Shown one piece after another: positions 1 to 64,000 of a stretch of 64,000 nucleotides of DNA (within the stretch, counting starts at the first letter, position 1; the number at the start of each line of letters is the position of its first letter). Both the position numbers and the translations under genes were made by a program. The stretch lies in assembly GCF_000026545.1 (NCBI RefSeq), contig NC_011601.1; one strand, given 5' to 3'. Origin of the DNA: Escherichia coli O127:H6 str. E2348/69 (lineage in GTDB: Bacteria; Pseudomonadota; Gammaproteobacteria; Enterobacterales; Enterobacteriaceae). The notes below the pieces were generated by a model. It searched no databases. It was given only the letters and a program-made list of their open reading frames with translations, and had not been told where the DNA came from.

Positions 1-1787
1 TCGGGATTGCGATGGTGCTTTCGGCGGTATTTGTGCCAATGGCCTTCTTCGGCGGCACCACCGGTGCCATCTATCGCCAGTTCTCTATTACCATTGTTGC
101 GGCGATGGTGCTGTCAGTACTGGTAGCGATGATCCTCACTCCGGCTCTGTGTGCCACGCTACTTAAGCCACTGAAAAAAGGTGAGCATCACGGGCAAAAA
201 GGCTTTTTTGCCTGGTTTAACCAGATGTTTAACCGCAACGCCGAACGCTACGAAAAAGGGGTGGCGAAAATTCTCCACCGTAGCCTGCGCTGGATTGTGA
301 TTTATGTCCTGCTGCTTGGCGGCATGGTGTTCCTGTTCCTGCGTTTGCCGACGTCGTTCTTACCGCTGGAAGACCGTGGCATGTTTACTACCTCGGTACA
401 GTTGCCCAGCGGTTCAACCCAGCAACAGACCCTGAAAGTCGTTGAGCAAATCGAGAAATATTACTTCACCCATGAAAAAGACAACATCATGTCGGTGTTT
501 GCCACCGTGGGTTCTGGCCCTGGGGGTAACGGGCAAAACGTGGCGCGAATGTTTATCCGCCTGAAAGACTGGAGCGAACGCGACAGTAAGACCGGCACCT
601 CGTTTGCCATTATCGAGCGTGCAACGAAGGCGTTTAACAAGATTAAAGAAGCTCGCGTTATCGCCAGCAGCCCGCCAGCAATTAGCGGTCTTGGTAGTTC
701 TGCGGGTTTTGATATGGAGTTGCAGGACCACGCTGGAGCGGGTCACGATGCGCTGATGGCAGCACGAAACCAGTTGCTGGCGCTGGCAGCGGAAAACCCG
801 GAGCTAACCCGTGTGCGCCATAACGGCCTCGACGACAGTCCGCAGTTGCAGATTGATATCGACCAGCGTAAAGCTCAGGCGCTGGGCGTTGCTATCGACG
901 ATATTAACGACACACTGCAAACCGCCTGGGGTTCGAGCTATGTGAATGACTTTATGGATCGCGGTCGCGTGAAGAAAGTCTATGTGCAGGCAGCTGCGCC
1001 GTATCGCATGCTGCCAGATGACATCAATCTCTGGTATGTCCGAAATAAAGATGGCGGCATGGTGCCCTTCTCTGCTTTCGCGACCTCACGCTGGGAGACA
1101 GGCTCGCCGCGTCTGGAACGCTATAACGGTTATTCTGCGGTTGAGATTGTTGGGGAAGCCGCACCGGGGGTCAGTACCGGTACGGCGATGGATATTATGG
1201 AATCGTTAGTGAAGCAGCTGCCAAACGGCTTTGGTCTGGAGTGGACGGCGATGTCGTATCAGGAGCGGCTTTCCGGCGCGCAGGCTCCGGCGCTGTACGC
1301 CATTTCCTTGCTGGTGGTATTCCTGTGTCTGGCGGCATTGTATGAAAGCTGGTCGGTGCCGTTCTCGGTAATGCTGGTCGTGCCGCTGGGGGTTATCGGC
1401 GCGCTGCTGGCAACCTGGATGCGCGGGCTGGAAAACGATGTTTACTTCCAGGTGGGTCTGTTAACGGTCATTGGTTTATCGGCGAAAAACGCTATCCTGA
1501 TCGTCGAGTTTGCTAACGAGATGAACCAAAAAGGCCACGACCTGTTTGAAGCGACGCTCCACGCCTGCCGTCAGCGTTTACGCCCGATTCTGATGACCTC
1601 GCTGGCATTTATCTTCGGCGTATTGCCAATGGCAACCAGCACAGGTGCCGGTTCCGGTGGTCTGCATGCGGTGGGTACTGGCGTAATGGGCGGGATGATT
1701 TCGGCCACTATTCTGGCTATTTACTTCGTGCCGCTGTTCTTTGTGCTGGTGCGCCGCCGCTTCCCGCTGAAGCCGCGCCCGGAATAA
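1..1787 (+). CDS. acrD: RND aminoglycoside/multidrug efflux permease AcrD, C-terminal ~591 codons (N-terminus upstream of window)
   Basis: Frame open from window edge to stop at 1785-1787. RND permease TM/porter sequence. K-12-type neighbours ypfM-yffB-dapE follow. Confidence 0.9.
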
Positions 1788-1798
1788 GCAATAAAAAA

Positions 1799-1825
1799 GG
1801 CGACATGCCAATGTGTCGCCCTTTT
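1799..1825. terminator. Bidirectional intrinsic terminator between convergent acrD and ypfM
   Basis: GGCGACA-8nt-TGTCGCC stem flanked by an A-run upstream and a T-run downstream. Confidence 0.75.
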
Positions 1826-1885
1826 CAACTTTCCGATTAAGAACCTGCTCAGCGGGTTCTTGCTGTTTGTACTTTGTCTCAGGAA

Positions 1886-1945
1886 TTACTTACGAAGCAT
1901 AACTTCGATAAAGTCTTTCCAGTTCCCCAGTTCACGTTCAATCAT
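1886..1945 (-). CDS. ypfM: 19-aa small protein YpfM
   Basis: Minus-strand ATG..TAA encodes MIERELGNWKDFIEVMLRK, matching my recollection of K-12 YpfM. Too short for the ORF track. Confidence 0.7.
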   Translation of the reverse strand: MIERELGNWKDFIEVMLRK

Positions 1946-2307
1946 AACAACCTCTCTTATAATTATGGGTATTCTACGGAAACAATATACCGTGGTGAAG
2001 CTAATTTACTCGATTGCTGTGATGACTACCTCCGGGGGACAAACCTTATGTAAATACTATGGTCCTGCGGTGATGATTTGTATGTGATGCACCGCAACAT
2101 TTCGAGATATTCATACGGCATCTAATACTGATTTAATTCTGGTTAAAATACAGACAGATAACAAGATGAATATTCTTAATGTTTACGTTAAAAATGTTTA
2201 ATGTTATTTAATGGTTGTTAATTTGAATACTTCGATAATGTTATATTTCCTGATAATCATTTGCAGGCAAAATGTTTTCACCTTTAAATGAGTATTTATT
2301 CTCATAA

Positions 2308-2682
<375 letters not shown>

Positions 2683-2685
2683 TCT

Positions 2686-3813
2686 ATGTCGTGCCCGGTT
2701 ATTGAGCTGACACAACAGCTTATTCGCCGCCCTTCCCTGAGTCCTGATGACGCAGGATGCCAGGCTTTGTTGATTGAACGTTTGCAGGCGATCGGTTTTA
2801 CCGTTGAACGCATGGACTTTGCCGACACGCAGAATTTTTGGGCATGGCGTGGGCAGGGTGAAACGTTAGCCTTTGCCGGGCATACCGACGTGGTGCCGCC
2901 TGGCGACGCCGACCGTTGGATCAATCCGCCGTTTGAACCCACCATTCGTGATGGCATGTTATTCGGGCGCGGTGCGGCAGATATGAAAGGCTCGCTGGCG
3001 GCGATGGTGGTAGCGGCAGAACGCTTTGTCGCACAACATCCCAACCATACGGGACGACTGGCATTTCTGATCACCTCTGATGAAGAAGCCAGTGCCCACA
3101 ACGGTACGGTAAAAGTCGTCGAAGCGTTAATGGCGCGTAATGAGCGTCTCGATTACTGCCTGGTCGGCGAACCGTCGAGTATCGAAGTGGTTGGTGATGT
3201 GGTGAAAAATGGTCGTCGCGGATCGTTAACCTGTAACCTTACTATTCATGGCGTGCAGGGGCATGTTGCCTACCCACATCTGGCTGACAATCCGGTACAT
3301 CGCGCAGCACCTTTCCTTAATGAATTAGTGGCTATTGAGTGGGATCAGGGCAATGAATTCTTCCCGGCGACCAGTATGCAGATTGCCAATATTCAGGCGG
3401 GAACGGGCAGTAACAACGTTATTCCGGGTGAACTGTTTGTGCAGTTTAACTTCCGCTTCAGCACCGAACTGACTGATGAGATGATCAAAGCGCAGGTACT
3501 TGCCCTGCTTGAAAAACATCAACTGCGCTATACGGTGGATTGGTGGCTTTCCGGGCAGCCATTTTTGACCGCGCGCGGTAAACTGGTGGATGCGGTCGTT
3601 AACGCGGTTGAGCACTATAATGAAATTAAACCGCAGCTACTGACCACAGGCGGAACGTCCGACGGGCGCTTTATTGCCCGCATGGGGGCGCAGGTGGTGG
3701 AACTCGGGCCGGTCAATGCCACGATTCATAAAATTAATGAATGTGTGAACGCTGCCGACCTGCAGCTACTTGCCCGTATGTATCAACGTATCATGGAACA
3801 GCTCGTCGCCTGA
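2686..3813 (+). CDS. dapE: Succinyl-diaminopimelate desuccinylase
   Basis: 375-aa M20 peptidase family ORF ([15 protein letters not shown] motifs). Conserved synteny. Confidence 0.95.
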
Positions 3814-3840
3814 TGAGTGGTTCTGCAAGAGGAAATAAGC

Positions 3841-4041
3841 ATGGACTGGCTGGCTAAATATTGGTGGATTCTGGTGATTGTCTTTTTGGTAGGCGTCCTG
3901 CTGAACGTGATTAAAGATCTCAAGCGCGTCGACCATAAGAAATTTCTCGCCAACAAGCCGGAGCTTCCCCCGCATCGTGATTTCAACGATAAATGGGACG
4001 ATGACGACGACTGGCCGAAAAAGGATCAACCGAAGAAGTAA
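3841..4041 (+). CDS. ypfN: UPF0370 small membrane protein YpfN (66 aa)
   Basis: Internal ATG of track ORF 3817..4041 gives [18 protein letters not shown]... (one TM helix plus acidic tail). Length matches K-12 YpfN. Confidence 0.8.
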
Positions 4042-4047
4042 GCTAAG

Positions 4048-4110
4048 TGGCCGGATAAGGCGTTAACGCCGCATCCGGCCATGATGCCTGATACGGTCTT
4101 ATCAGGCCTA
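4048..4110. repeat. REP/BIME element (two REP units)
   Basis: GCCGGATAAGGCGTTAACGCCGCATCCGGC and GCCTGATACGGTCTTATCAGGCCTAC imperfect palindromes in the ypfN/ypfH convergent intergenic region. Confidence 0.8.
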
Positions 4111-4121
4111 CCCGGCTATTA

Positions 4122-4820
4122 TTACATCATTTCAATCACATCATCATCGCCAGGCTTACCGCCGCTTAGCGCTTCGTCGAAATAATGTTTCGGAATGGTA
4201 TAACGCAAGTGATCCAGGGCTAATTGCATACTGCGATTGTCGATCGCATGGCCTAAATCCTCCACGATATCCAGCGTCACATCGCCACCGGCACTGATTA
4301 ACGCTTCCTGCGCCGCAACCGCATGCGCCAGATCGATAACCGGATCTTCACCGCCATGAATCAAGTGAATTGTTGTGGCTGTAGACGCGGTTTCCGGCAG
4401 GCTCGCGTAGCGTCCGTTGAAGGCAATGACGCGCGAAGCAAGGCCCGGTTCGGCTTTAATGCTCTCCAGCGCCATAATCGCGCCTTGTGAGAAACCGATT
4501 AGCGCCGTGGCATTAGCCCCTACTCCGCTTTGTTTCTGCCAGTAGCGCACCGTCTCAATAAACGTCGGCATGATAGCATCCACACGCGCCTGGCGATTAT
4601 CTTCCGTAATACCCTGCACCGAAAACCACTGACGCCCCGCCGGATTACCGCTCGGCTCCGCGCCACCGACACTCACCACCAGCGCATCAGGAAACAGCGG
4701 CGCAAACCAGCTGCCTATTTCCCCCATTGCCACCGGGTTATCCCCGACACCGTGGAAAAGCAGTAACAACTGTTGTGCTGGTTTATCCGGGCTTTGAACA
4801 ACAAAATGGTCATGTTTCAT
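4122..4820 (-). CDS. ypfH: Esterase/alpha-beta hydrolase YpfH (232 aa)
   Basis: Start taken at MKHDHFVVQ (9th codon of track ORF). Serine hydrolase GFSQG motif. Confidence 0.9.
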   Translation of the reverse strand: MKHDHFVVQSPDKPAQQLLLLFHGVGDNPVAMGEIGSWFAPLFPDALVVSVGGAEPSGNPAGRQWFSVQGITEDNRQARVDAIMPTFIETVRYWQKQSGVGANATALIGFSQGAIMALESIKAEPGLASRVIAFNGRYASLPETASTATTIHLIHGGEDPVIDLAHAVAAQEALISAGGDVTLDIVEDLGHAIDNRSMQLALDHLRYTIPKHYFDEALSGGKPGDDDVIEMM

Positions 4821-4893
4821 GGCGAACTCCTTAACTGATGTCATTAATTTTACGCCGCTGACTCACAATGACCATGGGAGAAAATTGAAGGAG

Positions 4894-6909
4894 TCAGTGA
4901 AAAAATTGCCATTGCGTTATGCGATCGCGCAGACGCTCAGTGCGAACATCATCAAGTGCGAATAGCGCCTGCGCGGCCTCTTCCCGCTGGCGAACCAGTA
5001 ACAGCTTACGGCCTGAAAGTTTAAGTGTGGTACATAACTGCGCGTCACTGGCGTTTTTCTGTAAACGCCCACGCAGCGCCGGTAATGCCAGTTCGCTGGT
5101 TTGTAACAGACGCATTAAGCAACCTAACGACGTTAATAGCGGACGATGAGCGAAAGCAAAACCGGCCAGTTCAAGCCAGTCGTCGTCAGAAAGGACGGCA
5201 TCGTTTAGTGGATCAACAGGAAGCATTTCGCCATTCCACTGCGCGAGAACTTGCGCATCGCGACGTAAACGGTAATGCTCACGTTCAGCCAGCTGTTTAC
5301 CCGCATCACTCATCGGTAACAGCGCCATCGCCGTATAGCAACCGCTGCTGGCTTCACGATGATTACCCATTCGCACCAGCACAAAACCGCAGCGTTGCCA
5401 GAAACGCCATAATTCCCCGGTGTAACCAAAACTCACCGAAAGATAGTCGAGGTCCTGCGTATATTGCAAAGCACCAGCAATAAGTTGCCGCCCTGTGCCT
5501 TCCCGCTGACGCGCCGGATGAACTGCTATCCGGCTGACCCGCCGTCCACGCAATGTCGCTGCCAGTGGATTGCTGCCGTGCGCCGCCAGCGACTGGGCCA
5601 CCAGATTACCCCGTGGACGACGATAACCCGCCCATACCGCCTGACTGAGTTCTTGAGATAATCCACCCTCATCCACCAGCCACAGCGCTCCGGCAATCTC
5701 GTTTTCGCCAGCCGCCTGTAAAAAATGTTGACCTGGTGCATCCATCATGCGGCGTAAATCCAGCGGCGAAGTCCGGTAGTGCGCACCAGACAATAATTGA
5801 TAAACCTTTAACGGCGTTTCTGGCTCGCTTCGCCATAACGTCTGTTCAAATGCGGAAATAACGATATTGCCTTGTGGTGTATGGGTGAAGTTTTCATCGT
5901 CAAACACCAGTGCCTCACTAACCATTTTTTCCAGCGGGCATCCCTGCGCCCAACGGATCGGCTGTTGTAGTTCAAAACGGTGTAAATGCGGAAAGCGAGC
6001 GCAAAATTTCAGCAAAAAACCACGTCCGGTGCCTTCGTAGCCCTGCACCGTAGTGGTTAACAACGTTCGAGGAAAACGCGATACCAGTTGATGCAACAAC
6101 GGCGCAGGTATAGCTGCGGCTTCATCGACCACCAGCCAATCGGCTTGCTCATCGCTGGCTAACAAGGCATCCGGTGCAATAAAGCGAAACTTCTCGCCCG
6201 CAAATTGTGCCAGTACATCCGTTGCCGCTTTTGCGGGCGCGGTGACAATCGCACTGCCCGCAATACGAGAAATGAGTTGCCCTGCCAACGCCGACTTACC
6301 GCGCCCACGCGCAGCAGTTACCGCTGCCACGCCCGGCGGCATGGTCAGTAGCTGCTGTAAGAGTTGCTGTTGTTCTGGTTGTGGTGCGCCGGTAGCGGGG
6401 TGCCAGTCAGTACGGGGAGTAAAATGCGCCAACGAGAACGGCTGGTTTTGCCGCCAGAGGATGGCGTCGTTATTCGCCGTAAGTACACGTTTGAGGTGCA
6501 GGACAAAATGCGGCGTCGCAATAGGGTCAGGGCAATCACTCCAGCGCAGCGAGTCGGCATCAGGTTGGTTTTCCCACTCATCCCATACAGGGAGTAACAA
6601 CACCAGCCAGCTTCCCGCTTTCAACGTTCCGCTAAGTGCCGCAAAGGCAGCGGCATCAAAGCCGTGGCGGGCGTCGAATACCGCATGCCGGAACTCGCGC
6701 CCAAGTAAAGTTTGTAGTGCCGAGGGAGAACAGTGGTTTTCAGCATCTGGCTGCGGCGAAATCCACAGCCAGTCGCCAGGTAAGGCATCACGCAACTTAA
6801 GCGCATGATCAAAACACCAACGCTCTTCCCCGCTCAACACCAGCAAGCGGCGGATCCCTTCACGTTTCATTTGCGCTGTTAATGTGTGAAGCGCAGTCAG
6901 TTCAGCCAT
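4894..6909 (-). CDS. tmcA: tRNA(Met) cytidine acetyltransferase TmcA
   Basis: 671-aa ORF with Walker A (ARGRGKS) helicase-like domain plus C-terminal GNAT domain. K-12 synteny (ypfI). Confidence 0.93.
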   Translation of the reverse strand: MAELTALHTLTAQMKREGIRRLLVLSGEERWCFDHALKLRDALPGDWLWISPQPDAENHCSPSALQTLLGREFRHAVFDARHGFDAAAFAALSGTLKAGSWLVLLLPVWDEWENQPDADSLRWSDCPDPIATPHFVLHLKRVLTANNDAILWRQNQPFSLAHFTPRTDWHPATGAPQPEQQQLLQQLLTMPPGVAAVTAARGRGKSALAGQLISRIAGSAIVTAPAKAATDVLAQFAGEKFRFIAPDALLASDEQADWLVVDEAAAIPAPLLHQLVSRFPRTLLTTTVQGYEGTGRGFLLKFCARFPHLHRFELQQPIRWAQGCPLEKMVSEALVFDDENFTHTPQGNIVISAFEQTLWRSEPETPLKVYQLLSGAHYRTSPLDLRRMMDAPGQHFLQAAGENEIAGALWLVDEGGLSQELSQAVWAGYRRPRGNLVAQSLAAHGSNPLAATLRGRRVSRIAVHPARQREGTGRQLIAGALQYTQDLDYLSVSFGYTGELWRFWQRCGFVLVRMGNHREASSGCYTAMALLPMSDAGKQLAEREHYRLRRDAQVLAQWNGEMLPVDPLNDAVLSDDDWLELAGFAFAHRPLLTSLGCLMRLLQTSELALPALRGRLQKNASDAQLCTTLKLSGRKLLLVRQREEAAQALFALDDVRTERLRDRITQWQFFH

Positions 6910-6923
6910 CCCTGCCCCGGAAG

Positions 6924-7787
6924 TTAAATGCTTTTACCAAAAGTATTGCATTGTGCCGGATCGCCGCTGTCGAAACCACGTTTAAACCAGCTGTAGCGTT
7001 GCTGAGAAGTGCCATGAGTGAAACTGTCTGGTACTACTCGCCCCTGACTTTGCTGTTGTAAACGGTCATCGCCGATGGCCTGCGCCGCGTTCAGCGCCTC
7101 TTCCAGATCGCCAGTTTCCAGAACACCTTGCTGCTGCATACTATGCCCCCATACACCGGCAAAACAGTCGGCCTGGAGTTCCATACGCACAGATAAGCGG
7201 TTTACTTCCGCCTGCGTCGCGTTTTGTTGCAGTTGACGAACTTTCGGCTCGATGCCTAGCAGTTTCTGCACATGATGACCGACTTCATGAGCGATAACGT
7301 ACCCCTGGGCAAAATCGCCATCCGCGCCAAGTTTGTCTTTCATGTCATCATAGAAGGAGAGATCGATATAAACTGTGCCATCCGCCGGGCAATAGAATGG
7401 CCCCATAATGGACTGTCCCGCCCCGCAGCCGGTACGCGTCATTCCACGGTACATGACCAGCTTCGGTTGCTGATAGGTTTTACCCATCTTCTCGAATTGC
7501 TGTCCCCAGGTGTCTTCCGTGGTTGCCAGAATCACCGAGGTGAATTTTGCGGCTTCGTCTTCATTAGGGCTAATTGACCGCGTTGATTGCTGTTGGGAAA
7601 CCGGCTGTCCGGTCATCAACCCGGTTAAATCAACGCCATAGTAGCCTGCAACCAGCACGACTATCAGTAAAATCAGCCCGCCTTTACCGCTTGGCAGGCG
7701 AAAACCGGGACCGCCCATAGACGGACCACCAGAGCTGTTGCGCCTGTCTTCAACATTGTCACTTTCACGTCGCCCTTGCCAACGCAT
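6924..7787 (-). CDS. ypfJ: Putative zinc metalloprotease YpfJ
   Basis: 287-aa ORF with N-terminal TM helix and HEVGHH zinc-binding motif. Confidence 0.9.
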
Positions 7788-7954
7788 AGATACCTCAACA
7801 TTATATTCATTATAGAAATGATCGTAGGTGGTTCAGAGGAAGATTACCACAGGAAAGCGGGATGAAATGGCGGAGGAATGAGCGTTCAATGCACATCTTA
7901 TGAGAGCGGTTGTCTTGCCGTGCCAGCAGCACGGCAAGATGATGAACAGAAAAA

Positions 7955-8668
7955 TCAGTCCAGCTGTACACCCAGGCGGCGGGCAACGGCTTCATAGGCT
8001 TCGATCAGGCCACCGAGGCTCTGTCGGAAACGGTCTTTGTCCATTTTCTCCAGCGTTTCTTTGTCCCACAGGCGGCTGCCGTCCGGGGAGAACTCATCGC
8101 CCAGAACCACTTCGCCTTTGTACAGACCAAACTCCAGCTTGAAGTCGACCAGAATCAGACCTGCATCATCGAACAGTTTTTTCAGCACGTCGTTCGCTTT
8201 GTAGGTCAGCTCTTTCATACGCGCCAGATTCTCTTTGCTCACCCAGCCAAAGGTTTCGCAGTAAGATTCGTTGACCATCGGATCGTGCATGGCGTCGTTT
8301 TTCAGGAACAGATCGAACAGTGGCGGGTTCAGCTCAATACCTTCTTCGATTCCAAGACGTTTCACCAGAGAGCCAGCAGCACGGTTACGCACGACACACT
8401 CAACCGGCACCATATCCAGCTTTTTCACCAGACATTCGGTATCGGAGAGCAGACGCTCCATTTGAGTCGGGATACCCGCTTCAGCCAGTTTGCTCATAAT
8501 GAAGTAGTTGAACTTGTTGTTCACCATACCTTTGCGATCAAACTGCTCAATGCGCGCGCCATCCCCTGCTGACGTATCATTGCGGAATTCGAGCACCAAC
8601 AGGTCCGGGTTTTCCGTGCTGTATACGGTTTTCGCTTTACCACGATACAACTCAGCTTGCTTTTGCAT
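7955..8668 (-). CDS. purC: SAICAR synthetase
   Basis: 237 aa from [18 protein letters not shown] (4th codon of track ORF). PurR box upstream. Confidence 0.96.
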
Positions 8669-8720
8669 CTTTATCACTCCTGGGTGTGAATTAACGTTTT
8701 AAAATCTTTTGCTGTCTGGT

Positions 8721-8770
<50 letters not shown>

Positions 8771-8821
8771 CCGACAAACAAATTTCGTGCGAATTACCGC
8801 TAAAATCGCGTTTTTCTGTCG

Positions 8822-8837
8822 ACGCACACGTTTGCGT
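8822..8837. promoter_or_regulatory. PurR operator (PUR box) of purC
   Basis: ACGCACACGTTTGCGT matches the palindromic PUR box consensus ACGCAAACGTTTGCGT at 15 of 16 positions. Lies upstream of purC. Confidence 0.7.
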
Positions 8838-8880
8838 ATCATATCAGAAAAAAGGGCCGGATGACTCCAGCCCTGTATTT

Positions 8881-9915
8881 TTACTTGCTAAACGCAGCCT
8901 GGAAGACAGCTACCAGCGCGTCGTTCTGACTCTGAGTCAGAGTATGACCTTTCGGATCGATGAACTGTAGGCTGCTGCGGTTATCTAAATCGCCAACCTG
9001 CAGTTTATAGTCACCGGATGCCAGACCTGGATCGCTCGCGCCCAGTTCGTGCCATTCGCTGTCAGACAGCGGCTTATAAGTTACGGCCATGTTGCCCTGC
9101 GAACGGGTGCTGTCGGTCACTTTCATGCCCACTTTTTCCAGCGCAGCTGGCAGACGTTGCCAAACCACATTGAACGGCCCGCGTACGACCAGCATTGGTA
9201 AACCGGTGTCATCAGCTGCACTTTGTACGTCCATAGTGGTGGAGGCACGATTTTGCGCAGCGTTCGCGGCGTCAGTGGCAGATTTATCCAGACCGGCGGA
9301 AATAACGTTCATCATCTCCGTGCTGTAACGCTGCATAGAAGCCGCGTCTGCAACCGGTTTGCCCGCCTGTTCCAGGTTCAGCAGTTTAACCGTAACCGCC
9401 TGCTGATAACCCTGCGGCTTAACAGAGATTTGATAACGACCACGATACTGCTCGTCTTCGTCCAGACGGTTCCATTGTACCCAATCGGTGGTCAGTGTCT
9501 GACCAGCATCATCACGTTGGGTGATGGTGTAGTTTTTCGCCTGCAGCACGCTAACCACCTGCGGCCACAGAGTATTACCACGACCATTTTCCACCAGCAA
9601 TGAAGCGGTATCGCCCGTGAACTGGGTGCGCGCGCCAGAAACCAGTGCCAGCGGCTGGGCTGGTGGACGAATGTCCAGCGCCTTACCGACGGCACCACTA
9701 CCGTTGGTCACCGGGATTGCATAATCGCCGGAGGTCACCGGCAAGATCATTCCAGCCGGGGCATGAAGCTCCGCAAGCGGTGCCGCTTCCAGGTAGGCTT
9801 CATCACCACTGACCTGACGCTTATAGCGTGAGTCAGAACTACAGGCAGCGAGTAATAAAACAAGCGAAACACCCGCAACCTTTGCCAGGCGCGACTTTTG
9901 AACAGAGTAAGCCAT
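8881..9915 (-). CDS. bamC: Outer membrane protein assembly lipoprotein BamC (NlpB)
   Basis: 344 aa from [12 protein letters not shown].. with lipobox LLAAC. Downstream of dapA as in K-12. Confidence 0.95.
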
Positions 9916-9931
9916 CAAATCTCCCTAAACT

Positions 9932-10810
9932 TTACAGCAAACCGGCATGCTTAAGCGCCGCTCTGACCGTCTCACGACCACTGTCGGTGATTGGTGTCAT
10001 TGGCAGGCGCAGCGTATCGGTCGCCACAAGACCCAGTTCCTTACATGCCCATTTCACCGGGATTGGATTGGGTTCGACAAATAGTTTGTTGTGTAATGGC
10101 ATCAGACGCTGATTAATAACGCGTGCCTCGGCAAAATGCCCTTCTGCTGCCAGTTTGCACATCTGGGCCATATCACGCGCTGCGACGTTAGCCGTAACGG
10201 AAATAACCCCATGACCGCCTAATTGCATGAAGTCCAGCGCGCTCGCATCATCGCCGCTCAGCAGAACAAAATCATCTGAAACCAGCTCTTTGATCTGGTT
10301 TACACGCGTTAAGTTCCCTGTTGCCTCTTTGATTCCGATAATATTTTTTACTTTCGCCAGACGGCCCACCGTTTCCGGGAGCAGATCGCAGCCAGTACGG
10401 GACGGCACATTATACAGAATTTGCGGCAGGTCAGTATGTTCAGCGATGGCTTTGAAATGCTGATACAAACCTTCTTGCGACGGACGATTGTAGTAAGGGG
10501 TTACCGTCAGGCAGCCGACGATACCGCTGTCATTGAAGCGCTGCGTCAGGCTAATGGCTTCCGCAGTAGCGTTAGCACCGGTCCCGGCAATCACCGGAAT
10601 GCGCCCGTCAGCCAGCTCCAGCGTCATCATCACCACATCAGCATGTTCGTCATGATTTAAGGTAGCGGACTCGCCAGTGGTGCCAACAGAAACGATCGCC
10701 GAAGTACCGCTGGCGACATGATAATCAATCAGTTTTTTCAAGCTAGCCCGACAGACATTACCTTTTTCATCCATCGGAGTAACAATCGCGACAATACTTC
10801 CCGTGAACAT
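9932..10810 (-). CDS. dapA: 4-hydroxy-tetrahydrodipicolinate synthase
   Basis: 292 aa from [13 protein letters not shown] (7th codon of track ORF). Class I aldolase family. Confidence 0.96.
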
Positions 10811-10955
10811 GGGCCATCCTCTGTGCAAACAAGTGTCTCAATGGTACGTTTGGTATGGCATTAAAAGCAAGCAGACAGAACCGTTCTGATTGTTGTATGC
10901 ATGTTTTTTTTATGCTTTCCTTAAGAACAACTCACCCCTTGAAGGAATAACCAGT

Positions 10956-11528
10956 TTGACACTGTCATCGCAACATTATCTGGTGATCACTGCGTTGGGT
11001 GCCGATCGCCCTGGAATAGTGAACACCATCACCCGTCATGTCAGTAGTTGCGGCTGTAATATTGAAGACAGTCGCCTGGCGATGCTGGGAGAAGAGTTCA
11101 CGTTTATCATGCTGCTTTCCGGTTCATGGAATGCCATTACTCTGATTGAATCAACGTTACCGTTGAAAGGTGCCGAATTGGATCTTTTAATCGTGATGAA
11201 ACGGACAACAGCCCGTCCGCGTCCGCCCATGCCAGCATCGGTCTGGGTTCAGGTCGATGTGGCCGACTCTCCGCATTTGATTGAACGCTTCACAGCACTT
11301 TTCGACGCGCATCATATGAACATTGCGGAGCTGGTGTCGCGCACGCAACCTGCTGAAAATGAACGGGCTGCGCAGTTGCATATTCAGATAACTGCCCACA
11401 GCCCCGCATCTGCGGACGCAGCAAATATTGAGCAAGCGTTCAAAGCCCTATGTACAGAACTCAATGCACAAGGCAGTATTAACGTCGTCAATTATTCCCA
11501 ACATGATGAACAGGATGGAGTTAAGTAA
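10956..11528 (+). CDS. gcvR: Glycine cleavage system transcriptional repressor GcvR (TTG start)
   Basis: 190 codons from TTG at 10956 (LTLSSQHYLVITALGADRPGIV, tandem ACT-like domains). Stop overlaps the bcp start. Confidence 0.88.
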   Translation: MTLSSQHYLVITALGADRPGIVNTITRHVSSCGCNIEDSRLAMLGEEFTFIMLLSGSWNAITLIESTLPLKGAELDLLIVMKRTTARPRPPMPASVWVQVDVADSPHLIERFTALFDAHHMNIAELVSRTQPAENERAAQLHIQITAHSPASADAANIEQAFKALCTELNAQGSINVVNYSQHDEQDGVK

Positions 11529-11998
11529 TGAATCCACTGAAAGCCGGTGATATCGCACCGAAATTTAGCTTGCCGGATCAAGACGGAGAACAAGTTAATT
11601 TGACCGACTTCCAGGGACAGCGTGTTCTGGTTTATTTCTACCCGAAAGCCATGACCCCCGGCTGTACCGTACAGGCCTGCGGCTTACGCGATAACATGGA
11701 TGAGTTGAAAAAAGCGGGCGTTGATGTGCTGGGTATCAGCACCGATAAACCCGAAAAACTCTCCCGTTTTGCGGAAAAAGAGCTGCTTAACTTTACGCTC
11801 CTGTCTGATGAGGACCACCAGGTGTGCGAACAATTCGGCGTCTGGGGTGAAAAGTCCTTCATGGGCAAAACCTACGATGGTATTCATCGCATCAGCTTCC
11901 TGATTGACGCTGATGGCAAAATCGAACATGTCTTTGACGATTTCAAAACCAGCAATCACCACGACGTTGTGCTGAACTGGCTGAAAGAACACGCCTGA
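11528..11998 (+). CDS. bcp: Thiol peroxidase / peroxiredoxin Bcp
   Basis: 156-aa AhpC/TSA family ORF with the peroxidatic Cys motif PGCT. Confidence 0.95.
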   Translation: MNPLKAGDIAPKFSLPDQDGEQVNLTDFQGQRVLVYFYPKAMTPGCTVQACGLRDNMDELKKAGVDVLGISTDKPEKLSRFAEKELLNFTLLSDEDHQVCEQFGVWGEKSFMGKTYDGIHRISFLIDADGKIEHVFDDFKTSNHHDVVLNWLKEHA

Positions 11999-12096
11999 TT
12001 ACTTTGCTCCATTCCGTGCTGGCTGCGCTTGCGGCCAGCACATCTCACATCTTCTCACTGCCCTGCAACACTCGTTTCAAATTTTTTCGCTGAAGG

Positions 12097-13158
12097 TCAG
12101 TCTTGCGCGATTTGCCCATCAGGCCAGGCGTGAATCACGGCTTTGATCAGCGTCGCCAATGGAATAGCGAAGAATACGCCCCAGAATCCCCACAAACCAC
12201 CGAAGATCACCACCGATAAAATAATCACCAGAGGATGCAGGTTAACCGCTTCGGAGAACAACACCGGTACTAACAGGTTGCCGTCCAGCGCCTGAATAAT
12301 CAGATACACCGCGAAACAGCTCCAGAATTCCGTGCCAGCACCAAACTGGAATAGCGCCACGCCAATCACCGGAATGGTCACCACAAATGCGCCAATGTAC
12401 GGAATAAGTACCGAGAAGCCGACCAGCACCGCCAGCAGCAGCGAATAGTTCAGCCCGAAGAGTAAGAACCCCAGCCAGGTGGCGATCCCTACCACGATCA
12501 TCTCCAGCACTTTGCCGCGGATATAGTTGGTGATTTGTTGATTCATCTCCTTCCACACCTGTCCTGCCAGTCCACGGTTGCGCGGCAGCACCCGGCGAAC
12601 GGCGTTCAGCATCTGCTCTTTGTCTTTCAGCAGGAAGAAGACCATCAATGGCACCAGCACCAGATAGACGGCAATGGTCAGCAAACCGACCAACGAGGCG
12701 AGGGAAATTTTCACCACCGAATCGCCCATGGTCAGCATCCGACTGCGCATATTTTCGGCCATTGCATCAATAATGCCCGCATCCATTAACGCCGGATAGC
12801 GGCGCGGCAACGTGGCGGCAAAGTCAGAAAGCTTATTGAGCATCCCCGGCATATCGCGGATTAAGTAGATGCCCTGCTGCCAGGCAATAGGCAGAACCAC
12901 GAACGCCATCAGTAGCAGGATGCCCACAAACAGGATCAGCACGATAGATGTCGCCCAAGGGCGGGAACAGCCAATAGACTGCAGGCGGACAGTCGGCCAT
13001 TCCAGTAAATAGGCCAGAACAATAGCCACCAGCAACGGAGCAAGCAGTCCACTAAAGAAAAAGATAATGCCAAATCCGGCAACTAAAATAACCAGCAAGG
13101 CAATCGCTTCCGGATCGCTAAAACGGCGGCGATACCATTGCATCAACATTTCGAGCAT
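12097..13158 (-). CDS. perM: AI-2E/PerM family permease (YfgO)
   Basis: 353-aa polytopic membrane ORF matching my recollection of K-12 PerM. Confidence 0.9.
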   Translation of the reverse strand: MLEMLMQWYRRRFSDPEAIALLVILVAGFGIIFFFSGLLAPLLVAIVLAYLLEWPTVRLQSIGCSRPWATSIVLILFVGILLLMAFVVLPIAWQQGIYLIRDMPGMLNKLSDFAATLPRRYPALMDAGIIDAMAENMRSRMLTMGDSVVKISLASLVGLLTIAVYLVLVPLMVFFLLKDKEQMLNAVRRVLPRNRGLAGQVWKEMNQQITNYIRGKVLEMIVVGIATWLGFLLFGLNYSLLLAVLVGFSVLIPYIGAFVVTIPVIGVALFQFGAGTEFWSCFAVYLIIQALDGNLLVPVLFSEAVNLHPLVIILSVVIFGGLWGFWGVFFAIPLATLIKAVIHAWPDGQIAQD

Positions 13159-13370
13159 ACAGACCTTCCCTGAACCTCAAGAGCGGGATTGCGATCCGCA
13201 ATTGTATCGAAATGTCACAAAAAAGACTTCGCTTTTTATGACGGATTCAGGAAACTGAAAAGTCATTTGAGTGGGCTAATCTTCGCCGTTACACTCAAAG
13301 GCGGCGCGGTGGGAACGATATTTCACAGTATCGGTCAAATGACTATCTCCAGAAATACAGGATAGAGGTT

Positions 13371-14834
13371 ATGTTCAGGCAGTTGAAAAAAAACCTGGTT
13401 GCAACCCTCATTGCTGCTATGACCATTGGTCAGGTAGCCCCGGCGTTTGCCGACAGCGCAGACACCTTGCCGGATATGGGAACCTCCGCAGGAAGCACAC
13501 TTTCCATTGGTCAGGAAATGCAGATGGGCGACTATTATGTCCGCCAGTTACGCGGCAGCGCGCCGTTAATTAATGATCCGCTGTTAACGCAATACATTAA
13601 TTTGCTAGGAATGCGTCTGGTTTCGCATGCCAATTCGGTTAAGACACCGTTTCATTTCTTTCTGATCAACAACGATGAAATTAACGCCTTTGCTTTCTTT
13701 GGCGGCAACGTGGTGCTGCACTCTGCCCTGTTCCGTTATTCCGATAACGAAAGTCAACTGGCTTCAGTTATGGCGCACGAAATCTCCCACGTCACCCAAC
13801 GTCACCTGGCGCGAGCGATGGAAGATCAGCAGCGCAGCGCGCCGCTGACCTGGGTCGGCGCGTTAGGTTCTATTTTACTGGCGATGGCCAGTCCGCAGGC
13901 GGGGATGGCGGCGCTGACCGGTACACTGGCGGGAACGCGCCAGGGGATGATCAGTTTCACCCAGCAAAATGAACAGGAAGCGGACCGCATTGGTATTCAG
14001 GTGCTGCAACGCTCGGGATTCGATCCGCAGGCGATGCCGACCTTCCTCGAAAAATTACTCGATCAGGCGCGTTACTCTTCGCGCCCACCAGAAATTCTGC
14101 TCACTCACCCACTACCGGAAAGCCGTCTGGCTGATGCCCGTAACCGTGCCAATCAGATGCGCCCGATAGTGGTGCAATCGTCAGAAGATTTCTATCTGGC
14201 AAAAGTGCGCACACTGGGGATGTACAATTCAGGGCGTAACCAACTCACCAGTGATTTGCTGGATGAATGGGCGAAAGGAAACGTTCGTCAGCAACGAGCG
14301 GCGCAATATGGTCGTGCTTTACAGGCGATGGAAGCCAATAAATACGACGAGGCACGTAAAACGCTGCAACCGTTACTGGTGGCAGAACCTGGCAACGCAT
14401 GGTATCTCGATCTGGCTACCGATATTGATCTTGGGCAAAACAAAGCCAATGACGCTATCAATCGCCTGAAAAATGCCCGCGATTTGCGCACCAATCCGGT
14501 GTTGCAGCTCAACCTGGCGAACGCTTATCTGCAAGGGGGGCAACCACAGGAAGCGGCCAATATTCTGAATCGCTACACTTTTAACAATAAAGATGACAGC
14601 AACGGCTGGGATTTACTGGCACAGGCGGAAGCCGCACTAAATAACCGCGATCAGGAACTGGCTGCGCGAGCAGAAGGTTATGCGCTCGCCGGGCGACTCG
14701 ATCAGGCTATTTCCTTGTTGAGTAGCGCCAGTTCGCAGGTGAAATTAGGCAGCCTGCAACAAGCGCGTTACGATGCGCGCATCGACCAGTTGCGCCAGCT
14801 GCAGGAACGCTTTAAGCCTTATACCAAGATGTAA
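13371..14834 (+). CDS. bepA: Periplasmic beta-barrel assembly-enhancing protease BepA (YfgC)
   Basis: 487 aa with signal peptide, M48 HEISH zinc motif and C-terminal TPR region. Confidence 0.95.
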
Positions 14835-14854
14835 TTCGCATTAAAGGAAGAACA

Positions 14855-15214
14855 ATGACCAAACAGGTAAAAATCTACCATAACCCACGCTGTTCAAAGA
14901 GCCGGGAAACGCTGAACCTGCTGAAAGAAAACGGCGTGGAGCCAGAAGTGGTGCTCTACCTTGAGACACCCGCCGATGCGGCAACGCTGCGCGATTTGCT
15001 GAAAATGCTGGGGATGAATAGCGCTCGTGAATTGATGCGCCAAAAAGAGGATCTTTATAAAGAACTGAACCTGGCTGACAGTTCGCTTAGCGAAGAGGTG
15101 CTGATTCAGGCGATGGTAGAGAATCCGAAGCTAATGGAACGCCCGATTGTGGTCGCGAATGGCAAAGCGCGGATTGGTCGTCCACCGGAGCAGGTACTGG
15201 AAATCGTGGGTTAA
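14855..15214 (+). CDS. yfgD: ArsC-family arsenate reductase-like protein YfgD
   Basis: 119-aa ORF with N-terminal HNPRCSKSR motif. Confidence 0.9.
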   Translation: MTKQVKIYHNPRCSKSRETLNLLKENGVEPEVVLYLETPADAATLRDLLKMLGMNSARELMRQKEDLYKELNLADSSLSEEVLIQAMVENPKLMERPIVVANGKARIGRPPEQVLEIVG

Positions 15215-15243
15215 GATGTGCTCCATCGCTAGTTGAAGCACAT

Positions 15244-15337
15244 TGCCGGATGCGACGCTTGCCGCGTCTTATCCGGCCTACGAATACTATGGATTAACTT
15301 CGCGTAGGTCGGATAAGGCGTTCGCGCCGCATCCGAC
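15244..15337. repeat. REP/BIME element (two inverted REP units)
   Basis: TGCCGGATGCGACGCTTGCCGCGTCTTATCCGGCCTAC and GTAGGTCGGATAAGGCGTTCGCGCCGCATCCGAC. Confidence 0.8.
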
Positions 15338-15351
15338 AATAAACACCTTAT

Positions 15352-16053
15352 CTACAACTTCAGAATTTCTTTCACAAACGGAATGGTCAGCTTGCGTTGC
15401 GCGGTAATCGACGCACGATCCAGCTGATCCAGCGTCATAAACAACGTGCGCATTTCTCTGTCGAGCCGCTTCAGCAAGAAACGCCCCACATCTTCCGGCA
15501 GTTCAAAACCACGCAAACGCGCGCGTAACTGTAGCGCCTGCAACTTATCTTCATCAGAAAGTGGCTGCAATTTGTAGATCTGCCCCCAGTCGAGACGCGA
15601 CGCGAGATCCGGTAATCCAAGATTCAACTGCCGCGGTGGACGATCGCCGGTGATCAACAACCGTGTTTTGCCCGATTCCAGAATTCGATTGTAAAGATCG
15701 AAAATCGCCATCTCCCACAACTCATCGCCGGCAATACACTCAATGTTGTCAATACAGACCAGCGACAAATGCTCCATACCGTCGAGCACTTCCGGAACAA
15801 ACCAGGTGCGTTTATCCAGCGGGACATAGCCCACCGCATCGCCACGCTGTGACAATTCCGCGCAAGCCGCGTGCAGCAGATGGCTGCGCCCCGCGCCTTC
15901 GCGTGCCCAGAGATAGATGTAACCGCTATGTTCCTGACGCAGCACGTTTTGCAGCGCGGCCAGTAAAGAGGAGTTATCCCCCGGCCAGAAACTTGCAAAG
16001 GTTTCGTCGTCAGGAAGATAAAGTGGCAAAGAGAGCTGTGCCGGTGTGTTCAG
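15352..16053 (-). CDS. hda: DnaA-inactivating (RIDA) protein Hda, 233 aa from CTG start
   Basis: AAA+ protein with N-terminal clamp-binding QLSLPL. Start set at the CTG giving (M)[10 protein letters not shown], the experimentally revised K-12 start as I recall it. Track ORF extends to 16098. Confidence 0.88.
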
Positions 16054-16147
16054 AGATACCTCAACCAGGATTTCACAAAATCGCGAGAAGTTTACCACAG
16101 AATCCCATGATGTTTGAACCGGGCAGCAACACTGCCCGGTCGGTACA

Positions 16148-17437
16148 TTATTTGTCTGTTATATCCGCGTCTTCTGCGTCCAGCACCACTTCTTCAGGGC
16201 GCAGCATACTAATCAGTTTGAAGATCAAACTTAAGCCGATACCGACGATGGTCGCCAGCGCCATACCTTTCAGCTCCGCCGCGCCAATGTTTACCTTCGC
16301 GCCACTGACGCCGATGATCAAAATAACGGAAGTCAGGATCAGGTTCTGTGCTTTGTTGTAATCCACTTTCGATTCGATCAACACACGAATACCGGAAGCA
16401 CCGATGACACCGTAAAGCAGCAGCGAAACGCCGCCCATCACCGGCAATGGAATCATCTGGATAGCAGCAGCCAGTTTACCGACGCAGGAAAGCAGGATAG
16501 CGAAAATCGCCGCACCGCCGATAACCCAGGTACTGTAAACACGGGTGATCGCCATCACGCCAATGTTTTCCCCGTAGGTGGTGTTTGGTGTGGAACCAAA
16601 GAAACCGGAGATCACGGTCGACAAGCCGTTAGCAAACATCGAACGGTGCAGACCTGGATCGCGCAGCAGATCTTTTTTGACGATATTAGCCGTTACCACC
16701 AGGTGCCCTACGTGTTCGGCAATAACCACTAACGCCGCTGGCAGAATAGTCAGAATGGCAAACCACTCGAAGCGCGGCGTATAGAGGGTTGGCAGCGCAA
16801 ACCAGTGAGCATTAATAATCGGCGTGGTATCGACAATTCCCATTGCGAAAGAGAGCGCGTAGCCCACCAGCACGCCAATTAAAATCGGGATAATTGCCAG
16901 GAAACCACGAAACAGCACGGAACCTAAAACCGTAACCGCCAGCGTGGTAATGGAGATGATGATGGTTTTGGAGTCTGGAGTTTGCCCTTCAGCCGGGAGT
17001 AAACCTGCCATACCGGCAGCTACGCCCGCCAGCTCCAGACCGATGACGGCAACGATTGCGCCCATTGCCGCAGGTGGAAACAGCACGTCCAGCCAGCCGG
17101 TCCCCGCTTTCTTCACGATAAAAGAAACCAGGCAGAACAGCACGCCGCACATAATAAAGCCGCCCAGCGCGACTTCATACCCCAACGGCAACAGTAACAA
17201 TACCGGTGAAATAAAGGCAAAGCTGGAACCAAGATAAGCCGGAATTTTCCCTTTACAGATGAAGAGATACAGCAGTGTTCCTATACCGTTAAATAACAGT
17301 ACAGTCGCCGGGTTAATATGAAATAAGACGGGCACCAGGACGGTTGCACCAAACATGGCGAACAAATGTTGCAAACTAAGCGGGATTGTCTGTAAAAGTG
17401 GCGGTCTTTCACTCACCCCGATAGCACGGCGCGTCAT
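16148..17437 (-). CDS. uraA: Uracil:proton symporter
   Basis: 429 aa from [16 protein letters not shown] (15th codon of track ORF). NCS2 family. Confidence 0.95.
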
Positions 17438-17477
17438 AGTATTATCCTCTGTATTATGTGTTATAGGCGCTTTACTC

Positions 17478-17505
17478 AAAAAAAAGCCGACTCTTAAAGT
17501 CGGCT
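17478..17505 (-). terminator. Intrinsic terminator/attenuator downstream of upp, upstream of uraA
   Basis: Minus strand reads AGCCGACT-TTAAG-AGTCGGCT followed by T8. Confidence 0.75.
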
Positions 17506-17522
17506 TTAATTATTTTTATTCT

Positions 17523-18149
17523 TTATTTCGTACCAAAGATTTTGTCACCGGCATCGCCGAGGCCCGGAATAATGTATCCGTGCTCGTTCAGTCCCTGGTC
17601 AATCGATGCAGTATACAGTTCGACGTCCGGGTGCGCTTTTTCCAGCGCAGCGATACCTTCTGGTGCAGCTACCAGCACCAGAACTTTGATGCTGCTGCAG
17701 CCCGCTTTTTTCAGCAGGTCGATGGTCGCGATAACGGAACCACCGGTTGCCAGCATTGGGTCAACGATCAGCGCCATACGCTCATCGATGTTAGAAACCA
17801 GTTTCTGGAAGTACGGTACCGGCTCCAGCGTTTCTTCATTACGGTACATACCGACGACACTGATGCGCGCACTCGGAACGTTTTCCAGCACACCGTCCAT
17901 CATCCCAAGACCCGCACGCAGAATTGGCACAACGGTAATTTTCTTACCTTTGATCTGGTCGATTTCTACCGGGCCGTTCCAGCCTTCGATAGTGACTTTT
18001 TCCGTTTCGAGGTCGGCGGTCGCTTCGTAAGTCAGCAGGCTACCCACTTCGGAAGCGAGTTCGCGAAAGCGCTTGGTGCTGATATCTTGCTCACGCATCA
18101 GTCCCAGCTTGTGTTTGACGAGTGGGTGTTTGACTTCCACGATCTTCAT
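17523..18149 (-). CDS. upp: Uracil phosphoribosyltransferase
   Basis: 208 aa from [15 protein letters not shown] (10th codon of track ORF). Confidence 0.96.
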
Positions 18150-18393
18150 ACTCTTTCTCCTTTGAGGGGCAGCCACAAAAAAAATCGATGGATTATACCT
18201 CCTTTCTTCAAGGCGGCAATATTATTTTCGTTGACTTTAGTCAAAATGATAACGGTTTGAGATAAAGTTATTTTATATTCAAATGGTTATGGAAGAAGAT
18301 TATTCCATCCGAAAACGATCCTTTGCCCTGGTACAAGTATTCTTTCGCCGCGCGCCTGGGGAAAAGACGTGCAAAAAGGTTGTGTAAAGCAGT

Positions 18394-18409
18394 CTCGCAA
18401 ACGTTTGCT
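18394..18409. promoter_or_regulatory. PurR operator (PUR box) of purMN
   Basis: CGCAAACGTTTGC core palindrome about 65 bp upstream of the purM start. Confidence 0.75.
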
Positions 18410-18455
18410 TTCCCTGTTAGAATTGCGCCGAATTTTATTTTTCTACCGCAAGTAA

Positions 18456-19510
<1,055 letters not shown>

Positions 19511-19511
<1 letters not shown>

Positions 19512-20149
19512 TGAATATTGTGGTGCTTATTTCCGGCAACGGAAGTAATTTGCAGGCAATTATTGACGCCTGCAAAACCAACAAAATTAAAGGCACCGTA
19601 CGGGCAGTTTTCAGCAATAAGGCCGACGCGTTCGGCCTTGAACGAGCCCGCCAGGCGGGTATTGCAACGCATACGCTCATCACCAGCGCGTTTGACAGTC
19701 GTGAAGCCTATGACCGGGAGTTGATTCATGAAATCGACATGTACGCACCCGATGTGGTCGTGCTGGCTGGTTTTATGCGCATTCTCAGCCCGGCGTTTGT
19801 CTCCCACTATGCCGGGCGTTTGCTGAACATTCACCCTTCTCTGCTGCCGAAATATCCCGGATTACACACCCATCGTCAGGCGCTGGAAAATGGCGATGAG
19901 GAGCACGGTACATCGGTGCATTTCGTCACCGATGAACTGGACGGTGGCCCGGTTATTTTACAGGCGAAAGTCCCGGTATTTGCTGGTGATACGGAAGATG
20001 ACATCACCGCCCGCGTGCAAACCCAGGAACACGCTATTTATCCACTGGTGATTAGCTGGTTTGCCGATGGTCGTCTGAAAATGCACGAAAACGCCGCGTG
20101 GCTGGATGGTCAACGTCTGCCGCCGCAGGTCTACGCTGCCGACGAGTAA
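19511..20149 (+). CDS. purN: GAR transformylase
   Basis: 212-aa formyltransferase ORF, translationally coupled to purM. Confidence 0.96.
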
Positions 20150-20320
20150 TGCCCCCGTAGTTAAAGCGCCAGCTCTGCCGCTGGCGTTTTTCAATTCACC
20201 TGTAAATCGCAAGCTCCAGCAGTTTTTTTCCCCCTTTTCTGGCATAGTTGGACATCTGCCAATATTGCTCGCCATAATATCCAGGCAGTGTCCCGTGAAT
20301 AAAACGGAGTAAAAGTGGTA

Positions 20321-23933
<3,613 letters not shown>

Positions 23934-23939
23934 TGCTTT

Positions 23940-23966
23940 GCGGGCCGACGAGAAATGTCGGCCCGC
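23940..23966. terminator. GC-rich hairpin between convergent ppx and pdeF (weak T-tract)
   Basis: GCGGGCCGAC-7nt-GTCGGCCCGC 10-bp stem followed by ATTATT. Confidence 0.5.
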
Positions 23967-23971
23967 ATTAT

Positions 23972-26215
23972 TCAGGCACTTTCGCGAATGGGTTCGATTT
24001 CATTCAGCGTATCAATTAACGGTTGCGGCTTACCAATAAGATAACCCTGCATATAATCGATCCCCAAAGAGAGCACCGCCTCGCGGATCTCTTCGTTTTC
24101 AACGTACTCCGCCACTACCCGCATTTTCTTCATTCGCGCCAGGTGGCAAATCGACGCCACTATCTGATAATCCAGACTATTTGACACAATATTGCGGATA
24201 AAACTGCCGTCAATTTTAAGCAGATCGGCATTCACATTTTTAAGCCGCGCATAGCTGGCGTAGCCGGTGTCGAAATCATCAATCGCAATCTGGCAGCCTA
24301 ATTCCTGAAGATGCTGCAAGGTGATTTGCGCCTGCTTAACATTGGTCAGAGCATTACTTTCGGTGACTTCAAAAATAAGTTGCCACGCTTCAATCTGATA
24401 TTTAGCCAGCAGCTGACTGACTTCAACAGGAAAACGAGCCTGACATACCGAGGTTGGAGACAGATTAATAGCAAAACGGTGAGCGGGCATCTTCGCTCTG
24501 TTTTCAGCCATAAATTGCAGCGTATGCTCAAGGACCCACATGTCGATACTCGACGATAAACCAAATTCGTGCGCGACCGGTAAGAAGCTATCGGGGCTGA
24601 TCAGCTCATCATTCTCACCCTTCATGCGCAGAAGAATTTCATGGTAAACATCACCACGCATACCGGTAATCGGCTGGGCCATCAGGAAAAAATGGTTGTG
24701 TTCCAGCGCCTGCTGTAGTCGATTCATCATCACGACTTTATCTTTCAATTCGCGTTGCAAATACATTGCTCCGCGACGCTGCATATTTTCCGGGGTGTTG
24801 GTCACGATGGAAAGTTCGGCCACCGTATTTAGCTCTCCCAGCAGCAGGTAGATATGATTCACCGGCGAGCGCACATAGCAGTAACTGACGCCAATCTGCG
24901 GTTGCATCGGCATTCCATCCCAAAAGAAACGAAATTGCTTGAGATGGCTATCCAGTGCGGTAATGCGCTCCTGGTGCGATTCTGTATTCAGCCGCAGCGC
25001 GAGATCGTTACCCGAAAGCTGATAAACATCTTCACCCGGTTCCAGCAAGGGTGACAGCCAGTGAGAAAGTTTTTGCTTATATTGAATCCGCAGCATGATG
25101 CCATAATTCTTAACCAGCATTTCCATGCCAGGGATGCGTAAATAACAAAGCGCAGACCAGGGGGCATCACGTAACGCGCGATTCAGGGCGCGAACATTTG
25201 GCAGATGAACCACCGGGTCCACATACGCAAGCCGCTGAATGCGTCTGACTACCGCTCGCTGACGGGTTGCCAGTACAGCCATATAATTGACAATAAAAGA
25301 GAATACCAGATAACTGGAGGAGGTTATGGTCAGCTGCGTGGTATAGCCAGGATAAATGGGAATGTAATTTTGATAGCTGTGGATGCTGATCATCAACACG
25401 ACCGCCCAGAGCAATGAAATCAGCTTATAACCATAGCGCATCGCTCCCCACATCATCAGGGGCAGCAATAATGACAAGGTGTAATTGGTGCTAAAAATCG
25501 TGCTTTTTTCATTTAACGGCATGCATAACAGCAACAATAAAGCACCTAATGCCAGTAGCCAGATTGCGAACTCTTTTTGGGTAACTTTGGCATCAACCTG
25601 CTGTTTTAATTGCGAATAATAGCTACGTAAATAAAACGGATTTCGCACCACCCGAATGATGAAGTAGCACAGCGGGACACCAATCAGATTACCCACCAGC
25701 AAGGCCTGATAATTGATTAAGGTCCCGAGGTTAAAGGGCATGACGCCGACCAGATTTTCTCTGCTCGCCAGTAATCCAACAAACGCAGCAAACTGGAAAA
25801 GTATCAGAAACAGCGTTGCAGGAAACACAATCTGCCAGAATAGTCGCTGGGAAATTAAACGGCTATCACCATGTGAAACGTTGTTACGCCGGGGAGTAAA
25901 AACCCTGTAACCGCCCCAACAGAGAATGATAATGATAATAAAATTAGCCGTTAATGAGAGCGTTTCGTAAAAACCCAGCTCTGCATATTTGCGGACAAAA
26001 ATCCCTAAGGCGATCCCTGGCAATGCCGCCCAGTTGAAAAACATCATCATGCTGATCATCAGTGCCAGTGGCAGATAAAAGAGAAAAACTTCACCGGAAG
26101 AAATATGAGCGAAAGTATTAATGTGGGCGAAAATGGGCAAGATTAAAGAAGGCAGGAACAGCGGAAGCCCCCACCATTTATCACGTATTTTTATATAAGT
26201 TGCATTCAGTTTCAT
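23972..26215 (-). CDS. pdeF: Membrane-bound cyclic-di-GMP phosphodiesterase PdeF (YfgF): MASE1 + degenerate GGDEF + EAL
   Basis: 747-aa ORF with polytopic N-terminus and a C-terminal EAL domain (EVTE ... DDFDTGYAS ... KIDGSF). Confidence 0.9.
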   Translation of the reverse strand: MKLNATYIKIRDKWWGLPLFLPSLILPIFAHINTFAHISSGEVFLFYLPLALMISMMMFFNWAALPGIALGIFVRKYAELGFYETLSLTANFIIIIILCWGGYRVFTPRRNNVSHGDSRLISQRLFWQIVFPATLFLILFQFAAFVGLLASRENLVGVMPFNLGTLINYQALLVGNLIGVPLCYFIIRVVRNPFYLRSYYSQLKQQVDAKVTQKEFAIWLLALGALLLLLCMPLNEKSTIFSTNYTLSLLLPLMMWGAMRYGYKLISLLWAVVLMISIHSYQNYIPIYPGYTTQLTITSSSYLVFSFIVNYMAVLATRQRAVVRRIQRLAYVDPVVHLPNVRALNRALRDAPWSALCYLRIPGMEMLVKNYGIMLRIQYKQKLSHWLSPLLEPGEDVYQLSGNDLALRLNTESHQERITALDSHLKQFRFFWDGMPMQPQIGVSYCYVRSPVNHIYLLLGELNTVAELSIVTNTPENMQRRGAMYLQRELKDKVVMMNRLQQALEHNHFFLMAQPITGMRGDVYHEILLRMKGENDELISPDSFLPVAHEFGLSSSIDMWVLEHTLQFMAENRAKMPAHRFAINLSPTSVCQARFPVEVSQLLAKYQIEAWQLIFEVTESNALTNVKQAQITLQHLQELGCQIAIDDFDTGYASYARLKNVNADLLKIDGSFIRNIVSNSLDYQIVASICHLARMKKMRVVAEYVENEEIREAVLSLGIDYMQGYLIGKPQPLIDTLNEIEPIRESA

Positions 26216-26566
26216 AGATGCTCAGCAGAATCCCCCACATCCTGAAGGAGGTGTATTCAGACAGGCATCCCACCTGACTTCGAATGATGATTATTCATCA
26301 CTATAGAGAGCAATGATTCTAAGTGTCATATGAAAGTTCCAATTGATATATATCAAACAAAATAACCCTGATTAATGAATTATTACGTTTATCATGTTAA
26401 CTCATCATTATTACATCATCATTGTAAATAATTAAATTAACTTCCATAACATTAAAATATGTATCAACTGACGCTTTTTTACATAACGAAGAATTGACCA
26501 TTTTGTCCTGTTGTGCCTTAATGTAAGTACCGTCCACGGCGTGGGACATACTTCAAGGAACCTTTT

Positions 26567-26758
26567 GTGAGTCAGGCAACCAGTATGCGAAAACGACACC
26601 GATTTAACAGTCGCATGACCCGTATCGTACTGCTCATCAGCTTTATCTTCTTCTTTGGCCGTTTTATCTACTCGTCCGTCGGTGCCTGGCAGCACCATCA
26701 GAGCAAAAAAGAAGCTCAGCAATCCACACTCTCCGTCGAATCACCGGTACAACGTTAG
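26567..26758 (+). CDS. yfgG: Small membrane protein YfgG (63 aa, GTG start)
   Basis: Track ORF with one TM helix (IVLLISFIFFFGRFIY). K-12 position between yfgF and yfgH. Confidence 0.75.
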   Translation: MSQATSMRKRHRFNSRMTRIVLLISFIFFFGRFIYSSVGAWQHHQSKKEAQQSTLSVESPVQR

Positions 26759-27068
26759 CGGTTACCTTCTCCACTCTCACAGAACATAACGGCACCTCGC
26801 TGTCGGATGCTTTTGCTCTTTGAGATTATCAAAGCGGCAGATATTCTTTCATCTTAAATTTTACGTCTTTGTTCTGACTGAAGTTCATCCTGTTCGGCTG
26901 CGAAATAAATACATCATTAATACATATGTTGTGATGATGTATTTTTATAAATTATTTCCCACATGAATTTTAATAAATTTAATCTATTCCTTTATACGCA
27001 ATACATTTACTTTCCTCTTTTGATGATCTTAAATGTCTTATTTTTCGTAATGTGTATAACAAGGAATA

Positions 27069-27587
27069 GTGATGAAATTTAAAAAATGTCTTCTGCCTGT
27101 GGCAATGTTAGCGTCATTCACTCTGGCAGGATGCCAGTCAAATGCTGATGATCATGCCGCCGATGTTTATCAAACCGATCAACTGAATACCAAACAAGAA
27201 ACTAAAACCGTTAATATTATTTCCATTCTTCCCGCAAAAGTTGCCGTAGACAACGCCCAAAATAAACGGAACGCACAAGCCTTCGGCGCGCTTATTGGCG
27301 CTGTCGCTGGCGGTGTTATCGGCCACAACGTCGGGTCTGGCAGCAATTCCGGAACGACAGCAGGTGCAGTTGGCGGCGGAGCTGTTGGCGCAGCAGCGGG
27401 TTCTATGGTGAATGATAAAACCTTAGTGGAAGGTGTTTCTTTAACATATAAGGAAGGCACCAAAGTGTATACCTCCACCCAGGTGGGTAAAGAGTGCCAG
27501 TTTACGACAGGTTTAGCCGTTGTTATTACCACGACGTATAACGAAACGCGTATTCAGCCAAATACCAAATGTCCTGAAAAGAGCTAA
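27069..27587 (+). CDS. yfgH: Outer-membrane glycine-zipper lipoprotein YfgH
   Basis: 172 aa with lipobox LAGC and a Gly-rich GxxxG segment. Confidence 0.85.
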   Translation: MMKFKKCLLPVAMLASFTLAGCQSNADDHAADVYQTDQLNTKQETKTVNIISILPAKVAVDNAQNKRNAQAFGALIGAVAGGVIGHNVGSGSNSGTTAGAVGGGAVGAAAGSMVNDKTLVEGVSLTYKEGTKVYTSTQVGKECQFTTGLAVVITTTYNETRIQPNTKCPEKS

Positions 27588-27602
27588 TAATCAGGAGGAG
27601 TC

Positions 27603-28142
27603 ATGAAGAAAGTTTTTCTTTGCGCCATCTTAGCCTCCTTAAGCTATCCGGCTATCGCCTCATCATTGCAGGATCAACTCTCGGCTGTCGCAGAAGCGGA
27701 ACAGCAAGGTAAAAATGAAGAGCAAAGGCAGCATGACGAATGGGTCGCGGAGCGCAACAGGGAAATCCAGCAAGAGAAGCAACGTCGCGCAAACGCCCAG
27801 GCCGCGGCTAATAAAAGAGCGGCAACGGCAGCAGCGAATAAGAAAGCTCGTCAGGATAAACTGGACGCCGAAGCCACTGCGGACAAAAAACGCGATCAAA
27901 GTTATGAAGATGAGCTACGCAGCTTAGAGATTCAGAAACAAAAACTGGCGCTGGCGAAAGAAGAAGCCCGCGTTAAGCGCGAAAACGAATTTATCGATCA
28001 GGAACTGAAGCACAAAGCTGCGCAAACCGATGTGGTGCAATCTGAAGCTGACGCAAACAGGAATATGACTGAAGGCGGTCGCGATCTGATGAAAAGCGTG
28101 GGCAAAGCAGAAGAGAATAAATCAGATAGCTGGTTTAACTAA
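27603..28142 (+). CDS. yfgI: Periplasmic coiled-coil protein YfgI
   Basis: 179 aa with a signal peptide, highly charged and helical. K-12 synteny. Confidence 0.85.
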   Translation: MKKVFLCAILASLSYPAIASSLQDQLSAVAEAEQQGKNEEQRQHDEWVAERNREIQQEKQRRANAQAAANKRAATAAANKKARQDKLDAEATADKKRDQSYEDELRSLEIQKQKLALAKEEARVKRENEFIDQELKHKAAQTDVVQSEADANRNMTEGGRDLMKSVGKAEENKSDSWFN

Positions 28143-28186
28143 ACGATGTTAGTAACTTCAAGTCTATAATTCTTTAGGATAAAAAA

Positions 28187-28210
28187 CCCTCTGTAGTAAC
28201 AGAGGGTTTT
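28187..28210 (+). terminator. Intrinsic terminator of yfgI
   Basis: CCCTCTG-6nt-CAGAGGG stem followed by TTTT. Confidence 0.8.
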
Positions 28211-28234
28211 GTTCATTCATAGTGCAGGGTCAAA

Positions 28235-28249
28235 TCATTCCCACTCAAT
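28235..28249 (-). other. guaA: Detached 3' terminus of guaA (last 4 codons + stop) = prophage/host junction (att core region)
   Basis: TCATTCCCACTCAAT is the reverse complement of ATTGAGTGGGAATGA (..IEWE*), which I recall as the K-12 guaA C-terminus. Sequence turns AT-rich and phage-like immediately after 28249. Confidence 0.6.
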
Positions 28250-28359
28250 TATTTACTAAACTCATAACTAATTGACTGAAAACAACTTTTAAAACAATGA
28301 AATTTTTCATACCGTTTTATATACCGTCACCGGAAATCAGTACCATGAAAAATGCCATG

Positions 28360-28842
28360 TCACCGGGTCAGCGAATCGTACTGCTTTTCACAGACTCGTC
28401 CGGCTTCTGCGGCCCGGTCAGCGTACTCTGCCAGCTGTCGGTTTCGCTCGAGAGATTTGCTGAGCACGTCGGCAAGCAAAACTCCGGTATCTGCGGCTGA
28501 CGCCCCAGTGCCGACAGTGGAGTTATACTGCCTGAGCTGCTCACGGATGGCAACGAGCTGTTGCTGCAACCTGCCAGCGCGAGCGGCAGCATCAAGAGCA
28601 TCATTGCGCGCCTTGTCGATCCTCTGCTGCGCTTCACGTTCATTGGTAGCTTTCTCCTGTTCATCGTGATTACGGGCTTTATCATCAGCCTGTTTCTGGT
28701 CTTCCTGCGCCTGCGCATACCCGGCATAGTACTGGCGGTCACCGTGGACATTCCAGGCAGCCACGCCGCTGATGACAAGAGCAGCAAGCATCGACACTAT
28801 AAGCAACTGTTTCCAGTACGCTTTGATGAATGCCCAGATCAT
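28360..28842 (-). CDS. i-spanin (Rz-like)
   Basis: 160 aa with an N-terminal TM helix and a charged coiled-coil periplasmic domain. Last gene of the lysis cassette, with an embedded lipoprotein ORF. Confidence 0.85.
28368..28604 (-). CDS. o-spanin (Rz1-like), fully embedded in +1 frame of Rz
   Basis: Internal ATG of track ORF 28368..28787 gives [12 protein letters not shown]|CSNSS.. (lipobox). 78 aa, Pro/Ser-rich mature part. Confidence 0.7.
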   Translation of the reverse strand: MMLLMLPLALAGCSNSSLPSVSSSGSITPLSALGRQPQIPEFCLPTCSANLSSETDSWQSTLTGPQKPDESVKSSTIR

Positions 28843-29465
28843 AACAGTGCCTTACGGGCAGCGGCGTAACGTGCTCGCCGGTCGTCGATACCGTTCTGGC
28901 CACCGTTGATAATCTGCGTGACGCGCACCAGGTCTCCCGTGTACTTCATGCAGCCTTTACTGGCGAAAAACCACGCCGCGCTGCGGGCCGCGTATTCATC
29001 CTGCGACAGCAGTTCAGGCTGAGCGACCAGATCAACCTTCAGACCATTACCGCAATCCCGGTAGTTGTTCAGACCAGTGATCTGGATAAGTCCACGACCG
29101 CGATAATTCCATCCATCACCCGGGCCGTTGTTACCCATGCGCTTGCTGTACACCAGATTGGCGATCGCGCGCTGGCGCTCCAGAGGAAGAGACTTCTCAT
29201 ATGTTTTCCTGCCGAGTGCGTTGGCCTGGTCTGGAGTGATGCGCCCGGCACGGATAAACCCAGACAGCCCGTTAACGCTGTAGTTGAAGTTTTCCTGTAA
29301 CCTGGTAAATCCTCCGGACTCATGCCCGACCTGCGCGATAAACATCGCCTGGTCATCTGGCTTGGTAATGCCAAACTCATTCATAGCAGCAGTGATATGT
29401 TGGTACCAGCGTGCGGCCAGTTGCTCAGTGATACCGGCTGCACGCCGGAACTGGTTAATGTCCAT
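28839..29465 (-). CDS. Endolysin, glycoside hydrolase family 19 (chitinase-like) type
   Basis: 208 aa with [10 protein letters not shown] and [12 protein letters not shown] motifs characteristic of GH19 lysins. ATGA overlap with Rz. Confidence 0.85.
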
Positions 29466-29763
29466 GTTGAGACCTCGATATTTTGAATATCTGCACGACG
29501 TTACCGCGCGTCTTCAGGACGGCGGCAAGCATGACAGCATTGATGATGACCTCTGATAAATCAGCGGCCATTGGTGTGTGATACCAGATTGCATATGCGG
29601 CGCGGACGGGGATGCTGGCTGACGCCACGATAAGGAAGTAGGCTATCCACCCACCCCACCGGCGGTGTTGCGATCCATTACGCCGGAAGGTTCCGACGCG
29701 GATTGCTATCGCAGAACAGATAACCGCATTGGCGACGAGTAAAATCAGCTCATGAGTTGTCAT
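29455..29763 (-). CDS. Holin/antiholin-like membrane protein
   Basis: 102 aa with about 3 TM helices, directly upstream of the endolysin. Confidence 0.6.
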
Positions 29764-30163
29764 CGTCTTTTCTCCCCGGGATTAAATCGCGTGGATTGTC
29801 GGAGCGGTGATAGAGCCAGATACCAATACGTACTGCGACGATTGCCGACACGAACGCGCCAGCAGAGAAGACGATCCCTTTCTCAAAAGAGTCCTGCGTG
29901 ATAGTTGGGATCAGGCTTGCTACGCCGATAAGAATTGAGGCAGTTGGTTTGTAGAATAGAAGCCCGCAGAGGAAGCTGAGCATCGACAGGAGAACCCGGC
30001 GGCGAATTGGATACTCAACGGCCGAGGTAATAAATATTACCGCGCCTGATAAAGCACCAAGCGCCACCTCTGGTGGAACTCCTGCGATCACTGCAGCCAG
30101 AGAACCCATACTAAGCCACTGATTTAAAGACTCACTGGTTAGCTGGGCTGACATGGTGACCAC
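29750..30163 (-). CDS. Holin-like membrane protein
   Basis: 137 aa with about 4 TM helices and a charged C-terminal tail. First gene of the lysis cassette. Confidence 0.6.
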   Translation of the reverse strand: MVTMSAQLTSESLNQWLSMGSLAAVIAGVPPEVALGALSGAVIFITSAVEYPIRRRVLLSMLSFLCGLLFYKPTASILIGVASLIPTITQDSFEKGIVFSAGAFVSAIVAVRIGIWLYHRSDNPRDLIPGRKDDDNS

Positions 30164-30214
30164 CGTTTACTGTGCATAAAGACCCCCATTAGTTGGTGAT
30201 CACATCATACACAA

Positions 30215-30232
30215 TAAACCATATATGGTTTA
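30215..30232. promoter_or_regulatory. 18-bp perfect palindrome TAAACCATATATGGTTTA upstream of the lysis cassette
   Basis: Lies 53 bp upstream of the holin ATG in the divergent holin/cargo intergenic region. Related copies at 60350 and 35309. Confidence 0.45.
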
Positions 30233-30350
30233 AATAAACTATGACACTCTTGGCGAGTTTCTACACATTATTTGTGGATAAATCTAACAAAATGAAAAAA
30301 ATGCACAGAAAAGTTATGATTACTACAAGATTGTTTTCGGGTAAATTGGC

Positions 30351-31358
30351 ATGAAAAAAACGATATCAATTTCTTTGTTTATCATCATAGCTTGCACGTT
30401 AGCAGGAACAGCGTCTGAGGATGTTGCAAAAGAAAAACAGTACGTTAGTGTTAATGTCCAGAAAGCAGACATAAAAATTCAGTACAAATATTCACTACTT
30501 GAAGACCGGGTAATTGAGCTTAATAGAACTGGTCTTAACAAAATATTTTCATTTTCAAGGCTTTACAAAAATTTTTCTTGGAAGTATACAGATTTTCCCA
30601 GTGGCAGACTGGATGGGTTAACGACAGTTCAAACATTCGACACGGACATCATTGGACCAATTATGGTCAGCGCAGAAAGTAATGAAGATGGTGATGATCC
30701 AATAGCTGAGTTCACAGGTGGCTGGCATGGGTTTAATGGGAACCAGAGTGGCTCTCCTACAGCCAGGCATGTTTCTCTTCAGGTATGGGTAGATGGGAAG
30801 ATGGTCAATGATACATTTAAGGGGTATACAAATGATTTAGTGATAGAAACCACGTCTAACATACAGGGCTTTAACACCAAAAAGAAAGATGGTTCTGGTA
30901 GAGAGATTATTCAACAGAAAGTAAAAATGAAATTTAATGAAGGACGTGCAGATGTGCATATCAAAATGGTTCCCCTTGAAAAGGTGAGGATACACACTTA
31001 CTACGGACTACAAACTGCACTTTCCCAACTGTATGCTAATAGTTCAATTCGTTATGAATCAGGTGACTCTCAAGAATGGAAAGACACCTCCAGCGGACCA
31101 AATGATAGTGGCCCTAAGGGTAAATATCCAAATGTTTACCGCATGACTGCAAAGAACAAACATAATGATGAAGTTGTGGTATGGTTAGACACTAAATACG
31201 GATTAGGGAAAAGATTAAATGTGAGTGATAAGTATCCTTCTGCTTTCTTTGTTGGATATAAAAGTTACTTCAATTTAATAAATGGTATTCCTTTAATTAT
31301 TTCTACAGGACAATCGGCGGAAGTTCACGGAGGCTTAGAGTGGATAAGATCAAATTAA
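30351..31358 (+). CDS. Cargo lipoprotein of unknown function (335 aa)
   Basis: MKKTISISLFIIIA|C signal/lipobox. Very AT-rich codons. Opposite strand to the phage structural genes. Confidence 0.6.
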   Translation: MKKTISISLFIIIACTLAGTASEDVAKEKQYVSVNVQKADIKIQYKYSLLEDRVIELNRTGLNKIFSFSRLYKNFSWKYTDFPSGRLDGLTTVQTFDTDIIGPIMVSAESNEDGDDPIAEFTGGWHGFNGNQSGSPTARHVSLQVWVDGKMVNDTFKGYTNDLVIETTSNIQGFNTKKKDGSGREIIQQKVKMKFNEGRADVHIKMVPLEKVRIHTYYGLQTALSQLYANSSIRYESGDSQEWKDTSSGPNDSGPKGKYPNVYRMTAKNKHNDEVVVWLDTKYGLGKRLNVSDKYPSAFFVGYKSYFNLINGIPLIISTGQSAEVHGGLEWIRSN

Positions 31359-31451
31359 ACTACAGTGCACTTAATGGAATATAGTTGAACTATTTATAGA
31401 CCAGCCATATCAATTAAATTTTAACAAACTGAGAATTAATAAGATTAAAAT

Positions 31452-32525
31452 ATGATATTGTCATTACAGTATTTAAGAGGGATAGCGGCGATACTGGTAG
31501 TTCTTTACCATTATCGCGGTGAGTTAAATGCATCATATGCACAAAAAGGACTTGGGGATCTTCTTTTTAGCAATGGGTATATAGGTGTAGATTTATTTTT
31601 TATGGTTAGCGGGTTTGTTATCATGCTATCAACAGAAAAAGATAAATCATCTTTATCGTTTGCCATTAAAAGAATCTTTAGGCTATATCCAGTATATATA
31701 GTTTGTCTTATTTTATGCACATATCTCCTATCAAAGCCAATAGATTTAAGCTTCTATAAGTCGTTGTTTTTTATACCATTATACATGAACTCACAAGCGC
31801 CATGGTTTGGGTATTCACTGATATATACTGCATGGACTTTAATGTATGAGATTATATTTTACTTTATTTTTTCATTTTCAATGATGGCATCATGGAGATA
31901 TCGCGGGTTAATTTGCTCGGCTGTTCTTGTGGCGCTACCTTTTTTAATCGGATATTATTATAATAATAGCATTTCATTAAGTGGATATGACGCTGTAATA
32001 GCGCATACAGGTATTTATTTTTTTGACAGCGCTATCCGATTGTTGTCTTCACCTATGTTTATTGAGTTTGCAGTTGGCATATTAATTTATGAAATATACA
32101 AGAGATCACGCAATAGATTTTTTCAGTTAGTATCAACAGGAATGGTAATAATTTCTTTGTCATTGTTTATTCTATATTACATTACTGGTGTAAATGGTGG
32201 GCATGGAATAAATTCAAGCGGTATGTTTGCAGCTTTATTACTATTATCTCTTACAGTTTATGAAAAAAACCATCCAATAAAACCAATTAAATCATTAAAC
32301 TTTTTAGGTGATATTTCATATTCTCTATACCTCCCCCATCCAATAATAATACAATCAATAACAACATTGTTTTTCGTTTCAAGCATATATTCCCCAAATG
32401 GTGGGTTTGGAAATGTTTATATAATGTTGATAATTGCGTTTGCTTTATCTTCCATCCTATTCTATACAGTAGAAAAGCCTTTTGTTAATCTAGGAAGAAA
32501 GATAATTAATAAGATTCGAAGATAG
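31452..32525 (+). CDS. Acyltransferase-3 (OafA/Oac-like) integral membrane O-acyltransferase, probable O-antigen acetylase
   Basis: 357 aa with about 10 TM helices. N-terminal LRGIAAILVVLYH motif typical of the AT3 family. Position next to the tailspike as in serotype-converting phages. Confidence 0.8.
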   Translation: MILSLQYLRGIAAILVVLYHYRGELNASYAQKGLGDLLFSNGYIGVDLFFMVSGFVIMLSTEKDKSSLSFAIKRIFRLYPVYIVCLILCTYLLSKPIDLSFYKSLFFIPLYMNSQAPWFGYSLIYTAWTLMYEIIFYFIFSFSMMASWRYRGLICSAVLVALPFLIGYYYNNSISLSGYDAVIAHTGIYFFDSAIRLLSSPMFIEFAVGILIYEIYKRSRNRFFQLVSTGMVIISLSLFILYYITGVNGGHGINSSGMFAALLLLSLTVYEKNHPIKPIKSLNFLGDISYSLYLPHPIIIQSITTLFFVSSIYSPNGGFGNVYIMLIIAFALSSILFYTVEKPFVNLGRKIINKIRR

Positions 32526-32532
32526 TTTAGCT

Positions 32533-32560
32533 GCGGGGTCAATGCCCCGCTTTTTTATTT
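32533..32560 (+). terminator. Intrinsic terminator of cargo operon (overlaps tailspike stop)
   Basis: GCGGGG-6nt-CCCCGC followed by TTTTTTATTTT. Confidence 0.85.
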
Positions 32561-35242
32561 TATCCTGTAATAAGTAGATCCTACACTAAGGAACTCATAT
32601 ATTCCTTGTGATGACAATGTAGTTATAAGTGTAGGTCCATTATAAATACCGATAGTCTGACCATTGAAATTTACTGATGAAAGATCTAGTAAAACCATGC
32701 TCCTAAGAAGCGTCCCATTCAATATAGTTAGCTCTGGAAGCATTAGAGTTTTACCAGGAGATAAAGTACCGCCAAATTTTATTATATTTCTAGAATCATC
32801 AGGCCATGGTGAAGCCGAGTTAATATCAGGTATTATTAAAATCTTACCTGAGTCACGATAGTCTGATGTAGAATAGAATGTTCCTTTACCTGAAGTATGT
32901 TCGTTATCATAAATGCCAGCAGGGGCATTTGTGAGAACAGGCTGATTAAATCTAGTACCTGCGAATCTTGCAATATCAGGTGCAGAAGTAGACATCGTTA
33001 GTGTTGGTTGCCCATTACCATTAAACCCAATTGCGTTTTCGCCAATACTTGATCTAGAAAATTCATTTACATCAAAGAAACCAATATCAGTGAATCCACC
33101 TTCGCTCACTGATTCATGGCTGTTTCCGGTAAATGAAAAATTAGTAAAACGAGATGAGCATTTAAAAGCCGGTCCTGATTCTGTAGTGTGGTGCCTACCA
33201 AACTTAACACCGGTGAATGTAATGTTATCACCATTTACACAATCCATAACATTGCTGATGTACCCAGAACCTGAGTTCCAACCAATAGAACCGCCTACCC
33301 ATGAAAAACCATCAAACTCCAGAATGTCAAATATTTTACCGCCTGTAAAAGCATAGTGTGTGCAGTTTGATAACATACATGACTTCATTCTTCGGCCACG
33401 AAAACCATACTTAGTACCAAACAGATGGATATTAACAAACTGTCCGCCTTCAATTCCTTGAATGCTGCCGCCACTCAAATCTGTACCGCCTACAAATTCT
33501 TTGGTCCCATCGACTATGATGTCATTCCACAATCCGTAATGACCCAGACCTGAACCTTCTCCGCCTCCATTTCCATCTTTGAATGAGAAAGTTCGATATG
33601 TTTGCAGAACCCATAAGTTGCTTATAGTAGGGTTCTCTATGACATCTAAACTGATGCATGCTGCTGTGCGCGGATAGGTGTCATCTGGTAACTGATGCGC
33701 TCTTGATGTAAATCTGACAACTTTTGTGACGTTCGATATCTCTGACGAAGGGGTTCCATTGCATCCAGTAACTCCGGTTAATGTACAACTCCCATCAGAG
33801 TTATTAACAAGTCCTGTAGCAAAGAAAGCCCCAGAGTTAGTGCTGAATTGACAGAAGTTACTTACTGGAACACCTGCGGTGTTGTTGTCAGTCAAAGGCC
33901 ATGTAATTATATTTCCACCATTAGCCTGAAATGGATTTGATACCAGAGTAATGGTGTTGGATGTTTTGCTTATCACATCTGTATTTTCTGATCCTACATA
34001 TTGTGATAACACCAGGCGGTCTAATGAATAGCAAACATTACCAAACACAATCCCCCTTGAGTTAAGTCCAAACCTTATCTCTGGGACATTCCCCAGAGAG
34101 TTTATTACACCTTCACCTCTTATTCCTATGGATACAGGGATTCCATCAATGGCAAATGGTATTGCAACCTCTGTGATTATGTTTACTTTTGAGTTAGCTG
34201 TAACAATCAACTCTCCGTAGCCAAGACGCACTAACGAGTAAATAGCAAGTTTAATTGCTGGTGAATCATTTGTGATGCCGGGTTTCTCAATGAAATTTTT
34301 TACTTCATTGATTCGGTAGCCATTCAGAAGTCCAACGCATGCCCATTTAGTTGTTTCGACATCCGGAAATTCACCAGACGAGATGGTGTGAGGTAATGCT
34401 CCAGTCCATACGTACCATAGCCCATCAGCATAAAGACAAGCATCATTCTTAGATGAAATGGTTAAACCTGAAGAAAATTCTGCCTTTTTGACAAAAATTG
34501 ATTGTTGGTAGTCGCTATAAACTGTGCCTCCATATGAGCTACCAATTTTTTTATCACCGTTATTTGCCAGCTCAATTAAAACATCTGAAGCAGAACCAGA
34601 TTCAGGTAAAACAGCAATAGGTTTACCGCCAGAATCAAAAGCAAGTATTTTATTTGATCTATCAGCATTTGATGGTATCTGGTCAACATAATCCTCAGGA
34701 ACTCTTAAGGTTCTTTTAAATAGAGAATCTGCATAAGAAATGTTACCTTCAGCAACTCCGTCAACGTAATTTTTTGTAGCTGCATCCTGTGGTCGTGACG
34801 GGTCACGAAGATTTCGTATGTAGTTACCCAAGGCATCATAATAATTTGCAATAAAAGATGGCTTACGTAAAGAAAGGCGCAGCCAACTAATTGCCTGCTG
34901 TATCAGCATGGTCAACTTATCAAAAGCATCCTCATGCACTTCTGCGAAAAACTTACCCTGATTTCTGAGATCAGTTTCCTGGGTAACCGGTAACTCTCTG
35001 GATATCGAAATCTGATAACCATTGGCAAGAGGCGACGATAAAACAACATTCCCGCCAGTATATCCGCCAGCCCCTGTCACCGTGTAATCAGTGTCCAGTG
35101 TTAAGTCAGTGATGTTTTCGCTCAGGTCAACAACCTGCACCACCAGATCAGACTTATGAAAAATTCGGAAGGTATAAGGGAATGATGTCGTGACCCCGTT
35201 ACCTGTGTAGTCATTGTGGTCAACTTCGGTTGAAACCGTCAT
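32555..35242 (-). CDS. Tailspike (conserved N-terminal particle-binding domain + divergent beta-helix-type receptor-binding/depolymerase body)
   Basis: Start set at ATG 35242 (MTVSTEVDHNDYTGNGVTTSFPYTF) behind GGAG. 895 aa. Gly/Asn/Ser/Thr-rich repetitive body. Last structural gene. Confidence 0.85.
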   Translation of the reverse strand: MTVSTEVDHNDYTGNGVTTSFPYTFRIFHKSDLVVQVVDLSENITDLTLDTDYTVTGAGGYTGGNVVLSSPLANGYQISISRELPVTQETDLRNQGKFFAEVHEDAFDKLTMLIQQAISWLRLSLRKPSFIANYYDALGNYIRNLRDPSRPQDAATKNYVDGVAEGNISYADSLFKRTLRVPEDYVDQIPSNADRSNKILAFDSGGKPIAVLPESGSASDVLIELANNGDKKIGSSYGGTVYSDYQQSIFVKKAEFSSGLTISSKNDACLYADGLWYVWTGALPHTISSGEFPDVETTKWACVGLLNGYRINEVKNFIEKPGITNDSPAIKLAIYSLVRLGYGELIVTANSKVNIITEVAIPFAIDGIPVSIGIRGEGVINSLGNVPEIRFGLNSRGIVFGNVCYSLDRLVLSQYVGSENTDVISKTSNTITLVSNPFQANGGNIITWPLTDNNTAGVPVSNFCQFSTNSGAFFATGLVNNSDGSCTLTGVTGCNGTPSSEISNVTKVVRFTSRAHQLPDDTYPRTAACISLDVIENPTISNLWVLQTYRTFSFKDGNGGGEGSGLGHYGLWNDIIVDGTKEFVGGTDLSGGSIQGIEGGQFVNIHLFGTKYGFRGRRMKSCMLSNCTHYAFTGGKIFDILEFDGFSWVGGSIGWNSGSGYISNVMDCVNGDNITFTGVKFGRHHTTESGPAFKCSSRFTNFSFTGNSHESVSEGGFTDIGFFDVNEFSRSSIGENAIGFNGNGQPTLTMSTSAPDIARFAGTRFNQPVLTNAPAGIYDNEHTSGKGTFYSTSDYRDSGKILIIPDINSASPWPDDSRNIIKFGGTLSPGKTLMLPELTILNGTLLRSMVLLDLSSVNFNGQTIGIYNGPTLITTLSSQGIYEFLSVGSTYYRIK

Positions 35243-35308
35243 GTCATTTTCTCCAGATTGCTTTTGCGCCCGGCGCGCATGCACTCTGGATCATTCTATT
35301 ACCCAATA

Positions 35309-35322
35309 AACCTTATATGAAT
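35309..35322. promoter_or_regulatory. Half-conserved copy of the AACC-TATAT-GG motif upstream of tailspike
   Basis: AACCTTATATGAAT lies 67 bp upstream of the tailspike ATG. Compare 30216 and 60350. Confidence 0.3.
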
Positions 35323-35347
35323 CGTTTAGGTATTAATCAGTTGCTTT

Positions 35348-35364
35348 ATTACCTTACAGGTAAT
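35348..35364. promoter_or_regulatory. Repressor operator, perfect ATTACC-TTACA-GGTAAT
   Basis: Exact match to the 17-bp palindrome that clusters at the cro/cI region. Confidence 0.7.
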
Positions 35365-35401
35365 TTACATTTCATGCTGGATAGTCCTGATATCTTCTGC
35401 T

Positions 35402-35421
35402 ACTGTATGTTTTATACAGTG
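35402..35421. promoter_or_regulatory. 7-5-7 palindrome ACTGTAT-GTTTT-ATACAGT (LexA-box-like but with 9-nt CTGT/ACAG spacing)
   Basis: TACTGTATGTTTTATACAGT directly upstream of the 86-aa rightward ORF. Confidence 0.4.
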
Positions 35422-35440
35422 ATTGCATGGAGAAGAAGAG

Positions 35441-35701
35441 ATGCAACGGCAGTATCACCATCCGCTGGAAGAAGGATTTGAGGAAAGAATACACACGCCG
35501 GTAGGCGTTAGATCCCTGGTGGAGGAATCGCACCTGATGAAGTTGCTGCGGGAACTCGATAAAGATGGCTTCAATGTTGATGGGCCACTTGCTGAACTGG
35601 TTGCTCTTGTGAACTACGTCACAAGTTCTCAAATGACCATGCAGGATCTGCAAACTCATCTCGATTACTGTGCGGAACAGTTACGTAAGCAAACCACTTA
35701 A
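35441..35701 (+). CDS. Acidic 86-aa protein of unknown function, opposite strand to structural genes
   Basis: ATG at 35441 behind GGAGAAGAAGAG. Flanked by an operator upstream and hairpin + GTGACATGTCAC downstream. Confidence 0.5.
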   Translation: MQRQYHHPLEEGFEERIHTPVGVRSLVEESHLMKLLRELDKDGFNVDGPLAELVALVNYVTSSQMTMQDLQTHLDYCAEQLRKQTT

Positions 35702-35702
35702 T

Positions 35703-35730
35703 GAAAAATAAAAGGCCGCTATTGCGGCCT
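35703..35730 (-). terminator. Intrinsic terminator ending the ejection-protein operon
   Basis: Minus strand reads AGGCCGC-AATA-GCGGCCT followed by TTTTATTTTTC. Confidence 0.75.
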
Positions 35731-35731
35731 A

Positions 35732-35743
35732 GTGACATGTCAC
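35732..35743. promoter_or_regulatory. Palindrome GTGACATGTCAC (copy 1 of 3)
   Basis: Perfect 12-bp palindrome. The 15-mer GTGACATGTCACACT is identical to the copy at 56018. Confidence 0.5.
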
Positions 35744-35750
35744 ACTCATG

Positions 35751-35891
35751 CTATGACAAACCTATGTACCCTGCTATACCAGATAATATTAAAACAACTG
35801 CGACGGCAAATTCCCCATCTTCAATGATACATTTACGGTTCATTACGACAAGCGCGACAAGTGCCAACACAACAAGAATTATAACAATCAT
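35751..35891 (-). CDS. 46-aa two-helix hydrophobic peptide (unannotated small ORF)
   Basis: MIVIILVVLALVALVVMNRKCIIEDGEFAVAVVLILSGIAGYIGLS. Starts 11 nt after the 824-aa gene stop and is followed by a terminator. Confidence 0.4.
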   Translation of the reverse strand: MIVIILVVLALVALVVMNRKCIIEDGEFAVAVVLILSGIAGYIGLS

Positions 35892-35901
35892 TTTCGCATC
35901 C

Positions 35902-38376
35902 TTATTGCGGAGTAACATCCTGAGGTCGCCACCAGTATGTCTGGTTAAATTCTTTCTTCGAACGCTGCTCCATCTTACGCAGATAGCCAGGGGAAAAATA
36001 TTCTTGCATCTGATTAAAGATCATATGATCAAGCGCAGCCTTCAGGTACCAGATGTTGGCACCAGGTGTCAGACCTTTTCCAAGCTTAACCAGATCACCA
36101 CCAGTTTGCTCGCTCTTACCTTCTACCGCATTCAGTGGAATACCCTGGCCTATTTTGATAACGTCATCGACCAGGCCAGCCACCGGTCCGAGCATTGAAG
36201 CCAGTGCGCCGCTTCCGTACCGGGTGTGATCAGACAACAGGAAATCACCGTACAGGCCAAGACCGCCGCCTTTCAGCAGAGCACCAAGCCAGAATTTAGC
36301 AGCATCTTCACCGACCATATCCCGCGGATTACGGCCTGATGCCATGTCATTTAGTTGCTGAGAAAGCGCGCCAAGTATTGTCGTGCTGGCTATAAACGTC
36401 GCGATATAAGCAGCCCGCCCACCAGCAGAAGGCATACCCATAGCCCGCGACCAGTGGCGCATCACGACAGAGATCGGGAATGACTTGAACAAGAATACGC
36501 TGCGGGTTAATTCACCTTTCCATGTTCCGCGCTGAATACCTGAACCGGTAACCATCTGCTCACGCGCGCCCGGAGTTATCACAGCCATGTCAACTTCTTC
36601 GGTAACCGCTCCGAGTAACTTACGCATTGCTTCAAACTTCACGCGCTCCGGTGATCCGAGGTGCTCTACAGCAGCATCGGGTATACGCATGATGCTTTCC
36701 GGAGTCAGCATCGTATCGTTGCCTTTCCCCCAGTCCTCCTGTTGCGCCAGTTTCCACACGCTCCAGTCGGTATCGGTGATTCCTTTGCTTTTCAGTATGC
36801 GGAAATCGTCATTAGACAGGCTTTTCAGATCCGGCGTTCTGGTGACAACATCACCAAGACTGCCCATCATAGTGACACCGTAGGCACGCTTGTGCGCGTC
36901 TGACCACGCAGTTAATCCACTGGCGCGCATAACCGCAGTTGCAGCCCACCGGGAGACAGACGGTCCCATATTATCCATCGCCCAGCGGTTAACGCTGCCG
37001 AGCAGTGATTCCATAGCCAAGCCAGCACGACGAGCCCTGGCCAATTCAGTGCGATTCGTTGGGTCCATAGCTTCAAGCTGGTTACGGAATAGCTGATTCA
37101 TCGGAAGGTTGGTAACCTTCGCTGACAGGTACATGGTTCCAAGATCAGAGAACGATGACAACAGAGCAGAACCGAGACGACTGGCAACCATCCAGTTGCG
37201 GATGTTATCCGACCAGCGCGCAATATGCGGGTTTGCAACAGGCTGAGTTTTACCAGAAATAAAGTTATACAGGTTCTCAGTATTGTTTGCCTGGCGCTCT
37301 ATACTACCGGTATCCTGCGGGTTAGCCGTAGCTGTCTCTGATTTCGTCTGATCCAGCAGTGAGCGGAACACATGATCCGGGTTTGGTCCGTAGGTTTCCA
37401 CCAGCGCAATGTCTTTACTGATACCTTCCAGGTGCCCTACCATGATTTCCCAGAGTGACCGGTCGCCGTACATCTGCTGGTACTGAAGGTATGAATCAGC
37501 GTCTTTAAAGTGGATTTGGCGTGAGGCGTTGCCACGGTTTGCCCGCGCACCGGAAATACGCATACCGGTATCAGTGAGTTTATTCAGGCCACCTGTGGCA
37601 ATCGTGTTATAGGCTTCACCGAGAAAAGCTGATAACTCAGTATCATTCATCAACTGGCCGTCGGCGCGTGTGTAATATTTGCGATCGAGTTTACCAATCA
37701 CATCACTTACCCACTTATCCTTCGATACCGCCCCAACCTTTTCCATAGAGTGGTGCTGTGGTATACCCCAGTTTTCCAGATATCCGATATCACCACCAGC
37801 ATCATTAAACCTGCGGCGCAGTAGCTCAGTAACTTCGCCCCAGGCTTTAGCCCCTTTCATGGCTTTCGCATTGCCAGTTTTCTGGCCGCGCATCTCAAAC
37901 ACCAGATCACGGACTCCGGCTTCATCTTCAAACAGACCGAAGAAACGAGGATCAACAGCCTCGAATACCTCCTGTAACTGGCTTAATGCGTAATCACGGG
38001 TCGCTTTCGTGCGTGACTCAACAGACAGAAAGTTTGATTTACCGTCAGCGCTGAAGGCGATCGTGCGGTTGAGTGCGCCTAGCTTTCCGTCAGCACCCTG
38101 ATAACTGTTAATGAAGTTGTCCAGGCGCTGACGCGCTGCGATGGTAAGCGCGACACGGCGTTTTTTCAGTGCCACCTCTCGCTGCAACTCTTCAGCCGCC
38201 AGTTGCCCGGCTCGGCGCAGGCGTTCAGCGTCGTTAAGTTGACGCCATGACATCGGATCGTCACGGGCAATAGATCGCATATTGCGGTAAATGCGGTCTT
38301 CGATATTCTGTATTTCTCGGGCTGTAAGAGTGCGCTGTGCTGCCTGTTGCACGGCCTGAATACATTCCTGTCTCAT
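35902..38376 (-). CDS. Ejection/internal core protein (824 aa)
   Basis: Third of three giant genes between the tail tube and the tailspike. Position equals T7 gp16 / epsilon15 core proteins. No enzymatic motif recognised. Confidence 0.6.
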   Translation of the reverse strand: MRQECIQAVQQAAQRTLTAREIQNIEDRIYRNMRSIARDDPMSWRQLNDAERLRRAGQLAAEELQREVALKKRRVALTIAARQRLDNFINSYQGADGKLGALNRTIAFSADGKSNFLSVESRTKATRDYALSQLQEVFEAVDPRFFGLFEDEAGVRDLVFEMRGQKTGNAKAMKGAKAWGEVTELLRRRFNDAGGDIGYLENWGIPQHHSMEKVGAVSKDKWVSDVIGKLDRKYYTRADGQLMNDTELSAFLGEAYNTIATGGLNKLTDTGMRISGARANRGNASRQIHFKDADSYLQYQQMYGDRSLWEIMVGHLEGISKDIALVETYGPNPDHVFRSLLDQTKSETATANPQDTGSIERQANNTENLYNFISGKTQPVANPHIARWSDNIRNWMVASRLGSALLSSFSDLGTMYLSAKVTNLPMNQLFRNQLEAMDPTNRTELARARRAGLAMESLLGSVNRWAMDNMGPSVSRWAATAVMRASGLTAWSDAHKRAYGVTMMGSLGDVVTRTPDLKSLSNDDFRILKSKGITDTDWSVWKLAQQEDWGKGNDTMLTPESIMRIPDAAVEHLGSPERVKFEAMRKLLGAVTEEVDMAVITPGAREQMVTGSGIQRGTWKGELTRSVFLFKSFPISVVMRHWSRAMGMPSAGGRAAYIATFIASTTILGALSQQLNDMASGRNPRDMVGEDAAKFWLGALLKGGGLGLYGDFLLSDHTRYGSGALASMLGPVAGLVDDVIKIGQGIPLNAVEGKSEQTGGDLVKLGKGLTPGANIWYLKAALDHMIFNQMQEYFSPGYLRKMEQRSKKEFNQTYWWRPQDVTPQ

Positions 38377-38380
38377 TCAA

Positions 38381-40183
38381 TTATCCTCTCAAGAAACACG
38401 CTACAGCCACGTCAAAAAGGCTGGAATCCTGTACTGCCTGCTCATTCTCTCTGCTCACTTCGTCCAGCACTTCCCGAGCGCTGCGCGACTGTGGGTTTCC
38501 GTCATCATCGAGAATGGTGATCATCATGTCAGGTGACTCAACAAGCGAGTCTTCAGCGATACGCAGATCCATATCTCCGGCCTGTTCAGCCGTTGGCCTT
38601 TGCTCTGCATGTCGCAATACAGCACCAGGTTCAAAAGGTGCAGCCTCGTCAGGAGTCCGCACTTCTGCTGTTTTATAGAATGACATGGCCTGTGCGTTAA
38701 GATCGCTTTCTGCCTGCTGGCGTCTGGCTAATTCAGCCCGCGCTTCAAAGTTAACCCCTCCCTCAACATTCGCCGCCAGATTATCCTTTGCCGTCTGTAG
38801 TCTGACCGACTCGTCATTGATACGCTGGTCAATATCACGCAGCCTTTCCTGACGCGCTGCACGTGAACGTGATAATTCACGTCCGCTGCCTGAAGGTTGT
38901 TCGTTCAGGACTCCTGAGCGTTCCTGGTTGAGTGTTTCAATGGATCTCTCGATGCCAGCGATATCAGTCTGCAACTGATTAACCTGCTCAACGTCTAAAG
39001 CCTGAGCCGCTTGCTGTTCCAGCGCTCTGGTATCAACAGCTATCTGAGTGCTTCCTTCTTCAGAGCGATACAGGGTTTCATCTATGGCCTGAGAAATAAG
39101 GTTTCTCCTCCCAGGAATATCGCTAAATGATGCTGGTTCGGCAATGCTGGCCACATCAACTGCACGACCCTGGCTTACATCGTTCATTGCTTTCTGTAGC
39201 GCCTGTATATGCGCATCACGTGACAGAACATTAACCGGAACACCAGGAGCAACATCGATCTCAGCGTGATGTGAGGCATTTGCTGCCAGCGCTGCATCCA
39301 CCTCCGCTGGGGAAAATTCAGGAGTTGCAGCGCTCTCACCGCGGGCGTTCAGGAACCTACCTACACCACCAAATGCCACACCAAGAACCGCATCGATGGC
39401 GATAGACTGGCGATCAAACACATCGTACTGAGCCGCCATTTCGTTATAACCACCATCACGCAGCGTCTTTGCAGTCAGCCCACGCTGGGCCATCCCAAAG
39501 GCAATGTTAGTTCCGGCTGCGTATGCGATATCTGGAGCAGCGCGAACAGCAGTAGCTGCAACATTACGCACAGCACTTTCACCTGTCCTCGCTAGTTGTG
39601 CGCCAACACTTTCTGCCAGCGCACCACCAGCGCGCAGACCGAGGCTCATAGGGATCAATGTACCAGCGCCAGCAGTGACACCCTGCACCAGACCAGCTTC
39701 CTGAGCGGTCCTGAAATCTACGCCCTGAGCAGTCAATTTCTCAAACTCAGAGAAGCCCTGCAGTGCAGTGACGGCAGCAGCACCACCGGCTGGACCGGCC
39801 AGCAGCGTACCAACGACAGCCTGCCCGCCCATATCGAACAGACCATTCAGTACCTGACCAGCAGTTCCTGTTGTGGCGGCGTCAGGAGTCAGGCGCTTAA
39901 CTTGCTGCTCTGCGAGTTTTCGCTGTTCGCCGATGTATTCAGCCGATGTATCATTGATGGAAGTGTTTTCGTTAACAAACTTAGCGATGGGTGAAACGAT
40001 CTTATCCATTCCAGCCCAAAGAAGCTGGTCTGGTTTGGCAACCAGTCCAGAGTAAAGGCCCGAAACAGCAGCAGTACCTGAGTTATCGAAGAAACCGACA
40101 TCGGTATTAAACCCTGCTGGGTTAGATGCCGCTTCATCCAGTTGCTGATTCTGGTTAACTGCGTTGAGACCAAAGTAACTCAT
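38381..40183 (-). CDS. Ejection/internal core protein (600 aa), Ala/Gly-rich N-half, coiled-coil C-half
   Basis: Large ORF overlapping the upstream gene stop by 4 nt. Composition typical of internal virion proteins. Confidence 0.6.
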   Translation of the reverse strand: MSYFGLNAVNQNQQLDEAASNPAGFNTDVGFFDNSGTAAVSGLYSGLVAKPDQLLWAGMDKIVSPIAKFVNENTSINDTSAEYIGEQRKLAEQQVKRLTPDAATTGTAGQVLNGLFDMGGQAVVGTLLAGPAGGAAAVTALQGFSEFEKLTAQGVDFRTAQEAGLVQGVTAGAGTLIPMSLGLRAGGALAESVGAQLARTGESAVRNVAATAVRAAPDIAYAAGTNIAFGMAQRGLTAKTLRDGGYNEMAAQYDVFDRQSIAIDAVLGVAFGGVGRFLNARGESAATPEFSPAEVDAALAANASHHAEIDVAPGVPVNVLSRDAHIQALQKAMNDVSQGRAVDVASIAEPASFSDIPGRRNLISQAIDETLYRSEEGSTQIAVDTRALEQQAAQALDVEQVNQLQTDIAGIERSIETLNQERSGVLNEQPSGSGRELSRSRAARQERLRDIDQRINDESVRLQTAKDNLAANVEGGVNFEARAELARRQQAESDLNAQAMSFYKTAEVRTPDEAAPFEPGAVLRHAEQRPTAEQAGDMDLRIAEDSLVESPDMMITILDDDGNPQSRSAREVLDEVSRENEQAVQDSSLFDVAVACFLRG

Positions 40184-42690
40184 TGCGGGATCCCCTCTGA
40201 GAATCTCTGGCGCTGTTGGGTAAGGTCGATGACGACAGGAGTTCCATCATCTTTCAGCAAATACCCAGTGCCGAGTTTCACCAGATACTGGCTATCTCCA
40301 TAGCTTTGCAGACCGTACTGGCCTGGCGGTGCTTTAATTCCTGCGCCAGTCACCTGAGTTTTCCATGCCTGATCAACTTGTTTATCAAATTGTTCGGCAG
40401 ACATCCCCCAAGGCAAAAGAACACTTCCCATGCCGTTATAATCGTGCACGCCACCAGTAGCTACGTTAACAGCCTGCTTCCATGTGTCACTGTCAACTTC
40501 ACCCGAAACCACACCCTTCTTCGCCATCACCCCAGCGTAATAGTCCTTTGCTATCTCATAGGCCATTGATGCACCCTGCGCGTCACCGGCAAACGCATCC
40601 TTCACCATGTCAGAAAACTCTAGTCGCAGATCGTTATCCTTCGGCATTGGTATGCCCTTAGCATCATCAGTTCCTTTACGAGCCGCGGCACCGGACAGGA
40701 TGGTTTGCGCTGCTGTTTCTGGTGATACAGAAACATCAGGGTTAAACCAGTTTTTCTCAGCTACCACTCCTCCTGGCTTATCCATCAGGATCCCAGCTAC
40801 TGCTGCTGATGGCGCATTGGTGCTTATCTGCTGAAGCGCTGACATATATACCTGACCGCCCCCGGTGCTCTGCCGAATGGTGTCGAGATATGCAGTCTGC
40901 TGAGAAACTGGTGCATCGCGGAAGAAAGCCCCGATCTGATTCGCCTCTTCTTTGGAAAAGAACGTCAGCGGCGTACCGTATGACTTAGCCAGATCTACAG
41001 CCTGAGAAGCCCGAAGGGAAATCGTCTGGCCGAAATTGTTCTGGTTGGTCATATCAATAGGCTTTGTTTGACCGGAAGAAAGTGAAAACTGAATTGGGTC
41101 TGCTTTACGTTGCGCAAGAACAGTACTGGCAGCAGAGACAACGGCGTCATAGGTTTGGGCGCGCGCTGCATATCCTTCGCCAGTTTCACCAGTATCTGGC
41201 TTCAGATTTTCTACTGCTGCCTGAATGCTGCTGGTCGGCATGTTGCGAAACGATCCTATGTACTGCCCTGCGATCTGCGTGTTGCGAAACTCGGTATAGC
41301 GTAGATTTCCCTCCCGCACGCCGTAGGCGGCGAGGAAGTCGTTCTGCGTAGGCGCGTTCGGGAAATCAACTCCGCGCATGTATGCCGCGCTGGCATCGCG
41401 TACGCGGCTGTCGATATTGGTGCGGTATTCAGCCTGCTGCTGTTTACGGATCTGGTCAGCCTGGCGAAGGAATGTCGCCTGGGCCTCCGGAGATGCTGCA
41501 TCGAATGCCGCATTGCCGGTATAGCGCTTTGTGCTGGTTGGAAGTTGAGAGAGGCCAATTGCCGCGCTAACACCGGTAGCAAGTTGCTGATCGCTGTACG
41601 GCTGACTGCCGTTCTCATGTTGGATAATGGAGGCACACAAAGCCTTTAGCGTATCAGGGTTTGAGGCATCAAGCGGCTGGTCAGGCGTCACACCGAGTTG
41701 AGCACATACTGCCTGAATATAGGCGTCAGTGTTGTTATTGTCAGACGGCGGTGCCCAGCGATTAATGATGTCGTTTACAGTATCAATACCCTGTCTCTGG
41801 TATGACAGCAGGTTGCGTCCAAGCGCCCGAATGCCGTGTTCTGGCGTTTCGAATTTTGCAAATCGACCATCATCACCGGTCTGGCCCACCCACGGATTGG
41901 TTTTGCTGTATTCGAGGTTTCCTGGGTTGTTGTTGCGAATGCCACGGGCGCTATCACCAGAACCACCTTCTGATACTGCACGGCGGGAACCAGTAACTGT
42001 ATCGCTTAACTCGCCATTGCTCTGGATGAACTCGATCGAATTATTTGCCGACCACTGAGAAAGGGAAGCATCGGCGACCTTCTCTTTGAACTCAATCTTT
42101 TTGGCCTGAATCTGTTCAGAACTCCAGCCATGAGCGGAGCCATAATCTTCGATCTGCTGGAAAGTCTGCTGGTTGTAGAGAACATAATTGGCATTATCAC
42201 CATAGGCGGCAGCAGCCAGTTTTCCGTTGTTCGCCAGAGTCGCCTGGAACTGACCTTCTTCATAGGCATTGAGTTGGCTTATCTCATGCCTGCCAGCCTG
42301 GGTGGTGAACTGAATGCGCTGCTGCTGAGCCTGCTGTATAAATCCAGCCCGGGCACCTTCCGGCAATGTCATCGCGATCTGCTCTGCCTGAGCATCGAAT
42401 TGCTGGGTATAAACCTGCCCCTTGCCAAGAGCGTTCTTACCCTGCATGTTTAGAAGCCCGGTATCCGGGTTGGTTAGCAGATCACTGGAAATCTGGCTGA
42501 GTTGCAATGATGCATCCTGAGCCTGAGCAACATCCGCGCGCTGTTTTGCCTGAGCAAAAACATCAAGTGCTTTACCACCAACCTGCGTCAGGGCATCTCC
42601 GATATTTGGCTGATCGAATGCCTGAAAACCAGGAGACTGAAACCCTCTGCTTTCGACCTGACGACCGGTGACTGTTGGTACTGTTGGCAT
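40180..42690 (-). CDS. Ejection/internal core protein (836 aa) with possible muralytic segment
   Basis: Contains ARGIRNNNPGNLEY...HGIRALGRNLLSY. I recall this motif from phage virion-associated cell-wall-active proteins (uncertain). Confidence 0.55.
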   Translation of the reverse strand: MPTVPTVTGRQVESRGFQSPGFQAFDQPNIGDALTQVGGKALDVFAQAKQRADVAQAQDASLQLSQISSDLLTNPDTGLLNMQGKNALGKGQVYTQQFDAQAEQIAMTLPEGARAGFIQQAQQQRIQFTTQAGRHEISQLNAYEEGQFQATLANNGKLAAAAYGDNANYVLYNQQTFQQIEDYGSAHGWSSEQIQAKKIEFKEKVADASLSQWSANNSIEFIQSNGELSDTVTGSRRAVSEGGSGDSARGIRNNNPGNLEYSKTNPWVGQTGDDGRFAKFETPEHGIRALGRNLLSYQRQGIDTVNDIINRWAPPSDNNNTDAYIQAVCAQLGVTPDQPLDASNPDTLKALCASIIQHENGSQPYSDQQLATGVSAAIGLSQLPTSTKRYTGNAAFDAASPEAQATFLRQADQIRKQQQAEYRTNIDSRVRDASAAYMRGVDFPNAPTQNDFLAAYGVREGNLRYTEFRNTQIAGQYIGSFRNMPTSSIQAAVENLKPDTGETGEGYAARAQTYDAVVSAASTVLAQRKADPIQFSLSSGQTKPIDMTNQNNFGQTISLRASQAVDLAKSYGTPLTFFSKEEANQIGAFFRDAPVSQQTAYLDTIRQSTGGGQVYMSALQQISTNAPSAAVAGILMDKPGGVVAEKNWFNPDVSVSPETAAQTILSGAAARKGTDDAKGIPMPKDNDLRLEFSDMVKDAFAGDAQGASMAYEIAKDYYAGVMAKKGVVSGEVDSDTWKQAVNVATGGVHDYNGMGSVLLPWGMSAEQFDKQVDQAWKTQVTGAGIKAPPGQYGLQSYGDSQYLVKLGTGYLLKDDGTPVVIDLTQQRQRFSEGIPQ

Positions 42691-42702
42691 TTCTATGTCT
42701 CC

Positions 42703-43245
42703 TTATCGACCGGTTGGTGTGCCGATGGCAGCGCTGATCGGTGCCGCTTTGCTTTGAGTGAATGGTGACCACGTTCCGCCGCCCATCTGGTAAGCGCCGT
42801 ATGCCTGAAGTGGAGCAGTCAGCAGTGTGGTAAATGCGCCCATATTCCCCTGCTTGCGTGCTGAGCTGGCCTGAGCTTTGTAGTTTTCAGCCTGAACCTG
42901 AAAGCCATATGCTTCACGCTGAGCGTTATTAACCGTAGTCAGCGCATCAAGCGCGCCAAACTGAGCTGTATCGCCAAAGATATCAAGCGCTCCACCAGTG
43001 GAAAGATCTGCGCCAGTTGCGCCCATGGTTGCCGCCTGGGTGCCAGCAGCCTGGCGGTTACGACGACGAACCTCATCAGCCTGAGCATTACCACGGTTGA
43101 TAGAATCCTGTGCCTGTGCCGTGGCCACTTCTGCATTTTGCTCGGCTACAGCAGACGAATACTTACCTTGCTGGTACTGGTTGTATGCTGAAACGCCACT
43201 TAATGCGACACTGGCGCCAGCGAGAGCGATAGCCGGGCTGCACAT
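42703..43245 (-). CDS. Internal virion protein (180 aa, Ala/Gln/Gly-rich)
   Basis: Position equals T7 gp14. Low-complexity helical sequence. Confidence 0.5.
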   Translation of the reverse strand: MCSPAIALAGASVALSGVSAYNQYQQGKYSSAVAEQNAEVATAQAQDSINRGNAQADEVRRRNRQAAGTQAATMGATGADLSTGGALDIFGDTAQFGALDALTTVNNAQREAYGFQVQAENYKAQASSARKQGNMGAFTTLLTAPLQAYGAYQMGGGTWSPFTQSKAAPISAAIGTPTGR

Positions 43246-43709
43246 TATTTTCTCTCCATGTGGAAACGGTGAAACGGTAGGTTTTTAATGCCGTATGGCT
43301 GAGGTTCATCGATGGTGAATCCCAGCCAGTGAAGCCAGATGCGCGCTGTGTGGTTGCGTGCATCAACATAATTTTCAAGATACGGGTAAACAGTCAGCAT
43401 TGCATTGACCACTTTTCCGCACCGACGCAGGAAAGTACGCTGGTATTTCTCCAGCGCGTCAGTGCCCACCAGCCATGGGATACCACTGCCGCCGATCATC
43501 GATGCCGGTGCTACGCCAAAGACAGTCACTACTTCACCGTTAATCAATCCGGCACAGCAAAATGTTGACGTGCGTAGACCGGTCTCCAGCACGCGGCGCG
43601 GACTCCAACCGTTGGTTGCCAGAAACTCATCGATATCAGCCTGGCGAACAAGCGGAATAATGGCTTCGATATGCTCTGCTGTAGCGGGTACGATCTGAGC
43701 TTTAATCAT
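43245..43709 (-). CDS. Virion assembly/internal protein (154 aa), function unknown
   Basis: Position equals T7 gp13. ATGA-type coupling on both sides. Confidence 0.45.
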   Translation of the reverse strand: MIKAQIVPATAEHIEAIIPLVRQADIDEFLATNGWSPRRVLETGLRTSTFCCAGLINGEVVTVFGVAPASMIGGSGIPWLVGTDALEKYQRTFLRRCGKVVNAMLTVYPYLENYVDARNHTARIWLHWLGFTIDEPQPYGIKNLPFHRFHMERK

Positions 43710-46186
43710 CAGAAGCCTCCGACGGTGAGGCGAGGCAATACAGCAAGAACAGAAAGCGGGAGTGGGTCAAGCTGGCGAACCTTAACGCGTCCGTTTTTAT
43801 CCCAGTTGCTGTCGAGTTTCACTTCAACCTTGCCTGTAGCATCATCAACAGGATCGTCGTAGAACTCAAATTCACGCTGCGGATATTCATACCAGGTTCC
43901 GCCAGGAGTTGTTGCCCAGATTCCACGGCTTGCGTTGACCACCATCGTGACAGTAGGAATGACCTGCTTTTTATCCAGCAGTGTTTCCTGCCCGTTGATG
44001 TTGATATCCAGTGTTTCGAATTCAGCGGTGATAGGCAATCCAATATGCACAACTGCACCTGGTGACTCCAGCGTGACTGAGCCACCAGTGACAACCTTCT
44101 GAGGCTCAACGCTCGCGTCTGAAAGAATGTTGACTGTCTGGCCTTCGAGATGCGACAGTCCGCTGAATGTCTGGCGCGCCATTTGCCAGTTAGTTGTGGC
44201 CACATTGCGAAGCGCAGGTGGCACGTTTCGATTGAATCGGACGGTAACCGCGGTATTGCTGGTTACAGAGATGATATCGCCTCGCAGCTCTTTAGCCACC
44301 GGTTCGTTGGTGTCTGGATCTGTTCCGGTATATGGGAACTGAATCTGAGCGCCTACATCAGTATTAACGAAATACGCACCACCGCTTACTGTAACCGGGT
44401 AATCAACCTGATAGTTCCAGTCACCGGTGCCTCCACTGATGGTCATTGTGCGTGATGATGTATTGCGCCCGTCGTAGCTCAGTCCGCAGTCTACAAAGAA
44501 TGCGTCTTCATCATTGGTGAACAGGCGACTGGAAAGGCGTTCGATGTAACGTACGGTCTGCCCATTGATATTACGGTTAACCACGAAGTAAACAGCATCC
44601 TCGCTGCCTTCACTGATTGAGCATGTGCTTTCGTACTTCCCGGAGCTGGATTGTGGTGCCCATGCGAAAACCTGCTGATCGCGCAGATAGGTGAGCACCA
44701 GCAACTTGCCGTCATCCCGAATGCAGAAAGCGCTGCTGTACGGCACAATGCAGAATGACCAGTCGACAATGCTATGCTTCTGGAACAGGTGGTTTGCCAG
44801 TATGGTCAGGTCAGTTCCCTGATATCCGTCAACGTCGAAAGAGTAGGCCAGATCGCGCACAACGCTGCCTTTCTCCTGGATGAACAACGCGATATTGGCC
44901 ACGGCGATAGGTGGTACGTTACTTGATCCGTTATTCCCCTGAGAGCTGAACGAGAACGCCGATGGCGTGAGGACCTTATTCTGGTCCCCGGATATCGTAT
45001 ATTCCCCGCCAGATGTCAGAGCGACCAGGTTACCAACATCAATAAGGTGACGGATCTCATTCACCTGACGCCCTGCGTAGGTGTAGATGATGCGATCGTC
45101 ATCCTGAATAGGGTTGTTCTTACCGAAGTCTTTATAGTCTCCGGTGCGGCTTGCCCAGATGGTTTGTGGATATGCGGTAGACGCGGCAAAGTACAGGCGC
45201 TGCTGGTAGTAAACAACGGTACTAGGGTAGCCGTTAACGCTGTTCCACGCATATTTCGCCCACTTATAACTGGCGTTAGCGGATCCAACAACCTGAGATG
45301 GAATGAACGAAACCACATCGGCAGTTGCTGTGAGGCCATCGCCAGACACTGCTGTTATTTTTGCAATGCCGAAACCGCTGTGCAGGTACTCCCACTGGAT
45401 CCCGGTATCATCTGATCCGGTACCGCCCCATCCATCCCAAGACATACCTTCAGTGTGAGACGGGCGAAGGGTCCCGGTCTTACCTGCAGTATTCGCGCGG
45501 TAGTAGTTGCTGTCTGCACGACGAACGTCGTTTATTGCTGTGGTTTTACTGGTTTCCCATACTGGGACGGAATCAACCGCGGGCTGCTCGAGATAGAACA
45601 GTTTTCCTACCTGTTCAGCACCGAAGATTGCAGAACTGGCCGTTAGTGTAATTGTTCCGGTGCTGGCGCTGGCGTAGACCTTCACAGTATCGTCAACGTT
45701 GATATCTTCGAACGGCCCGTTTTTGGTGGTGACATCGACGATCTGCCAGTTGTCGTGCGCATAGCGGCGCAGTTCTTTCGGAGGGTATGCGGGATGCACC
45801 AGCGTCAGAACGTCGGCGCTCTGCGTGAATTTAATACGGAAAAGGTCAGTGTCAGCATACGGCATCGCCAGCTCATAAATCACATTGCTGGTCGTCAGAA
45901 CATACTCGCCGTCTTTGATAACGCGCATATAGTTGTGCCCGAACTCCAGAGCATAGGTCTGTACGGTCGAGAACTGGAACGGGATTAACCGGCACTTGCG
46001 ATCAGGGTATTTAGCAGGACCAACAAAGCGCGTACCTGGCCTGTTCTCTACACCGCCATATTGGCGAACAATGAAGTTATCGCACTTGCGCAGTGCCACC
46101 TGATACTTTGACATATCAATGCGGCCATACAGTGACGGACCAATTTCACCACCGGCAAAGCTCGGTTGAATCCAGCTAAAAGCCAT
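43709..46186 (-). CDS. Tail tube/nozzle protein (T7 gp12-like position, 825 aa)
   Basis: Size and order (201-aa then 825-aa genes after the head genes) parallel T7 tail tubular proteins A/B. Confidence 0.65.
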   Translation of the reverse strand: MAFSWIQPSFAGGEIGPSLYGRIDMSKYQVALRKCDNFIVRQYGGVENRPGTRFVGPAKYPDRKCRLIPFQFSTVQTYALEFGHNYMRVIKDGEYVLTTSNVIYELAMPYADTDLFRIKFTQSADVLTLVHPAYPPKELRRYAHDNWQIVDVTTKNGPFEDINVDDTVKVYASASTGTITLTASSAIFGAEQVGKLFYLEQPAVDSVPVWETSKTTAINDVRRADSNYYRANTAGKTGTLRPSHTEGMSWDGWGGTGSDDTGIQWEYLHSGFGIAKITAVSGDGLTATADVVSFIPSQVVGSANASYKWAKYAWNSVNGYPSTVVYYQQRLYFAASTAYPQTIWASRTGDYKDFGKNNPIQDDDRIIYTYAGRQVNEIRHLIDVGNLVALTSGGEYTISGDQNKVLTPSAFSFSSQGNNGSSNVPPIAVANIALFIQEKGSVVRDLAYSFDVDGYQGTDLTILANHLFQKHSIVDWSFCIVPYSSAFCIRDDGKLLVLTYLRDQQVFAWAPQSSSGKYESTCSISEGSEDAVYFVVNRNINGQTVRYIERLSSRLFTNDEDAFFVDCGLSYDGRNTSSRTMTISGGTGDWNYQVDYPVTVSGGAYFVNTDVGAQIQFPYTGTDPDTNEPVAKELRGDIISVTSNTAVTVRFNRNVPPALRNVATTNWQMARQTFSGLSHLEGQTVNILSDASVEPQKVVTGGSVTLESPGAVVHIGLPITAEFETLDININGQETLLDKKQVIPTVTMVVNASRGIWATTPGGTWYEYPQREFEFYDDPVDDATGKVEVKLDSNWDKNGRVKVRQLDPLPLSVLAVLPRLTVGGF

Positions 46187-46791
46187 TATGACAACCTCGC
46201 TGCTGTGAACTCATCTACCGGCGGTTGTGGCTCCTGTGATTCGTTCTGGCTATGTGAGCCAGCGCTCAGGATCACACGGTTGTACATCGTCAGTGCATTG
46301 TTACCGAGATCTGCGCTACCGGTCAGCGCCATATTAATTGCAGCAGCCAGACGCCAGGAAAGCGCCTCCATAAAAATGGCATCATACATATTGACGTCAG
46401 TAACCCGCGCCACGTACTTCAACCACGCTTTCGGCTGATCGGTGTAAATGAGCTTACCTGTCAGTTCCTCATTGGAACCGACAACATATTCAATGCGCTG
46501 CGCAGCGGTAGGATTACGTATGCCGGTCGGCATGATCTCAGTTATACGGACGCAATCAGATGGGTACTGGTAAGCGTACTGCCAGTCAGGAGGCGGGTTA
46601 TTGGTATCAGCCAGCGCCACGCGTTTGGTAGCAAAGTTCCAGTCGAAGTCAGCCAGAGCAGCATCACGACATGCATCAAAATGCAGGGAGCACTGCCCGG
46701 CCTCTTTGCTGGCTTCATTCAGGCTGTTAATGCTACGACTGTTGCCGATATTGCTCAGCGCGCGGTTGCAGATCTCGATAACAGAAGCCAT
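46186..46791 (-). CDS. Tail adaptor/tubular protein A (T7 gp11-like position, 201 aa)
   Basis: Order and size. Coupled to the downstream 825-aa gene. Confidence 0.6.
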   Translation of the reverse strand: MASVIEICNRALSNIGNSRSINSLNEASKEAGQCSLHFDACRDAALADFDWNFATKRVALADTNNPPPDWQYAYQYPSDCVRITEIMPTGIRNPTAAQRIEYVVGSNEELTGKLIYTDQPKAWLKYVARVTDVNMYDAIFMEALSWRLAAAINMALTGSADLGNNALTMYNRVILSAGSHSQNESQEPQPPVDEFTAARLS

Positions 46792-47114
46792 TAATCATCC
46801 TCCCCACCGTAGAGAGTTTGCGCTGCTGACTTCGGTTGCTCGCCTGATACTGGACTGAGCGCCATATCAGTGATCTGCAGACTGGCGTTATGCTGCATTC
46901 CACCTTCCGCTTCGCGGGTAGAAGTTGAGCGAATAGTTGCCTTTGCGGTGATCATTACTTCAGTGCCAGCAGATTGAGGTGCTGCCTTTAGCTTGGCTAA
47001 CGTCTCGTTGTTCAATTCAATGCAAAGGCCCCACGGATAATCATCACGAGTCTGGGTTTTACCCTCCTCATCCTGATAGGTGTCGGTGCCGGTTTTGAGG
47101 TTTACCAGATCCAT
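46791..47114 (-). CDS. Small head/neck protein (107 aa), possibly capsid decoration
   Basis: ATG 47114 behind AGGAG. Sits after a terminator-like hairpin that follows the capsid cluster. Confidence 0.45.
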   Translation of the reverse strand: MDLVNLKTGTDTYQDEEGKTQTRDDYPWGLCIELNNETLAKLKAAPQSAGTEVMITAKATIRSTSTREAEGGMQHNASLQITDMALSPVSGEQPKSAAQTLYGGEDD

Positions 47115-47127
47115 AACGGACTCCTGC

Positions 47128-47149
47128 AATAAAGGGGCCGAAGCCCCTT
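47128..47149 (-). terminator. Hairpin attenuator/terminator after the capsid gene cluster
   Basis: GGGGC-4nt-GCCCC stem extended by A:T pairs, with T-rich tracts on both strands. Confidence 0.6.
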
Positions 47150-47165
47150 GTTTGATTAGCGAGGC

Positions 47166-47546
47166 TTAGACGCCCAGTTCGGCACGCTTTTCGGCGATCT
47201 CTTTTGCCAGAGTTTCAGCCGTTTTATTGCCCGGCTTCTTGCCTAGTAAATCCTCATACTGCTGTCGAAGCAGAGTAAGGTCTTCACTTACCGCGCCAGT
47301 GCCATCAGATTTCACTTCCTCCACTACTTGATGAACCGCAGCTGGAGATGGAACATTGATAACTACAGAAGCCGATCTTCCTTTACGCTTTTCGGCGATC
47401 TCTTTTGCCAATTTCGCCGCATCGTTCAGTGGCTCCAGCGCCGTACCTGGTTCGCCGTCATACTCAACTTCAGAGCCTTCTGGCCAGAGGTTGTTATGAA
47501 TGTGAGATAAACGCAGGACGCGGTATCTTGCTTTTTCACCTGACAT
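47166..47546 (-). CDS. 126-aa head-associated protein with internal LAKEIAEKR duplication
   Basis: Carries a 26-bp perfect direct repeat (47184-47209 and 47385-47410), in frame. Confidence 0.5.
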   Translation of the reverse strand: MSGEKARYRVLRLSHIHNNLWPEGSEVEYDGEPGTALEPLNDAAKLAKEIAEKRKGRSASVVINVPSPAAVHQVVEEVKSDGTGAVSEDLTLLRQQYEDLLGKKPGNKTAETLAKEIAEKRAELGV

Positions 47547-47556
47547 CGCTATCCCC

Positions 47557-47997
47557 TTAGCCAGTCACTTTTGAACGAATCGGGTAGTACGGGCTGTTGT
47601 TATCAACATCCAGGTTAATTCCCGAGGTGAAAGCACCGGCCGTCAGCGGACCAGTACCGACCACATAGTTAACACGCAGATAACGCTGGACACCTGCCGG
47701 AACTTTCGCGGAAAACAGGCGCTTTCCAGCAGTCAACGCCGCTAGCGCCAACGTGCCGCTATCGTACAGCGTGGTCCAGGTGGAGTTATCCGGGCTGGTC
47801 TGCAACTGAACGTTCAGGGTTGCAGCACCTCCTGCGGTTGCAGTGGTATTCACGTTTGCCCAGAACTCCAGCGGGTAACCAACTCCGATATCACGACGGG
47901 TACCGTCAATTGGACCGAGATCGATTACATCAGTAGAAGCTGCGGAAGCCGTAACCGCCTGCGCTTCGGAGAACATCAACAGTTTGTCGAGGATCAT
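47557..47997 (-). CDS. 146-aa beta-rich head protein (possible cement/decoration protein)
   Basis: Immediately downstream of the major capsid gene. Thr/Ala/Gly-rich. Confidence 0.45.
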   Translation of the reverse strand: MILDKLLMFSEAQAVTASAASTDVIDLGPIDGTRRDIGVGYPLEFWANVNTTATAGGAATLNVQLQTSPDNSTWTTLYDSGTLALAALTAGKRLFSAKVPAGVQRYLRVNYVVGTGPLTAGAFTSGINLDVDNNSPYYPIRSKVTG

Positions 47998-48048
47998 TTT
48001 CTTTCTCCATTCATGGGCCGGTTAAGGCCCATCAGTTAATAACAGGCG

Positions 48049-49035
48049 TTAAACAACTCGCGCTTCTGTTTCCAGAATCGCATCGGTTTCACGGATAGGA
48101 ATGCCACGGAAAGTGGTCCACCATTCGCCTTCTGTCTCTTTGACGGACAGAGCCAGAGAAGCTTTATCCAGAGATTGCAGGTCGAGAGCCTGGGCAACGG
48201 TACGGTTCATGTAGAAAGCCGCACGGCCCATCTTCAGGTTAGGAACGCGGTGCAGCGCTTTAACCATCTGCGTGACGATGTTTGCAGCAGAGGCAGGAAC
48301 AGACAGATCGCTTACATCGATGTTGGCGATACGTACTACATAGCGCCAGTCACGAAGAGTCAGGCCGTTATCCCATTTATAATGAGTGCGATAGCCCTGA
48401 TATTGACCACCAGCAGCATCACGCAGAGTCTGCTCACCGAGATCTTGCATTTGCAGACCAGCTTTCTGTCCTTTAGGGAAGATGCCGTGAACGGTGTTTT
48501 CACCCCACACAACCAGCCAGATAGAAGTGTTATCGGTGCCAGTGCCGCCAGCGTCGATAATGTTCTGACCGTTACCTGCTGATTTGCTGGAATAACGAGA
48601 CGCCAGCCCCATAAACTGCTGTGGGTTAACGCTGGTATCACCATAGAACAGGGTCTGAGCCATCTTCTGGTTCATCGCCTCAAGGAATGCCCGGTCTTCA
48701 GACAGGCGGAATTCAGCGGTGTTACCGTTCAGGTCGGCCAGAGACTTATCGATTTCGGCATAGGTTTCCAGCATACCCATGGTATCAGTCACCTGAGCAG
48801 TGGTACTTTTGCTGTTAGGTACGCCATAGTTCAGAAGACGCCACGTCGCATCTGGAAGCCCGGTGCGTACAGTGGTTTTATGACCTGTTGGAGAGTTACT
48901 CTCCATGATCATCATGTCCAGAAGAATTGGGTTGGTCTGGGAAAGCAGCTCGATAATCTTATCGACTTTCCCGTTCGGGTCGATGCGCTTGCCCCAGTCT
49001 GCCAGCGTCAGCGCAGTTAAGCCTTTAACAGCCAT
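48049..49035 (-). CDS. Major capsid protein (HK97-fold type, 328 aa)
   Basis: Size, position after the scaffold, strong RBS and high-expression codon usage. Confidence 0.8.
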   Translation of the reverse strand: MAVKGLTALTLADWGKRIDPNGKVDKIIELLSQTNPILLDMMIMESNSPTGHKTTVRTGLPDATWRLLNYGVPNSKSTTAQVTDTMGMLETYAEIDKSLADLNGNTAEFRLSEDRAFLEAMNQKMAQTLFYGDTSVNPQQFMGLASRYSSKSAGNGQNIIDAGGTGTDNTSIWLVVWGENTVHGIFPKGQKAGLQMQDLGEQTLRDAAGGQYQGYRTHYKWDNGLTLRDWRYVVRIANIDVSDLSVPASAANIVTQMVKALHRVPNLKMGRAAFYMNRTVAQALDLQSLDKASLALSVKETEGEWWTTFRGIPIRETDAILETEARVV

Positions 49036-49049
49036 GGTTATTTCCTCTC

Positions 49050-49760
49050 TTATTTGCCATAGAGCACTTCGGCAGCACTACGCTGACCGCTTTCTTTCCC
49101 GGTTACCATGCCGTCTTCTGACATGGCCTTACCGACTTTTATGAAGGCTTTAACCAGCTCAGGGTGATTACCCAGGCCGGTGCCTTCCAGATATTCTTTC
49201 AGTTCAGGTGTACCGAACTGAGCAAGAGCACGCTGTGCCGCGCTCAGGTTACCGGTGAGATTGTCTCCGCCGATTTCCTTGTCCGCCTTAACGTCAGCAG
49301 CCCACTGTTCGGTGGTTTTCTGCCAGGCTTCCGCCTGCTGCTGCTGGACCATTGGCATAATCTTGGTGCCGTACAGATCGACCATCTTCTGCGCCTGCTC
49401 ATTAGTCAGGTTCAGTTCGCGGGCGATAGGCTCGAACTGATCCAGAGCGGCAGCATCAAGTTCCTGACCTTCAGCTGGTTTGAACTCGTATTTCTCCGGA
49501 GCGCCTTCCGGCTTCTTATCCTTGTCTTCACCAGGCTTTTCCTCTTTTGGCTTATCGCCATCGATAGGCTTGTCGTCCTGAGGCTTGTCGCTTTCAGTGC
49601 CAGGCTGTGACTTATCGCCTTCTGGTTTAGCCGGATCGCCAGCTGGTGCCGGATTATCGCTAGTTGATGCTGCGGGTTCAGATGCAGCAGGAGCTGCGCC
49701 ACCATCAGCAGGTTGCTCATTGCAAAGACGGCGATGCAGCAAACGATCAAATAAATTCAT
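49050..49760 (-). CDS. Scaffolding protein (236 aa)
   Basis: Acidic Pro/Lys/Glu/Asp-rich N-half and a helical C-half, directly upstream of the capsid gene. Confidence 0.7.
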   Translation of the reverse strand: MNLFDRLLHRRLCNEQPADGGAAPAASEPAASTSDNPAPAGDPAKPEGDKSQPGTESDKPQDDKPIDGDKPKEEKPGEDKDKKPEGAPEKYEFKPAEGQELDAAALDQFEPIARELNLTNEQAQKMVDLYGTKIMPMVQQQQAEAWQKTTEQWAADVKADKEIGGDNLTGNLSAAQRALAQFGTPELKEYLEGTGLGNHPELVKAFIKVGKAMSEDGMVTGKESGQRSAAEVLYGK

Positions 49761-49774
49761 ACGTTACCTTCTTG

Positions 49775-50320
49775 TTAATCAATGCTGATGACGCGTTGAA
49801 CCCTGACAGATACAGAGGTCAACGTGATGGTCTGGCCTGATTCATTTGAAAGGCCGACCTGAATTCCGCTGACGGTGAACGGATCAAGTTCATTCATGGT
49901 GAAACTGGCAAGTACATCGTCACGGTTACTGATGCTGGTTCCGTTCACCTTCACGCTTGACTCGGATCCGACGATGTCGCCATTTGGGCGCCTGGTCTGA
50001 ATCATCCATTCCCTTGCCGTTCCTGACGCACCACCAACGGTACCGTTAATACGGGTACTGAAAAGAACCTGGCTCGGCGCTTCCTGAGCAGGGAATATAA
50101 GATTTCCCGAATTGATGCTGAGATTCGCGTTACCGTCAGCAGCTTTAACGATCCCGGAAAGTGAAAAGAAGTTCTGAAAAGCGGCATCAGCCACAACCTG
50201 AGATCCAGTCCAGTTAAATATGTCCATCTGAAATGTCTGCGGCTCTTCATCCACTGCATAAAAGTCTGCAATGGTCGAGTTACCATCGTTTCTCAGCCTG
50301 ATCATGCGTTTACGGATCAT
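49775..50320 (-). CDS. 181-aa beta-rich protein of unknown function in head module
   Basis: Coupled (ATGA) to the upstream 99-aa gene. No recognisable motif. Confidence 0.5.
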   Translation of the reverse strand: MIRKRMIRLRNDGNSTIADFYAVDEEPQTFQMDIFNWTGSQVVADAAFQNFFSLSGIVKAADGNANLSINSGNLIFPAQEAPSQVLFSTRINGTVGGASGTAREWMIQTRRPNGDIVGSESSVKVNGTSISNRDDVLASFTMNELDPFTVSGIQVGLSNESGQTITLTSVSVRVQRVISID

Positions 50321-50616
50321 TTGTCTTTCTCCTGAGACTCAGCGGCCATTTTCAGATACTGTTCAGGACAGTGCGCCATGACGCGCTGAAACAATGCCAG
50401 TGCCAGGTTGCGCTGCCCTTCGTTGAATGCAGTTAAGTGCGAATCACCAGCGAAGCATGGTGAGAACACCTTTCCCCTCTCCAGCATCGACCAGATAACG
50501 CGGCGGCCTTGCTCGCTACCCATAACGAACTTGATGTCGTCGATATCACGCTGAGCCAGAAGTTGCTGTTTGGCGTCAAGCTCTGCTTTGCGTCCTTCGT
50601 CGTCGATATCCATCAT
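50317..50616 (-). CDS. 99-aa protein of unknown function downstream of portal
   Basis: ATGA overlap with the portal stop. Confidence 0.5.
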   Translation of the reverse strand: MMDIDDEGRKAELDAKQQLLAQRDIDDIKFVMGSEQGRRVIWSMLERGKVFSPCFAGDSHLTAFNEGQRNLALALFQRVMAHCPEQYLKMAAESQEKDK

Positions 50617-52283
50617 TGCTGCGGTGCTCCTGCTGCATTAGCGATAGCAGTTAATGCGCTCGGGTCGCTGGTCTGCGTTTCGCTGAGAGTCTTGGCCCCC
50701 TGCGCTGCCGCCTGACCCATAGCCATTGCCTGTGCCGCCTGAGCCTGTTTAGCTCGCTCTTCACGAATACCCTGTACCTGCTCCTGCGGAACGATGACGG
50801 TTGGCGATACGCCTGACATTTCAGAGAACGCGTCGATAGCCTGATCCACATCAAGCTTGTCGAGCGCTTCAGGTTTGAACTGCGCCAGTTGCCCGATAAA
50901 TCCAACTGTCTGCGACAGGCTGGTGAGGCCGATAGATTTCTGAGCCTGAGCCATCACAGAGATGTACTCGATACGCAGCGGCATACCCTGAAGAACGTCA
51001 GGAGGTTCGGGCAACATGTTCTTGCGGGCCATGATTGAGAACACGCGATCGATAAGCGGGTTAAGCGCTTCGTCATTCAGGCGCTCAAGCACCGGGCCAA
51101 GCATCAGCAGTTTCTCTTCCTTCATCTCGATCACCGCTTCCACCGGCATAGATCGGGTGTTGATTTTTTGCAGCATCATGAAGAGGTCAACGAAGTAGGC
51201 GCTGTTGATGGTCTGCCTAGTGTCCTGAATGTCAGCCAGCAGGTCGGCGGTATTCGGGTTTACCAGGTATGCAGGTTTGAAACCATCCTGACCGGTCAAC
51301 ACGTCGAGATATGTCACATCGCCAGGCAACAGGGAAACACGCTGATTCTTGAGCGATGTTGGGGCAACCATCGGCGGGTTAGTGGCTTTATCGATCAGCT
51401 GAGCTTTGCGCTTCTGCTCAACCTGAAGTGCTTTAACCTGACCGAGTGCCAGCATACCAGGGCAAGATGAGGCGTAAACGTCTTCGCCATTCACTTCCCA
51501 GCGCGGCGCCAGAATAGGGAATTCATCAAATCCGGATTCACGCAGCAGCTTGTCGGAGTCGCCGCCAGACTCGAAATAGACAGAGCGGTAAGGCTTGTTC
51601 TTGCTGTCCATCTTCCCGCTGTCGCGGTTGACGTTAGGTGTGATGCAGTGGTTAACCTTCACCCACGTTTCATACGTGCCGTTTTCCCACATGCCTTTTA
51701 CGGATGTGCTGACGTTATCCAGACCGAATTCCTGCACCATCTGGCGCACGGTCATGGAGAACTGGCGAATGCAGGTGTCTACGCTACCGCGCGGACTGTT
51801 AGCCAGGTAGTAACTGCCAATAGGGAAAGGCATTGTGCGGATCACGTCCTGGTCATCTTCCAGAACAGCCATAGCGCCGGTGCCGAAAGTACCCAGACTT
51901 GCGTACATAACAGGCAGTGACTGATACAAATTCGATTTGTTGAACACTTCGTTCATGCGGCGCTGCACGACTTCCAGCCAGATTTTCACCGGGCCATAGT
52001 CCATCATGTCAGGGTCAGGCGTTGCCAGTTTGAACCACGGTCGTGCCGGACTGGTGATGCCTGACATCATGCCGCTGGACAGAATTCGCTGAGCCATTGA
52101 GCCAGTGGGATCAACAATCTTGGTGTTACGGCGATCATCACGGTTTACATCAGATGTCAGAAAGCGGGAGCCACGCGGATTGATGAAGTCACTAAGATCA
52201 CGCCAATGCGATTCGAACGATGTGCGCTCATTCTTCAGCTGTGCGAGCTGCTTCAGCAGGCGCTCTTTTTCGGTTTCCGCCAT
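50613..52283 (-). CDS. Portal protein (556 aa)
   Basis: Size, acidic/Gln-Ala-rich C-terminal tail, and position between the terminase and scaffold genes. Confidence 0.8.
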   Translation of the reverse strand: MAETEKERLLKQLAQLKNERTSFESHWRDLSDFINPRGSRFLTSDVNRDDRRNTKIVDPTGSMAQRILSSGMMSGITSPARPWFKLATPDPDMMDYGPVKIWLEVVQRRMNEVFNKSNLYQSLPVMYASLGTFGTGAMAVLEDDQDVIRTMPFPIGSYYLANSPRGSVDTCIRQFSMTVRQMVQEFGLDNVSTSVKGMWENGTYETWVKVNHCITPNVNRDSGKMDSKNKPYRSVYFESGGDSDKLLRESGFDEFPILAPRWEVNGEDVYASSCPGMLALGQVKALQVEQKRKAQLIDKATNPPMVAPTSLKNQRVSLLPGDVTYLDVLTGQDGFKPAYLVNPNTADLLADIQDTRQTINSAYFVDLFMMLQKINTRSMPVEAVIEMKEEKLLMLGPVLERLNDEALNPLIDRVFSIMARKNMLPEPPDVLQGMPLRIEYISVMAQAQKSIGLTSLSQTVGFIGQLAQFKPEALDKLDVDQAIDAFSEMSGVSPTVIVPQEQVQGIREERAKQAQAAQAMAMGQAAAQGAKTLSETQTSDPSALTAIANAAGAPQQ

Positions 52284-52297
52284 CTCTGCCTACTCCG

Positions 52298-52504
52298 TTA
52301 CTGACCAAGCAGCGTTTTACCGCTGGTGTTTGCGGTTGAAGTGTCACCCTGCGCACCAGTCAGCAGAGTAGAGCTGCGCCCTGCTGCTGCGCGGCGGCGG
52401 CGCTCTTCGTCGTCACGAGAACTGACAACTGCTGCATCCTGCTCCTGTGGCGCAGCCTGTACTTCTGGCGCTGCTGGCACTGATGGCTTGCTGCCGATAC
52501 ACAT
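52298..52504 (-). CDS. 68-aa Pro/Ala/Arg-rich protein preceding portal
   Basis: ATG behind GGAG (8-nt spacing). MCIGSKPSVPAAPEVQAAP... Confidence 0.5.
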   Translation of the reverse strand: MCIGSKPSVPAAPEVQAAPQEQDAAVVSSRDDEERRRRAAAGRSSTLLTGAQGDTSTANTSGKTLLGQ

Positions 52505-52593
52505 AGCAATAGCTCCGTACGCAATTAAATTATTACCAATTTAACCACATATGATTTATTTAGCGTAGGATATTGACACTTATAACATCAGAT

Positions 52594-52610
52594 ATTACCT
52601 TTTAGGTAAT
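52594..52610. promoter_or_regulatory. Repressor operator, perfect ATTACC-TTTTA-GGTAAT, at 5' edge of the RNA island
   Basis: Exact 17-bp operator palindrome. TTGACA at 52573-52578 lies upstream but no good -10 is visible. Confidence 0.7.
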
Positions 52611-52855
52611 TGGTTCGTGTGTTGAATTGATGAATTGCGGAGGTGGTTATGTAACCGCTTGTGCAGTAGCCCGGAGTACCGCAGCAATAAATTGGGCTTA
52701 AAAGTAAAGGCGGTGGATAAGCGGAGCATCATCTCCGCACATAACTAAAAGCGCGCTTCAGTGAATGACCTTTGAGCCTGGTCGTTAAATCCAAACGGTG
52801 GAGTGCGCTTTCAGGTGTGTAGCAGTACGGCATATGGCACATGTGCCGCAGCGGT

Positions 52856-52891
52856 CCGGATGGGTTCCCTTGATGCTACTTCCCCAGCCGG
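52856..52891 (+). repeat. Hairpin 1 presenting loop motif TTCCCTTGATGCT (52865-52877)
   Basis: CCGGATGGG / CCCAGCCGG stem (one mismatch) with an 18-nt loop. Confidence 0.55.
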
Positions 52892-53055
52892 GTAGCCGGA
52901 ATGTGCAAGCCAGTGTTAGGTAAGCACGGACAGACGATTCACCATCGTGGCGATACGGTGTGACACCTCGGAAGAGACGAGGATGCAACGATGATAGCAT
53001 TGGGGTGACCGGTTAATCCCATGACGATAACCGATACAGGCGCAGTGCTCTCTTC

Positions 53056-53169
53056 GTTGTGGTTAGCTCAGATAGGTTAGAGCTCCATCCATGCTTGCCA
53101 TTGCTGCATGGGCGGGGAATGGGTTCCGAAAGGATCGCCGCGCAGGTTCGAATCCTGCACCACAACCCA
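53056..53169 (+). ncRNA. tRNA-like module (114 nt) with encoded CCA; canonical acceptor, D and T arms but no canonical anticodon loop
   Basis: G-1 + TTGTGGT pairs with ACCACAA + C73, then CCA. D arm is GCTC-AGATAGGTTA-GAGC. T arm is GCAGG-TTCGAAT-CCTGC. 57 nt lie between D and T stems, where a class I tRNA has about 23. Confidence 0.6.
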
Positions 53170-53224
53170 ATCACGCCTTAGGACCGTGATGAAGCGCCCA
53201 TAAGAACAATGCTGTGTAGCCTTT

Positions 53225-53259
53225 GGCGGTGGCAGTTTCCCTTGATGCTGACCACCGTC
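53225..53259 (+). repeat. Hairpin 2 presenting loop motif TTCCCTTGATGCT (53237-53249)
   Basis: GGCGGTGG / CCACCGTC stem with a 19-nt loop. Confidence 0.55.
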
Positions 53260-53338
53260 ACTTTTACACCAGAACGCCATTGCGATGACGTTGCGCTGTA
53301 AACCCGTAAGCCATGGAAGGCACCCTTGCTTCCATTTC

Positions 53339-53363
53339 GCCCGGTTCGTCCGGGCATTTTTTT
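53339..53363 (+). terminator. Intrinsic terminator between structured RNA and the 143-aa ORF
   Basis: GCCCGG-TTCGT-CCGGGC followed by A and T7. The RBS of the next ORF starts 1 nt later. Confidence 0.85.
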
Positions 53364-53375
53364 AAGGTGATTAGA

Positions 53376-53807
53376 ATGAGTAAAGACCTGTTCGACATGA
53401 AGCGCCTTCCGGTTGACCGGGTTGCTGCGAGAGTTGTTGGTAAGGGCGTTGATTGGACGCCAAATAAAGTTATTCAAACTGGTGACAGCGATCTTCCGTT
53501 GCCAGTATTTCCTGCATATAACATTAAAAACCCGCAACAACGACGCGAAGTGCAAGCAATGATCGGAAGAAAGAGCGGGAGATTGACAATAATTGGTCTC
53601 GCGGTCACACAGGGAGCAAAAAATAAAGGGGCTCGCTATGTTGCTCGTTGTGTTTGCGGGATTTATACGTATCGCAGAGCAAAAAATTTCAAGAATAATT
53701 CTGATGATTTTGACGGATGCGAGCGCTGCAGAGAACTGTTGTTTCTCAAAAGGGAAGAAGTTAAACGCAGAACGGGAAAATGGGTTGACTGGAAAGAGCT
53801 GATGTAA
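53376..53807 (+). CDS. 143-aa basic zinc-ribbon protein of unknown function
   Basis: ATG 53376 behind AAGGTGA; the track start 53313 lies inside a hairpin. C-terminal GRLTIIG..ARYVARCVCG(23)CERC pattern resembles a widespread uncharacterised phage zinc-ribbon family (recollection). Confidence 0.6.
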   Translation: MSKDLFDMKRLPVDRVAARVVGKGVDWTPNKVIQTGDSDLPLPVFPAYNIKNPQQRREVQAMIGRKSGRLTIIGLAVTQGAKNKGARYVARCVCGIYTYRRAKNFKNNSDDFDGCERCRELLFLKREEVKRRTGKWVDWKELM

Positions 53808-53810
53808 GAC

Positions 53811-53824
53811 TGTGACACGTCACA
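53811..53824. promoter_or_regulatory. Palindrome TGTGACACGTCACA (copy 2 of 3 of GTGACAYGTCAC)
   Basis: Perfect 14-bp palindrome between the 143-aa ORF stop and its terminator. Confidence 0.5.
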
Positions 53825-53827
53825 ACT

Positions 53828-53851
53828 AGCCCGCCGATGCGCGGGCTTTTT
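53828..53851 (+). terminator. Intrinsic terminator of the island (abuts terL stop)
   Basis: AGCCCGC-6nt-GCGGGCT followed by TTTTT on the + strand. No T-tract on the minus strand. Confidence 0.8.
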
Positions 53852-55332
53852 CATGCATAGGGATCGTACTCTGTGAGAGCCTTGCCCTGTTGGCTCTGTT
53901 GCTGCCCATAGTTAAACTGTTTTTTGGTGACCGGCGCGGCATATGTCAGCACGTAGGCGTCGGCATCGTTCGGGGATCTGCCAAGCAACTCTTTGACTTC
54001 TTCCTTGTCCTGCAAAATCTTCCTGCTGTCCTTCAGCCTGACCTTGTACTCCGGCGCACTCAGCTCATCGGCAAGGTTCTGGCTATCCAGTTGCGCCCCA
54101 AGCTTCAGTGCGTCGCGGGCTGATTTGTACATCTCCCCGCGCTTATTGCCCATCTCGGGATCCGCGGTACCGCTTCCGAACTGAATCAGCGTCCAGTTTC
54201 GCCCCCAGTTATCGCCAACTGATTTAAGCCCGGTCCCGTACCCGTAATCGATAAACACAGCATCGGCCTGGTACTGGTCCTCGAAGTCGGCAATTATTTT
54301 GGCAAACAATACGTCGTCAGTGGTGCGTTGCCACTCCCCGAGTTTCTTACAGTGCAGTCCCTGCCGAAGATAGATAACCGCCGGGTCTTTACCCTGGTGA
54401 GACGGGTCGACGCCAAGAACTACAGCAGCGTGCTGAACCTGTGCCGGAGTAATAACCCTGCCAACAGCTGGCTGAGTCAGGCCAGACGGAATGAACTGGT
54501 TTTCAGACGCATCAGGGAAGATCCCGCGCACGCGAACCTTCACGAAGTCGCTGTCTTCGCCGTAGTCGTCCACCCACTTTTGCAGTTGCTGCTTGTTGGT
54601 GCCTTCCACGGTGCGGCTGTCAATCTGCGCGCACTTCCAGCGGTGTTTGTACTTGCGGAAACATTCACGGAAACGCCCGGTGTTACGCGTCGGGTTACCG
54701 AACGCCACCCAGATGATTTCGGTGTCTTCGTCCGTCAGCGCCCCTTCAGCTACCTCCCACACCAGATCGGCAATGTTGGATGCTTCGTCGAATACCACGA
54801 TGATGCGCTTGCGCTCGTTGTGCAGCCCTGCGAACGCCTCGGTGTTGTGTTCAGACCATGGGATTGCGTCAGCGCGCCAGCGTTTATCGTGACCGGGATC
54901 GTTGCTGTACATCGCTGTGGCGGTGCAGGTGAACCACTCTTTCGTAATAGCCAGGTTCGACCATTTGATGATTTCCGGCCATGTCTTGGTACGCAACTGA
55001 TTGTCGGTGTTGGCGGTCACCACCACCTTGCAGTCCTCGCAGGTGGACATGCCCCAGTTAATCAGCATCGAGATGAAAGCAGATTTGCCGATACCATGGC
55101 CGGATGCGCGCGCCAGCATCAAAGGCTGGTGACGCGTCGCTGGGTTCTGGAGGTGATCGCGTATCTCGCGGAAGGCGTCAGCCTGCCACTTTCTGGGACC
55201 TGTGGCGTGCGCCAGCTCTGTGCCATCCTCTCCCCACGGAAACGCGTACAGCGCATAGCCCAGCGGGTCATACGTGAACGAGGCGATATCCTCAACGAGC
55301 TGCTCTTCCGGCGACATGGCTTCGGCTGTCAT
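53851..55332 (-). CDS. Terminase large subunit (493 aa)
   Basis: Walker A-like ARASGHGIGKSAF, Walker B VVFDEAS, and a C-terminal nuclease-like region. Overlaps the terS stop by 4 nt. Confidence 0.88.
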   Translation of the reverse strand: MTAEAMSPEEQLVEDIASFTYDPLGYALYAFPWGEDGTELAHATGPRKWQADAFREIRDHLQNPATRHQPLMLARASGHGIGKSAFISMLINWGMSTCEDCKVVVTANTDNQLRTKTWPEIIKWSNLAITKEWFTCTATAMYSNDPGHDKRWRADAIPWSEHNTEAFAGLHNERKRIIVVFDEASNIADLVWEVAEGALTDEDTEIIWVAFGNPTRNTGRFRECFRKYKHRWKCAQIDSRTVEGTNKQQLQKWVDDYGEDSDFVKVRVRGIFPDASENQFIPSGLTQPAVGRVITPAQVQHAAVVLGVDPSHQGKDPAVIYLRQGLHCKKLGEWQRTTDDVLFAKIIADFEDQYQADAVFIDYGYGTGLKSVGDNWGRNWTLIQFGSGTADPEMGNKRGEMYKSARDALKLGAQLDSQNLADELSAPEYKVRLKDSRKILQDKEEVKELLGRSPNDADAYVLTYAAPVTKKQFNYGQQQSQQGKALTEYDPYA

Positions 55333-55922
55333 TCTTCACCACCAGCCCGCTCTTTCACGCGACGGCGGGCCTTAGCCATGCGGTCGGCAATGGTGACGGT
55401 GCCGGAAACTTCCAGGCGCTCTTTGAACGCATTGACGTCGACGTGCTTACCAATCAGCTCGAGGTTCTTCACCTTGTCAGGCCATTTGATTTTCTTGAGG
55501 ATGGTCTCGATTGATGTCTCATCCATGTTCATGATGGTAGAGGACAGGTCGAAACCACTCAGTGTGGTGCGCCATATCTTCGGCCACTCGCGGATAGGCT
55601 TCAGGGTGCCATCATCGTTCAGGATGTCGATCACATCCATCTGGTCGATTTCCACCAGGCGAAGTAGCACGTAATCAGCACTGACGCGCAAACGCTTGTT
55701 GCGTTCCTCCATCAGCTCGGCGATCCGTTTCTGGATGCGCTCATCACGCATCATGACACTGGCTTTAACCGCTGCCGTATTAGGCGAGAACCCTGCGTTA
55801 ATCGCCGCCTGCGTCTGATTCTCAGGGCATTTGGTATATTCCTGCGCATAAGCCTCCTGCATCGCTGTTAGGGGCTTGTACTGAGTTGATTTTCGTTTTG
55901 GTGCTTTTGGTTCTGCGGGCAT
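55329..55922 (-). CDS. Terminase small subunit (197 aa)
   Basis: Start set at ATG 55922 (MPAEPKAPKRK..). Carries an HTH-like AINAGFSPNTAAVKASVMM segment typical of small terminases. Confidence 0.75.
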   Translation of the reverse strand: MPAEPKAPKRKSTQYKPLTAMQEAYAQEYTKCPENQTQAAINAGFSPNTAAVKASVMMRDERIQKRIAELMEERNKRLRVSADYVLLRLVEIDQMDVIDILNDDGTLKPIREWPKIWRTTLSGFDLSSTIMNMDETSIETILKKIKWPDKVKNLELIGKHVDVNAFKERLEVSGTVTIADRMAKARRRVKERAGGEE

Positions 55923-55941
55923 TGTTACCACCGAAGTAATA

Positions 55942-55958
55942 ATTACCGTTTTGGTAAT
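55942..55958. promoter_or_regulatory. Repressor operator, perfect ATTACC-GTTTT-GGTAAT, 20 bp upstream of terS
   Basis: Exact operator palindrome between the early-operon terminator and terS. Confidence 0.7.
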
Positions 55959-55966
55959 AGTAACAC

Positions 55967-55994
55967 GCAAAACAAAGCCGCCATAGTCGGCGGC
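55967..55994 (-). terminator. Intrinsic terminator separating early genes from the late (terS) operon
   Basis: Minus strand reads GCCGCC-GACTAT-GGCGGC followed by TTTGTTTTG. Confidence 0.75.
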
Positions 55995-56017
55995 CATTGC
56001 AATTTATTGTCGATATC

Positions 56018-56029
56018 GTGACATGTCAC
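56018..56029. promoter_or_regulatory. Palindrome GTGACATGTCAC (copy 3 of 3)
   Basis: Overlaps the stop of the 112-aa gene, upstream of the terS leader. Confidence 0.5.
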
Positions 56030-56364
56030 ACTGATAATTTAGTTTCATGCCAGCCACGAGTTACCCAACATGCCGAATCACCATCGCACGGACACGACTT
56101 AACTGGTAATACATCGCCGCATTTTACGCAGCGGTTAGCACTGATTGACTTGATACGAACACGAACGCGGGCATTATCCTGACGGATAAGCAACGCGATG
56201 TACTCGCTCATATCATACGGCGCACGACCAGGGCGACGGGCGGCGCAGTTACGCGCCAGCATTTCCATTTCCTGCTCGTCGAGTTGCAATTCCATCTTGC
56301 GGTTACCGGCTTCAGCCAGACGGGCACGCTGCGCGGCTTTGCGTTCTGCTGTGGATTTAGCCAC
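56026..56364 (-). CDS. 112-aa putative DNA-binding protein (RHH-like N-terminus, Cys-rich C-terminus), GTG start
   Basis: MAKSTAERKAAQRARLAEAG..MELQLDEQEMEMLA resembles ribbon-helix-helix regulators. The C-terminus has CVKCG..CPCDGDSAC. Last early gene before terS. Confidence 0.5.
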   Translation of the reverse strand: MAKSTAERKAAQRARLAEAGNRKMELQLDEQEMEMLARNCAARRPGRAPYDMSEYIALLIRQDNARVRVRIKSISANRCVKCGDVLPVKSCPCDGDSACWVTRGWHETKLSV

Positions 56365-56479
56365 GGATAGCGCTCCATGCCAGATTAATTAATGATTCCC
56401 AGGCGATGTAAACCCTGATTCCTGCAGCCACGCCAAACCCGATTATCATGGAGTAAAGCAGAGCGTCGCACTTGGACAT
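56357..56479 (-). CDS. 40-aa hydrophobic peptide (unannotated small ORF)
   Basis: MSKCDALLYSMIIGFGVAAGIRVYIAWESLINLAWSAIRG. ATGA overlap with the upstream stop and GTGGCTAA overlap with the downstream start. Confidence 0.4.
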   Translation of the reverse strand: MSKCDALLYSMIIGFGVAAGIRVYIAWESLINLAWSAIRG

Positions 56480-56901
56480 CACTTCACCTCCTGCTGTGGT
56501 GCTGCTGCTAAATGCTCGACACCTTTAGCCCAAATAGCTTTGATGGTCGTCCATGTGACAGGAACGGTGATTTCAATTCTTCCGCTGCCGTCGCAGGTTT
56601 CGCAATCATCATCACCAAAACACTCTGGGCAGTTTATAAATTTCGTTTCTGAAAACTCACCGGACAACACACCCTTTGCGCCGTTCTCAGCGGTTAGCTT
56701 CTTCGGCACTAGTACGTAACCATCCGGAGATACCGGAGAGTTGCCAGCCTGAAGCATGGCTGCGCGGAGTTGTTGTAGTTCGGCCAGCGCTAGCATTACA
56801 TCATCAATGACAGGCAACTCCATTTCATACAATTCAAGAGAATCCCTAGCCACACGGATAAGTACGCTCAGACGCTCGTCTGTTAGGTTGTTATTGGTCA
56901 T
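56479..56901 (-). CDS. 140-aa early protein with DnaJ-type CxxCxGxG zinc-finger-like motif
   Basis: CPECFGDDDCETCDGSGRI. N-terminus MTNNNLTDERL is paralogous to the next gene upstream. Confidence 0.55.
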   Translation of the reverse strand: MTNNNLTDERLSVLIRVARDSLELYEMELPVIDDVMLALAELQQLRAAMLQAGNSPVSPDGYVLVPKKLTAENGAKGVLSGEFSETKFINCPECFGDDDCETCDGSGRIEITVPVTWTTIKAIWAKGVEHLAAAPQQEVK

Positions 56902-57194
56902 TTTTCATCTCCTTTAAGCATGGCGGCGCGGCAGTCACATTCGATGAGTATCGGCTCTCCCCATGGCTGAACGCCGCCACTATCAGCCATTCCGGTGTCG
57001 TTACATTTAGGACAAGGTACTGGCTCCGCACTAAACGATGCAATCACTCCATCAATCACCTTCACAGCATCAGCCATTGCGTAGCCGAGATTGCCTCCGT
57101 CACTTTGTGCTGCTGCTTTGCTGAGTATTTCGCTTATCTGGTGCAGGCGATCGAGTGATACAGGACCGTTCGCCGGGTGGTTGTTAGTTGTCAT
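56898..57194 (-). CDS. 98-aa early protein, paralogue of the 140-aa protein
   Basis: MTTNNHP..LDRLHQISEIL and CPKCNDTGM..CDC motifs. Confidence 0.55.
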   Translation of the reverse strand: MTTNNHPANGPVSLDRLHQISEILSKAAAQSDGGNLGYAMADAVKVIDGVIASFSAEPVPCPKCNDTGMADSGGVQPWGEPILIECDCRAAMLKGDEK

Positions 57195-57204
57195 GGGTTA
57201 GTCC

Positions 57205-57411
57205 TCAGTTGTAACCAATCGGATTAACTGCAACCAGAACGCCGTCTGCGAACAGGTCTTTAATAATGTGCTCACACGGCTCGCCTGTTTCGTACTCTTC
57301 AACCAGGTACGTGTCGCCATCTTCATTGAGATAAACAGGAAAGATGGAACCATTGATAAAGTAGGTGCCGTTGTTATCAAGAATCTTTGCTTCTGCAATT
57401 TGTGTTTTCAT
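57205..57411 (-). CDS. 68-aa early protein of unknown function
   Basis: ATG 57411 behind GGGAGG (MKTQIAEAKILDNNG..). The track start 57438 would overlap the upstream gene. Confidence 0.5.
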   Translation of the reverse strand: MKTQIAEAKILDNNGTYFINGSIFPVYLNEDGDTYLVEEYETGEPCEHIIKDLFADGVLVAVNPIGYN

Positions 57412-57413
57412 TG

Positions 57414-57665
57414 TTAGTCCTCCCACTCTGTATCCCATTCAACCCAAGCGCCTTCACCATCAGCCTCGATAACACCCTGATTGCCACACTGCGGACACTT
57501 AACCAGGTCACCGCCGTAAAGGTATGTCCCTGCCAATGAGCGACTGATAACTTCAATCCCCTTGCTGCACTGGCAGTGTTCGCACGAATTAAGCCAGTCA
57601 ACGCGATATAACACTGGCTCCCACAACATGGTTTTGCTCTCACTTTGGAACAGCAATCTGCTCAT
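57414..57665 (-). CDS. 83-aa zinc-ribbon early protein
   Basis: CEHCQC(23)CPQCG four-Cys pattern. Confidence 0.5.
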   Translation of the reverse strand: MSRLLFQSESKTMLWEPVLYRVDWLNSCEHCQCSKGIEVISRSLAGTYLYGGDLVKCPQCGNQGVIEADGEGAWVEWDTEWED

Positions 57666-57964
57666 ATCTCCCCCTTCACGCCAATGCCAGCGGCGCTTTC
57701 TAACAAGTCGTCAGCGGCCTGAATATCAGCGCCATCCAGCGATGCGCCATCAGCCGCAGCACGGAAACAGGTTTTGACAAATTCCTTCAGCCCCGCATTC
57801 TCCGCAGCCAGAGCATTACTACGAGCAAGTTGCACATCCAACTGCGTTGCCAGATCGCTAATCAGTTGTGCCACGTCTCGCACATCGACGGCGCCGCATG
57901 ATGCCTTCAGCTCTGCGGACTGATCATGTCCGCGCTTTACCAGATCACTCACTTTGCATTCCAT
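57662..57964 (-). CDS. 100-aa acidic helical early protein
   Basis: ATGA overlap with the downstream gene. Confidence 0.45.
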   Translation of the reverse strand: MECKVSDLVKRGHDQSAELKASCGAVDVRDVAQLISDLATQLDVQLARSNALAAENAGLKEFVKTCFRAAADGASLDGADIQAADDLLESAAGIGVKGEI

Positions 57965-58025
57965 CTTTACCCCCGCTTACCCGTATAAGTTATTGATTAC
58001 GTTGATATCCAAAAGGATCATCGTT

Positions 58026-58367
58026 TCAGAACGTTTCGCAGTTCCAGCCACCACCTTTGCTTTTCGGTATTGGCTTTAGCGCTCTAAACGTGAATGGGTA
58101 CATGTCTGCGGCTACCTTGATTTTCACCCTGGCGTCATCAGTCCAGAACCCTTTCACCTCGTGCAATTCCATCTCTCCGGTGGTTAGCATCACCGCGAAG
58201 TCCGGCGTGTAGAACGTGTTATCAGCCAGCCTCAGCTTGATGCCCTCAAATTTGTACCAGGCTACGACAGTGCCGGTTATGCGCTTTAGGTGTGCCGCAT
58301 AAGCCTCTTCCGTCTTGTTCATCTGGCCTGTCTTGAGCCTTCCGAGCGCCTGCAACTGCCTTTTCAT
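58026..58367 (-). CDS. PD-(D/E)XK-type small nuclease (DUF1064-like, possible Holliday junction resolvase)
   Basis: 113 aa with YTPDF..ELHEVKG (D..E.K) motif. Position after the replication genes. Confidence 0.55.
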   Translation of the reverse strand: MKRQLQALGRLKTGQMNKTEEAYAAHLKRITGTVVAWYKFEGIKLRLADNTFYTPDFAVMLTTGEMELHEVKGFWTDDARVKIKVAADMYPFTFRALKPIPKSKGGGWNCETF

Positions 58368-58431
58368 GATTTACCTCTCAGGTAATTTAAAACCACAAAC
58401 GAGTTAATTTCAATAGCAATGCGCATATTTT

Positions 58432-58448
58432 ATTACCTTTTTGGTAAT
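58432..58448. promoter_or_regulatory. Repressor operator, perfect ATTACC-TTTTT-GGTAAT, inside the early operon
   Basis: Lies between the P-like gene stop (58485) and the nuclease gene start (58367). Confidence 0.7.
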
Positions 58449-58484
58449 TCACCAGATGTAAAAAAATGCGCTACTGCGCCGGTA

Positions 58485-59270
58485 TTACTTGATGAGTCCC
58501 GCTGCCTTCCCTCGTCTGTATTCCTCCATAAGCCACTGTGCCGGTGTTATCCCTCCCAGGGTGGCTGCGTTCGGCATGCATCCGAAACTTCGCCCTGGTG
58601 GATGATAGGCGTTACCTGAGCCTGTTGGTGGTGTGCTCATTGGTTCTGGCTTGGCCTGTATGCTGAGTATTGGATCTGGAATCTGGTGACCGGATGCCAC
58701 TTTTGCCGACCATTCATCCAGCAGCTTTCGCGCATGCTTCTCGACTTCAGCCTCACTCAGTTGTCGCTGATACATCGCCCTGCGGGTATCACACACAATC
58801 CAGTACATGACCGGGTGGCGCCACGGGAATCTCTCGGGTCCACCAGGCTGGAGGCTTTTCTCTTTGGCGTAACGGTGAAACTCACCCATCACGTCTTCGA
58901 TGCTGATTCCCAGCACCATCTTGCTGTCTTTGCACCACTTGATGAATTGCCCAGGCGAAGGCCAGAACGGTGATTCACTGGCGCGGGCATGGCGCATTCC
59001 TGCCGATACCTGCTCACGGGTACGAACACCACCTTCAGCGAATGCAGCGATCCACTGCTGTTTTGCCGCTGTCTCCTGTGCCGGAGTCTTCAGGTTGGTC
59101 TGTTCTGCTGCCGGGAATAGCTGCTTAAGCTGTTTAAACAGGGCATCCACAAGTCGCTCTGCCGTAATGTTCACAACGTTGTCGCTACCTGCATACTGAC
59201 GGTCTGATCCGGTTAATTGGGCCATAGCCTCAGCGTCTCGGTTCTGGATGGCGGTAAATACGTTATTCAC
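58485..59270 (-). CDS. Lambda P-like replicative helicase loader (GTG start)
   Basis: Central ..QQWIAAFAEGGVRTREQVSAGMRHARASESPFWPSPGQFIKWC aligns by eye with lambda P ..RRQWVLAFRENGITTMEQVNAGMRVARRQNRPFLPSPGQFVAWC. GTGA overlap with the O-like stop behind GGAGG. Confidence 0.8.
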   Translation of the reverse strand: MNNVFTAIQNRDAEAMAQLTGSDRQYAGSDNVVNITAERLVDALFKQLKQLFPAAEQTNLKTPAQETAAKQQWIAAFAEGGVRTREQVSAGMRHARASESPFWPSPGQFIKWCKDSKMVLGISIEDVMGEFHRYAKEKSLQPGGPERFPWRHPVMYWIVCDTRRAMYQRQLSEAEVEKHARKLLDEWSAKVASGHQIPDPILSIQAKPEPMSTPPTGSGNAYHPPGRSFGCMPNAATLGGITPAQWLMEEYRRGKAAGLIK

Positions 59271-60073
59271 AGGAAATCCTCCCACGCCTCTGGACTGTTC
59301 CAGTGCGGTACGTTGTTTTCAGGTGAGGTCAGTTTGTTCTGTCTGCTGATCTGCAGACGTCTGGCAAGTTTTTGCTCCCATTGCGCATGGTGGAAAGCCT
59401 TACCCTCGGCCATCCAGTAAACCCTGAACTCTGCAAGCTCCTGCGGTGTTGGCTGGCAATCCAGGTTAATACCCTGCAGAGATGACACCCGGAGAAAATC
59501 ATCCGATGGTGACCAGAGCTCATGCATGACAAATTTCCCGAATTGCCCAAGTCCACCAGGAGGGACAAAGTTGTTAATTACGGCGTTGTTGGCGTCAGGT
59601 TCAGGCGGTACTAAACCACCAGTTTTATCGCCCCTCTCCTTCTCTTGGTTATATGACTGGTTAACTGATAGGTTCTGCATCCCGTTTTTGGGATCATTCA
59701 ACTTCCCGTTTTTGGGATCATTCAACTTCCCGTTTTTGGGTATACTCCCAATTTTGGTAACATTACCGTTTTTGGGTATACTCCCAATTTTGGTAACATT
59801 ACCGTTTTTGGGTATGTTTAAAGAGAAAACCCGGACCCTTCTTGTTGCCCCTTTTCTTTCTCCTGTATCTGAAATTAACCCCATACCGATGAGCGAAATC
59901 AGCCCTGCCTGAACCGTTTTTTTATTCAGGCTTGTGTCGGTAACCAGGCGTTCGATGCTTGGATAACACAGGTTATATTCATCGGCTCGATCAGCCATCG
60001 AGAGCAGGATGAGTTTCAGTGATGAGCTGCCCGGATTTGTTTTCCATGCCCACTCTGTTGCGTGTCTGCTCAT
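59267..60073 (-). CDS. Replication initiator (O-like; N-terminal winged-HTH, internal iteron-encoded repeats, DnaT-like C-terminus)
   Basis: 268 aa. The peptide repeats PKNGNVTKIGSI x2 and PKNGKLND x2 are encoded by the ori iterons. Sits upstream of the P-like gene. Confidence 0.75.
   Translation of the reverse strand: MSRHATEWAWKTNPGSSSLKLILLSMADRADEYNLCYPSIERLVTDTSLNKKTVQAGLISLIGMGLISDTGERKGATRRVRVFSLNIPKNGNVTKIGSIPKNGNVTKIGSIPKNGKLNDPKNGKLNDPKNGMQNLSVNQSYNQEKERGDKTGGLVPPEPDANNAVINNFVPPGGLGQFGKFVMHELWSPSDDFLRVSSLQGINLDCQPTPQELAEFRVYWMAEGKAFHHAQWEQKLARRLQISRQNKLTSPENNVPHWNSPEAWEDFL
59681..59813. repeat. Origin of replication iterons inside the O-like gene
   Basis: CCCGTTTTTGGG(A/T) at 59681, 59705 and 59729 (24-bp period). 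Then CCCAATTTTGGTA / ACCGTTTTTGGGT alternating at 59747, 59765, 59783 and 59801 (18-bp period). Confidence 0.75.
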
Positions 60074-60088
60074 GGTAAATACCTGTCG

Positions 60089-60289
60089 TCAGCTTGAATG
60101 TTGCAGGCTGGCTTCGGCCATGAGCTGCTTTATTTCTGCCTGGCGGCGCAGGCTTGTGTTGATGGCGCACGTAACGCAGTGCCCGTTATAAACATAACGT
60201 TCACTGTCATGACCATGCTTACACTGCTTGCCGGTGTAATAACGCTTAAGACCTGCCTTTGCAGCGTCAATACGAGTAATAATCTCCAT
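60089..60289 (-). CDS. 66-aa zinc-ribbon protein (CxH..CxxC), possible regulator
   Basis: YYTGKQCKHGHDSERYVYNGHCVTC pattern seen in small phage regulators. Lies between the cro-like and O-like genes. Confidence 0.5.
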   Translation of the reverse strand: MEIITRIDAAKAGLKRYYTGKQCKHGHDSERYVYNGHCVTCAINTSLRRQAEIKQLMAEASLQHSS

Positions 60290-60349
60290 TGCACAACCTC
60301 ATTACCGTTTACTATTACGATGATTTTGATGCAGGAAGAAAAAAAGATC

Positions 60350-60364
60350 AACCGTATATGGTTT
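60350..60364. promoter_or_regulatory. AACCGTATATGGTTT motif, 61 bp upstream of the zinc-ribbon gene
   Basis: One mismatch from the palindrome at 30216. Confidence 0.4.
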
Positions 60365-60367
60365 TTT

Positions 60368-60384
60368 ATTACCAGAAAGGTGTT
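60368..60384. promoter_or_regulatory. Degenerate operator ATTACC-AGAAA-GGTGTT
   Basis: Left half perfect; right half matches 4 of 6. Confidence 0.4.
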
Positions 60385-60436
60385 TTATGCAGGAAGGAGC
60401 CGCCATGGTATGACGGCATTGATGGGTTCAGAGGGA

Positions 60437-60670
60437 TTATCGGTCGTAGAAGAAGAGCACTAATTCAGGTTTAGACTTTGTCCATTCGCGGGAGCGACAC
60501 GCTTTAAAAAGACCTTCCATCAGACGCTTACCCGGCATCTTACGGCGACCGGTCAGGTGCGTCTGGATGTAATGACTGGTGGTACCGGCTTCAACTGCAA
60601 ATGCTTCACGCTCATCAGGAGACAGCCCCAGCCAGTGCTTTTTGAAATCAAATTTTTTTTCGTCACTCAT
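60437..60670 (-). CDS. Cro-like HTH regulator (77 aa)
   Basis: First leftward gene from the operator cluster. HTH segment FAVEAGTTSHYIQTHLTG. Confidence 0.65.
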   Translation of the reverse strand: MSDEKKFDFKKHWLGLSPDEREAFAVEAGTTSHYIQTHLTGRRKMPGKRLMEGLFKACRSREWTKSKPELVLFFYDR

Positions 60671-60708
60671 ATTTTGCTTATCTCAGCCTGTCTATTCATA
60701 TCTGAATT

Positions 60709-60772
60709 ATTACCTTTCTGGTGAAAAAATCAATGATTATTACCATTATGGTAACTTTACCTTTATGGTAAT
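60709..60772. promoter_or_regulatory. Right operator cluster (three sites) with divergent cro and cI promoters
   Basis: ATTACC-TTTCT-GGTGAA (60709-25), ATTACC-ATTAT-GGTAAC (60739-55), TTTACC-TTTAT-GGTAAT (60756-72). Leftward promoter candidate: -35 TTGATT (60728-33), -10 AATAAT (60706-11), 16-nt spacer. Confidence 0.7.
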
Positions 60773-60825
60773 ATTCATTTAAATTTAGAAGGTTAGGTAA
60801 TAATAAATGGGCAAATACAATAGCT

Positions 60826-61422
60826 ATGAAAAGTATTTATGACATAAGACGCAAAAACCTTAACGAAATCATTCGCCGGGATTTCGATGACACCCAGTTA
60901 CGCTTTGCAGAACGGGTGAAGCGTTCGCAGAACCTGGTCAACAGGTGGTGTACTGGTATCAAAAATATCGGACCTAATGCCGCGCGTATCATCGAAGAAG
61001 CAGCCCGCAAAGAAAAGTTCTGGCTTGATGTCGATCACGAACTGGACGCAGTACAGGATGATATCTTTATTCCGGCCACTGAAGATGGAGAATGGACTGT
61101 AGAGAAGCAGGCCGCCGCCACGCTCAATGCCTGGATGAGAAAGAACAGTGAAATGACATCCGAAAAGAAAGTTGCTGTTGCAGCTGGCATTGGACCTGCC
61201 ACCGTTAACCGCATCATGAAAGCGGAAGTCAGCACAACCATCGGCGTTCTTTCCTCCCTGGCGCGCGCGTTCGGGCATGAAGCATACGAGATGATTATTC
61301 CCGTCGGCTCACCTGGTGTTATCGACTATGACCACCGGATGTATGCAGCCCTGCCACAGGAAGAGAAAAACAAGATCACCTCATTCATCAACTTCGTGTT
61401 TGAGCAGAACAAAAGCAAGTAA
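60826..61422 (+). CDS. Prophage maintenance repressor (CI-like) with two HTH_3/XRE-type domains and no S24 peptidase domain
   Basis: 198 aa. HTH 1 is TQLRFAERVKRSQNLVNRWCTG. HTH 2 is SEKKVAVAAGIGPATVNRIMKAE. Divergent from cro across the operators. No Ala-Gly/Ser-Lys autocleavage module. Confidence 0.7.
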   Translation: MKSIYDIRRKNLNEIIRRDFDDTQLRFAERVKRSQNLVNRWCTGIKNIGPNAARIIEEAARKEKFWLDVDHELDAVQDDIFIPATEDGEWTVEKQAAATLNAWMRKNSEMTSEKKVAVAAGIGPATVNRIMKAEVSTTIGVLSSLARAFGHEAYEMIIPVGSPGVIDYDHRMYAALPQEEKNKITSFINFVFEQNKSK

Positions 61423-61479
61423 TCCCCCGCCATTCTGACGCTTTACCTGCCCAATGGCGGTAGGCTCACGCCTCACTCA

Positions 61480-61634
61480 ATTACCAAAATGGTAATTTTT
61501 TCTCGTCATACCTATTGACACAATCACTTTTTGATCTGATTATTACCTAAAAGGTAATACAAGAGCGCATTGCTCAGGCAGAAACCACCACTTCGTGGCT
61601 TTCCTGTATCTACTAGTATTACCAAAATGGTAAT
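61480..61634. promoter_or_regulatory. Left operator cluster (three perfect sites) with rightward PL-like promoter
   Basis: ATTACC-AAAAT-GGTAAT (61480-96), ATTACC-TAAAA-GGTAAT (61542-58), ATTACC-AAAAT-GGTAAT (61618-34). -35 TTGACA at 61515-20, -10 GATTAT at 61538-43. Confidence 0.7.
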
Positions 61635-61646
61635 AGCGAGGTTTGT

Positions 61647-61796
61647 ATGCAGTGGAAAATCATCAACGGTTGGTACTGCGTTACAGCTTGCGGGCTGATG
61701 AGCTGGAAGTTCCGCACGCTGGGTGAAGCAATGAACTGGGTATTCGTCAGCAAGCTGGCGGTAAAAACAGAAATGGATATGGGGGTGAGCAAGTGA
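61647..61796 (+). CDS. 49-aa first gene of the PL-like operon (unannotated small ORF)
   Basis: ATG behind GAGG. MQWKIINGWYCVTACGLMSWKFRTLGEAMNWVFVSKLAVKTEMDMGVSK. GTGA overlap with the next gene. Confidence 0.4.
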   Translation: MQWKIINGWYCVTACGLMSWKFRTLGEAMNWVFVSKLAVKTEMDMGVSK

Positions 61797-62752
61797 GCGA
61801 ATTAGCAATTATCGAAATTGCGCCGGACATGGCGCCAAGTATTTACGTAGAAAACGGTCTGGAAAAGTTCCTCGAACAGATCCGCGAAAGCGTTAAGGAA
61901 GTTCCTGACCTGAGTACTGCCAAAGGTCGTGCCCGCATTGCATCTCTGGCAGCACAGGTTTCTCGCAGTAAAACAGCAGTTGAAAAGCCTGGCCGCGATT
62001 ACCTTCGTCATCTGAAAGAAGCCGTCAAACCTGCTGAGGCTGAACTTCGTCGATTTGTATCAGCTTGCGATGAGATGCGCGATGAAGTTCGCCGCCCGCT
62101 TACCGAATGGGAAGCAGAACAAGAACGCATCAAGGCAGAAGAAGCCATGAACGCGATGCACGTCGAAGCGCTGGAGATGAACATTAAGTTCGACCAGGAG
62201 CTGGCGGCCAAGTTCGAAGCAGATCACGAAATGGCATTGCTGATGAATGACGCATTCGACCGCGAAGCGAAGGCGAAAGCAGAAGAAGCAGAACGCCAGC
62301 GCATTGCTCATGAAGAAGAGTTGAAGCGCCAGTCAGAAGAAAAGGCCAAGCGTGAAGCTGAAGAGAAAATCGAACGCGAACGCGCTGAATCTGCACGTCG
62401 CGAGGCTGAATTAAAGTTCAAGGCTGAGCAAGCAGAGCGTGACCGTATTGCCGCAGAGCAAAAAGCTGAAGCAGAGAAGAAGGAAGCCGCTGATCGTGCC
62501 GAGCGCGAAAAGCAGGAAGCTATCGCAGCCGAACAACGCAAAGCCGAAGCAAAAGATGCTGCTCGCCTGGCTGAAGAGAAGCGAATCGCTGATGAAGCTG
62601 CAGCGCGCGCCGCTGATGTAGAGCATCGTCGCGCTATTAATGCCTCTGCTGTTCAGGCTCTGATCGAGCAGGGCATTCCAGAAGACTGGGCCAAAGCCTG
62701 CGTAGTCGCTATCGCTCGCGGGAAAGTTCCGGCAACAACCATCAACTACTGA
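61793..62752 (+). CDS. 319-aa protein with long Glu/Ala/Lys/Arg coiled coil (recombination-module accessory, function unknown)
   Basis: GTG start. Low-complexity AEEKAKREAEEKIERERAE.. central region explains the many antisense ORFs in the track. Confidence 0.6.
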   Translation: MSELAIIEIAPDMAPSIYVENGLEKFLEQIRESVKEVPDLSTAKGRARIASLAAQVSRSKTAVEKPGRDYLRHLKEAVKPAEAELRRFVSACDEMRDEVRRPLTEWEAEQERIKAEEAMNAMHVEALEMNIKFDQELAAKFEADHEMALLMNDAFDREAKAKAEEAERQRIAHEEELKRQSEEKAKREAEEKIERERAESARREAELKFKAEQAERDRIAAEQKAEAEKKEAADRAEREKQEAIAAEQRKAEAKDAARLAEEKRIADEAAARAADVEHRRAINASAVQALIEQGIPEDWAKACVVAIARGKVPATTINY

Positions 62753-62753
62753 G

Positions 62754-63062
62754 GTGGCTATGCACATTCAGCAATTCAATAACCTGAAAAAAATAGCCGC
62801 TCAGTTCAGCAGCGACTACCAGCTGTCATCAGAACTGTATGACCGCCACGTTGAGCTGATCGAAGCAGTCGCTGGTTGCGAAATGGAAGAGTCATTCAAA
62901 CGCGCCATTCTCCGTGCCGGTGTTCGCTATGAAGTTCTGGAGGCGGCATTTGAAAGTGATGATTTCGAAGAGCTGATGTCGTCATTCAAACGTGAATTGA
63001 CTGGCGTCATCGCACGTCTTGACCTTGCTGACCAGATCGACAGCAAAAGGAATGCAGCATGA
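62754..63062 (+). CDS. 102-aa acidic protein of unknown function
   Basis: Tightly packed between the coiled-coil gene and the exonuclease gene. Confidence 0.5.
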   Translation: MAMHIQQFNNLKKIAAQFSSDYQLSSELYDRHVELIEAVAGCEMEESFKRAILRAGVRYEVLEAAFESDDFEELMSSFKRELTGVIARLDLADQIDSKRNAA

Positions 63063-63880
63063 ATACCGGTATCTATTTCGACATCAGCAATGAGGACTAC
63101 CACGACGGTGACGGAGTGAGTAAGTCACAACTGGATATGGTAGCCAAGAACCCTGCCCTTCTGAAATGGGTCAAGGCAGCGCCGGAAGATGAAGAGAAAA
63201 AATCGGCACTGGACATGGGTACCGCCCTGCACTGCCTGCTACTGGAGCCGAAGGAATTCGATAAGCGTTTCATCGTGGCGCCACAGTTCAACCGCCGCAC
63301 AAATCAGGGAAAAGCAGACGAAGAAGCATTCCTGAAAGACGTTGCCGACATGGGTATGACGGTGATGGATGCCGAGCAGGGCCGGAAGCTGAAACTGATG
63401 CGCGACAGCGCAATGGCTCACCCGGCGGCGCGCTGGATGCTGGAAGCGCCAGGACACTGTGAAGCATCGATGTACTGGAATGACGAAGATACTGGCGAAC
63501 TGTGCCGAATCCGTCCGGATAAATGGCTGAACGAGCACAACGTGATCGTCGATGTGAAAAAGGTTGCAGACATGGATCGCTTTGCCCGTCACATCGAGGA
63601 ATTCCGCTACCACGTCCAGGACGCCATGTACCGCGAAGGCGCACTGAAAGTAACCGGGCAGCCACACGGATTCTTCTTTCTGGCTGTGAGCGAAACCATC
63701 GACTGCGGTCGATACCCTGTCCGCGTGTTCGAGCTGGATGCGCCAGATGTTGACGCCGGGCATCAGTTATTCCGCCGGGATCTGAACACCTATCACGAAT
63801 GCCGCATCAGCGATGAATGGGGCGGCGTGGAAATTATTAAACGCCCTGAATGGGCACGAAAACAGGATATGTACGTATGA
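63059..63880 (+). CDS. PD-(D/E)XK recombination exonuclease (RecE C-terminal domain-like)
   Basis: 273 aa. N-terminal GIYFDISNEDYH..GVSKSQL and D..DVKK motifs typical of this family. Followed by a RecT-like gene. Confidence 0.7.
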   Translation: MNTGIYFDISNEDYHDGDGVSKSQLDMVAKNPALLKWVKAAPEDEEKKSALDMGTALHCLLLEPKEFDKRFIVAPQFNRRTNQGKADEEAFLKDVADMGMTVMDAEQGRKLKLMRDSAMAHPAARWMLEAPGHCEASMYWNDEDTGELCRIRPDKWLNEHNVIVDVKKVADMDRFARHIEEFRYHVQDAMYREGALKVTGQPHGFFFLAVSETIDCGRYPVRVFELDAPDVDAGHQLFRRDLNTYHECRISDEWGGVEIIKRPEWARKQDMYV

Positions 63881-64000
63881 GCAACGATATCGCAATCACA
63901 TCACAGCCAGGCGCTACCGTAGGGACAGCGGCTGCAATATTCAGTCCTGAGGGTATGGACCGCCTGGTACGTTTCGCAACCCTGATGGCAGACAGTAAAG
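63877..64000 (+). CDS. RecT-like single-strand annealing protein, N-terminal 41 codons (truncated by window end)
   Basis: ATGA overlap with the exonuclease stop. ..MDRLVRFATLMADSK resembles the N-terminal FAELMA motif of phage RecT proteins (recollection). Confidence 0.45.
   Translation, partial: MSNDIAITSQPGATVGTAAAIFSPEGMDRLVRFATLMADSK

Follow-up and report, generated by a model that had tools for sequence, protein, structure and literature searches.

The DNA examined here is a stretch of 64,000 nucleotides (the window), and its sequence is 100% identical to that of Escherichia coli O127:H6 E2348/69. Three genes lie side by side in its central part: an ORF of 335 codons, the gene for an AT3 acyltransferase and, convergent to these two, a tailspike gene. 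All three were found at the positions given in the initial annotation, and they are listed in Table 1 with the neighboring features. Of the two alternative starts of the spike gene, the ATG is most likely the one used, judging from the Salmonella copy, which begins likewise; this gives a protein of 895 aa. The region is framed by a 20-nt repeat pair (two matches, against 0.01 expected), which marks out an exchangeable slot. The second copy lies 58–77 nt upstream of the spike ATG.

Table 1. Genes and sequence features in and around the slot (positions refer to the window).
Feature	Position	Strand	Remarks
Divergent intergenic region, holin gene (−)/335-aa gene (+)	30164–30350		32.6% GC; backbone homology stops at 30235/30236
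20-nt repeat, copy 1	30208–30227	−	Promoter-like; upstream of holin gene
Promoter-like site, 335-aa gene	30292–30320		ATGAAA-17-TATGAT, 9/12
335-aa ORF	30351–31358	+	First gene of conversion slot; unnamed family, galactose-mutarotase-like beta-supersandwich fold
Spacer, 335-aa gene/AT3 gene	31359–31451		93 bp, 24.7% GC
AT3-only O-acyltransferase gene	31452–32525	+	357 aa; predicted O-antigen O-acetylase
Intrinsic-terminator-like hairpin	32533–32550	+	GCGGGGTCAATGCCCCGC + T run; ends the + strand unit
Tailspike gene	35284/35242–32555	−	Alternative starts GTG 35284, ATG 35242
Spike receptor-binding body, aa 229–895	32555–34558	−	TSP1/gp66-type N-terminal domain + putative beta-helix-type body; exchanged part
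Spike particle-binding domain and neck, aa 1–228	34559–35242	−	Epsilon15 type; backbone, not cassette
20-nt repeat, copy 2	35300–35319	−	Overlaps promoter-like site
Promoter-like site, spike gene	35321–35293	−	TTCATA-17-TAGAAT; upstream of spike gene

The region 30164–35000 had been described as AT-rich, and this was borne out: with 36.9% GC it is the minimum among all 4837-bp windows of the 64-kb sequence, in which the non-overlapping windows of that size have a mean of 51.4% (sd 1.9, minimum 44.9). A sharp edge was found only on the left, where GC drops abruptly by 21.5 points (center ~30,188); inside the spike gene there is a step of 7–8 points at ~34.8–34.9 kb and no larger one. Because the right edge consists of two small steps, the spike N-terminal part (34748–35242, 44.6% GC) is not phage-typical in composition, contrary to what the initial annotation held for the first ~115 codons. 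The next stretch, 35243–35901, has 42.8%, and the backbone level (~52%) is restored only at ~36.05 kb. Composition is uneven within the block as well, with 37.7% for the 335-aa gene, 31.5% for the AT3 gene and 39.7% for the spike body. These differing levels would fit a history in which the three genes were gained separately in a permissive moron slot, low GC being usual for O-antigen-related and tailspike genes, so that no co-travelling unit would exist.

As far as alignments go, the limits of the block are better drawn from homology than from GC. The epsilon15-like relative L005 aligns to the window up to 30235 and then again from 34749, and in more than 100 E. coli genomes the flanks alone match, the contents between them being different. 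On the left, identity to the holin region is 85–87% for both Tyrion and PAS61 at 30000–30236 (for Tyrion the similarity is confined to the holin). On the right, epsilon15 and SPN1S show 84–86% nucleotide identity from 34694/34767 to 35400, a likeness confined to the spike N-terminus. Epsilon15-like backbone genes (the spike N-terminus on one side, the holin and lysis genes on the other) flank the slot on both sides, which places the prophage among the epsilon15-like ones; L005, L008, and L063 have the same backbone order around it.

The spike has a shared N-terminal particle-binding domain and a divergent C-terminal body, as expected for a tailspike. Residues 1–168 match Dpo31 (PDB 28lx, E = 2.4e-25), residues 1–250 match many tail PHROGs, and the body contains PF18668 (TSP1/gp66-type domain). 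Homologues of the body carry four kinds of N-terminal anchor: aa 229/241–895 are 94–96% identical on three N-terminal and virion types, P22-type and Citrobacter-type N-termini among them, and more distant bodies are found on P22, epsilon15, and T7-type anchors. By homology, the junction falls at codon 229–262 (window 34,456–34,558) and ~667 codons are exchanged, instead of the ~780 codons beyond codon ~115 that had been proposed. The AF2 monomer of the body, a putative right-handed beta-helix, has a pLDDT of 77. In Foldseek it matched LKA1 gp49, CBA120 TSP1/TSP3, K1 lyase, Sf6 tailspike, and GH110 with a probability of 1.0, the TM scores being just 0.2–0.3.

The middle gene product matches PF01757 with 120.3 bits (cut-off 31; E = 1.2e-34; residues 3–337 on positions 2–325 of the 326 of the profile) and phrog_3333, ‘O-acetyltransferase’, with E = 8e-71. 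Two motifs are described for AT3 proteins, R/K-X10-H in TM1 and RXXR in the first cytoplasmic loop (PMC9558356); the present protein bears both, as R9-X10-H20 and R74-I-F-R77. A hydropathy scan, which is crude and not a topology prediction, gave at least seven hydrophobic segments with a mean Kyte–Doolittle value of at least 1.6. The AT3 profile accounts for the whole of the 357 aa and no SGNH domain is fused to it, i.e., the enzyme is of the AT3-only type. Only 29 bp separate its gene from the stop codon of the convergent spike gene, and the terminator-like hairpin lies within them.

The 335-aa product is secreted and has a galactose-mutarotase-like supersandwich fold. Its fold relatives are GH174 endo-1,3-fucanase (9k1g, 8jd7), PL26/PL4 rhamnogalacturonan lyases, aldose 1-epimerases, and OpgG/OpgD, at 4–12% identity. 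The fold match itself has 5–10% identity, and since the domain is non-catalytic in many of the matches, the protein may either bind or act on a glycan. Sequence searches did not place it in the GH174 or galactose-mutarotase-like families: no PDB chain matched the family profile at E up to 10, and Pfam, NCBIfam, and PHROG gave no match. The family has at least 1386 relatives, many of which are C-terminal modules of phage tail fibers or carbohydrate-active enzymes; the BFVD matches are phage tail proteins (TM 0.76). The domain occurs fused to BppU_N, to tail-fiber PHROGs, to DUF4855 + F5/8C and to SGNH, and relatives in Bacteroidota neighbor DUF4855, DUF4434, GH3, and a sugar transporter. No enterobacterial phage with a relative was found by tblastn of 50,697 phage records. 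D99, H126, Y218, K304, and Y306 are invariant in the family, and its alignment has no invariant Glu. In this the family differs from Fun174A, for which D119/E120/E218 are listed (PMC11943901), the comparison being one of residue lists. The gene is under purifying selection (dN/dS 0.19–0.26).

The initial annotation called this protein a lipoprotein, a label that is doubtful on comparison of the alleles. The window and Salmonella alleles have a signal peptide followed by a lipobox-like I-I-A-C21, which fits [LVI][ASTVI][GAS]C. In the 75%-identical P22-like allele, however, the Cys is missing (the sequence ends …IANA/DD), and position −3 is S in the Citrobacter allele. Near residue 22–25, every allele has an AXA-like site for signal peptidase I. 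Moreover, the DNA shared with Citrobacter starts at codon 24, which leaves the signal-peptide region outside the shared block.

The lipobox-like motif bears on the possibility that the protein, at the outer membrane or in the periplasm, is an exclusion or receptor-masking factor that binds O-antigen or a component of the outer membrane, blocks adsorption or DNA entry and leaves glycan chemistry unchanged. The exclusion lipoproteins Llp of T5 and Cor of phi80 are precedents, the gene lies at a moron position and is read in the same direction as the conversion genes, and the domain is found at the receptor-binding C terminus of many phage tail-fiber proteins. We nevertheless regard this as unlikely. 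Apart from the allelic variation at the lipobox, the same D/H/Y/K/Y set is kept across Bacillota, Bacteroidota, and Enterobacteria, which argues for a conserved chemistry and not for host-specific binding; relatives lie in carbohydrate-utilization loci, and PADLOC gave no match.

The contents of the slot vary across more than 100 epsilon15-like prophages, an observation that again suits separate gains, and copies of the present contents occur on other backbones. In the Citrobacter freundii prophage L010, a single contiguous match of 4037 bp (window 30420–34456, 97.3% identity) spans all three genes and both spacers without interruption, and this copy adjoins J-type tail genes (a J-type tail tip being siphovirus-like). 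Next to intS, two E. coli prophages of the P22-like type (L001, L002) have the 335-aa gene, the AT3 gene, and the convergent spike body in the same order. In L001 the latter two are contiguous and 93% identical to the window, against ~79% for the 335-aa gene; at the protein level, AT3 identity is 95–99% in L001, L002, L008, and L010. In other prophages (L003, L007, L011, L014, L068) the same 335-aa gene and spike body flank gtrABC in the middle slot. Among the P22-like copies, the 335-aa gene is 98–99% identical, yet either AT3 or gtrABC lies downstream.

Hence, the claim of one swapped block held insofar as a multi-gene segment is shared across backbones; the interchangeable middle slot and the unequal divergence (79% vs 93%) do not agree with a single indivisible unit. 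The independently exchanged modifier and this unequal divergence are also what separate gains would produce. Against such gains stand the uninterrupted match in another phage type and genus, the identical gene order on three backbones and the joint association of the three genes with one O-antigen cluster (below), and we consider them quite improbable.

Among 5426 complete genomes, 10 have the O90/O127 wzx–wzy region, and the cassette is present in seven of these; conversely, the 335-aa gene occurs in nine genomes, seven of which are O90/O127. No complete spike copy was found outside this serogroup in the E. coli genome comparison. In E. coli, the cassette tracks the O90/O127 O-antigen cluster. 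The spike body is 76% identical to that of Salmonella serovar Worthington, which we take to be O13. The O13 and O127 O-antigens are related, and the Fuc of O127 bears two O-acetyls (PMC7685785). From these comparisons, the spike would recognize an O90/O127-type O-antigen related to Salmonella O13 and probably cleaves it. The proposal that the spike receptor-binding body travels with receptor-modifying genes is supported, because the body is 94–96% identical on three virion types and tracks the O90/O127 cluster; the L010 match and the gene order in L001 and L002 agree with it. Some observations count against this reading: the cassette is missing altogether from three O90/O127 genomes, a CatB-type acetyltransferase is already encoded within the O127 gene cluster (see also PMC7685785), and the 335-aa gene is absent both from the P22-like prophage of Salmonella Worthington and from the epsilon15-like prophages with a 45% identical body. 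The 335-aa gene is thus not obligatory, and linkage alone, without a shared substrate, may be the cause of its co-occurrence with the spike. Further counter-evidence comes from the natural variants L066 and L067, in which deletions have removed AT3 together with the 3′ part of the 335-aa gene, and from strain S1, in which an IS1 truncates the latter gene at its 5′ end.

Could the 335-aa protein be a dedicated periplasmic partner of AT3, with an SGNH-like role as in OafA/OafB, the two sharing an operon and making up a single enzyme system? The genes are on the same strand, with no terminator-like site in the spacer between them, and both genes and the spacer lie within the Citrobacter block. 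Co-transcription is plausible from this layout; there is also a weak promoter-like site (31429–31456) in the spacer upstream of AT3. In gp23 of Pseudomonas phage DDSR119, an SGNH esterase has a relative of the domain as its fusion partner, and whether AT3-only proteins need a partner has been called an open question (PMC9558356). However, the 335-aa gene is found equally before gtrABC without AT3 (L003, L004, L007, L011, L014, L068), where a hairpin with a 12-bp stem follows its stop codon. The P22-like AT3 copies have 481 bp of unrelated sequence as the spacer, and L005 and other epsilon15-like prophages have AT3 without the 335-aa gene. Characterized AT3-only Oac proteins are thought to be partner-free (PMC9558356), and the 335-aa fold differs from SGNH and other known acyl-transfer domains. 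A specific partnership, as suggested initially, is therefore most improbable.

We conclude with good confidence that an epsilon15-like (Uetakevirus-type) prophage has its slot for lysogenic conversion and host range at 30,236–34,558, and that this slot is filled by a modular, three-part cassette exchanged horizontally. In this cassette, a spike body that would recognize the O90/O127-type O-antigen is grafted on the backbone's own particle-binding N-terminus. The modifier slot, filled by gtrABC in the sister cassettes, here provides an AT3-only acyltransferase which most likely O-acetylates the same O127-type O-antigen at the periplasmic face; lysogens would then be poor receptors for the spike and presumably protected from superinfection. 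The leading gene supplies a Sec-exported supersandwich protein. Its most likely role is to bind or process a glycan in the periplasm, either the O-antigen or some other glycan of the envelope, which would add a third, independent function in conversion or exclusion.

The arrangement is of a known kind, as exemplified by Sf6 oac and PhiV10, and the novelty lies in the third, 335-aa gene alone. In Sf6 (oac, OacA) and Sf101 (oacB), acetylation of the spike's O-antigen blocks superinfection (PMC9558356; PMC8787464). As in these Lederbergviruses, an AT3-only O-acetyltransferase gene adjoins the tailspike gene at the prophage end, and the present cassette, in its P22-like copies, occupies the same int-to-tailspike position. 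Here, unlike there, the backbone is epsilon15-like and has the slot between the spike and holin genes, the O-antigen belongs to the O90/O127 type, acetylation is predicted from the genes, and a conserved secreted protein leads the module. PhiV10, a Uetakevirus of E. coli O157:H7, has an Oac homologue described as O-acetylating its own receptor O-antigen and converting the serotype (PMC9558356; PMC11854483). It shares with our prophage the epsilon15-like podovirus type and the Oac-type acyltransferase but, compared by description, differs in spike body and O-antigen.

Lederberg-, Uetake-, and Kutterviruses carry exchangeable C-terminal spike bodies on a conserved N-terminal anchor, in correlation with O serogroup (PMC10408124). 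The present junction (aa 229–262, with PF18668 in the body) resembles theirs; in contrast, the exchanged DNA here extends beyond the spike stop codon to take in the conversion genes, and the exchange also reaches a siphovirus-like backbone. Like epsilon15, the prophage has its slot between the tailspike and lysis genes, with P22 gtrABC-type content in the sister cassettes. Epsilon15 alters the O-unit linkage by means of a polymerase and polymerase inhibitors. Genes for inhibitors of O-antigen acetylation have been proposed for it as well (PMC9558356), whereas the modifier here is an acyltransferase.

The genes considered here belong to an epsilon15-like prophage, and the window is matched at 100% identity by E. 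coli O127:H6 strain E2348/69. The initial annotation had proposed that a low-GC stretch of this prophage, holding a 335-aa lipoprotein gene, an AT3 acyltransferase gene and the receptor-binding body of the tailspike, is one horizontally swapped block. The low-GC block was confirmed, with the gene content named: at 36.9% GC, the interval 30164-35000 was the minimum among all 4,837-bp windows of the 64 kb, and the windows not overlapping it had a mean of 51.4% GC (sd 1.9, minimum 44.9). At the left edge GC falls by 21.5 points, centred on 30,188. The right side is less simple than had been supposed. There is no single boundary, as GC steps by 7-8 points at 34.8-34.9 kb and by 12-13 points at ~36.05 kb, and the first ~115 spike codons are not back at phage-typical composition.

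Features of the prophage region and GC content of its parts
Feature	Coordinates	Strand	GC (%)	Remark
Host genes yfgH, yfgI	end 28142			epsilon15-like prophage next
Rz-like DUF2514, GH19 endolysin, two holins	28360-30163	minus		
335-aa ORF	30351-31358	plus	37.7	between holin and spike
Spacer			24.7	
AT3 acyltransferase	31452-32525	plus	31.5	between holin and spike
Tailspike	35242-32555	minus		
Spike body			39.7	
Spike segment	34547-34747		34.3	
Spike N-terminus			44.6	
Region 35243-35901	35243-35901		42.8	
824-aa virion protein	38376-35902	minus		
Backbone			~52	

Between the spike and the 824-aa virion gene, 35243-36050 is of intermediate GC (~43%). This interval is only 76% identical to that of L005, a different epsilon15-like prophage of E. 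coli sharing the yfgI site, and so counts as a second variable patch in the backbone. Inside it lie a small + strand ORF without a meaningful family (35423-35701, 86-92 aa) and a strong - strand terminator-like hairpin at 35730-35713. Further short low-GC patches (35-41% in 500-bp windows) were seen at 26000-27250, which is host DNA just upstream of yfgH, and at 1750-2500 and ~60500-61000. DNA matches to epsilon15, SPN1S and related phages were confined to 34694/34767-35400 (spike N-terminus and upstream region), and those to Enterobacter phage Tyrion and E. coli phage PAS61 to the holin region (30000-30236). A search of 28000-36500 against Rfam gave no non-coding RNA match at E up to 0.1.

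When other prophages were compared with the window, the cassette idea was supported, and coordinates, three backbones and a serogroup can be attached to it. In an epsilon15-like prophage of Salmonella enterica (L008), 29001-35685 was found at 98.4% identity. In Citrobacter freundii (L010), window 30420-34456 gave one uninterrupted 4,037-bp alignment (97.3%) that takes in the spike body, AT3 with its terminator, the 93-bp spacer and the portion of the 335-aa gene encoding the mature protein. There, beside thrS, it has genes for minor tail proteins and a J-type central tail fibre (phrog_469, phrog_31) as neighbours, so the virion is a different, siphovirus-like one; an adjacent 825-aa protein showed no relation to the 824-aa protein of the window. 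P22-like prophages of E. coli at argW/intS or bioA-ybhB (L001, L002, L003, L004, L007) carry, in this order, intS, the 335-aa gene, a modifier and a convergent 789-aa spike with a P22-type N-terminus. Across the three N-terminal types, the protein sequence of the spike body (window aa 229/241-895) is conserved at 94-96% identity. Bodies of lower identity (42-56%) are joined to anchors of P22 head-binding (PF09008), epsilon15 (903 aa) and T7 (PF03906) type. An AF2 model of the spike body (pLDDT 77) matched the tailspikes LKA1 gp49, CBA120 TSP1/TSP3 and Sf6, along with GH110 beta-helix enzymes, with probability 1.0 and a low TM score. A host-choosing spike body and putative receptor-hiding lysogen genes are transferred on a single DNA segment, both from podovirus to siphovirus-like backbones or the reverse and among E. 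coli, Salmonella and Citrobacter, which bears on phage host-range prediction and on the reading of serotype from genomes.

Relative to the P22-like copies, AT3 and the spike body (31441-34546) are contiguous and 93% identical, and the 335-aa gene is only ~79-80% identical; the spacer is unrelated, being 481 bp long in those copies. The P22-like 335-aa genes are 98-99% identical between an AT3-type prophage (L002) and gtrABC-type ones (L003, L007), and their similarity stops directly after the stop codon. The Citrobacter-type backbone has an AT3 version (L010) and gtrABC versions (L011, L068), and a metagenomic relative (L014) has a different GtrC type, with a spike body only 42% identical. These AT3/gtrABC variants and the gene-by-gene differences in identity argue for a locus of three slots (leader gene, modifier and spike body), which recombine at gene boundaries and can also travel together. 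The 335-aa protein had been suggested to be an AT3 partner, and this was not upheld, since gtrABC versions exist and so do prophages with AT3 alone; judged from the sequences compared, the protein is apparently independent of the modifier downstream. In gtrABC-type cassettes (L011 9030-9065, and L014) a hairpin with a 12-bp stem (GATACCTCTCTC...GAGAGAGGTATC) lies just after the 335-aa stop codon, suggesting a separate transcription unit there. The 93-bp spacer of the window has no 12-bp-stem hairpin of that kind.

The limits of exchange could be placed by means of L005, whose alignment with the window breaks off at 30235 and resumes at 34749. In the interval it has another AT3 (27% identical) and another spike, of 720 aa. 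In more than 100 E. coli genomes the flanks alone match, and in a Salmonella relative (L063) the slot is occupied by gtrABC. On these grounds, the stretch from the holin promoter region to about spike codon 165-230 is a hypervariable, exchangeable position in the epsilon15-like phage group. It may be noted that a 20-nt direct repeat (18/20 identical) occurs upstream of the holin gene (30208-30227) and of the tailspike gene (35300-35319), both copies being on the - strand and sigma-70 promoter-like. Its 17-mer is found only at these two sites in 64 kb (0.01 expected), and in the epsilon15-like prophages L005, L008, L009 and L063 the exact 15-mer likewise precedes the holin. The repeat may serve as a common late promoter or regulatory site framing the exchangeable slot.

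The AT3 protein scores 120 bits against PF01757 and also matches phrog_3333 ('O-acetyltransferase'). Two motifs described in a review of AT3 proteins (PMC9558356), R-X10-H and RXXR, are present, and an SGNH domain is absent; a sequence search for a solved structure gave no match. A strong terminator-like hairpin (32533-32550) closes the plus-strand unit. Promoter-like sites were seen at 30292-30320, ahead of the 335-aa gene, and, in weaker form, at 31429-31456. No gtr-type Dam/OxyR phase-variation signature was seen upstream of the 335-aa gene or AT3; 30164-30350 contains a single GATC, and the 93-bp spacer lacks one. The arrangement parallels those of the seroconversion genes of Sf6 (oac), Sf101 (oacB) and PhiV10. 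A seroconversion gene beside an exchangeable tailspike body is an already known kind, of which our finding, apart from the 335-aa protein, is an instance; its variant feature is the leader gene, which is conserved and comes from a large, unnamed family of glycan domains. The Kapi1 phage (argW, P22-like, O-antigen-modifying) was rejected as a match, as its candidate conversion genes differ.

When complete E. coli genomes were screened with an O127-specific probe (wzx, a CatB-type acetyltransferase, wzy and two glycosyltransferases; L020:20054-24794, from the E2348/69 O-antigen region), the cluster was found in 10 of 5,426. Nine genomes carried the 335-aa gene, seven of them within the O90/O127 set; the remaining two, both assemblies of strain 2017.01.04CC, have it in a remnant that has lost the spike. 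With each strain counted once, this amounts to 5 of 8 O90/O127 strains against 1 of ~5,415 others. The O127 strains MB22, EcPF16 and KFu022 are without the cassette. A P22-like prophage of serovar Worthington, a member of serogroup O13, has a spike body 76% identical to that of the window. From the serogroup co-occurrence, the Worthington body and the O127 structure given next, we infer that the spike is specific for the O90/O127 O-antigen family and that AT3 is a candidate for one of the two Fuc acetyl groups of O127. The O127 unit is ->2)-L-Fuc-(a1->2)-Gal-(b1->3)-GalNAc-(a1->3)-GalNAc-(a1->, with two O-acetyl groups on Fuc, and Salmonella O13 is given as a relative of O127 (PMC7685785). For the prototype EPEC strain E2348/69, AT3 would offer a testable origin of one of these Fuc O-acetyls; serotyping based on wzx/wzy misses such prophage-borne modification. 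In L020 14631-21325 (E2348/69 assembly NZ_CP059840.2, 1932630-1939324), wcaF-gmd-fcl-gmm-manC-cpsG are annotated as leading straight to the wzx of O90/O127, and the wcaI...galF genes expected in between are missing; this reflects either recombination or deletion between the colanic-acid and O-antigen GDP-fucose genes in the assembly, or annotation naming.

The 335-aa protein, with a predicted galactose-mutarotase-like fold, had no match in Pfam, NCBIfam or PHROG. It has a single N-terminal hydrophobic segment. Its IIAC fits a lipobox, which is not conserved (Cys is missing from the P22-like allele, and position -3 is poor in the Citrobacter one), so conservation does not uphold the lipoprotein assignment. 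An AXA-like cleavage site is present in all alleles, and the reading common to them is a probable Sec-exported periplasmic protein, the mature form of which would start at about residue 23. The dN/dS of the gene is 0.19-0.26. PADLOC gave no match to a known defence protein, and by hhalign the family is unrelated to the spike body (probability 0.07%).

An exhaustive profile search yielded at least 1,386 clusters at 50% identity, a family with no Pfam entry; about half of the best 150 are proteins of 450-1,285 aa with the domain at the C-terminus. Fusions are to the BppU_N baseplate domain, tail-fibre PHROGs, DUF4855 with F5/8 type C, and an SGNH esterase (Pseudomonas phage DDSR119 gp23). The BFVD matches are phage tail proteins (TM 0.76), and tblastn against the phage collection picked up the domain in just two proteins, both from Pseudomonas phage tails. 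With the single protein as query, a scan of the genome collection (one genome per species) gave no match; relatives in Bacteroidota were found by searching it with a subset alignment. There the free-standing form neighbours DUF4855, DUF4434, GH3, GFO/IDH/MocA oxidoreductases and a sugar transporter. Distant homologues in Paenibacillus and a Bacillota metagenome-assembled genome had uninformative gene context, and a sequence search for a solved structure of the family gave no match. At 22-30% identity, D99, P103, F121-T-G-G-x-H126, T137, Y218, K304, Y306 and G327 are invariant, a pattern that seems to fit shared chemistry better than host-specific binding.

We regard the 335-aa protein as a putative glycan-binding or glycan-processing protein that would be exported to the lysogen periplasm, with O-antigen as its most likely target. 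It is possible, and we put it forward only tentatively, that it founds a class of prophage O-antigen conversion or exclusion factor so far unrecognised, the third besides Gtr glucosylation and AT3 acetylation: a Sec-exported, free-standing receptor-binding or glycan-processing domain of tail-fibre-tip type, trimming, remodelling or sequestering the spike-recognised O-antigen in the periplasm. If so, the family would be a new carbohydrate-active or carbohydrate-binding one. The protein is conserved, under purifying selection and confidently predicted in fold, yet carries no annotation, and it opens a large unnamed domain family common to phage receptor-binding proteins and carbohydrate-utilisation loci.

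The 335-aa gene is dispensable in nature, because it is absent from related prophages (Worthington P22-like; epsilon15-like), truncated by IS1 in strain S1 and partly deleted in L066 and L067. The latter two, natural variants that have lost conversion genes, are epsilon15-like prophages from IMG/VR, 98% identical to the window, with a 1.15-kb deletion (L066 6875-6878, L067 7960-7963; equivalent of window 31313-32465) that removes nearly the whole of AT3, the spacer and ~14 codons at the 3' end of the 335-aa gene.

Follow-up and report, generated by a model that had tools for sequence, protein, structure and literature searches.

The late promoters of phage P1 are activated by Lpa together with host SspA. 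Sites of the Ogr family have the form TGT-N12-ACA and are centred near -55, and its proteins carry a C-x2-C-x22-C-x4-C finger. Mor and C of phage Mu, both helix-turn-helix proteins, have dyad sites at about -30 to -55; T4 middle promoters have a MotA box centred near -30 and depend on sigma appropriation by AsiA. The QBE sites of phage lambda lie between -35 and -10, a position that is also typical of repressors. At the P1 promoter LPhot, a 9-bp inverted repeat, AAGTTACTT, is followed after 9 nt by a -10 hexamer, with no -35, and the P1 inverted repeat has been described as the Lpa-binding site (PMC10695390).

The window analysed here, a stretch of 64,000 nucleotides (64 kb) from Escherichia coli O127:H6 str. 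E2348/69, contains an epsilon15-like (Uetakevirus) prophage. Prophages of this kind are common in Salmonella, E. coli, Citrobacter, Klebsiella and Enterobacter, where they convert the serotype, and phages of the epsilon15, phiV10 and SPN1S type are in use as models for structural work, as reporters and for biocontrol. The literature searched yielded no late-promoter, transcription-start, expression or transcriptome data for Uetakevirus, nor any description of late-gene timing in such phages. A short box that recurs in the prophage probably marks the spot at which a phage factor switches on the lysis and virion genes. A defined 11-bp late box with predicted transcription starts would provide a handle for engineering late-expressed reporters, allow a genetic search for the activator and help in interpreting prophage induction data.

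A recurrent box in the prophage and its relatives

The initial annotation had drawn attention to three related sequences upstream of the lysis cassette (TAAACCATATATGGTTTA, 30215-30232), the tailspike gene (AACCTTATATGAAT, 35309-35322) and the zinc-ribbon/replication genes (AACCGTATATGGTTT, 60350-60364). All three are present at these coordinates, and the first is indeed a perfect 18-bp palindrome. Their common core, CATAT-NN-GGTT on the gene strand (the minus strand of the window), is asymmetric. As CATATNNGGTT, it has four exact matches on the prophage minus strand, at 30217-30227, 35309-35319, 52543-52553 and 60350-60360, all of them intergenic and each upstream of a leftward unit. The motif is real at all three units to which it had been assigned, but the site at 52543-52553 had been overlooked. 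This is arguably the most important late site, and it lies 38 nt upstream of a 68-aa gene heading the portal/capsid/tail operon. A broader consensus for the box is YCRTATRNGGTT; the terS-terL unit has no box. The distances to start codons given previously are close for the tailspike (ATG at 35242, 66 nt from the box rather than 67) and the zinc-ribbon gene (ATG at 60289, 60 nt rather than 61). For the first lysis gene the ATG, at 30154, is 60 nt from the motif and not 53, and an in-frame GTG at 30163 is 51 nt away.

In the 64-kb window, the exact core gives six strand-hits at five places, against 0.44 expected, and none of 100 dinucleotide shuffles reaches six. The looser pattern AACCNTATATGGTT, with up to two mismatches, gives seven matches against 1.03 expected, a count likewise reached by none of 100 shuffles. 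The fifth exact place, 21281 on the plus strand, is outside the prophage and looks like a chance match; allowing one mismatch adds no intergenic site (13 matches against 14.2 expected). The recurrence is stronger than the initial annotation had reported.

On comparison of the available genomes, the box is conserved throughout the phage genus. It occupies the same four positions in epsilon15, phiV10, SPC32H, TL-2011b, Tyrion and about 200 IMG/VR loci, and in epsilon15 and SPC32H these four are the only matches. The conservation at equivalent positions of related prophages that the initial annotation had proposed to look for is thus found. The epsilon15 record, richly annotated, has entries for repressor, IHF, RNase III and integrase sites but none for the box. 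Many of the relatives are closely related, and some conservation is expected by descent alone, as it would be if the recurrence were due to chance or to intergenic DNA inherited without function. That explanation is effectively refuted by the shuffles and by the pattern of conservation: the box stays invariant while the DNA beside it has diverged or given way to other modules, and the four sites of one genome show no paralogy beyond the box itself. The relatives compared do not keep the palindrome beyond CCATATATGG. L325, a more distant relative (homologue 50% identical), lacks both the box and TTACC-N5-GGTAA operators and has only a loosely similar sequence, GCAATATTGGTT, upstream of its gp3 gene.

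Three putative late promoters

The features of the lysis, tailspike and structural units are as follows.

28360-30154, minus strand: lysis cassette served by the 30217 box, with genes for a membrane protein, holin, endolysin and Rz
30204-30209, minus strand: putative -10 hexamer TATGAT, 7 nt after GGTT
30217-30227, minus strand: late box CATATATGGTT, inside the 18-bp palindrome 30215-30232, kept in 40 unique relatives
32555-35242, minus strand: tailspike gene, served by the 35309 box
35293-35303, minus strand: GGTAA (a Rep-operator half-site), then -10 hexamer TAGAAT, which begins 10 nt after GGTT
35309-35319, minus strand: late box CATATAAGGTT, with CATAT..GGTT invariant in 86 unique relatives and variable flanks
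35349-35363, no strand assigned: Rep operator TTACCTTACAGGTAA, between the tailspike promoter and a divergent antirepressor-like gene; 'repressor' in the epsilon15 annotation
35902-52504, minus strand: structural operon served by the 52543 box, running from the 68-aa gene and portal to the large internal and tail proteins
52527-52537, minus strand: GGTAA half-site and putative -10 hexamer TAATTT, an architecture as at the tailspike promoter
52543-52553, minus strand: late box CATATGTGGTT, upstream of the 68-aa gene (52298-52504), kept in 42 unique relatives
52595-52609, no strand assigned: Rep operator TTACCTTTTAGGTAA, 41 nt upstream of the structural-operon box

Unique upstream sequences from relatives (86 for the tailspike, 42 for the structural operon and 40 for the lysis cassette) give the same footprint at the three late units: variable DNA, the box, 7 or 10 nt, and a co-varying -10 hexamer. 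Box and -10 block are kept in all three sets, the DNA between and upstream of them varies, and it is from this co-variation that the promoter anatomy is deduced. The orientation of the box relative to transcription is also fixed at all three.

At the tailspike, the hexamer in relatives is TAGAAT, TAAACT, TAAAAT, TACAAT or TATAAT, that is, TA[GACT]A[AC]T, so that, as in real -10 elements, only weakly constrained positions vary; a sigma-70 scan finds only a weak -35, TTCATA, 17 nt from TAGAAT, and transcription is predicted to start at about 35285-35287. A simple sigma-70 scan of the structural-operon promoter finds no -35/-10 pair, and its predicted start is about 52520; one subgroup of relatives has CCGTATATGGTT in place of the box. 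The lysis promoter has the core CCATATATGG at 30218-30227, extended by a C at 30228, and a hexamer that is TATGAT in 18 of 20 unique sequences and TATAAT in the other two, again the kind of variation seen in real -10 elements, with a predicted start at about 30196-30198. It has neither a -35 nor an extended -10: the scan called nothing sigma-70-like on the minus strand of this region, and the -35 window falls in variable, non-conserved cargo-junction DNA. Homology between phages starts exactly at the lysis box because the upstream cargo modules differ, which places the promoter within the segment from box to gene. The lysis box marks precisely where O-antigen-modifying cargo modules are exchanged beside the lysis cassette.

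The initial reading of the motif as a cis-element of independent promoters survives for the lysis and tailspike units, which do have separate promoters without a usable -35, but not for the zinc-ribbon site, which is of another class (see below). As the late promoters lack a usable -35, an activator is plausible, and the preferred reading, to which a probability of about 0.6 may be given, is that the box is the upstream recognition element of three activator-dependent late promoters (structural operon, tailspike and lysis). Each would consist of the box, a short spacer and a -10 hexamer, and nothing else. Host sigma-70 RNA polymerase, expected to need a phage factor where no functional -35 exists, could start once a phage-encoded protein had bound at about -33 to -20, as happens with Lpa at the P1 late promoters. 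The spacing is not uniform: the -10 follows the box after 7 nt at the lysis promoter but after 10 nt in the other two (tailspike and structural operon), and this 3-bp difference is awkward and counts against an activator that touches RNA polymerase in one fixed geometry.

A second element accompanies the box. Rep operators number 14, against 1.2 expected, and occur at every unit; in the epsilon15 record, sequences of the form ATTACC-N5-GGTAAT are labelled as sites of the repressor. Like the box, the Rep operators of SPC32H and epsilon15 are short palindromes with ACC/GGT arms, and both elements recur at every transcription unit, often 5-7 nt apart. They differ, however, in sequence and spacing (AACC-N6-GGTT for the box, TTACC-N5-GGTAA for Rep): the box does not match the Rep operator within one mismatch, separate Rep operators are found nearby, and only the Rep type is annotated in the epsilon15 record. 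All boxed promoters carry Rep operators or half-sites. SPC32H-type Rep operators at all four promoters would keep them silent in the lysogen.

With Rep sites at every boxed promoter, lifting of Rep repression might in principle be enough to control them. It may be that the box is a core-promoter or host-factor element read by host RNA polymerase or a host protein, with no dedicated phage factor, and that late timing comes solely from Rep relief and gene dosage. The overlap of the tailspike box with the weak -35-like TTCATA, at a 17-nt spacer, fits this idea. It is nevertheless unlikely, given that GGTT is invariant although it lies in the spacer, where sigma-70 reads no sequence, and that the lysis box, 14 nt from the -10, is too near to serve as a -35. 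To our knowledge no E. coli factor has a consensus that matches the box; by eye, none of those for sigma-54, sigma-32, IHF, CRP and PhoP fits it.

The early-class site and candidate readers

The box upstream of the zinc-ribbon gene lies in a different setting.

60323-60351, minus strand: putative sigma-70 promoter of the zinc-ribbon/replication operon (-35 TTGATC at 60346-60351, 17-nt spacer, -10 CAAAAT at 60323-60328)
60350-60360, minus strand: early-class box CATATACGGTT, with core CCATATACGG at 60352-60361, upstream of the 66-aa zinc-ribbon gene
60368-60382, no strand assigned: degenerate Rep operator ATTACCAGAAAGGTG, directly upstream of the early-class box

This site had been thought to share the architecture of the other units; instead, its box adjoins the -35 of a sigma-70-type early promoter. 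The -35 overlaps the TT of the box, and the placement of -35 and -10 therefore centres the box core near -41. In 55 unique sequences from relatives the box is kept as CC(A/G)(T/A)AT..GGTTGATC, the -35 is TTGATC (32), TTGATT (17), TTGATA (4) or TTGACC (2), the -10 is CAAAAT in 35 and TATCAT in 13, and spacers are 16-18 nt. An RNA structure or terminator at the site was considered and rejected, the 61-nt fold (-6.3 kcal/mol, z = -0.85) not being significant. With a more palindromic box abutting the early -35, the factor that reads the late boxes could feed back on zinc-ribbon/replication transcription, either by repression or by activation from a class-II-like position.

The box could also be an operator through which an early-made phage repressor, ribbon-helix-helix or Cro-like, holds the late genes off, occluding RNA polymerase between -35 and -10 at the late promoters and at the -35 of the zinc-ribbon promoter until it is diluted or inactivated. 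A box at -33 to -20 in the late promoters and over the -35 in the early one is in classical repressor placement, and ribbon-helix-helix proteins, of which one is predicted here, are mostly repressors. A lysis promoter with neither -35 nor extended -10 would, however, be very weak unless helped positively; Rep operators already supply repression at the boxed promoters; and a fixed orientation is needed by an asymmetric positive element but not by a simple operator. A repressor is for these reasons rather unlikely, and an activator remains the preferred reader.

Three small proteins encoded in the window are candidates for that role.

56026-56364, minus strand: 112-aa protein, predicted ribbon-helix-helix with a Cys-rich C-terminus (phrog_536), the last early gene before terS
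60089-60289, minus strand: 66-aa zinc-knuckle protein with invariant C23, H27, C38 and C41, then a long helix (phrog_1081)
60437-60670, minus strand: 77-aa helix-turn-helix protein in the Cro position (phrog_35, transcriptional repressor)

The 66-aa protein is encoded by the first gene after the early-class box, and the 77-aa gene is the only one between the PR operators and the terminator preceding that box. The 112-aa protein, which the initial annotation had named for its cysteines, is plausibly a DNA binder with a ribbon-helix-helix fold, but its family occurs in phages without the box. Homologues are found in Pectobacterium phage ZF40 (66% identity) and in a P2-like group (about 40%, 37 loci), and the family travels with a different palindrome, GTGACATGTCAC. 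No intergenic CATATNNGGTT lies beside the ZF40 or P2-like homologues, where only a few loose matches in coding DNA occur, and as a reader this protein thus appears weakened. Pfam gave no match for any of ten proteins scanned, the 66-aa and 112-aa proteins included, and sequence searches of these two against PDB chains and NCBIfam returned nothing. No homologues of Ogr, Mor/C, Lpa or Q were found among the window proteins scanned. The box variants CCGTATATGG and TCATATGTGG show no clean co-variation with alleles of the 66-aa, 77-aa or 112-aa proteins, and the comparative data tie no reader protein to the box. A rough ranking would place the 77-aa helix-turn-helix and 66-aa zinc proteins about level, followed by regulators of the early-left operon outside the window and then by the 112-aa protein.

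That operon also bears on whether a Q-like or AlpA-like antiterminator is loaded at the box, where it would modify RNA polymerase to pass downstream terminators. In the relatives phiV10, SPC32H and Tyrion the early-left operon has a gene annotated as AlpA-family, the structural operon of epsilon15 has an internal terminator, and the position of the box resembles that of lambda QBE. Yet the window proteins scanned include no Q homologue (the AlpA-like gene being beyond the window), none of the late promoters is a strong sigma-70 promoter, and the leaders are only 50-60 nt, with no terminator between promoter and first gene. Antitermination is accordingly very unlikely.

Comparison with described late-promoter systems

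A tentative, somewhat doubtful extension of the activator reading is that Uetakeviruses have a new late system, in which a small phage protein unrelated to Ogr, Mor/C, Lpa and Q binds the box and replaces the -35 contact from about -30 at the three late promoters, and shuts off early transcription when bound over the -35 of the replication-operon promoter. If true, this would be an early-to-late switch like that of phi29 p4, built from new parts.

The analogy to P2 Ogr or Mu C that had been suggested for a zinc-binding activator fails on both protein homology and site position. Like the P2 Ogr, P4 Delta and 186 B systems, the proposed arrangement would have a small phage protein acting at several dispersed late promoters without a good -35, and a small zinc-binding protein is encoded here as well. 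The box, however, lies at about -20 to -33 rather than -55, and the DNA further upstream is variable; the C-x3-H-x10-C-x2-C arrangement of the 66-aa protein is unlike the Ogr finger, and Pfam shows no Ogr_Delta match. Mu Mor/C offers a similar cascade logic and an activator site reaching the -35 region of -10-only promoters, although the window early proteins scanned have no Mor-family match in Pfam or PHROG. The T4 MotA box is likewise an asymmetric box at about -30 that replaces the -35 upstream of a normal sigma-70 -10. Unlike T4, the phage here is temperate, and the window proteins scanned show no homologue of MotA or AsiA.

The closest known architecture is that of the '-22 region' promoters that depend on P1 Lpa. 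The sequence of the box is unrelated to the P1 element, only the core CCATATATGG of the otherwise asymmetric conserved box is palindromic, and the gap at the tailspike and structural-operon promoters is 12 nt, against 9 nt in LPhot. At the protein level, BLASTP and HHalign comparisons of the 112-aa protein with Lpa were negative, and when the window and the complete genomes of five Uetakevirus phages were searched with Lpa by tblastn, there were only matches with E of about 1 or worse. The lysis promoter repeats the LPhot layout, with its palindromic core, 9 nt and then TATGAT, and both P1 and this prophage have several dispersed late promoters at which a short palindromic element and a -10 take the place of a -35.

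Distribution of the box in the prophage and its relatives

From about 26.7 kb to its right end, the window is occupied by an epsilon15-like prophage (genus Uetakevirus), reversed with respect to the epsilon15 record. The 112-aa protein of the prophage matches one named from E. coli O127:H6 at 100% identity. The features of the prophage, in leftward order, are as follows.

First: OR operators
60437-60670, leftward: 77-aa helix-turn-helix (HTH) gene in the Cro position, then a terminator-like hairpin
60089-60289, leftward: 66-aa zinc-ribbon gene
Next, leftward: replication genes and small genes
56026-56364, leftward: 112-aa Cys-rich gene, then a terminator
Next, leftward: terS and terL, followed by a convergent 164-aa gene
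52504 to ~35902, leftward: structural operon, from a 68-aa gene to the large virion proteins, then a terminator
35423-35701, plus strand: divergent antirepressor-like gene
35242-32555, leftward: tailspike
Next, rightward: cargo genes, including an acyltransferase
30154-28360, leftward: lysis cassette

The cargo between the tailspike and the lysis cassette encodes a 335-aa protein without a Pfam match and an Acyl_transf_3 acyltransferase; past the lysis cassette, as in TL-2011b, there are genes for a TraT-like/glycine-zipper lipoprotein and a DUF5384 protein (30351-32525 and 27069-28142, taken jointly).

The initial annotation had described three copies of a recurrent motif, and all three sequences are present at the coordinates it gave. 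Read on the strand of the downstream genes (the minus strand of the window), they share an asymmetric core, CATAT-NN-GGTT, here called the box. A fourth site had been overlooked, 38 nt ahead of the 68-aa gene with which the portal/capsid/tail operon begins. The prophage sites are all intergenic, and all are exact matches.

30217-30227, minus strand: box at the lysis cassette
35309-35319, minus strand: box at the tailspike
52543-52553, minus strand: box at the structural operon
60350-60360, minus strand: box at the zinc-ribbon gene

The recurrence does exceed chance, as had been estimated: there are six exact strand-matches at five places in the 64-kb window, versus 0.44 expected, and none of 100 dinucleotide-preserving shuffles reaches six. 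A looser palindromic pattern, AACCNTATATGGTT, gives 7 matches versus 1.03 expected in the window, while a one-mismatch search of the box gains nothing convincing there (13 matches versus 14.2 expected). The sole exact match without a tie to a phage promoter, CATATTTGGTT at 21281-21291 (plus strand), falls outside the prophage and is probably due to chance.

Related phages, in which conservation of the motif had been proposed as a check, carry the same sites. The epsilon15 and SPC32H genomes each have exactly four matches, all on the late-gene strand and in the four corresponding intergenic places; these sites also occur in phiV10, TL-2011b and Tyrion, along with a few additional ones. About 280 IMG/VR loci were gathered with the 112-aa gene, the first lysis gene or the motif itself as anchors, and phylogenetic footprints were built from non-redundant upstream sequences (unique 100-mers for the tailspike). 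The tailspike footprint (n=86 unique) consists of a Rep operator, ~25 variable nt, (T)nCATATnnGGTT, 5 variable nt and GGTAATAGAAT, and that of the structural operon (n=42 unique) reads CATATGTGGTT-AAATT-GGTAATAATTTAAT. At the lysis cassette (n=40 unique), conservation begins sharply at (C)CATATATGGTT-TATTGTG-TATGAT; phages share no related DNA upstream of this box, since their inserted cargo modules differ. In a subgroup of relatives the structural operon has CCGTATATGGTT and the zinc-ribbon site has CCGAATATGGTT, and the consensus is therefore broader, YCRTATRNGGTT. Across the genus, then, the box is a genuine cis-element of late promoters.

Two further elements lie near the lysis cassette. 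A conserved 12-codon upstream ORF (ATGCACAGTAAACGG..., 30139-30177, minus strand) with a strong GGGGG Shine-Dalgarno sequence overlaps, out of frame, the beginning of the first lysis gene, and may serve in translational coupling or in controlling how the holin cassette is expressed. The promoter region of the cargo genes contains TGTGGATAA (30273-30281, minus strand), which matches the DnaA-box consensus at 9/9 positions, a lone match compatible with chance (~0.5 expected per window).

Predicted promoter anatomy, and Rep operators

Hexamers downstream of the box co-vary as real -10 elements would be expected to. The tailspike hexamer, 10 nt past GGTT, is TAGAAT in 41 unique sequences, TAAACT in 5, TAAAAT and TACAAT in 2 each, and TAAATT and TATAAT in 1 each; at the lysis cassette the hexamer lies 7 nt past GGTT and is TATGAT in 18 and TATAAT in 2. 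T1, A2 and T6 are invariant in both sets, and variation falls mainly at position 3 and less at position 5 in the tailspike hexamer, and at position 4 in the lysis hexamer. With these -10 assignments, the predicted transcription starts on the minus strand are about 30196-30198 for the lysis cassette, 35285-35287 for the tailspike and 52519-52521 for the structural operon. The box would then span approximately -33 to -23 in the tailspike and structural-operon promoters and -30 to -20 in the lysis promoter, always in the same orientation relative to transcription.

The lysis promoter cannot have a -35 element, as that position falls in the non-conserved junction DNA, and it has no TGn extended -10. 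At the tailspike promoter the -35 is limited to a weak TTCATA that overlaps the box. A consensus promoter scan came up empty at the structural operon and, on the minus strand, at the lysis promoter as well. Without a usable -35, these late promoters should therefore need positive help. The initial proposal of separate, probably activator-dependent promoters for the lysis cassette and the tailspike is supported in so far as both pair a conserved -10 with no usable -35, which makes an activator plausible. The zinc-ribbon site has an ordinary -35/-10 arrangement.

The zinc-ribbon block reads GGTAAT, 5 nt, CC(A/G)(T/A)ATnnGG-TTGATC-TTTTTT, ~10 variable nt, CAAAAT, where GGTAAT is the end of a degenerate Rep operator. 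TTGATC (or TTGATT/TTGATA/TTGACC), 16-18 nt and CAAAAT (or TATCAT) are kept in 50 of 55 unique sequences, and this predicted sigma-70 -35/-10 pair is of an ordinary kind, in a class distinct from the late sites. The predicted start is about 60315-60317; the box core is centred near -41, and its TT doubles as part of the -35. TL-2011b has this arrangement in front of a Bro-type antirepressor gene as well. A reading of the site as an RNA hairpin or terminator was not supported. The conserved TTGATC hexamer contains a Dam site (GATC, 60346-60349), whose methylation state could modulate the promoter.

The box is an element separate from the Rep operators, palindromes of the form TTACC-N5-GGTAA that carry the label "repressor" in the epsilon15 record. 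With at most one mismatch, there are 14 copies in the prophage part of the window versus 1.2 expected. They occur at OR, OL, terS, the 113-aa gene, the structural operon and the tailspike/antirepressor region, with a weaker copy at the zinc-ribbon site.

35349-35363, 52595-52609, 55925-55957, 58371-58447, 60710-60771, 61481-61633 and 60368-60382: Rep-type operators, present at every transcription unit

Most relatives have a further copy ahead of the lysis cassette. In the tailspike and structural-operon promoters, a GGTAA half-site immediately precedes the -10, and both promoters are presumably kept off by Rep in the lysogen; after the -10 of the zinc-ribbon promoter, TTACC is found in many relatives and is absent in the window. 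SPC32H Rep has been described as a tetramer that binds palindromic sites (PMC9638917). The combination of half-sites at the -10s with full operators suggests that a tetrameric repressor may loop from full operator to half-site.

Several other sites adjoin these operators. In Tyrion and some IMG/VR relatives, additional box copies are found next to Rep operators. One degenerate copy in the window (CCACAAACGAGTT, 58386-58432), oriented against the early genes, adjoins an operator; at the homologous place those relatives have an intact CCATATACGGTT followed by a TCAATAGTAAT-like sequence, and it may be that an antisense promoter has decayed in the present prophage. Ahead of the terS-terL unit there are a good intrinsic terminator and two Rep operators (55958-56000) but no CATATNNGGTT box, so expression of the unit must depend on read-through or another promoter type. 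The antirepressor-like gene, which diverges from the tailspike promoter, has a consensus LexA box (CTGTATGTTTTATACAG, 35403-35419) close upstream; the SPC32H ant gene is reportedly under LexA control.

Candidate readers of the box

Among the window proteins scanned, there is no match to the Ogr/Delta, Mor/C, Q, RinA-type or Lpa families. The initial annotation had named the 66-aa and the 112-aa proteins as candidate readers. Comparative data argue against the latter, as homologues occur without an accompanying box in the myovirus ZF40 (66% identical) and in 37 P2-like loci (~40% identical). In place of the box, this putative ribbon-helix-helix (RHH) family travels with a perfect 12-bp palindrome, GTGACATGTCAC, for which chance would give ~0.002 occurrences per 40 kb. 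It is found right after the stop codon of the 112-aa gene in the window (56018-56029), in ZF40 and in three of five complete Uetakevirus genomes, the phiV10 and Tyrion records ending at the gene, and it adjoins the gene in many IMG/VR loci. Among 115 IMG/VR loci found with TGTGACATGTCACA, 32 have a 112-aa homologue on the same short locus, mostly abutting the palindrome. Unrelated phage types share this association (ZF40, the P2-like group and L325, a more distant relative). Further copies lie at 35732-35743 and, with one mismatch, 53812-53823, beside the terminators that end the structural operon and the terS-terL unit.

L003 2142, 19517 and 39612; L326 5125, 7622 and 14944; L325 2952 and 10994; and loci L287-L323: GTGACATGTCAC in other loci

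The palindrome may be the cognate site of this family and act where transcription units end.

In the 66-aa protein, the C23/H27/C38/C41 knuckle is invariant and is followed by a long helix at the C-terminus. Unrelated phages commonly carry its zinc module, a fold search with the protein gave nothing informative, and its alleles do not track the box variants. The 77-aa HTH protein is the sole product made ahead of the terminator that precedes the early-class site, a placement that would be fitting for a protein acting at the start of a cascade. AlpA-like and PerC-like regulators are annotated in the early-left operon of relatives, past the right end of the window.

A possible mechanism and its nearest parallels

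In the proposed model, inactivation of Rep would allow early transcription and hence production of a CATAT-NN-GGTT-binding factor. On the three late promoters, this putative factor would occupy the usual meeting place of sigma region 4 and the -35, and would recruit or stabilize the sigma-70 holoenzyme on the -10. Its place at the zinc-ribbon and antirepressor promoters would be against the -35, where it could either compete with polymerase or activate from a class-II-like position; competition there would amount to a phi29 p4-like shut-off of early genes. The main internal weakness is that the model does not explain why the box lies 3 bp closer to the -10 in the lysis promoter than in the other two.

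The box is unmarked in the annotated epsilon15, phiV10, SPC32H, TL-2011b and Tyrion records, and is not described in the accessible literature; the original epsilon15 paper is outside that scope, and an earlier mention is possible there. The analogies to P2 Ogr and Mu C drawn in the initial annotation hold for neither the protein family nor the position of the site. The nearest architecture is instead that of the P1 late promoter. A 9-bp inverted repeat common to the 11 P1 late promoters is said to be the Lpa-binding site (PMC10695390). Unlike in P1, no Lpa homologue was found on the protein side of the prophage. In the P1 record, LPhot has a 9-bp "-22 region" (AAGTTACTT), 9 nt and a -10, with no -35; the prophage lysis promoter similarly consists of the core CCATATATGG, 9 nt and TATGAT.

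Follow-up and report, generated by a model that had tools for sequence, protein, structure and literature searches.

Conserved 17-bp palindromes in an epsilon15/SPC32H-type prophage of Escherichia coli E2348/69 are best read as operators of the repressor Rep

The Rep-Ant switch of Salmonella phage SPC32H (PDB 5D50/5D4Z) was reportedly described by Kim and Ryu in 2013 and by Kim et al. in 2016, and the operators of the epsilon15 repressor are said to have been treated by Kropinski et al. in 2007 (Virology 369:234). In the epsilon15 GenBank record AY150271.2, 'protein_bind repressor' features are placed at seven positions: one each in front of terS and gp3, one separating gp19(ant) from the tailspike gene, one in the gap between replication and nuclease genes, and three to the left of the repressor gene. 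Induction of SPC32H by an antirepressor has been reported (PMC7380047). Its repressor, Rep, binds palindromic DNA as a tetramer, with DNA-binding pairs that are formed across different dimers (PMC9638917), and the tetramerisation domain resembles the DNA-looping TetDloop domain (PMC9986798). According to the latter study, the repression mechanism of Rep has not been extensively characterised.

Here we analysed a stretch of 64,000 nucleotides from E. coli O127:H6 E2348/69 (the window), in which a reading made from the sequence alone had noticed a dispersed network of palindromes of the type ATTACC-N5-GGTAAT. All seven annotated epsilon15 positions have homologous perfect sites in this DNA.

The prophage and its Rep-Ant switch

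At guaA of E. coli E2348/69, the window contains an integrated prophage, a Uetakevirus of the epsilon15/SPC32H type. The rep gene of this prophage (60826..61422, plus strand) is an orthologue encoded between the operator clusters of the immunity region and specifies a 198-aa repressor with 97% identity over its full length to SPC32H Rep (PDB 5D50_A) and 98% identity to the epsilon15 repressor. The protein is composed of an N-terminal HTH DNA-binding domain, a middle HTH_3-like domain and a C-terminal tetramerisation domain. The Pfam search placed HTH_3 at residues 104-150, matched only HTH families and detected no S24 (LexA-like) peptidase/autocleavage domain in Rep. A match to the immunity region, at least a partial one, is found in 555 E. 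coli genomes, only five of which cover at least 80% of it.

The antirepressor gene ant (35441..35701, plus strand) is located divergently from the tailspike gene. Its small product of 86 aa is identical to SPC32H Ant (PDB 5D50_E) in 85 of 86 residues, so that the open reading frame formerly taken for an anonymous moron is in fact a known antirepressor. A LexA box (TACTGTATGTTTTATACAGT, 35401..35420) lies in front of it and contains one extra T when compared to its relatives, giving a core of 17 nt in place of 16 nt.

Number, placement and conservation of the sites

Exactly seven perfect copies of the 17-mer are present in the window, starting at 35348, 52594, 55942, 58432, 61480, 61542 and 61618, the same coordinates as in the sequence-only reading; shuffled sequence led us to expect 0.01, and none of 100 shuffles reached seven. 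All of them are intergenic and within the prophage, with half-site centres 11 bp apart. They are not confined to OL/OR and can also be found before terS, gp3, ant/tailspike and the nuclease gene, and the contexts proposed earlier (terS, the gap between the P-like and nuclease genes, gp3 at the edge of the RNA island, the gap between the tailspike gene and the 86-aa frame) are all borne out by the coordinates. The four near-copies were likewise recovered, with one mismatch each at 60739 and 60756 and two each at 60709 and 60368, while a one-mismatch copy at 58370, the partner of 58432, and a weak two-mismatch copy at 55924, adjoining the terS site, had been overlooked.

In all, ten sites with at most one mismatch are found in the approximately 36 kb of prophage inside the window. 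Allowing up to two mismatches, the window scan returned 18 sites versus 1.69 expected, and the host DNA (1-28000) contained only three two-mismatch matches, which corresponds to the chance level. A full-text literature search with the IUPAC consensus of the operator gave no match. One further two-mismatch site about 58 bp before int (L009 3666), which is conserved and located outside the window, was left out of the set because the epsilon15 annotators read an integrase arm site there.

In 15 related genomes from six genera, with Rep identities of 42-100%, the sites are found at offsets from the gene starts that are fixed to within 1-3 bp: -28 for terS, -98 for gp3, -81 to -85 for ant, -73 and -11 for the nuclease pair, and 62 bp between the two sites of the PL pair. 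The sequence-only reading had itself named a lack of positional conservation as the finding that would speak against the distal sites; throughout the 15 genomes these sites recur at matching distances from the terS, gp3, ant/tailspike and nuclease genes. The half-sites are invariant, and spacers and flanks drift. The recognition-helix stretch NLVNRW in the N-terminal domain of Rep is invariant as well, which accounts for the half-site that the relatives share. ATTACC is kept in 36 of 36 phage records with a Rep homologue and in six further prophages, leaving no variant half-site for an analysis of covariation. The only more distant matches are proteins from Hydrogenovibrio, Thiomicrospira and Paraburkholderia that align in the N-terminal domain only, have other recognition helices and no such sites, and are not from this kind of phage.

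For epsilon15, all 11 sites with zero or one mismatch fall into the non-coding 6.6% of the genome (P about 1e-13). A homologous operator in front of the lysis cassette occurs in six of nine phages and is missing in the E2348/69 prophage, and therefore not every unit needs one.

Given the Rep orthologue and the 'repressor' annotation at homologous positions in epsilon15, the 17-bp palindromes are almost certainly bound by the prophage repressor Rep and are most readily understood as its operators, with the Cro-like protein as a possible second user, in agreement with the earlier assignment to a CI-like repressor. The seven-site layout is a known regulatory design and not a new one, since the seven corresponding places are annotated as repressor sites in AY150271.2.

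Promoters and operators of the individual units

Promoters were called as consensus matches, the overall number of which is at chance level. On the OL side of rep, a perfect operator (61480..61496, homologous to the annotated epsilon15 repressor site 32616-32632) is located 18 bp upstream of the -35 of a PL-like promoter, TTGACA-17-GATTAT (61515..61543, plus strand), which matches the consensus at 10 of 12 positions and is conserved in 14 genomes. The second perfect operator (61542..61558), with its centre 62 bp from that of the first, lies over the -10/+1 region, the last two bases of the -10 being its own first two. The third (61618..61634), also perfect, is centred 22 bp before the ATG (61647) of the first gene of the leftward early operon and was found only in epsilon15-type and Klebsiella-type genomes.

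Between the divergent rep and cro-like genes, the OR cluster (60709..60772) consists of three imperfect operators starting at 60709, 60739 and 60756, the first of which is overlapped by a PR-like promoter, TTGATT-16-AATAAT (60733-60706, minus strand). The Cro-like gene (60437..60670, minus strand; 77 aa), a homologue of epsilon15 gp39, is the first gene of the rightward early operon; its product is 66-100% identical across nine genomes and matched no Pfam family. A weak operator-like site with two mismatches (60368..60384) separates it from the next gene (60089-60289, minus strand), and 11 of 15 genomes have such a site at this position, about 450 bp away from the start of rep.

The geometry of PL is repeated at the DUF1064/PDDEXK nuclease gene (58026-58367, minus strand). 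In detail, a perfect operator (58432..58448) between the P-like and nuclease genes, directly after the terminator of the P-like gene (stem 58468-58479, with a minus-strand T-run), and a one-mismatch operator (58370..58386) are 62 bp apart from centre to centre and have between them a candidate sigma-70-like promoter of the nuclease/nin-like operon, TTGAAA-(17/18)-TTAAAT/TAAATT (58384..58413, minus strand), with its -35 and -10 conserved among six aligned genomes. The downstream operator overlaps the -10, the +1 and the ribosome-binding site. All 15 genomes have this pair, at a spacing of 61-62 bp. The site at 58432 had been described as lying inside the early operon; its place between the two genes is correct, but it follows a terminator and belongs to a pair around a separate promoter.

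At terS, the perfect operator (55942..55958, homologous to epsilon15 site 12-27) is centred 28 bp before the ATG (55922), which is 19 bp beyond the operator, and it abuts an extended -10-like element, TGTTACTAT (55957-65, minus strand), conserved as TGnTA[CG]TAT in 11 genomes. A weak second site with two mismatches is found at 55924-55940. The intrinsic terminator that ends the nin-like operon (55976..55995, minus strand; 8-bp stem with six G-C pairs, T-tract) is located immediately upstream of the operator. At PL, the nuclease promoter and terS alike, the -10 ends in operator positions 1-2.

The late units are arranged differently. The perfect gp3/portal operator (52594..52610; epsilon15 site 2931-2947) lies at the edge of the divergent RNA island, between the island and gp3, and is centred 98 bp before the gp3 ATG (52504, minus strand), an offset of -98/-99 in every genome for which the region is available. 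As to the island, ARAGORN and Rfam (gathering threshold) gave no match anywhere in the prophage. An invariant block before gp3 (52533..52556, minus strand) contains a CATATGTGGTT element together with GGTAATAAT, in which an operator half-site is joined to a -10-like hexamer; from the 17-mer of this half-site to the gp3 operator, the centre-to-centre distance is 61 bp. The perfect ant/tailspike operator (35348..35364, homologous to epsilon15 site 19895-19911) has its centre 85 bp from the ant ATG and 114 bp from the tailspike ATG (35242), upstream of both, and a candidate tailspike promoter, TTCATA-17-TAGAAT (35293..35321, minus strand), has a conserved ATTACC half-site (35299-35304) adjoining its -10. 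Both operators are 50-70 bp upstream of candidate late promoters and do not overlap the best ones, and a search for a conserved promoter overlapping either of them found none. TGTTATAAG, just downstream of the gp3 operator, was rejected as a promoter, being confined to epsilon15-type genomes and not conserved. A second conserved palindrome, AACC-N6-GGTT (CATATNNGGTT), is found at the late promoters.

Five ori iterons with the core CCGTTTTTGGG (59682..59815, inside the DnaT-like gene) are not part of the operator set. Cross-talk between immunity and replication had been proposed on the grounds of ATTACCGTTTTTGGGTAT, which does exist at 59762 and 59798, in two of the five iterons. These strings represent a variant iteron flank whose half-sites and spacing do not match the operator: as 17-mers with a 5-nt spacer they show five mismatches in the right half, or else two mismatches together with a 6-nt spacer. 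ATTACC is present in only two of the five iterons here and in one of five in phiV10 and EC.W1-9, and the iterons were rejected as Rep operators.

Proposed mode of action and comparison with known systems

Judged by comparison with the relatives, direct control of several transcription units by Rep is well supported, and we infer that Rep occupies the distal sites and exerts a regulatory effect there. Our main reading, to which we give a probability of roughly 0.7, is that Rep operators head nearly every transcription unit, where Rep would block the promoters directly and Ant would release all units. Rep is expected to sit on DNA as a tetramer and to be inactivated by the LexA-controlled Ant, not by cleavage. 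At PL, the nuclease/nin-like promoter and terS, the operator appears to lie over the -10/+1, so that bound Rep would block RNA polymerase directly. As PL and the nuclease promoter have a second operator 62 bp upstream, a distance of about six helical turns, both operators could be bound by a single tetramer, with the promoter enclosed. At gp3/portal and ant/tailspike, a strong single operator is placed 50-70 bp upstream of the likely late promoter, which has a conserved GGTAAT half-site at its -10; Rep at the strong site may help to fill the promoter-proximal half-site or may silence the unit otherwise. Upon an SOS response Ant would be made and all units would be released together.

The suggestion that the repressor clamps distal units, by direct repression beyond PL/PR, is therefore plausible for the nuclease gene and terS, because the operators overlap conserved -10 elements, whereas those of gp3 and ant/tailspike miss the best candidate promoters. 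Long-range looping, the other use that had been suggested for the sites, is plausible as well, since the Rep protein of SPC32H is a tetramer when bound to DNA (PMC9638917, PMC9986798). Extended further, though in our view improbably, Uetakeviruses might do without a late-gene switch and clamp the whole genome: every unit would be headed by a Rep tetramer that connects a strong operator with either another operator or a -10 half-site 49-62 bp away, SOS-induced Ant would free all units at once, and AACC-N6-GGTT would mark a putative co-regulator at the late promoters.

It is unlikely that the distal single sites bind Rep without local promoter control, as anchors of long-range loops or as a sink buffering free Rep, with the late operons silent for want of an activator. 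A tetramer with two DNA-binding pairs (PMC9638917) and a looping-type tetramerisation domain (PMC9986798) would suit such a function, as would the distance of the gp3 and ant/tailspike operators from the candidate promoters, and CATATNNGGTT could be the site of a dedicated activator. However, the terS and nuclease operators overlap conserved -10 elements, and offsets constant to 1-3 bp are tighter than a mere anchor needs.

Also unlikely is the view that the sites serve chiefly the Cro-like 77-aa protein or another phage regulator of lytic growth, with Rep at OL/OR only. Cro and CI share operators in lambda-type switches, and the better conservation of the Cro-like protein (66-100% versus 42-100% for Rep) matches the invariant half-site; yet this protein matches no Pfam HTH family, the recognition-helix stretch of Rep is invariant too, and the epsilon15 annotators gave the sites to the repressor. 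Use of the sites by the Cro-like protein and by Rep is not mutually exclusive.

Finally, that the palindromes are chance or compositional repeats, or RNA hairpins or terminators, is hardly credible: they are palindromic, AT-rich and in several cases beside terminators, but 0.01 copies expected against seven seen effectively rules out chance, invariant half-sites that do not covary and imperfect copies in which pairing is broken on one side without compensation (e.g. TTTACC...GGTAAT, ATTACC...GGTAAA) speak against hairpins, and the 11-bp distance between half-site centres suits a dimeric HTH protein.

Following the main reading of direct block by Rep and release by Ant, the layout gives a picture of how silence of the packaging, head, tail and nin-like operons is maintained in these podoviruses and how they could all be released by one antirepressor. 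Published work and public annotation already cover both the sites and the Rep-Ant switch, which makes the question a modest one. In the EPEC prophage, the epsilon15/SPC32H immunity system is preserved intact together with the whole set of operators, a set that characterises the genus and is conserved across six host genera.

When compared to epsilon15, the 17-mer, the guaA attachment site and (at 98%) the repressor are the same, and each annotated epsilon15 site has a perfect counterpart here at the same offset from the homologous gene. The two differ in their host (Salmonella versus E. coli E2348/69), in the replication module (here DnaT-like and P-like), the O-antigen conversion module and the tailspike, and in the weak operator before the lysis cassette, which is missing here. 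SPC32H shares Rep (97%), Ant (85/86), the LexA box before ant, a non-cleavable repressor without S24 and the operator layout, and differs by the extra T in the LexA box here. As in OL/OR of lambda, several 17-bp palindromic operators flank the repressor gene and overlap divergent early promoters, and cooperative or looped binding is plausible. However, lambda is not known to have operators at its late, packaging or tail genes, and its CI is a RecA-cleavable dimer forming an octamer, whereas Rep is a tetramer removed by an antirepressor and operator pairs 62 bp apart surround single promoters. The stoperators of mycobacteriophages L5/Bxb1 are likewise repressor sites spread genome-wide in short intergenic gaps; they are asymmetric, 13-14 bp long, bound by monomers, present in dozens, and their effect on elongation depends on orientation (PMC9283540), in contrast to the symmetric 17-mers at about 8-10 loci described here, several of them on promoters. 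Several operators of the prophage are located directly after terminators, and by analogy Rep bound there could also stop read-through.

A dispersed operator set in an epsilon15-like prophage

Our analysis confirmed that the operator network is real and that the outline drawn by the sequence-only reading is correct. A pattern search of the 64-kb window returned exactly seven perfect copies of the palindrome ATTACC-N5-GGTAAT, at the starts which that reading had listed (35348, 52594, 55942, 58432, 61480, 61542 and 61618), against 0.01 expected from dinucleotide-preserving shuffles of the window. Its four near-copies were also recovered, 60739 and 60756 with one mismatch each and 60709 and 60368 with two each, and two that it had overlooked were added, 58370 with one mismatch and 55924 with two. 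With up to two mismatches allowed, the 64-kb window holds 18 operator-like sites where 1.69 are expected; in its host half, two-mismatch matches occur at chance level only. In epsilon15, all sites with 0–1 mismatch (11/11) fall within the non-coding 6.6% of the genome.

On its left the window consists of E. coli chromosome that matches strain E2348/69 exactly, and the prophage sits at the guaA 3' end, where epsilon15 and phiV10 also attach. Its immunity region is 94.7–96.3% identical in DNA to the Salmonella phages epsilon15, SPN1S, SPC32H and other Uetakevirus, and its structural region 90–95% to the same group. The dispersed operators are known already in a phage with 95% identity: the epsilon15 GenBank record AY150271.2 has seven features labelled 'protein_bind, repressor', located before terS (12–27), before gp3/portal (2931–2947), between gp19 (= ant) and the tailspike gene (19895–19911), left of the repressor gene (32479, 32554 and 32616) and between the replication and nuclease genes (35906–35922). 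In a scan of the record the perfect palindromes coincided exactly with the annotated features, and the window's seven perfect operators are their one-to-one homologues, so that the dispersed network is not a new observation.

The CI-like repressor Rep (198 aa, 60826–61422) matches the SPC32H repressor of known crystal structure (PDB 5D50_A) at 97% identity along its whole length, and the 86-aa ORF of the sequence-only reading (35441–35701) shares 85 of 86 residues with the SPC32H antirepressor Ant (5D50_E) and has a LexA box upstream. Rep contains HTH domains and lacks the S24 autocleavage domain, which fits the published induction of the SPC32H-type family via a LexA-controlled antirepressor (PMC7380047). 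Judged by the sequence-level defining features of the epsilon15/SPC32H Rep-Ant immunity type, all of which were tested and found here, the system belongs to that type.

The Pfam HTH_3 match in Rep (residues 104–150) covers the middle domain, named the dimerisation domain in the literature, and not the separate N-terminal DNA-binding domain, which indicates two HTH-like folds. The LexA box core of ant has 17 nt in the window (35403–35419, CTGTATGTTTTATACAG) and the canonical 16 nt in NZ_CP059840.2 (same strain), epsilon15, SPC32H, 65FD and EC.W1-9; a T-run sequenced differently, or a genuine variant that weakens LexA control of ant, could account for it. In the nin-like region (14123–15608 of L009, a second locus used for coordinates; about 56450–57950 in the window) RefSeq annotates three pseudogenes as truncated, suggesting that the prophage is partly decayed. 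The RNA island (52620–53350) contains a tRNA-like sequence of about 113 nt (about 53057–53169, plus strand) with good acceptor and T-arm ends, labelled a pseudogenic tRNA-Gly by RefSeq, for which ARAGORN and Rfam at the gathering threshold gave nothing; at the corresponding position SPC32H carries a tRNA-Arg.

Operator positions among relatives

Gene starts located by tblastn served as anchors for the offsets, across nine complete Uetakevirus genomes and six additional prophages that a Rep profile had identified (Citrobacter werkmanii, C. braakii, Klebsiella pneumoniae, Scandinavium, Superficieibacter and Candidatus Erwinia dacicola). The Rep proteins of the compared genomes are 42–100% identical to that of the window. 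Counting sites with 0–2 mismatches where the region was available, the site centre lies at -28 to -30 from terS (13/13 genomes), at -98/-99 from gp3 (11/11, plus two perfect sites with the anchor gene just off the locus) and at -81 to -85 from ant (9/9), the same site being at -106 to -114 from the tailspike gene (9/9). The DUF1064 nuclease gene is preceded by a pair at -73 and -11, spaced 61–62 bp (15/15), which RuvC-type genomes also carry with the same spacing; at PL there is a pair 61–63 bp apart (15/15). Ahead of the second rightward gene, 11/15 genomes have a site at about -450 relative to the rep start. Loss of position among relatives had been named as grounds against a dispersed network; fixed offsets were found instead. 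Half-sites are invariant in the alignments and spacers and flanks drift. The NLVNRW stretch of the Rep N-terminal domain is kept in 9/9 proteins, which explains how divergent repressors can have one half-site in common; every relative examined retains this half-site.

The variant ATCACC-N5-GGTAAT stands at -104 from the lysis cassette in 6/9 genomes and is absent here (30164–30350); the divergent O-antigen conversion module is a different one in this prophage, with the junction between the lost lysis operator and a retained CATATATGGTT element. Outside the window, a conserved two-mismatch site, ATTACCTTAAAGGTATA (L009 3666–3682), lies about 58 bp before int, and every Uetakevirus genome examined has it in front of the integrase gene. 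In epsilon15 this position is annotated as bound by integrase, so the site may act as an arm site, as a weak operator or as both.

The suggested cross-talk between immunity and replication through the origin iterons is not supported. Of five iterons (core CCGTTTTTGGG, periods 24 and 36 bp), three read TCCCGTTTTTGGGA, a lambda-O-like palindrome, and only two TTACCGTTTTTGGGT, which fail as operators in the right half or the spacing; in phiV10 and EC.W1-9, which have the replication module of this prophage, TTACCGTTTTTGGGT occurs in only one of five. A 24-bp indel between the window and NZ_CP059840.2, located between 58448 and 60368 (listed at 59680–59740), is as long as a single 24-bp iteron unit, which points to a difference in iteron copy number among stocks or assemblies.

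Operators over and upstream of promoters

At PL, TTGACA-17-GATTAT lies between operators 61480 and 61542. Site 58432, described earlier as inside the early operon, is indeed between the P-like and nuclease genes; it lies downstream of a terminator that comes after the P-like gene, however, and forms with 58370 a pair flanking TTGAAA-17/18-TTAAAT, 58370 also overlying the nuclease gene's ribosome-binding site. Upstream of terS, a terminator (55976–55995) is followed by an extended -10-like TGnTA[CG]TAT, kept in 11 genomes, whose last two bases are the operator's first two. Thus at PL, the nuclease promoter and terS (3/3) the -10 ends in operator positions 1–2, so that a repressor bound there would cover both the -10 and the start of transcription. 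The paired operators are 62 bp apart centre to centre, about six helical turns, a geometry that would fit a tetramer offering two DNA-binding pairs (PMC9638917; PMC9986798).

That the repressor clamps units beyond PL and PR is plausible at the nuclease promoter and terS, with the operator on the -10. Before gp3 and between ant and the tailspike gene, as at the homologous site before the lysis cassette in relatives, the operators are single and strong, with the candidate late promoters some 50–70 bp downstream. A second conserved element, CATATNNGGTT, often a palindrome AACC-N6-GGTT, is common to these promoters, with 6 matches against 0.44 expected. It lies on the late-gene (minus) strand before gp23, the tailspike gene, gp3 and gp40, at 30217–30230 (before the lysis cassette), 35309–35322, 52543–52556 and 60350–60363. 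Epsilon15, SPC32H and 65FD have it at all four of these positions, and phiV10 and Tyrion close to three or four; it may serve as an element of late/middle promoters or bind a further regulator. In addition, a conserved GGTAAT half-site is fused to the -10 upstream of gp3 and the tailspike gene (GGTAATAAT and GGTAATAGAAT), and we infer that the strong operator would promote cooperative occupancy of these -10 half-sites. GGTAATAAT, an operator half-site plus a -10-like hexamer, recurs at 60796–60804 (candidate PRM), 60706–60714 (PR) and 52533–52541 (gp3 promoter).

Repression, release and known systems

From sequence we favour, with a probability of roughly 0.7, the reading that Rep operators head most transcription units. 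Bound there, Rep would directly repress PL, PR, terS and the promoter of the nuclease operon, and would probably silence the gp3 and ant/tailspike units as well; the SOS response would then lead to Ant and to release of Rep from its operators. A role of the lone distal sites purely as anchors of loops or as a sink for Rep, devoid of local control, is unlikely, and we consider it somewhat less likely still that the Cro-like 77-aa protein (60437–60670, minus strand) is the main ligand, an explanation compatible with binding by Rep. Chance or RNA hairpins as the source of the palindromes are excluded by the site statistics and by one-sided mismatches without compensation.

To the operators annotated in epsilon15 our analysis adds the fixed geometry throughout the genus, the paired 62-bp architecture, the extended -10 of terS and the second late-promoter motif, which make the role of the distal operators directly testable. 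The OL/OR system of lambda works in part like the present one, in which, however, operators also stand at the late, packaging and tail units and induction goes through an antirepressor. The likeness to mycobacteriophage stoperators (PMC9283540) is limited to the dispersed sites.

Follow-up and report, generated by a model that had tools for sequence, protein, structure and literature searches.

The Ant-Rep antirepression switch of a Uetakevirus-type prophage of Escherichia coli E2348/69, and an extra T in the SOS box of its reference sequence

The stretch of DNA considered here, referred to below as the window, comprises 64,000 nucleotides of contig NC_011601.1 from Escherichia coli O127:H6 str. 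E2348/69. Beside guaA it carries what looks like an intact 40-kb prophage of the epsilon15/SPC32H type (Uetakevirus), which has its integrase as well as genes for recombination, replication, packaging, structure and lysis. Our subject is a single small gene of this prophage, ant, and the short regulatory region in front of it. The ant gene (35441..35701 on the plus strand, stop codon included) encodes 86 amino acids and is inverted between the last genes of the structural operon and the tailspike gene, a placement that is matched in the genomes of phages SPC32H (KC911856) and epsilon15 (AY150271). Its neighbors to either side are read leftward, on the minus strand: an 824-aa structural gene (35902..38376) and the tailspike gene (32555..35242; 895 aa from its ATG, labelled "tail fiber/spike domain-containing protein" and weakly matching Pfam Tail_spike_N). 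The order in full--824-aa gene, small membrane protein, inverted ant, tailspike, O-antigen acyltransferase--is the same in KC911856. A sequence-only reading of the locus had drawn attention to a rightward, acidic 86-aa reading frame that opposes the structural operon, and that description holds: with 14 Asp and Glu residues against 8 Lys and Arg, the product is net acidic.

Ant can be identified by its matches. It shares 85 of its 86 residues with chain E of PDB entry 5D50, "Anti-repressor protein" (E = 2e-54); a PHROG scan assigns it to phrog_450 (E = 2.5e-46), phrog_1760 being matched weakly as well, at its C-terminal end; and the homologous gene of KC911856 is labelled ant (SPC32H_020). The similarity extends to the DNA, which between 35250 and 35950 is 93.7% identical to that of SPC32H. 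A GGAG sequence at 35430..35433 (plus strand), 7 nt 5' of the ant ATG and read off the sequence as its ribosome-binding site, hardly varies, if at all, among 61 unique upstream sequences. A Pfam scan of Ant yields sub-threshold noise, and no antirepressor domain. The proposal that the 86-aa protein is a candidate antirepressor is supported by the 5D50 match, by the ant label of KC911856, and by what is written about SPC32H in PMC7380047; to judge from such likeness it is not a new protein, but the already characterised Ant of epsilon15/SPC32H-type prophages. (A note on nomenclature: in RefSeq, the ant and rep genes of E2348/69 go under "hypothetical protein" or a generic HTH designation.)

The presumptive target of Ant is Rep, a 198-aa repressor (rep, 60826..61422, plus strand), 192 of whose residues are the same as those of 5D50 chain A, "Repressor" (E = 5e-127). 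Pfam finds only HTH families in Rep (HTH_3) and no peptidase S24 domain, which bears out the earlier assertion that the repressor of this prophage lacks a RecA-cleavable peptidase domain. A perfect operator had also been pointed out in front of ant, and ATTACCTTACAGGTAAT, a perfect 17-bp palindrome of the form ATTACC-N5-GGTAAT, lies exactly where it was said to lie, at 35348..35364. It has company: with at most one mismatch allowed, the window has 10 copies of ATTACC-N5-GGTAAT, where shuffles give an expectation of 0.13, and every one of these sites falls within the prophage part. Two adjacent operators (60739..60772) lie between a cro-like gene and rep, and further members of the same palindrome family are located at 52594, 55942, 58370, 58432, 61480, 61542 and 61618; at 52594, 58370 and 61542 the palindrome overlaps either the -10 element or the start of a strong predicted promoter. 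The epsilon15 record (AY150271.2) annotates the operator homologous to 35348-35364 as "protein_bind repressor, lysogeny" and has equivalent repressor sites at the heads of its other transcription units.

Two divergent promoters can be predicted around the 35348-35364 operator, which overlaps the core of neither. The rightward one, for ant (35378..35406, plus strand), combines a -35 TGGATA (35378-83), a 17-nt spacer and a TG (35398-99) with a -10 TACTGT (35401-06); scoring 7.75 with a sigma-70 position-weight matrix, it is the best rightward hit beside ant. The pattern TGGATA-N14-TGnTACTGT is kept in 58 of the 61 unique upstream sequences while the spacer sequence drifts; conserved hexamers about a drifting spacer are what would be expected of a genuine ant promoter. 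(Other choices were rejected: TATACA, TATGTT and TACAGT as the ant -10, paired with a variety of -35 elements, and TTTACA at 35364, each come with a partner hexamer that is unacceptable or unconserved.) The predicted ant -35 follows the operator at a distance of 13 bp, and a strict pattern finds its distance to the ant ATG fixed at 91-96 nt in 65 of 80 relatives. The leftward promoter, predicted for the tailspike gene (35293..35321, minus strand; -35 TTCATA at 35321-16, 17-nt spacer, -10 TAGAAT at 35298-93), scores 10.57, and both of its hexamers are near-invariant among relatives; an invariant ATTACC half-site abuts its -10 at 35298-35303, and the 35348-35364 operator is placed 26 bp upstream of its -35. 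The starts of transcription predicted from these two promoters fall near 35412-35414 for ant and near 35286 for the tailspike gene. (Construing 35348-35364 as itself a -10-overlapping operator, on the model of TACCTT at 52594, was also rejected: the matching -35 is weak here and not conserved.) On the 3' side of ant there is a GC-rich hairpin (35713..35730). Its U tract is present on the minus-strand transcript only, so it should serve the leftward operon; the homologous hairpin of epsilon15 is annotated as a rho-independent terminator, and the predicted role of this one is to terminate the leftward structural operon. The leftward promoter can then serve the tailspike gene, a gene that would be cut off from the structural operon by the terminator together with the inverted ant.

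The -10 element of the predicted ant promoter is at the same time the left arm of an SOS (LexA) box, and it is here that the window departs from its relatives. The box reads TACTGTATGTTTTATACAGT, that is, TACTGTATG-TTTT-ATACAGT, and occupies 35401..35420. Its 20-nt palindrome had been noticed in the sequence-only reading and placed one base off, at 35402-21; it does, as was said, have the form CTGT-N9-ACAG, with 9 instead of 8 intervening nucleotides. What did not survive comparison is any notion of this spacing as a family feature: it is the consequence of a single inserted T, in the T run at 35410..35413, peculiar to one strain lineage. The box of the relatives is TACTGTATGTTTATACAGT, with N8 spacing: TACTGTATG-TTT-ATACAGT is found in all five aligned phage records, and the same arms with N8 are present in three more E. 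coli prophages and in two Citrobacter genomes. As a mere string, CTGT-N9-ACAG is no rarer than chance, occurring once in the 64 kb against 0.98 expected, and its significance accordingly derives from homology, not from statistics; CTGT-N8-ACAG has no site anywhere in the 64-kb window.

The spacing was surveyed at 80 IMG/VR loci encoding Ant homologues at 85-100% identity. At 77 of these, CTG-N10-CAG lies 36-41 nt 5' of the ATG, with centres that vary (ATGTTTAT, ATAAATAT, ATATTTAT, ATAAACAT and others); the left arm is degenerate at two loci, and one, L017, has +1 spacing and matches the window with 100% identity across 3,258 nt. When the whole of IMG/VR was scanned for exact spacing variants in ant context, N8 was found in at least 120 contigs, +1 in one, which is again L017, and -1 in none; the +1 variant was not found in the metagenome collection either. 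From the prevalence of N8, the lone +1 contig and the lack of a -1 contig one can conclude that, by these counts, the spacing of the SOS box is strictly constrained in the ant family and the state found in the window is a singleton.

A mutant phage bears on the function of the box. Kim and Ryu are said to have found that SPC32H and its lytic variant SPC32N differ by two nucleotides, one of which, situated in the LexA site over the ant promoter, reportedly makes Ant constitutive. Alignment of the two phages agrees with this: two positions differ in the 246-nt aligned stretch, and one of them is a C to A change in the right-hand CAG of the SOS box. With a change in SPC32N that hits the right CAG, and with arms and N8 spacing invariant about a variable centre, the pattern of conservation indicates a functional SOS box for the family.

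What should the extra T do to LexA binding? An E. coli LexA site has CTG and CAG arms 10 bp apart and matches TACTGTATATATATACAGTA; the window box, its arms 11 bp apart, does not have this form. In no register do both arms fit at once; the best one agrees with the LexA consensus at 10 of 20 positions, compared with 17 of 20 for the ancestral form, with one T removed, and 16 of 20 for the box of SPC32N. That the SOS boxes of E. coli do not vary in spacing has reportedly been explained, by Zhang, Pigli and Rice (2010, Nature), in terms of wing-wing contacts between the DNA-binding domains of LexA. Because the half-sites are out of register and E. coli SOS spacing is invariant, we infer that LexA binding at the window box is lost or much weakened. 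As the extra T falls on the downstream side of the predicted ant -10, near the start of transcription, it should break the SOS box but leave the core of the promoter whole. The N9 box would thus lower one's confidence that LexA controls this copy of ant, not that the copy belongs to the family by descent.

By analogy with SPC32H, the switch may be pictured in the following way. Rep, an HTH protein that has no self-cleaving domain, would bind ATTACC-N5-GGTAAT as a tetramer and silence the prophage, while LexA would occupy the SOS box, which covers the ant promoter at its -10 and its start. Once DNA damage had removed LexA, Ant would be made; a tetramer of Ant would then bind the C-terminal domains of Rep, split the Rep tetramer and free Rep from DNA. 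For SPC32H itself, the account of Kim and Ryu 2013 in PMC7380047 has the antirepressor made after self-cleavage of LexA and inhibiting the lytic repressor by protein-protein contact, and the passages on Rep in PMC9638917 and PMC9986798 describe a Rep that is tetrameric on DNA and an Ant tetramer that binds two Rep dimers and breaks the Rep tetramer. The sequence-only reading had reasoned that an uncleavable repressor calls for some other route to induction and that a small antirepressor under an SOS-type site could provide it; this is how the nearly identical SPC32H module has been published to work. In the window, with two half-sites 9 nt apart, LexA lost or weakened and the promoter core intact, SOS control of ant would be altered. 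That we have here the Ant-Rep switch of a Uetakevirus prophage, with an extra T that should break its SOS box and alter SOS control, is a proposition in which we have considerable confidence.

It nevertheless contains a conflict. A LexA-blind ant promoter should destabilise lysogeny, that being the reported phenotype of SPC32N, and the prophage appears stable and complete. The conflict might be disposed of by a sequence error, by residual binding of LexA, or by a second lock on ant.

Is the extra T real? An independent assembly of E2348/69, CP059840.2, departs from the window at only four points over the 64 kb. Two are SNPs, one in host DNA at 18189 and one in the tailspike gene at 33828 (G/A, A486V); the third is the extra T, and the fourth is a 24-nt repeat unit at 59679, which falls in a DnaT-like replication gene. 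(Three of the four differences are in the prophage, but with about 60% of the window belonging to the prophage this clustering is uninformative.) The shorter run, TTT, is what CP059840.2, ENA ERZ761559, Logan SRR31768884 and Logan SRR1554980 have, four independent assemblies of the same prophage. The extra T is confined to a lineage derived from NC_011601: L017 (100% identical to the window), LT827011, and the engineered derivative LT903847; the two LT assemblies, also of E2348/69, are 100% identical to the window over 42 kb. If the T is a homopolymer error of the original E2348/69 reference that has since been propagated, the true box is canonical and behaves like that of SPC32H, and the stable lysogen is just what a canonical box predicts; the four TTT assemblies speak for this, and so does the fact that LT827011 and LT903847 were built with guidance from NC_011601, which makes them only partly independent witnesses. 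On the other hand, a mere four differences from CP059840.2 per 64 kb give no sign of an error-prone assembly; the G/A difference at 33828, where ERZ761559 has the CP059840.2 allele, also separates the window from that assembly and suggests a truly distinct lineage; and the LT assemblies, with Illumina coverage of more than 100x and a de novo as well as a guided assembly (PMC5685641), should have put an erroneous indel right. An error is unlikely on this balance, if far from negligible, and the extra T is probably real in the reference lineage.

Suppose, then, that the insertion is real. Might ant be silent because Rep, sitting at 35348-35364 either alone or as a bridging tetramer, represses the ant promoter as well, so that control is dual and Rep dominant? 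The operator is at a fixed distance from ant in the relatives and 13 bp 5' of the predicted -35, and the prophage is stably integrated despite its broken box; Rep is, moreover, a tetramer of the DNA-looping type, according to the relevant passages of PMC9638917 and PMC9986798. Against this, operators elsewhere in the prophage overlap the -10 or start of their promoters and the one at 35348-35364 does not, and SPC32N keeps the same operator. The point mutation in the SPC32N box is moreover said, in the abstract of Kim and Ryu, to be enough to make Ant constitutive, which also counts against a lock by Rep. We regard such a lock as improbable. The operator may instead have nothing to do with ant and control the separate, leftward tailspike promoter, a suggestion to which we would give only slightly less than an even chance. 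That promoter (35321-35293) is strong, with a score that rounds to 10.6, and conserved; the terminator of the structural operon, at 35713-35730, precedes it; here as in epsilon15, operators stand in front of all the other transcription units; and the invariant ATTACC half-site abuts the tailspike -10. The difficulty is one of geometry, in that an operator 26 bp upstream of the tailspike -35 would not directly occlude it. For the 35348-35364 site, a role at the tailspike promoter, or in anchoring the Rep tetramer, is more probable than that of a classical ant operator (at the least, it is as likely), and the "dual operator control" of ant, by Rep operator and SOS box, that had been suggested is a possibility. 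To return to the preferred reading, an Ant-Rep switch with a broken SOS box, its furthest extension would run as follows: if the extra T does exist and LexA can no longer bind, and if the lysogen is stable all the same, then there should be a LexA-independent second lock on ant, likeliest Rep acting from the upstream operator, with Rep and Ant joined in a feedback loop. That chain of conditions is long, and we think it improbable that all of it holds.

How much does this matter? For phage biology it carries little weight, because the nearly identical SPC32H system is already in print: antirepressor, repressor, their complex and control by LexA have been published and crystallised for a phage that is almost the same at this locus. 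The ant and rep genes of E2348/69 can now be given their names. The extra T in the SOS box appears to be a unique +1 insertion, a small strain-specific curiosity of the reference lineage; stocks of E2348/69, a major model pathogen, appear to differ by one base within the SOS box of a prophage induction switch. (Searches for literature on the induction of the epsilon15-like prophage of E2348/69 gave nothing relevant.) Should the extra T prove real, laboratories could differ in how much phage their stocks release spontaneously and in SOS-dependent lysis, and there would be a ready-made test of how strict LexA is about the spacing of its half-sites and of the control of ant by Rep. If the second lock were true as well, the most widely used EPEC strain would be a natural mutant that separates the two controls, and its prophage would be SOS-uninducible or chronically leaky when compared with other E2348/69 stocks.

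Among systems already known, the one first brought to mind, by the label "immI-like", was the mnt-arc-ant region of P22. The likeness in map position, between ejection-protein genes and tailspike, is genuine, and both loci encode an antirepressor (the P22 Ant, however, is not the SOS induction route, according to the treatment in PMC7380047). The proteins are unrelated: the BLASTP alignment of the 86-aa protein with P22 Ant covers 20 residues at E = 0.15, with Arc there is none, and the Pfam antirepressor domain is not found in it. Reading frames for arc or mnt are absent between 35243 and 35901, an Rfam scan for a sar-like antisense RNA is without hits, and control is here attributed to LexA and Rep, not to Arc and Mnt. 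Homology to P22 immI is rejected at the level of sequence, and the idea that the module is a reduced homologue of that region is scarcely credible; of the label, the position on the map is what stands.

A parallel in mechanism is offered by other antirepressors. PHROG and Pfam scans of Ant name neither a Tum-type nor any other recognised antirepressor family, bar the weak phrog_1760 match, and Ant is said, in the abstract of Kim and Ryu, to be structurally distinct from antirepressors of the Tum/Gifsy/Fels-2 type. Phage 186, with its Tum protein, Gifsy-1 and Gifsy-3, and Fels-2 (Shearwin 1998; Lemire 2011, PMC3121763) resemble the present system in pairing an uncleavable repressor with an antirepressor behind an SOS box, as they are presented in PMC7380047. 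A close relative is epsilon15 (AY150271.2), which has a homologous 86-aa gp19, the same annotated operator, an adjacent IHF site and the same terminator; it differs in that gp19 is still a "hypothetical protein" and its LexA site is unannotated, and in that its box is N8.

Closest of all is the Ant-Rep system of SPC32H (Kim and Ryu 2013, J Virol 87:11775; Kim et al. 2016, PNAS 113:E2480; PDB 5D50, 5D4Z), with 85/86 residues of Ant and 192/198 of Rep shared, and with likeness in gene order and orientation, upstream Rep operator, place of the SOS box, ribosome-binding site and terminator. The hosts are different, Salmonella for SPC32H and E. coli O127:H6 here, as are the tailspike and O-antigen modification genes, and the window box has its extra T (N9) where SPC32H has N8. 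By descent, then, to go by everything compared, this would be the SPC32H/epsilon15 Ant-Rep system, with all of the features looked for save the canonical spacing of its SOS box.

Almost all transcription units in the prophage are headed by one or more operators of the 198-aa repressor Rep: such sites lie at the unit heads at window 52594-52610, 55924-55958, 58370-58448, 60709-60772 and 61480-61634. Several of them overlap the -10 element of strong predicted promoters, one pair falls within the opening codons of the gene for the small terminase, and equivalent sites are annotated in the epsilon15 record. Judged from these positions, Rep appears to silence the late and structural units directly.

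The antirepressor opposing it, Ant (window 35441-35698), matches PHROG 1760 ("anti-repressor"; E = 1.2e-7) over residues 26-76, its C-terminal two thirds. The matched region is the C-terminal end of that family (positions 175-225 of 232), which suggests that the Ant fold is also a domain of larger antirepressors.

In some prophages (L099, L101, L106 and L108), a 229-aa Bro-N domain gene, sometimes accompanied by a DUF2335 gene, is inserted between ant and the structural operon, approximately 320 nt past ant; these prophages encode an Ant protein identical to that of the window. Antisense to ant runs a 95-aa ORF (window 35372-35659, minus strand; 616-909 in the locus L004). It is this ORF that is annotated in place of ant in phage VB_ST_SPNIS2 (GenBank OR757456), probably by mistake. 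A small hydrophobic ORF (35751-35918, minus strand; 55 aa as listed, 46 aa with the start annotated in SPC32H) sits between the terminator and the structural gene of 824 aa and matches phrog_7892; its SPC32H counterpart is labeled "putative integral membrane protein", and the RefSeq annotation of E2348/69 lacks the ORF.

Another annotation, a pseudogenic tRNA-Gly, is placed by PGAP within the prophage, between the terminase and portal genes (window ~53056-53168); ARAGORN found no tRNA there.

Two of the differences between assemblies of E2348/69 lie within genes of the prophage. In the DnaT-like replication gene (59267-60073, minus strand), the copy number of a tandem repeat varies at window 59679: the difference is one 24-nt unit (8 codons, in frame), of which the independent assembly CP059840.2 has one more copy than the window. 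In the tailspike gene (32555-35242, minus strand), G/A at window 33828 separates E2348/69 lineages, residue 486 being Ala in the window vs Val in CP059840.2 and in the ENA assembly ERZ761559.

A transcriptional regulator of the PerC family is encoded in the part of this prophage that extends to the right of the window (7601-7900 of L232, from CP059840.2); it could be of interest in an EPEC strain with a virulence regulon that uses PerC. The lysis cassette is separated from the tailspike by two rightward cargo genes (30351-32525, plus strand). The product of one has 335 aa, a signal-like N-terminus and no known function; the other encodes a 357-aa Acyl_transf_3 protein. Both genes probably serve O-antigen modification, and neither is the same as the conversion genes of SPC32H and epsilon15.
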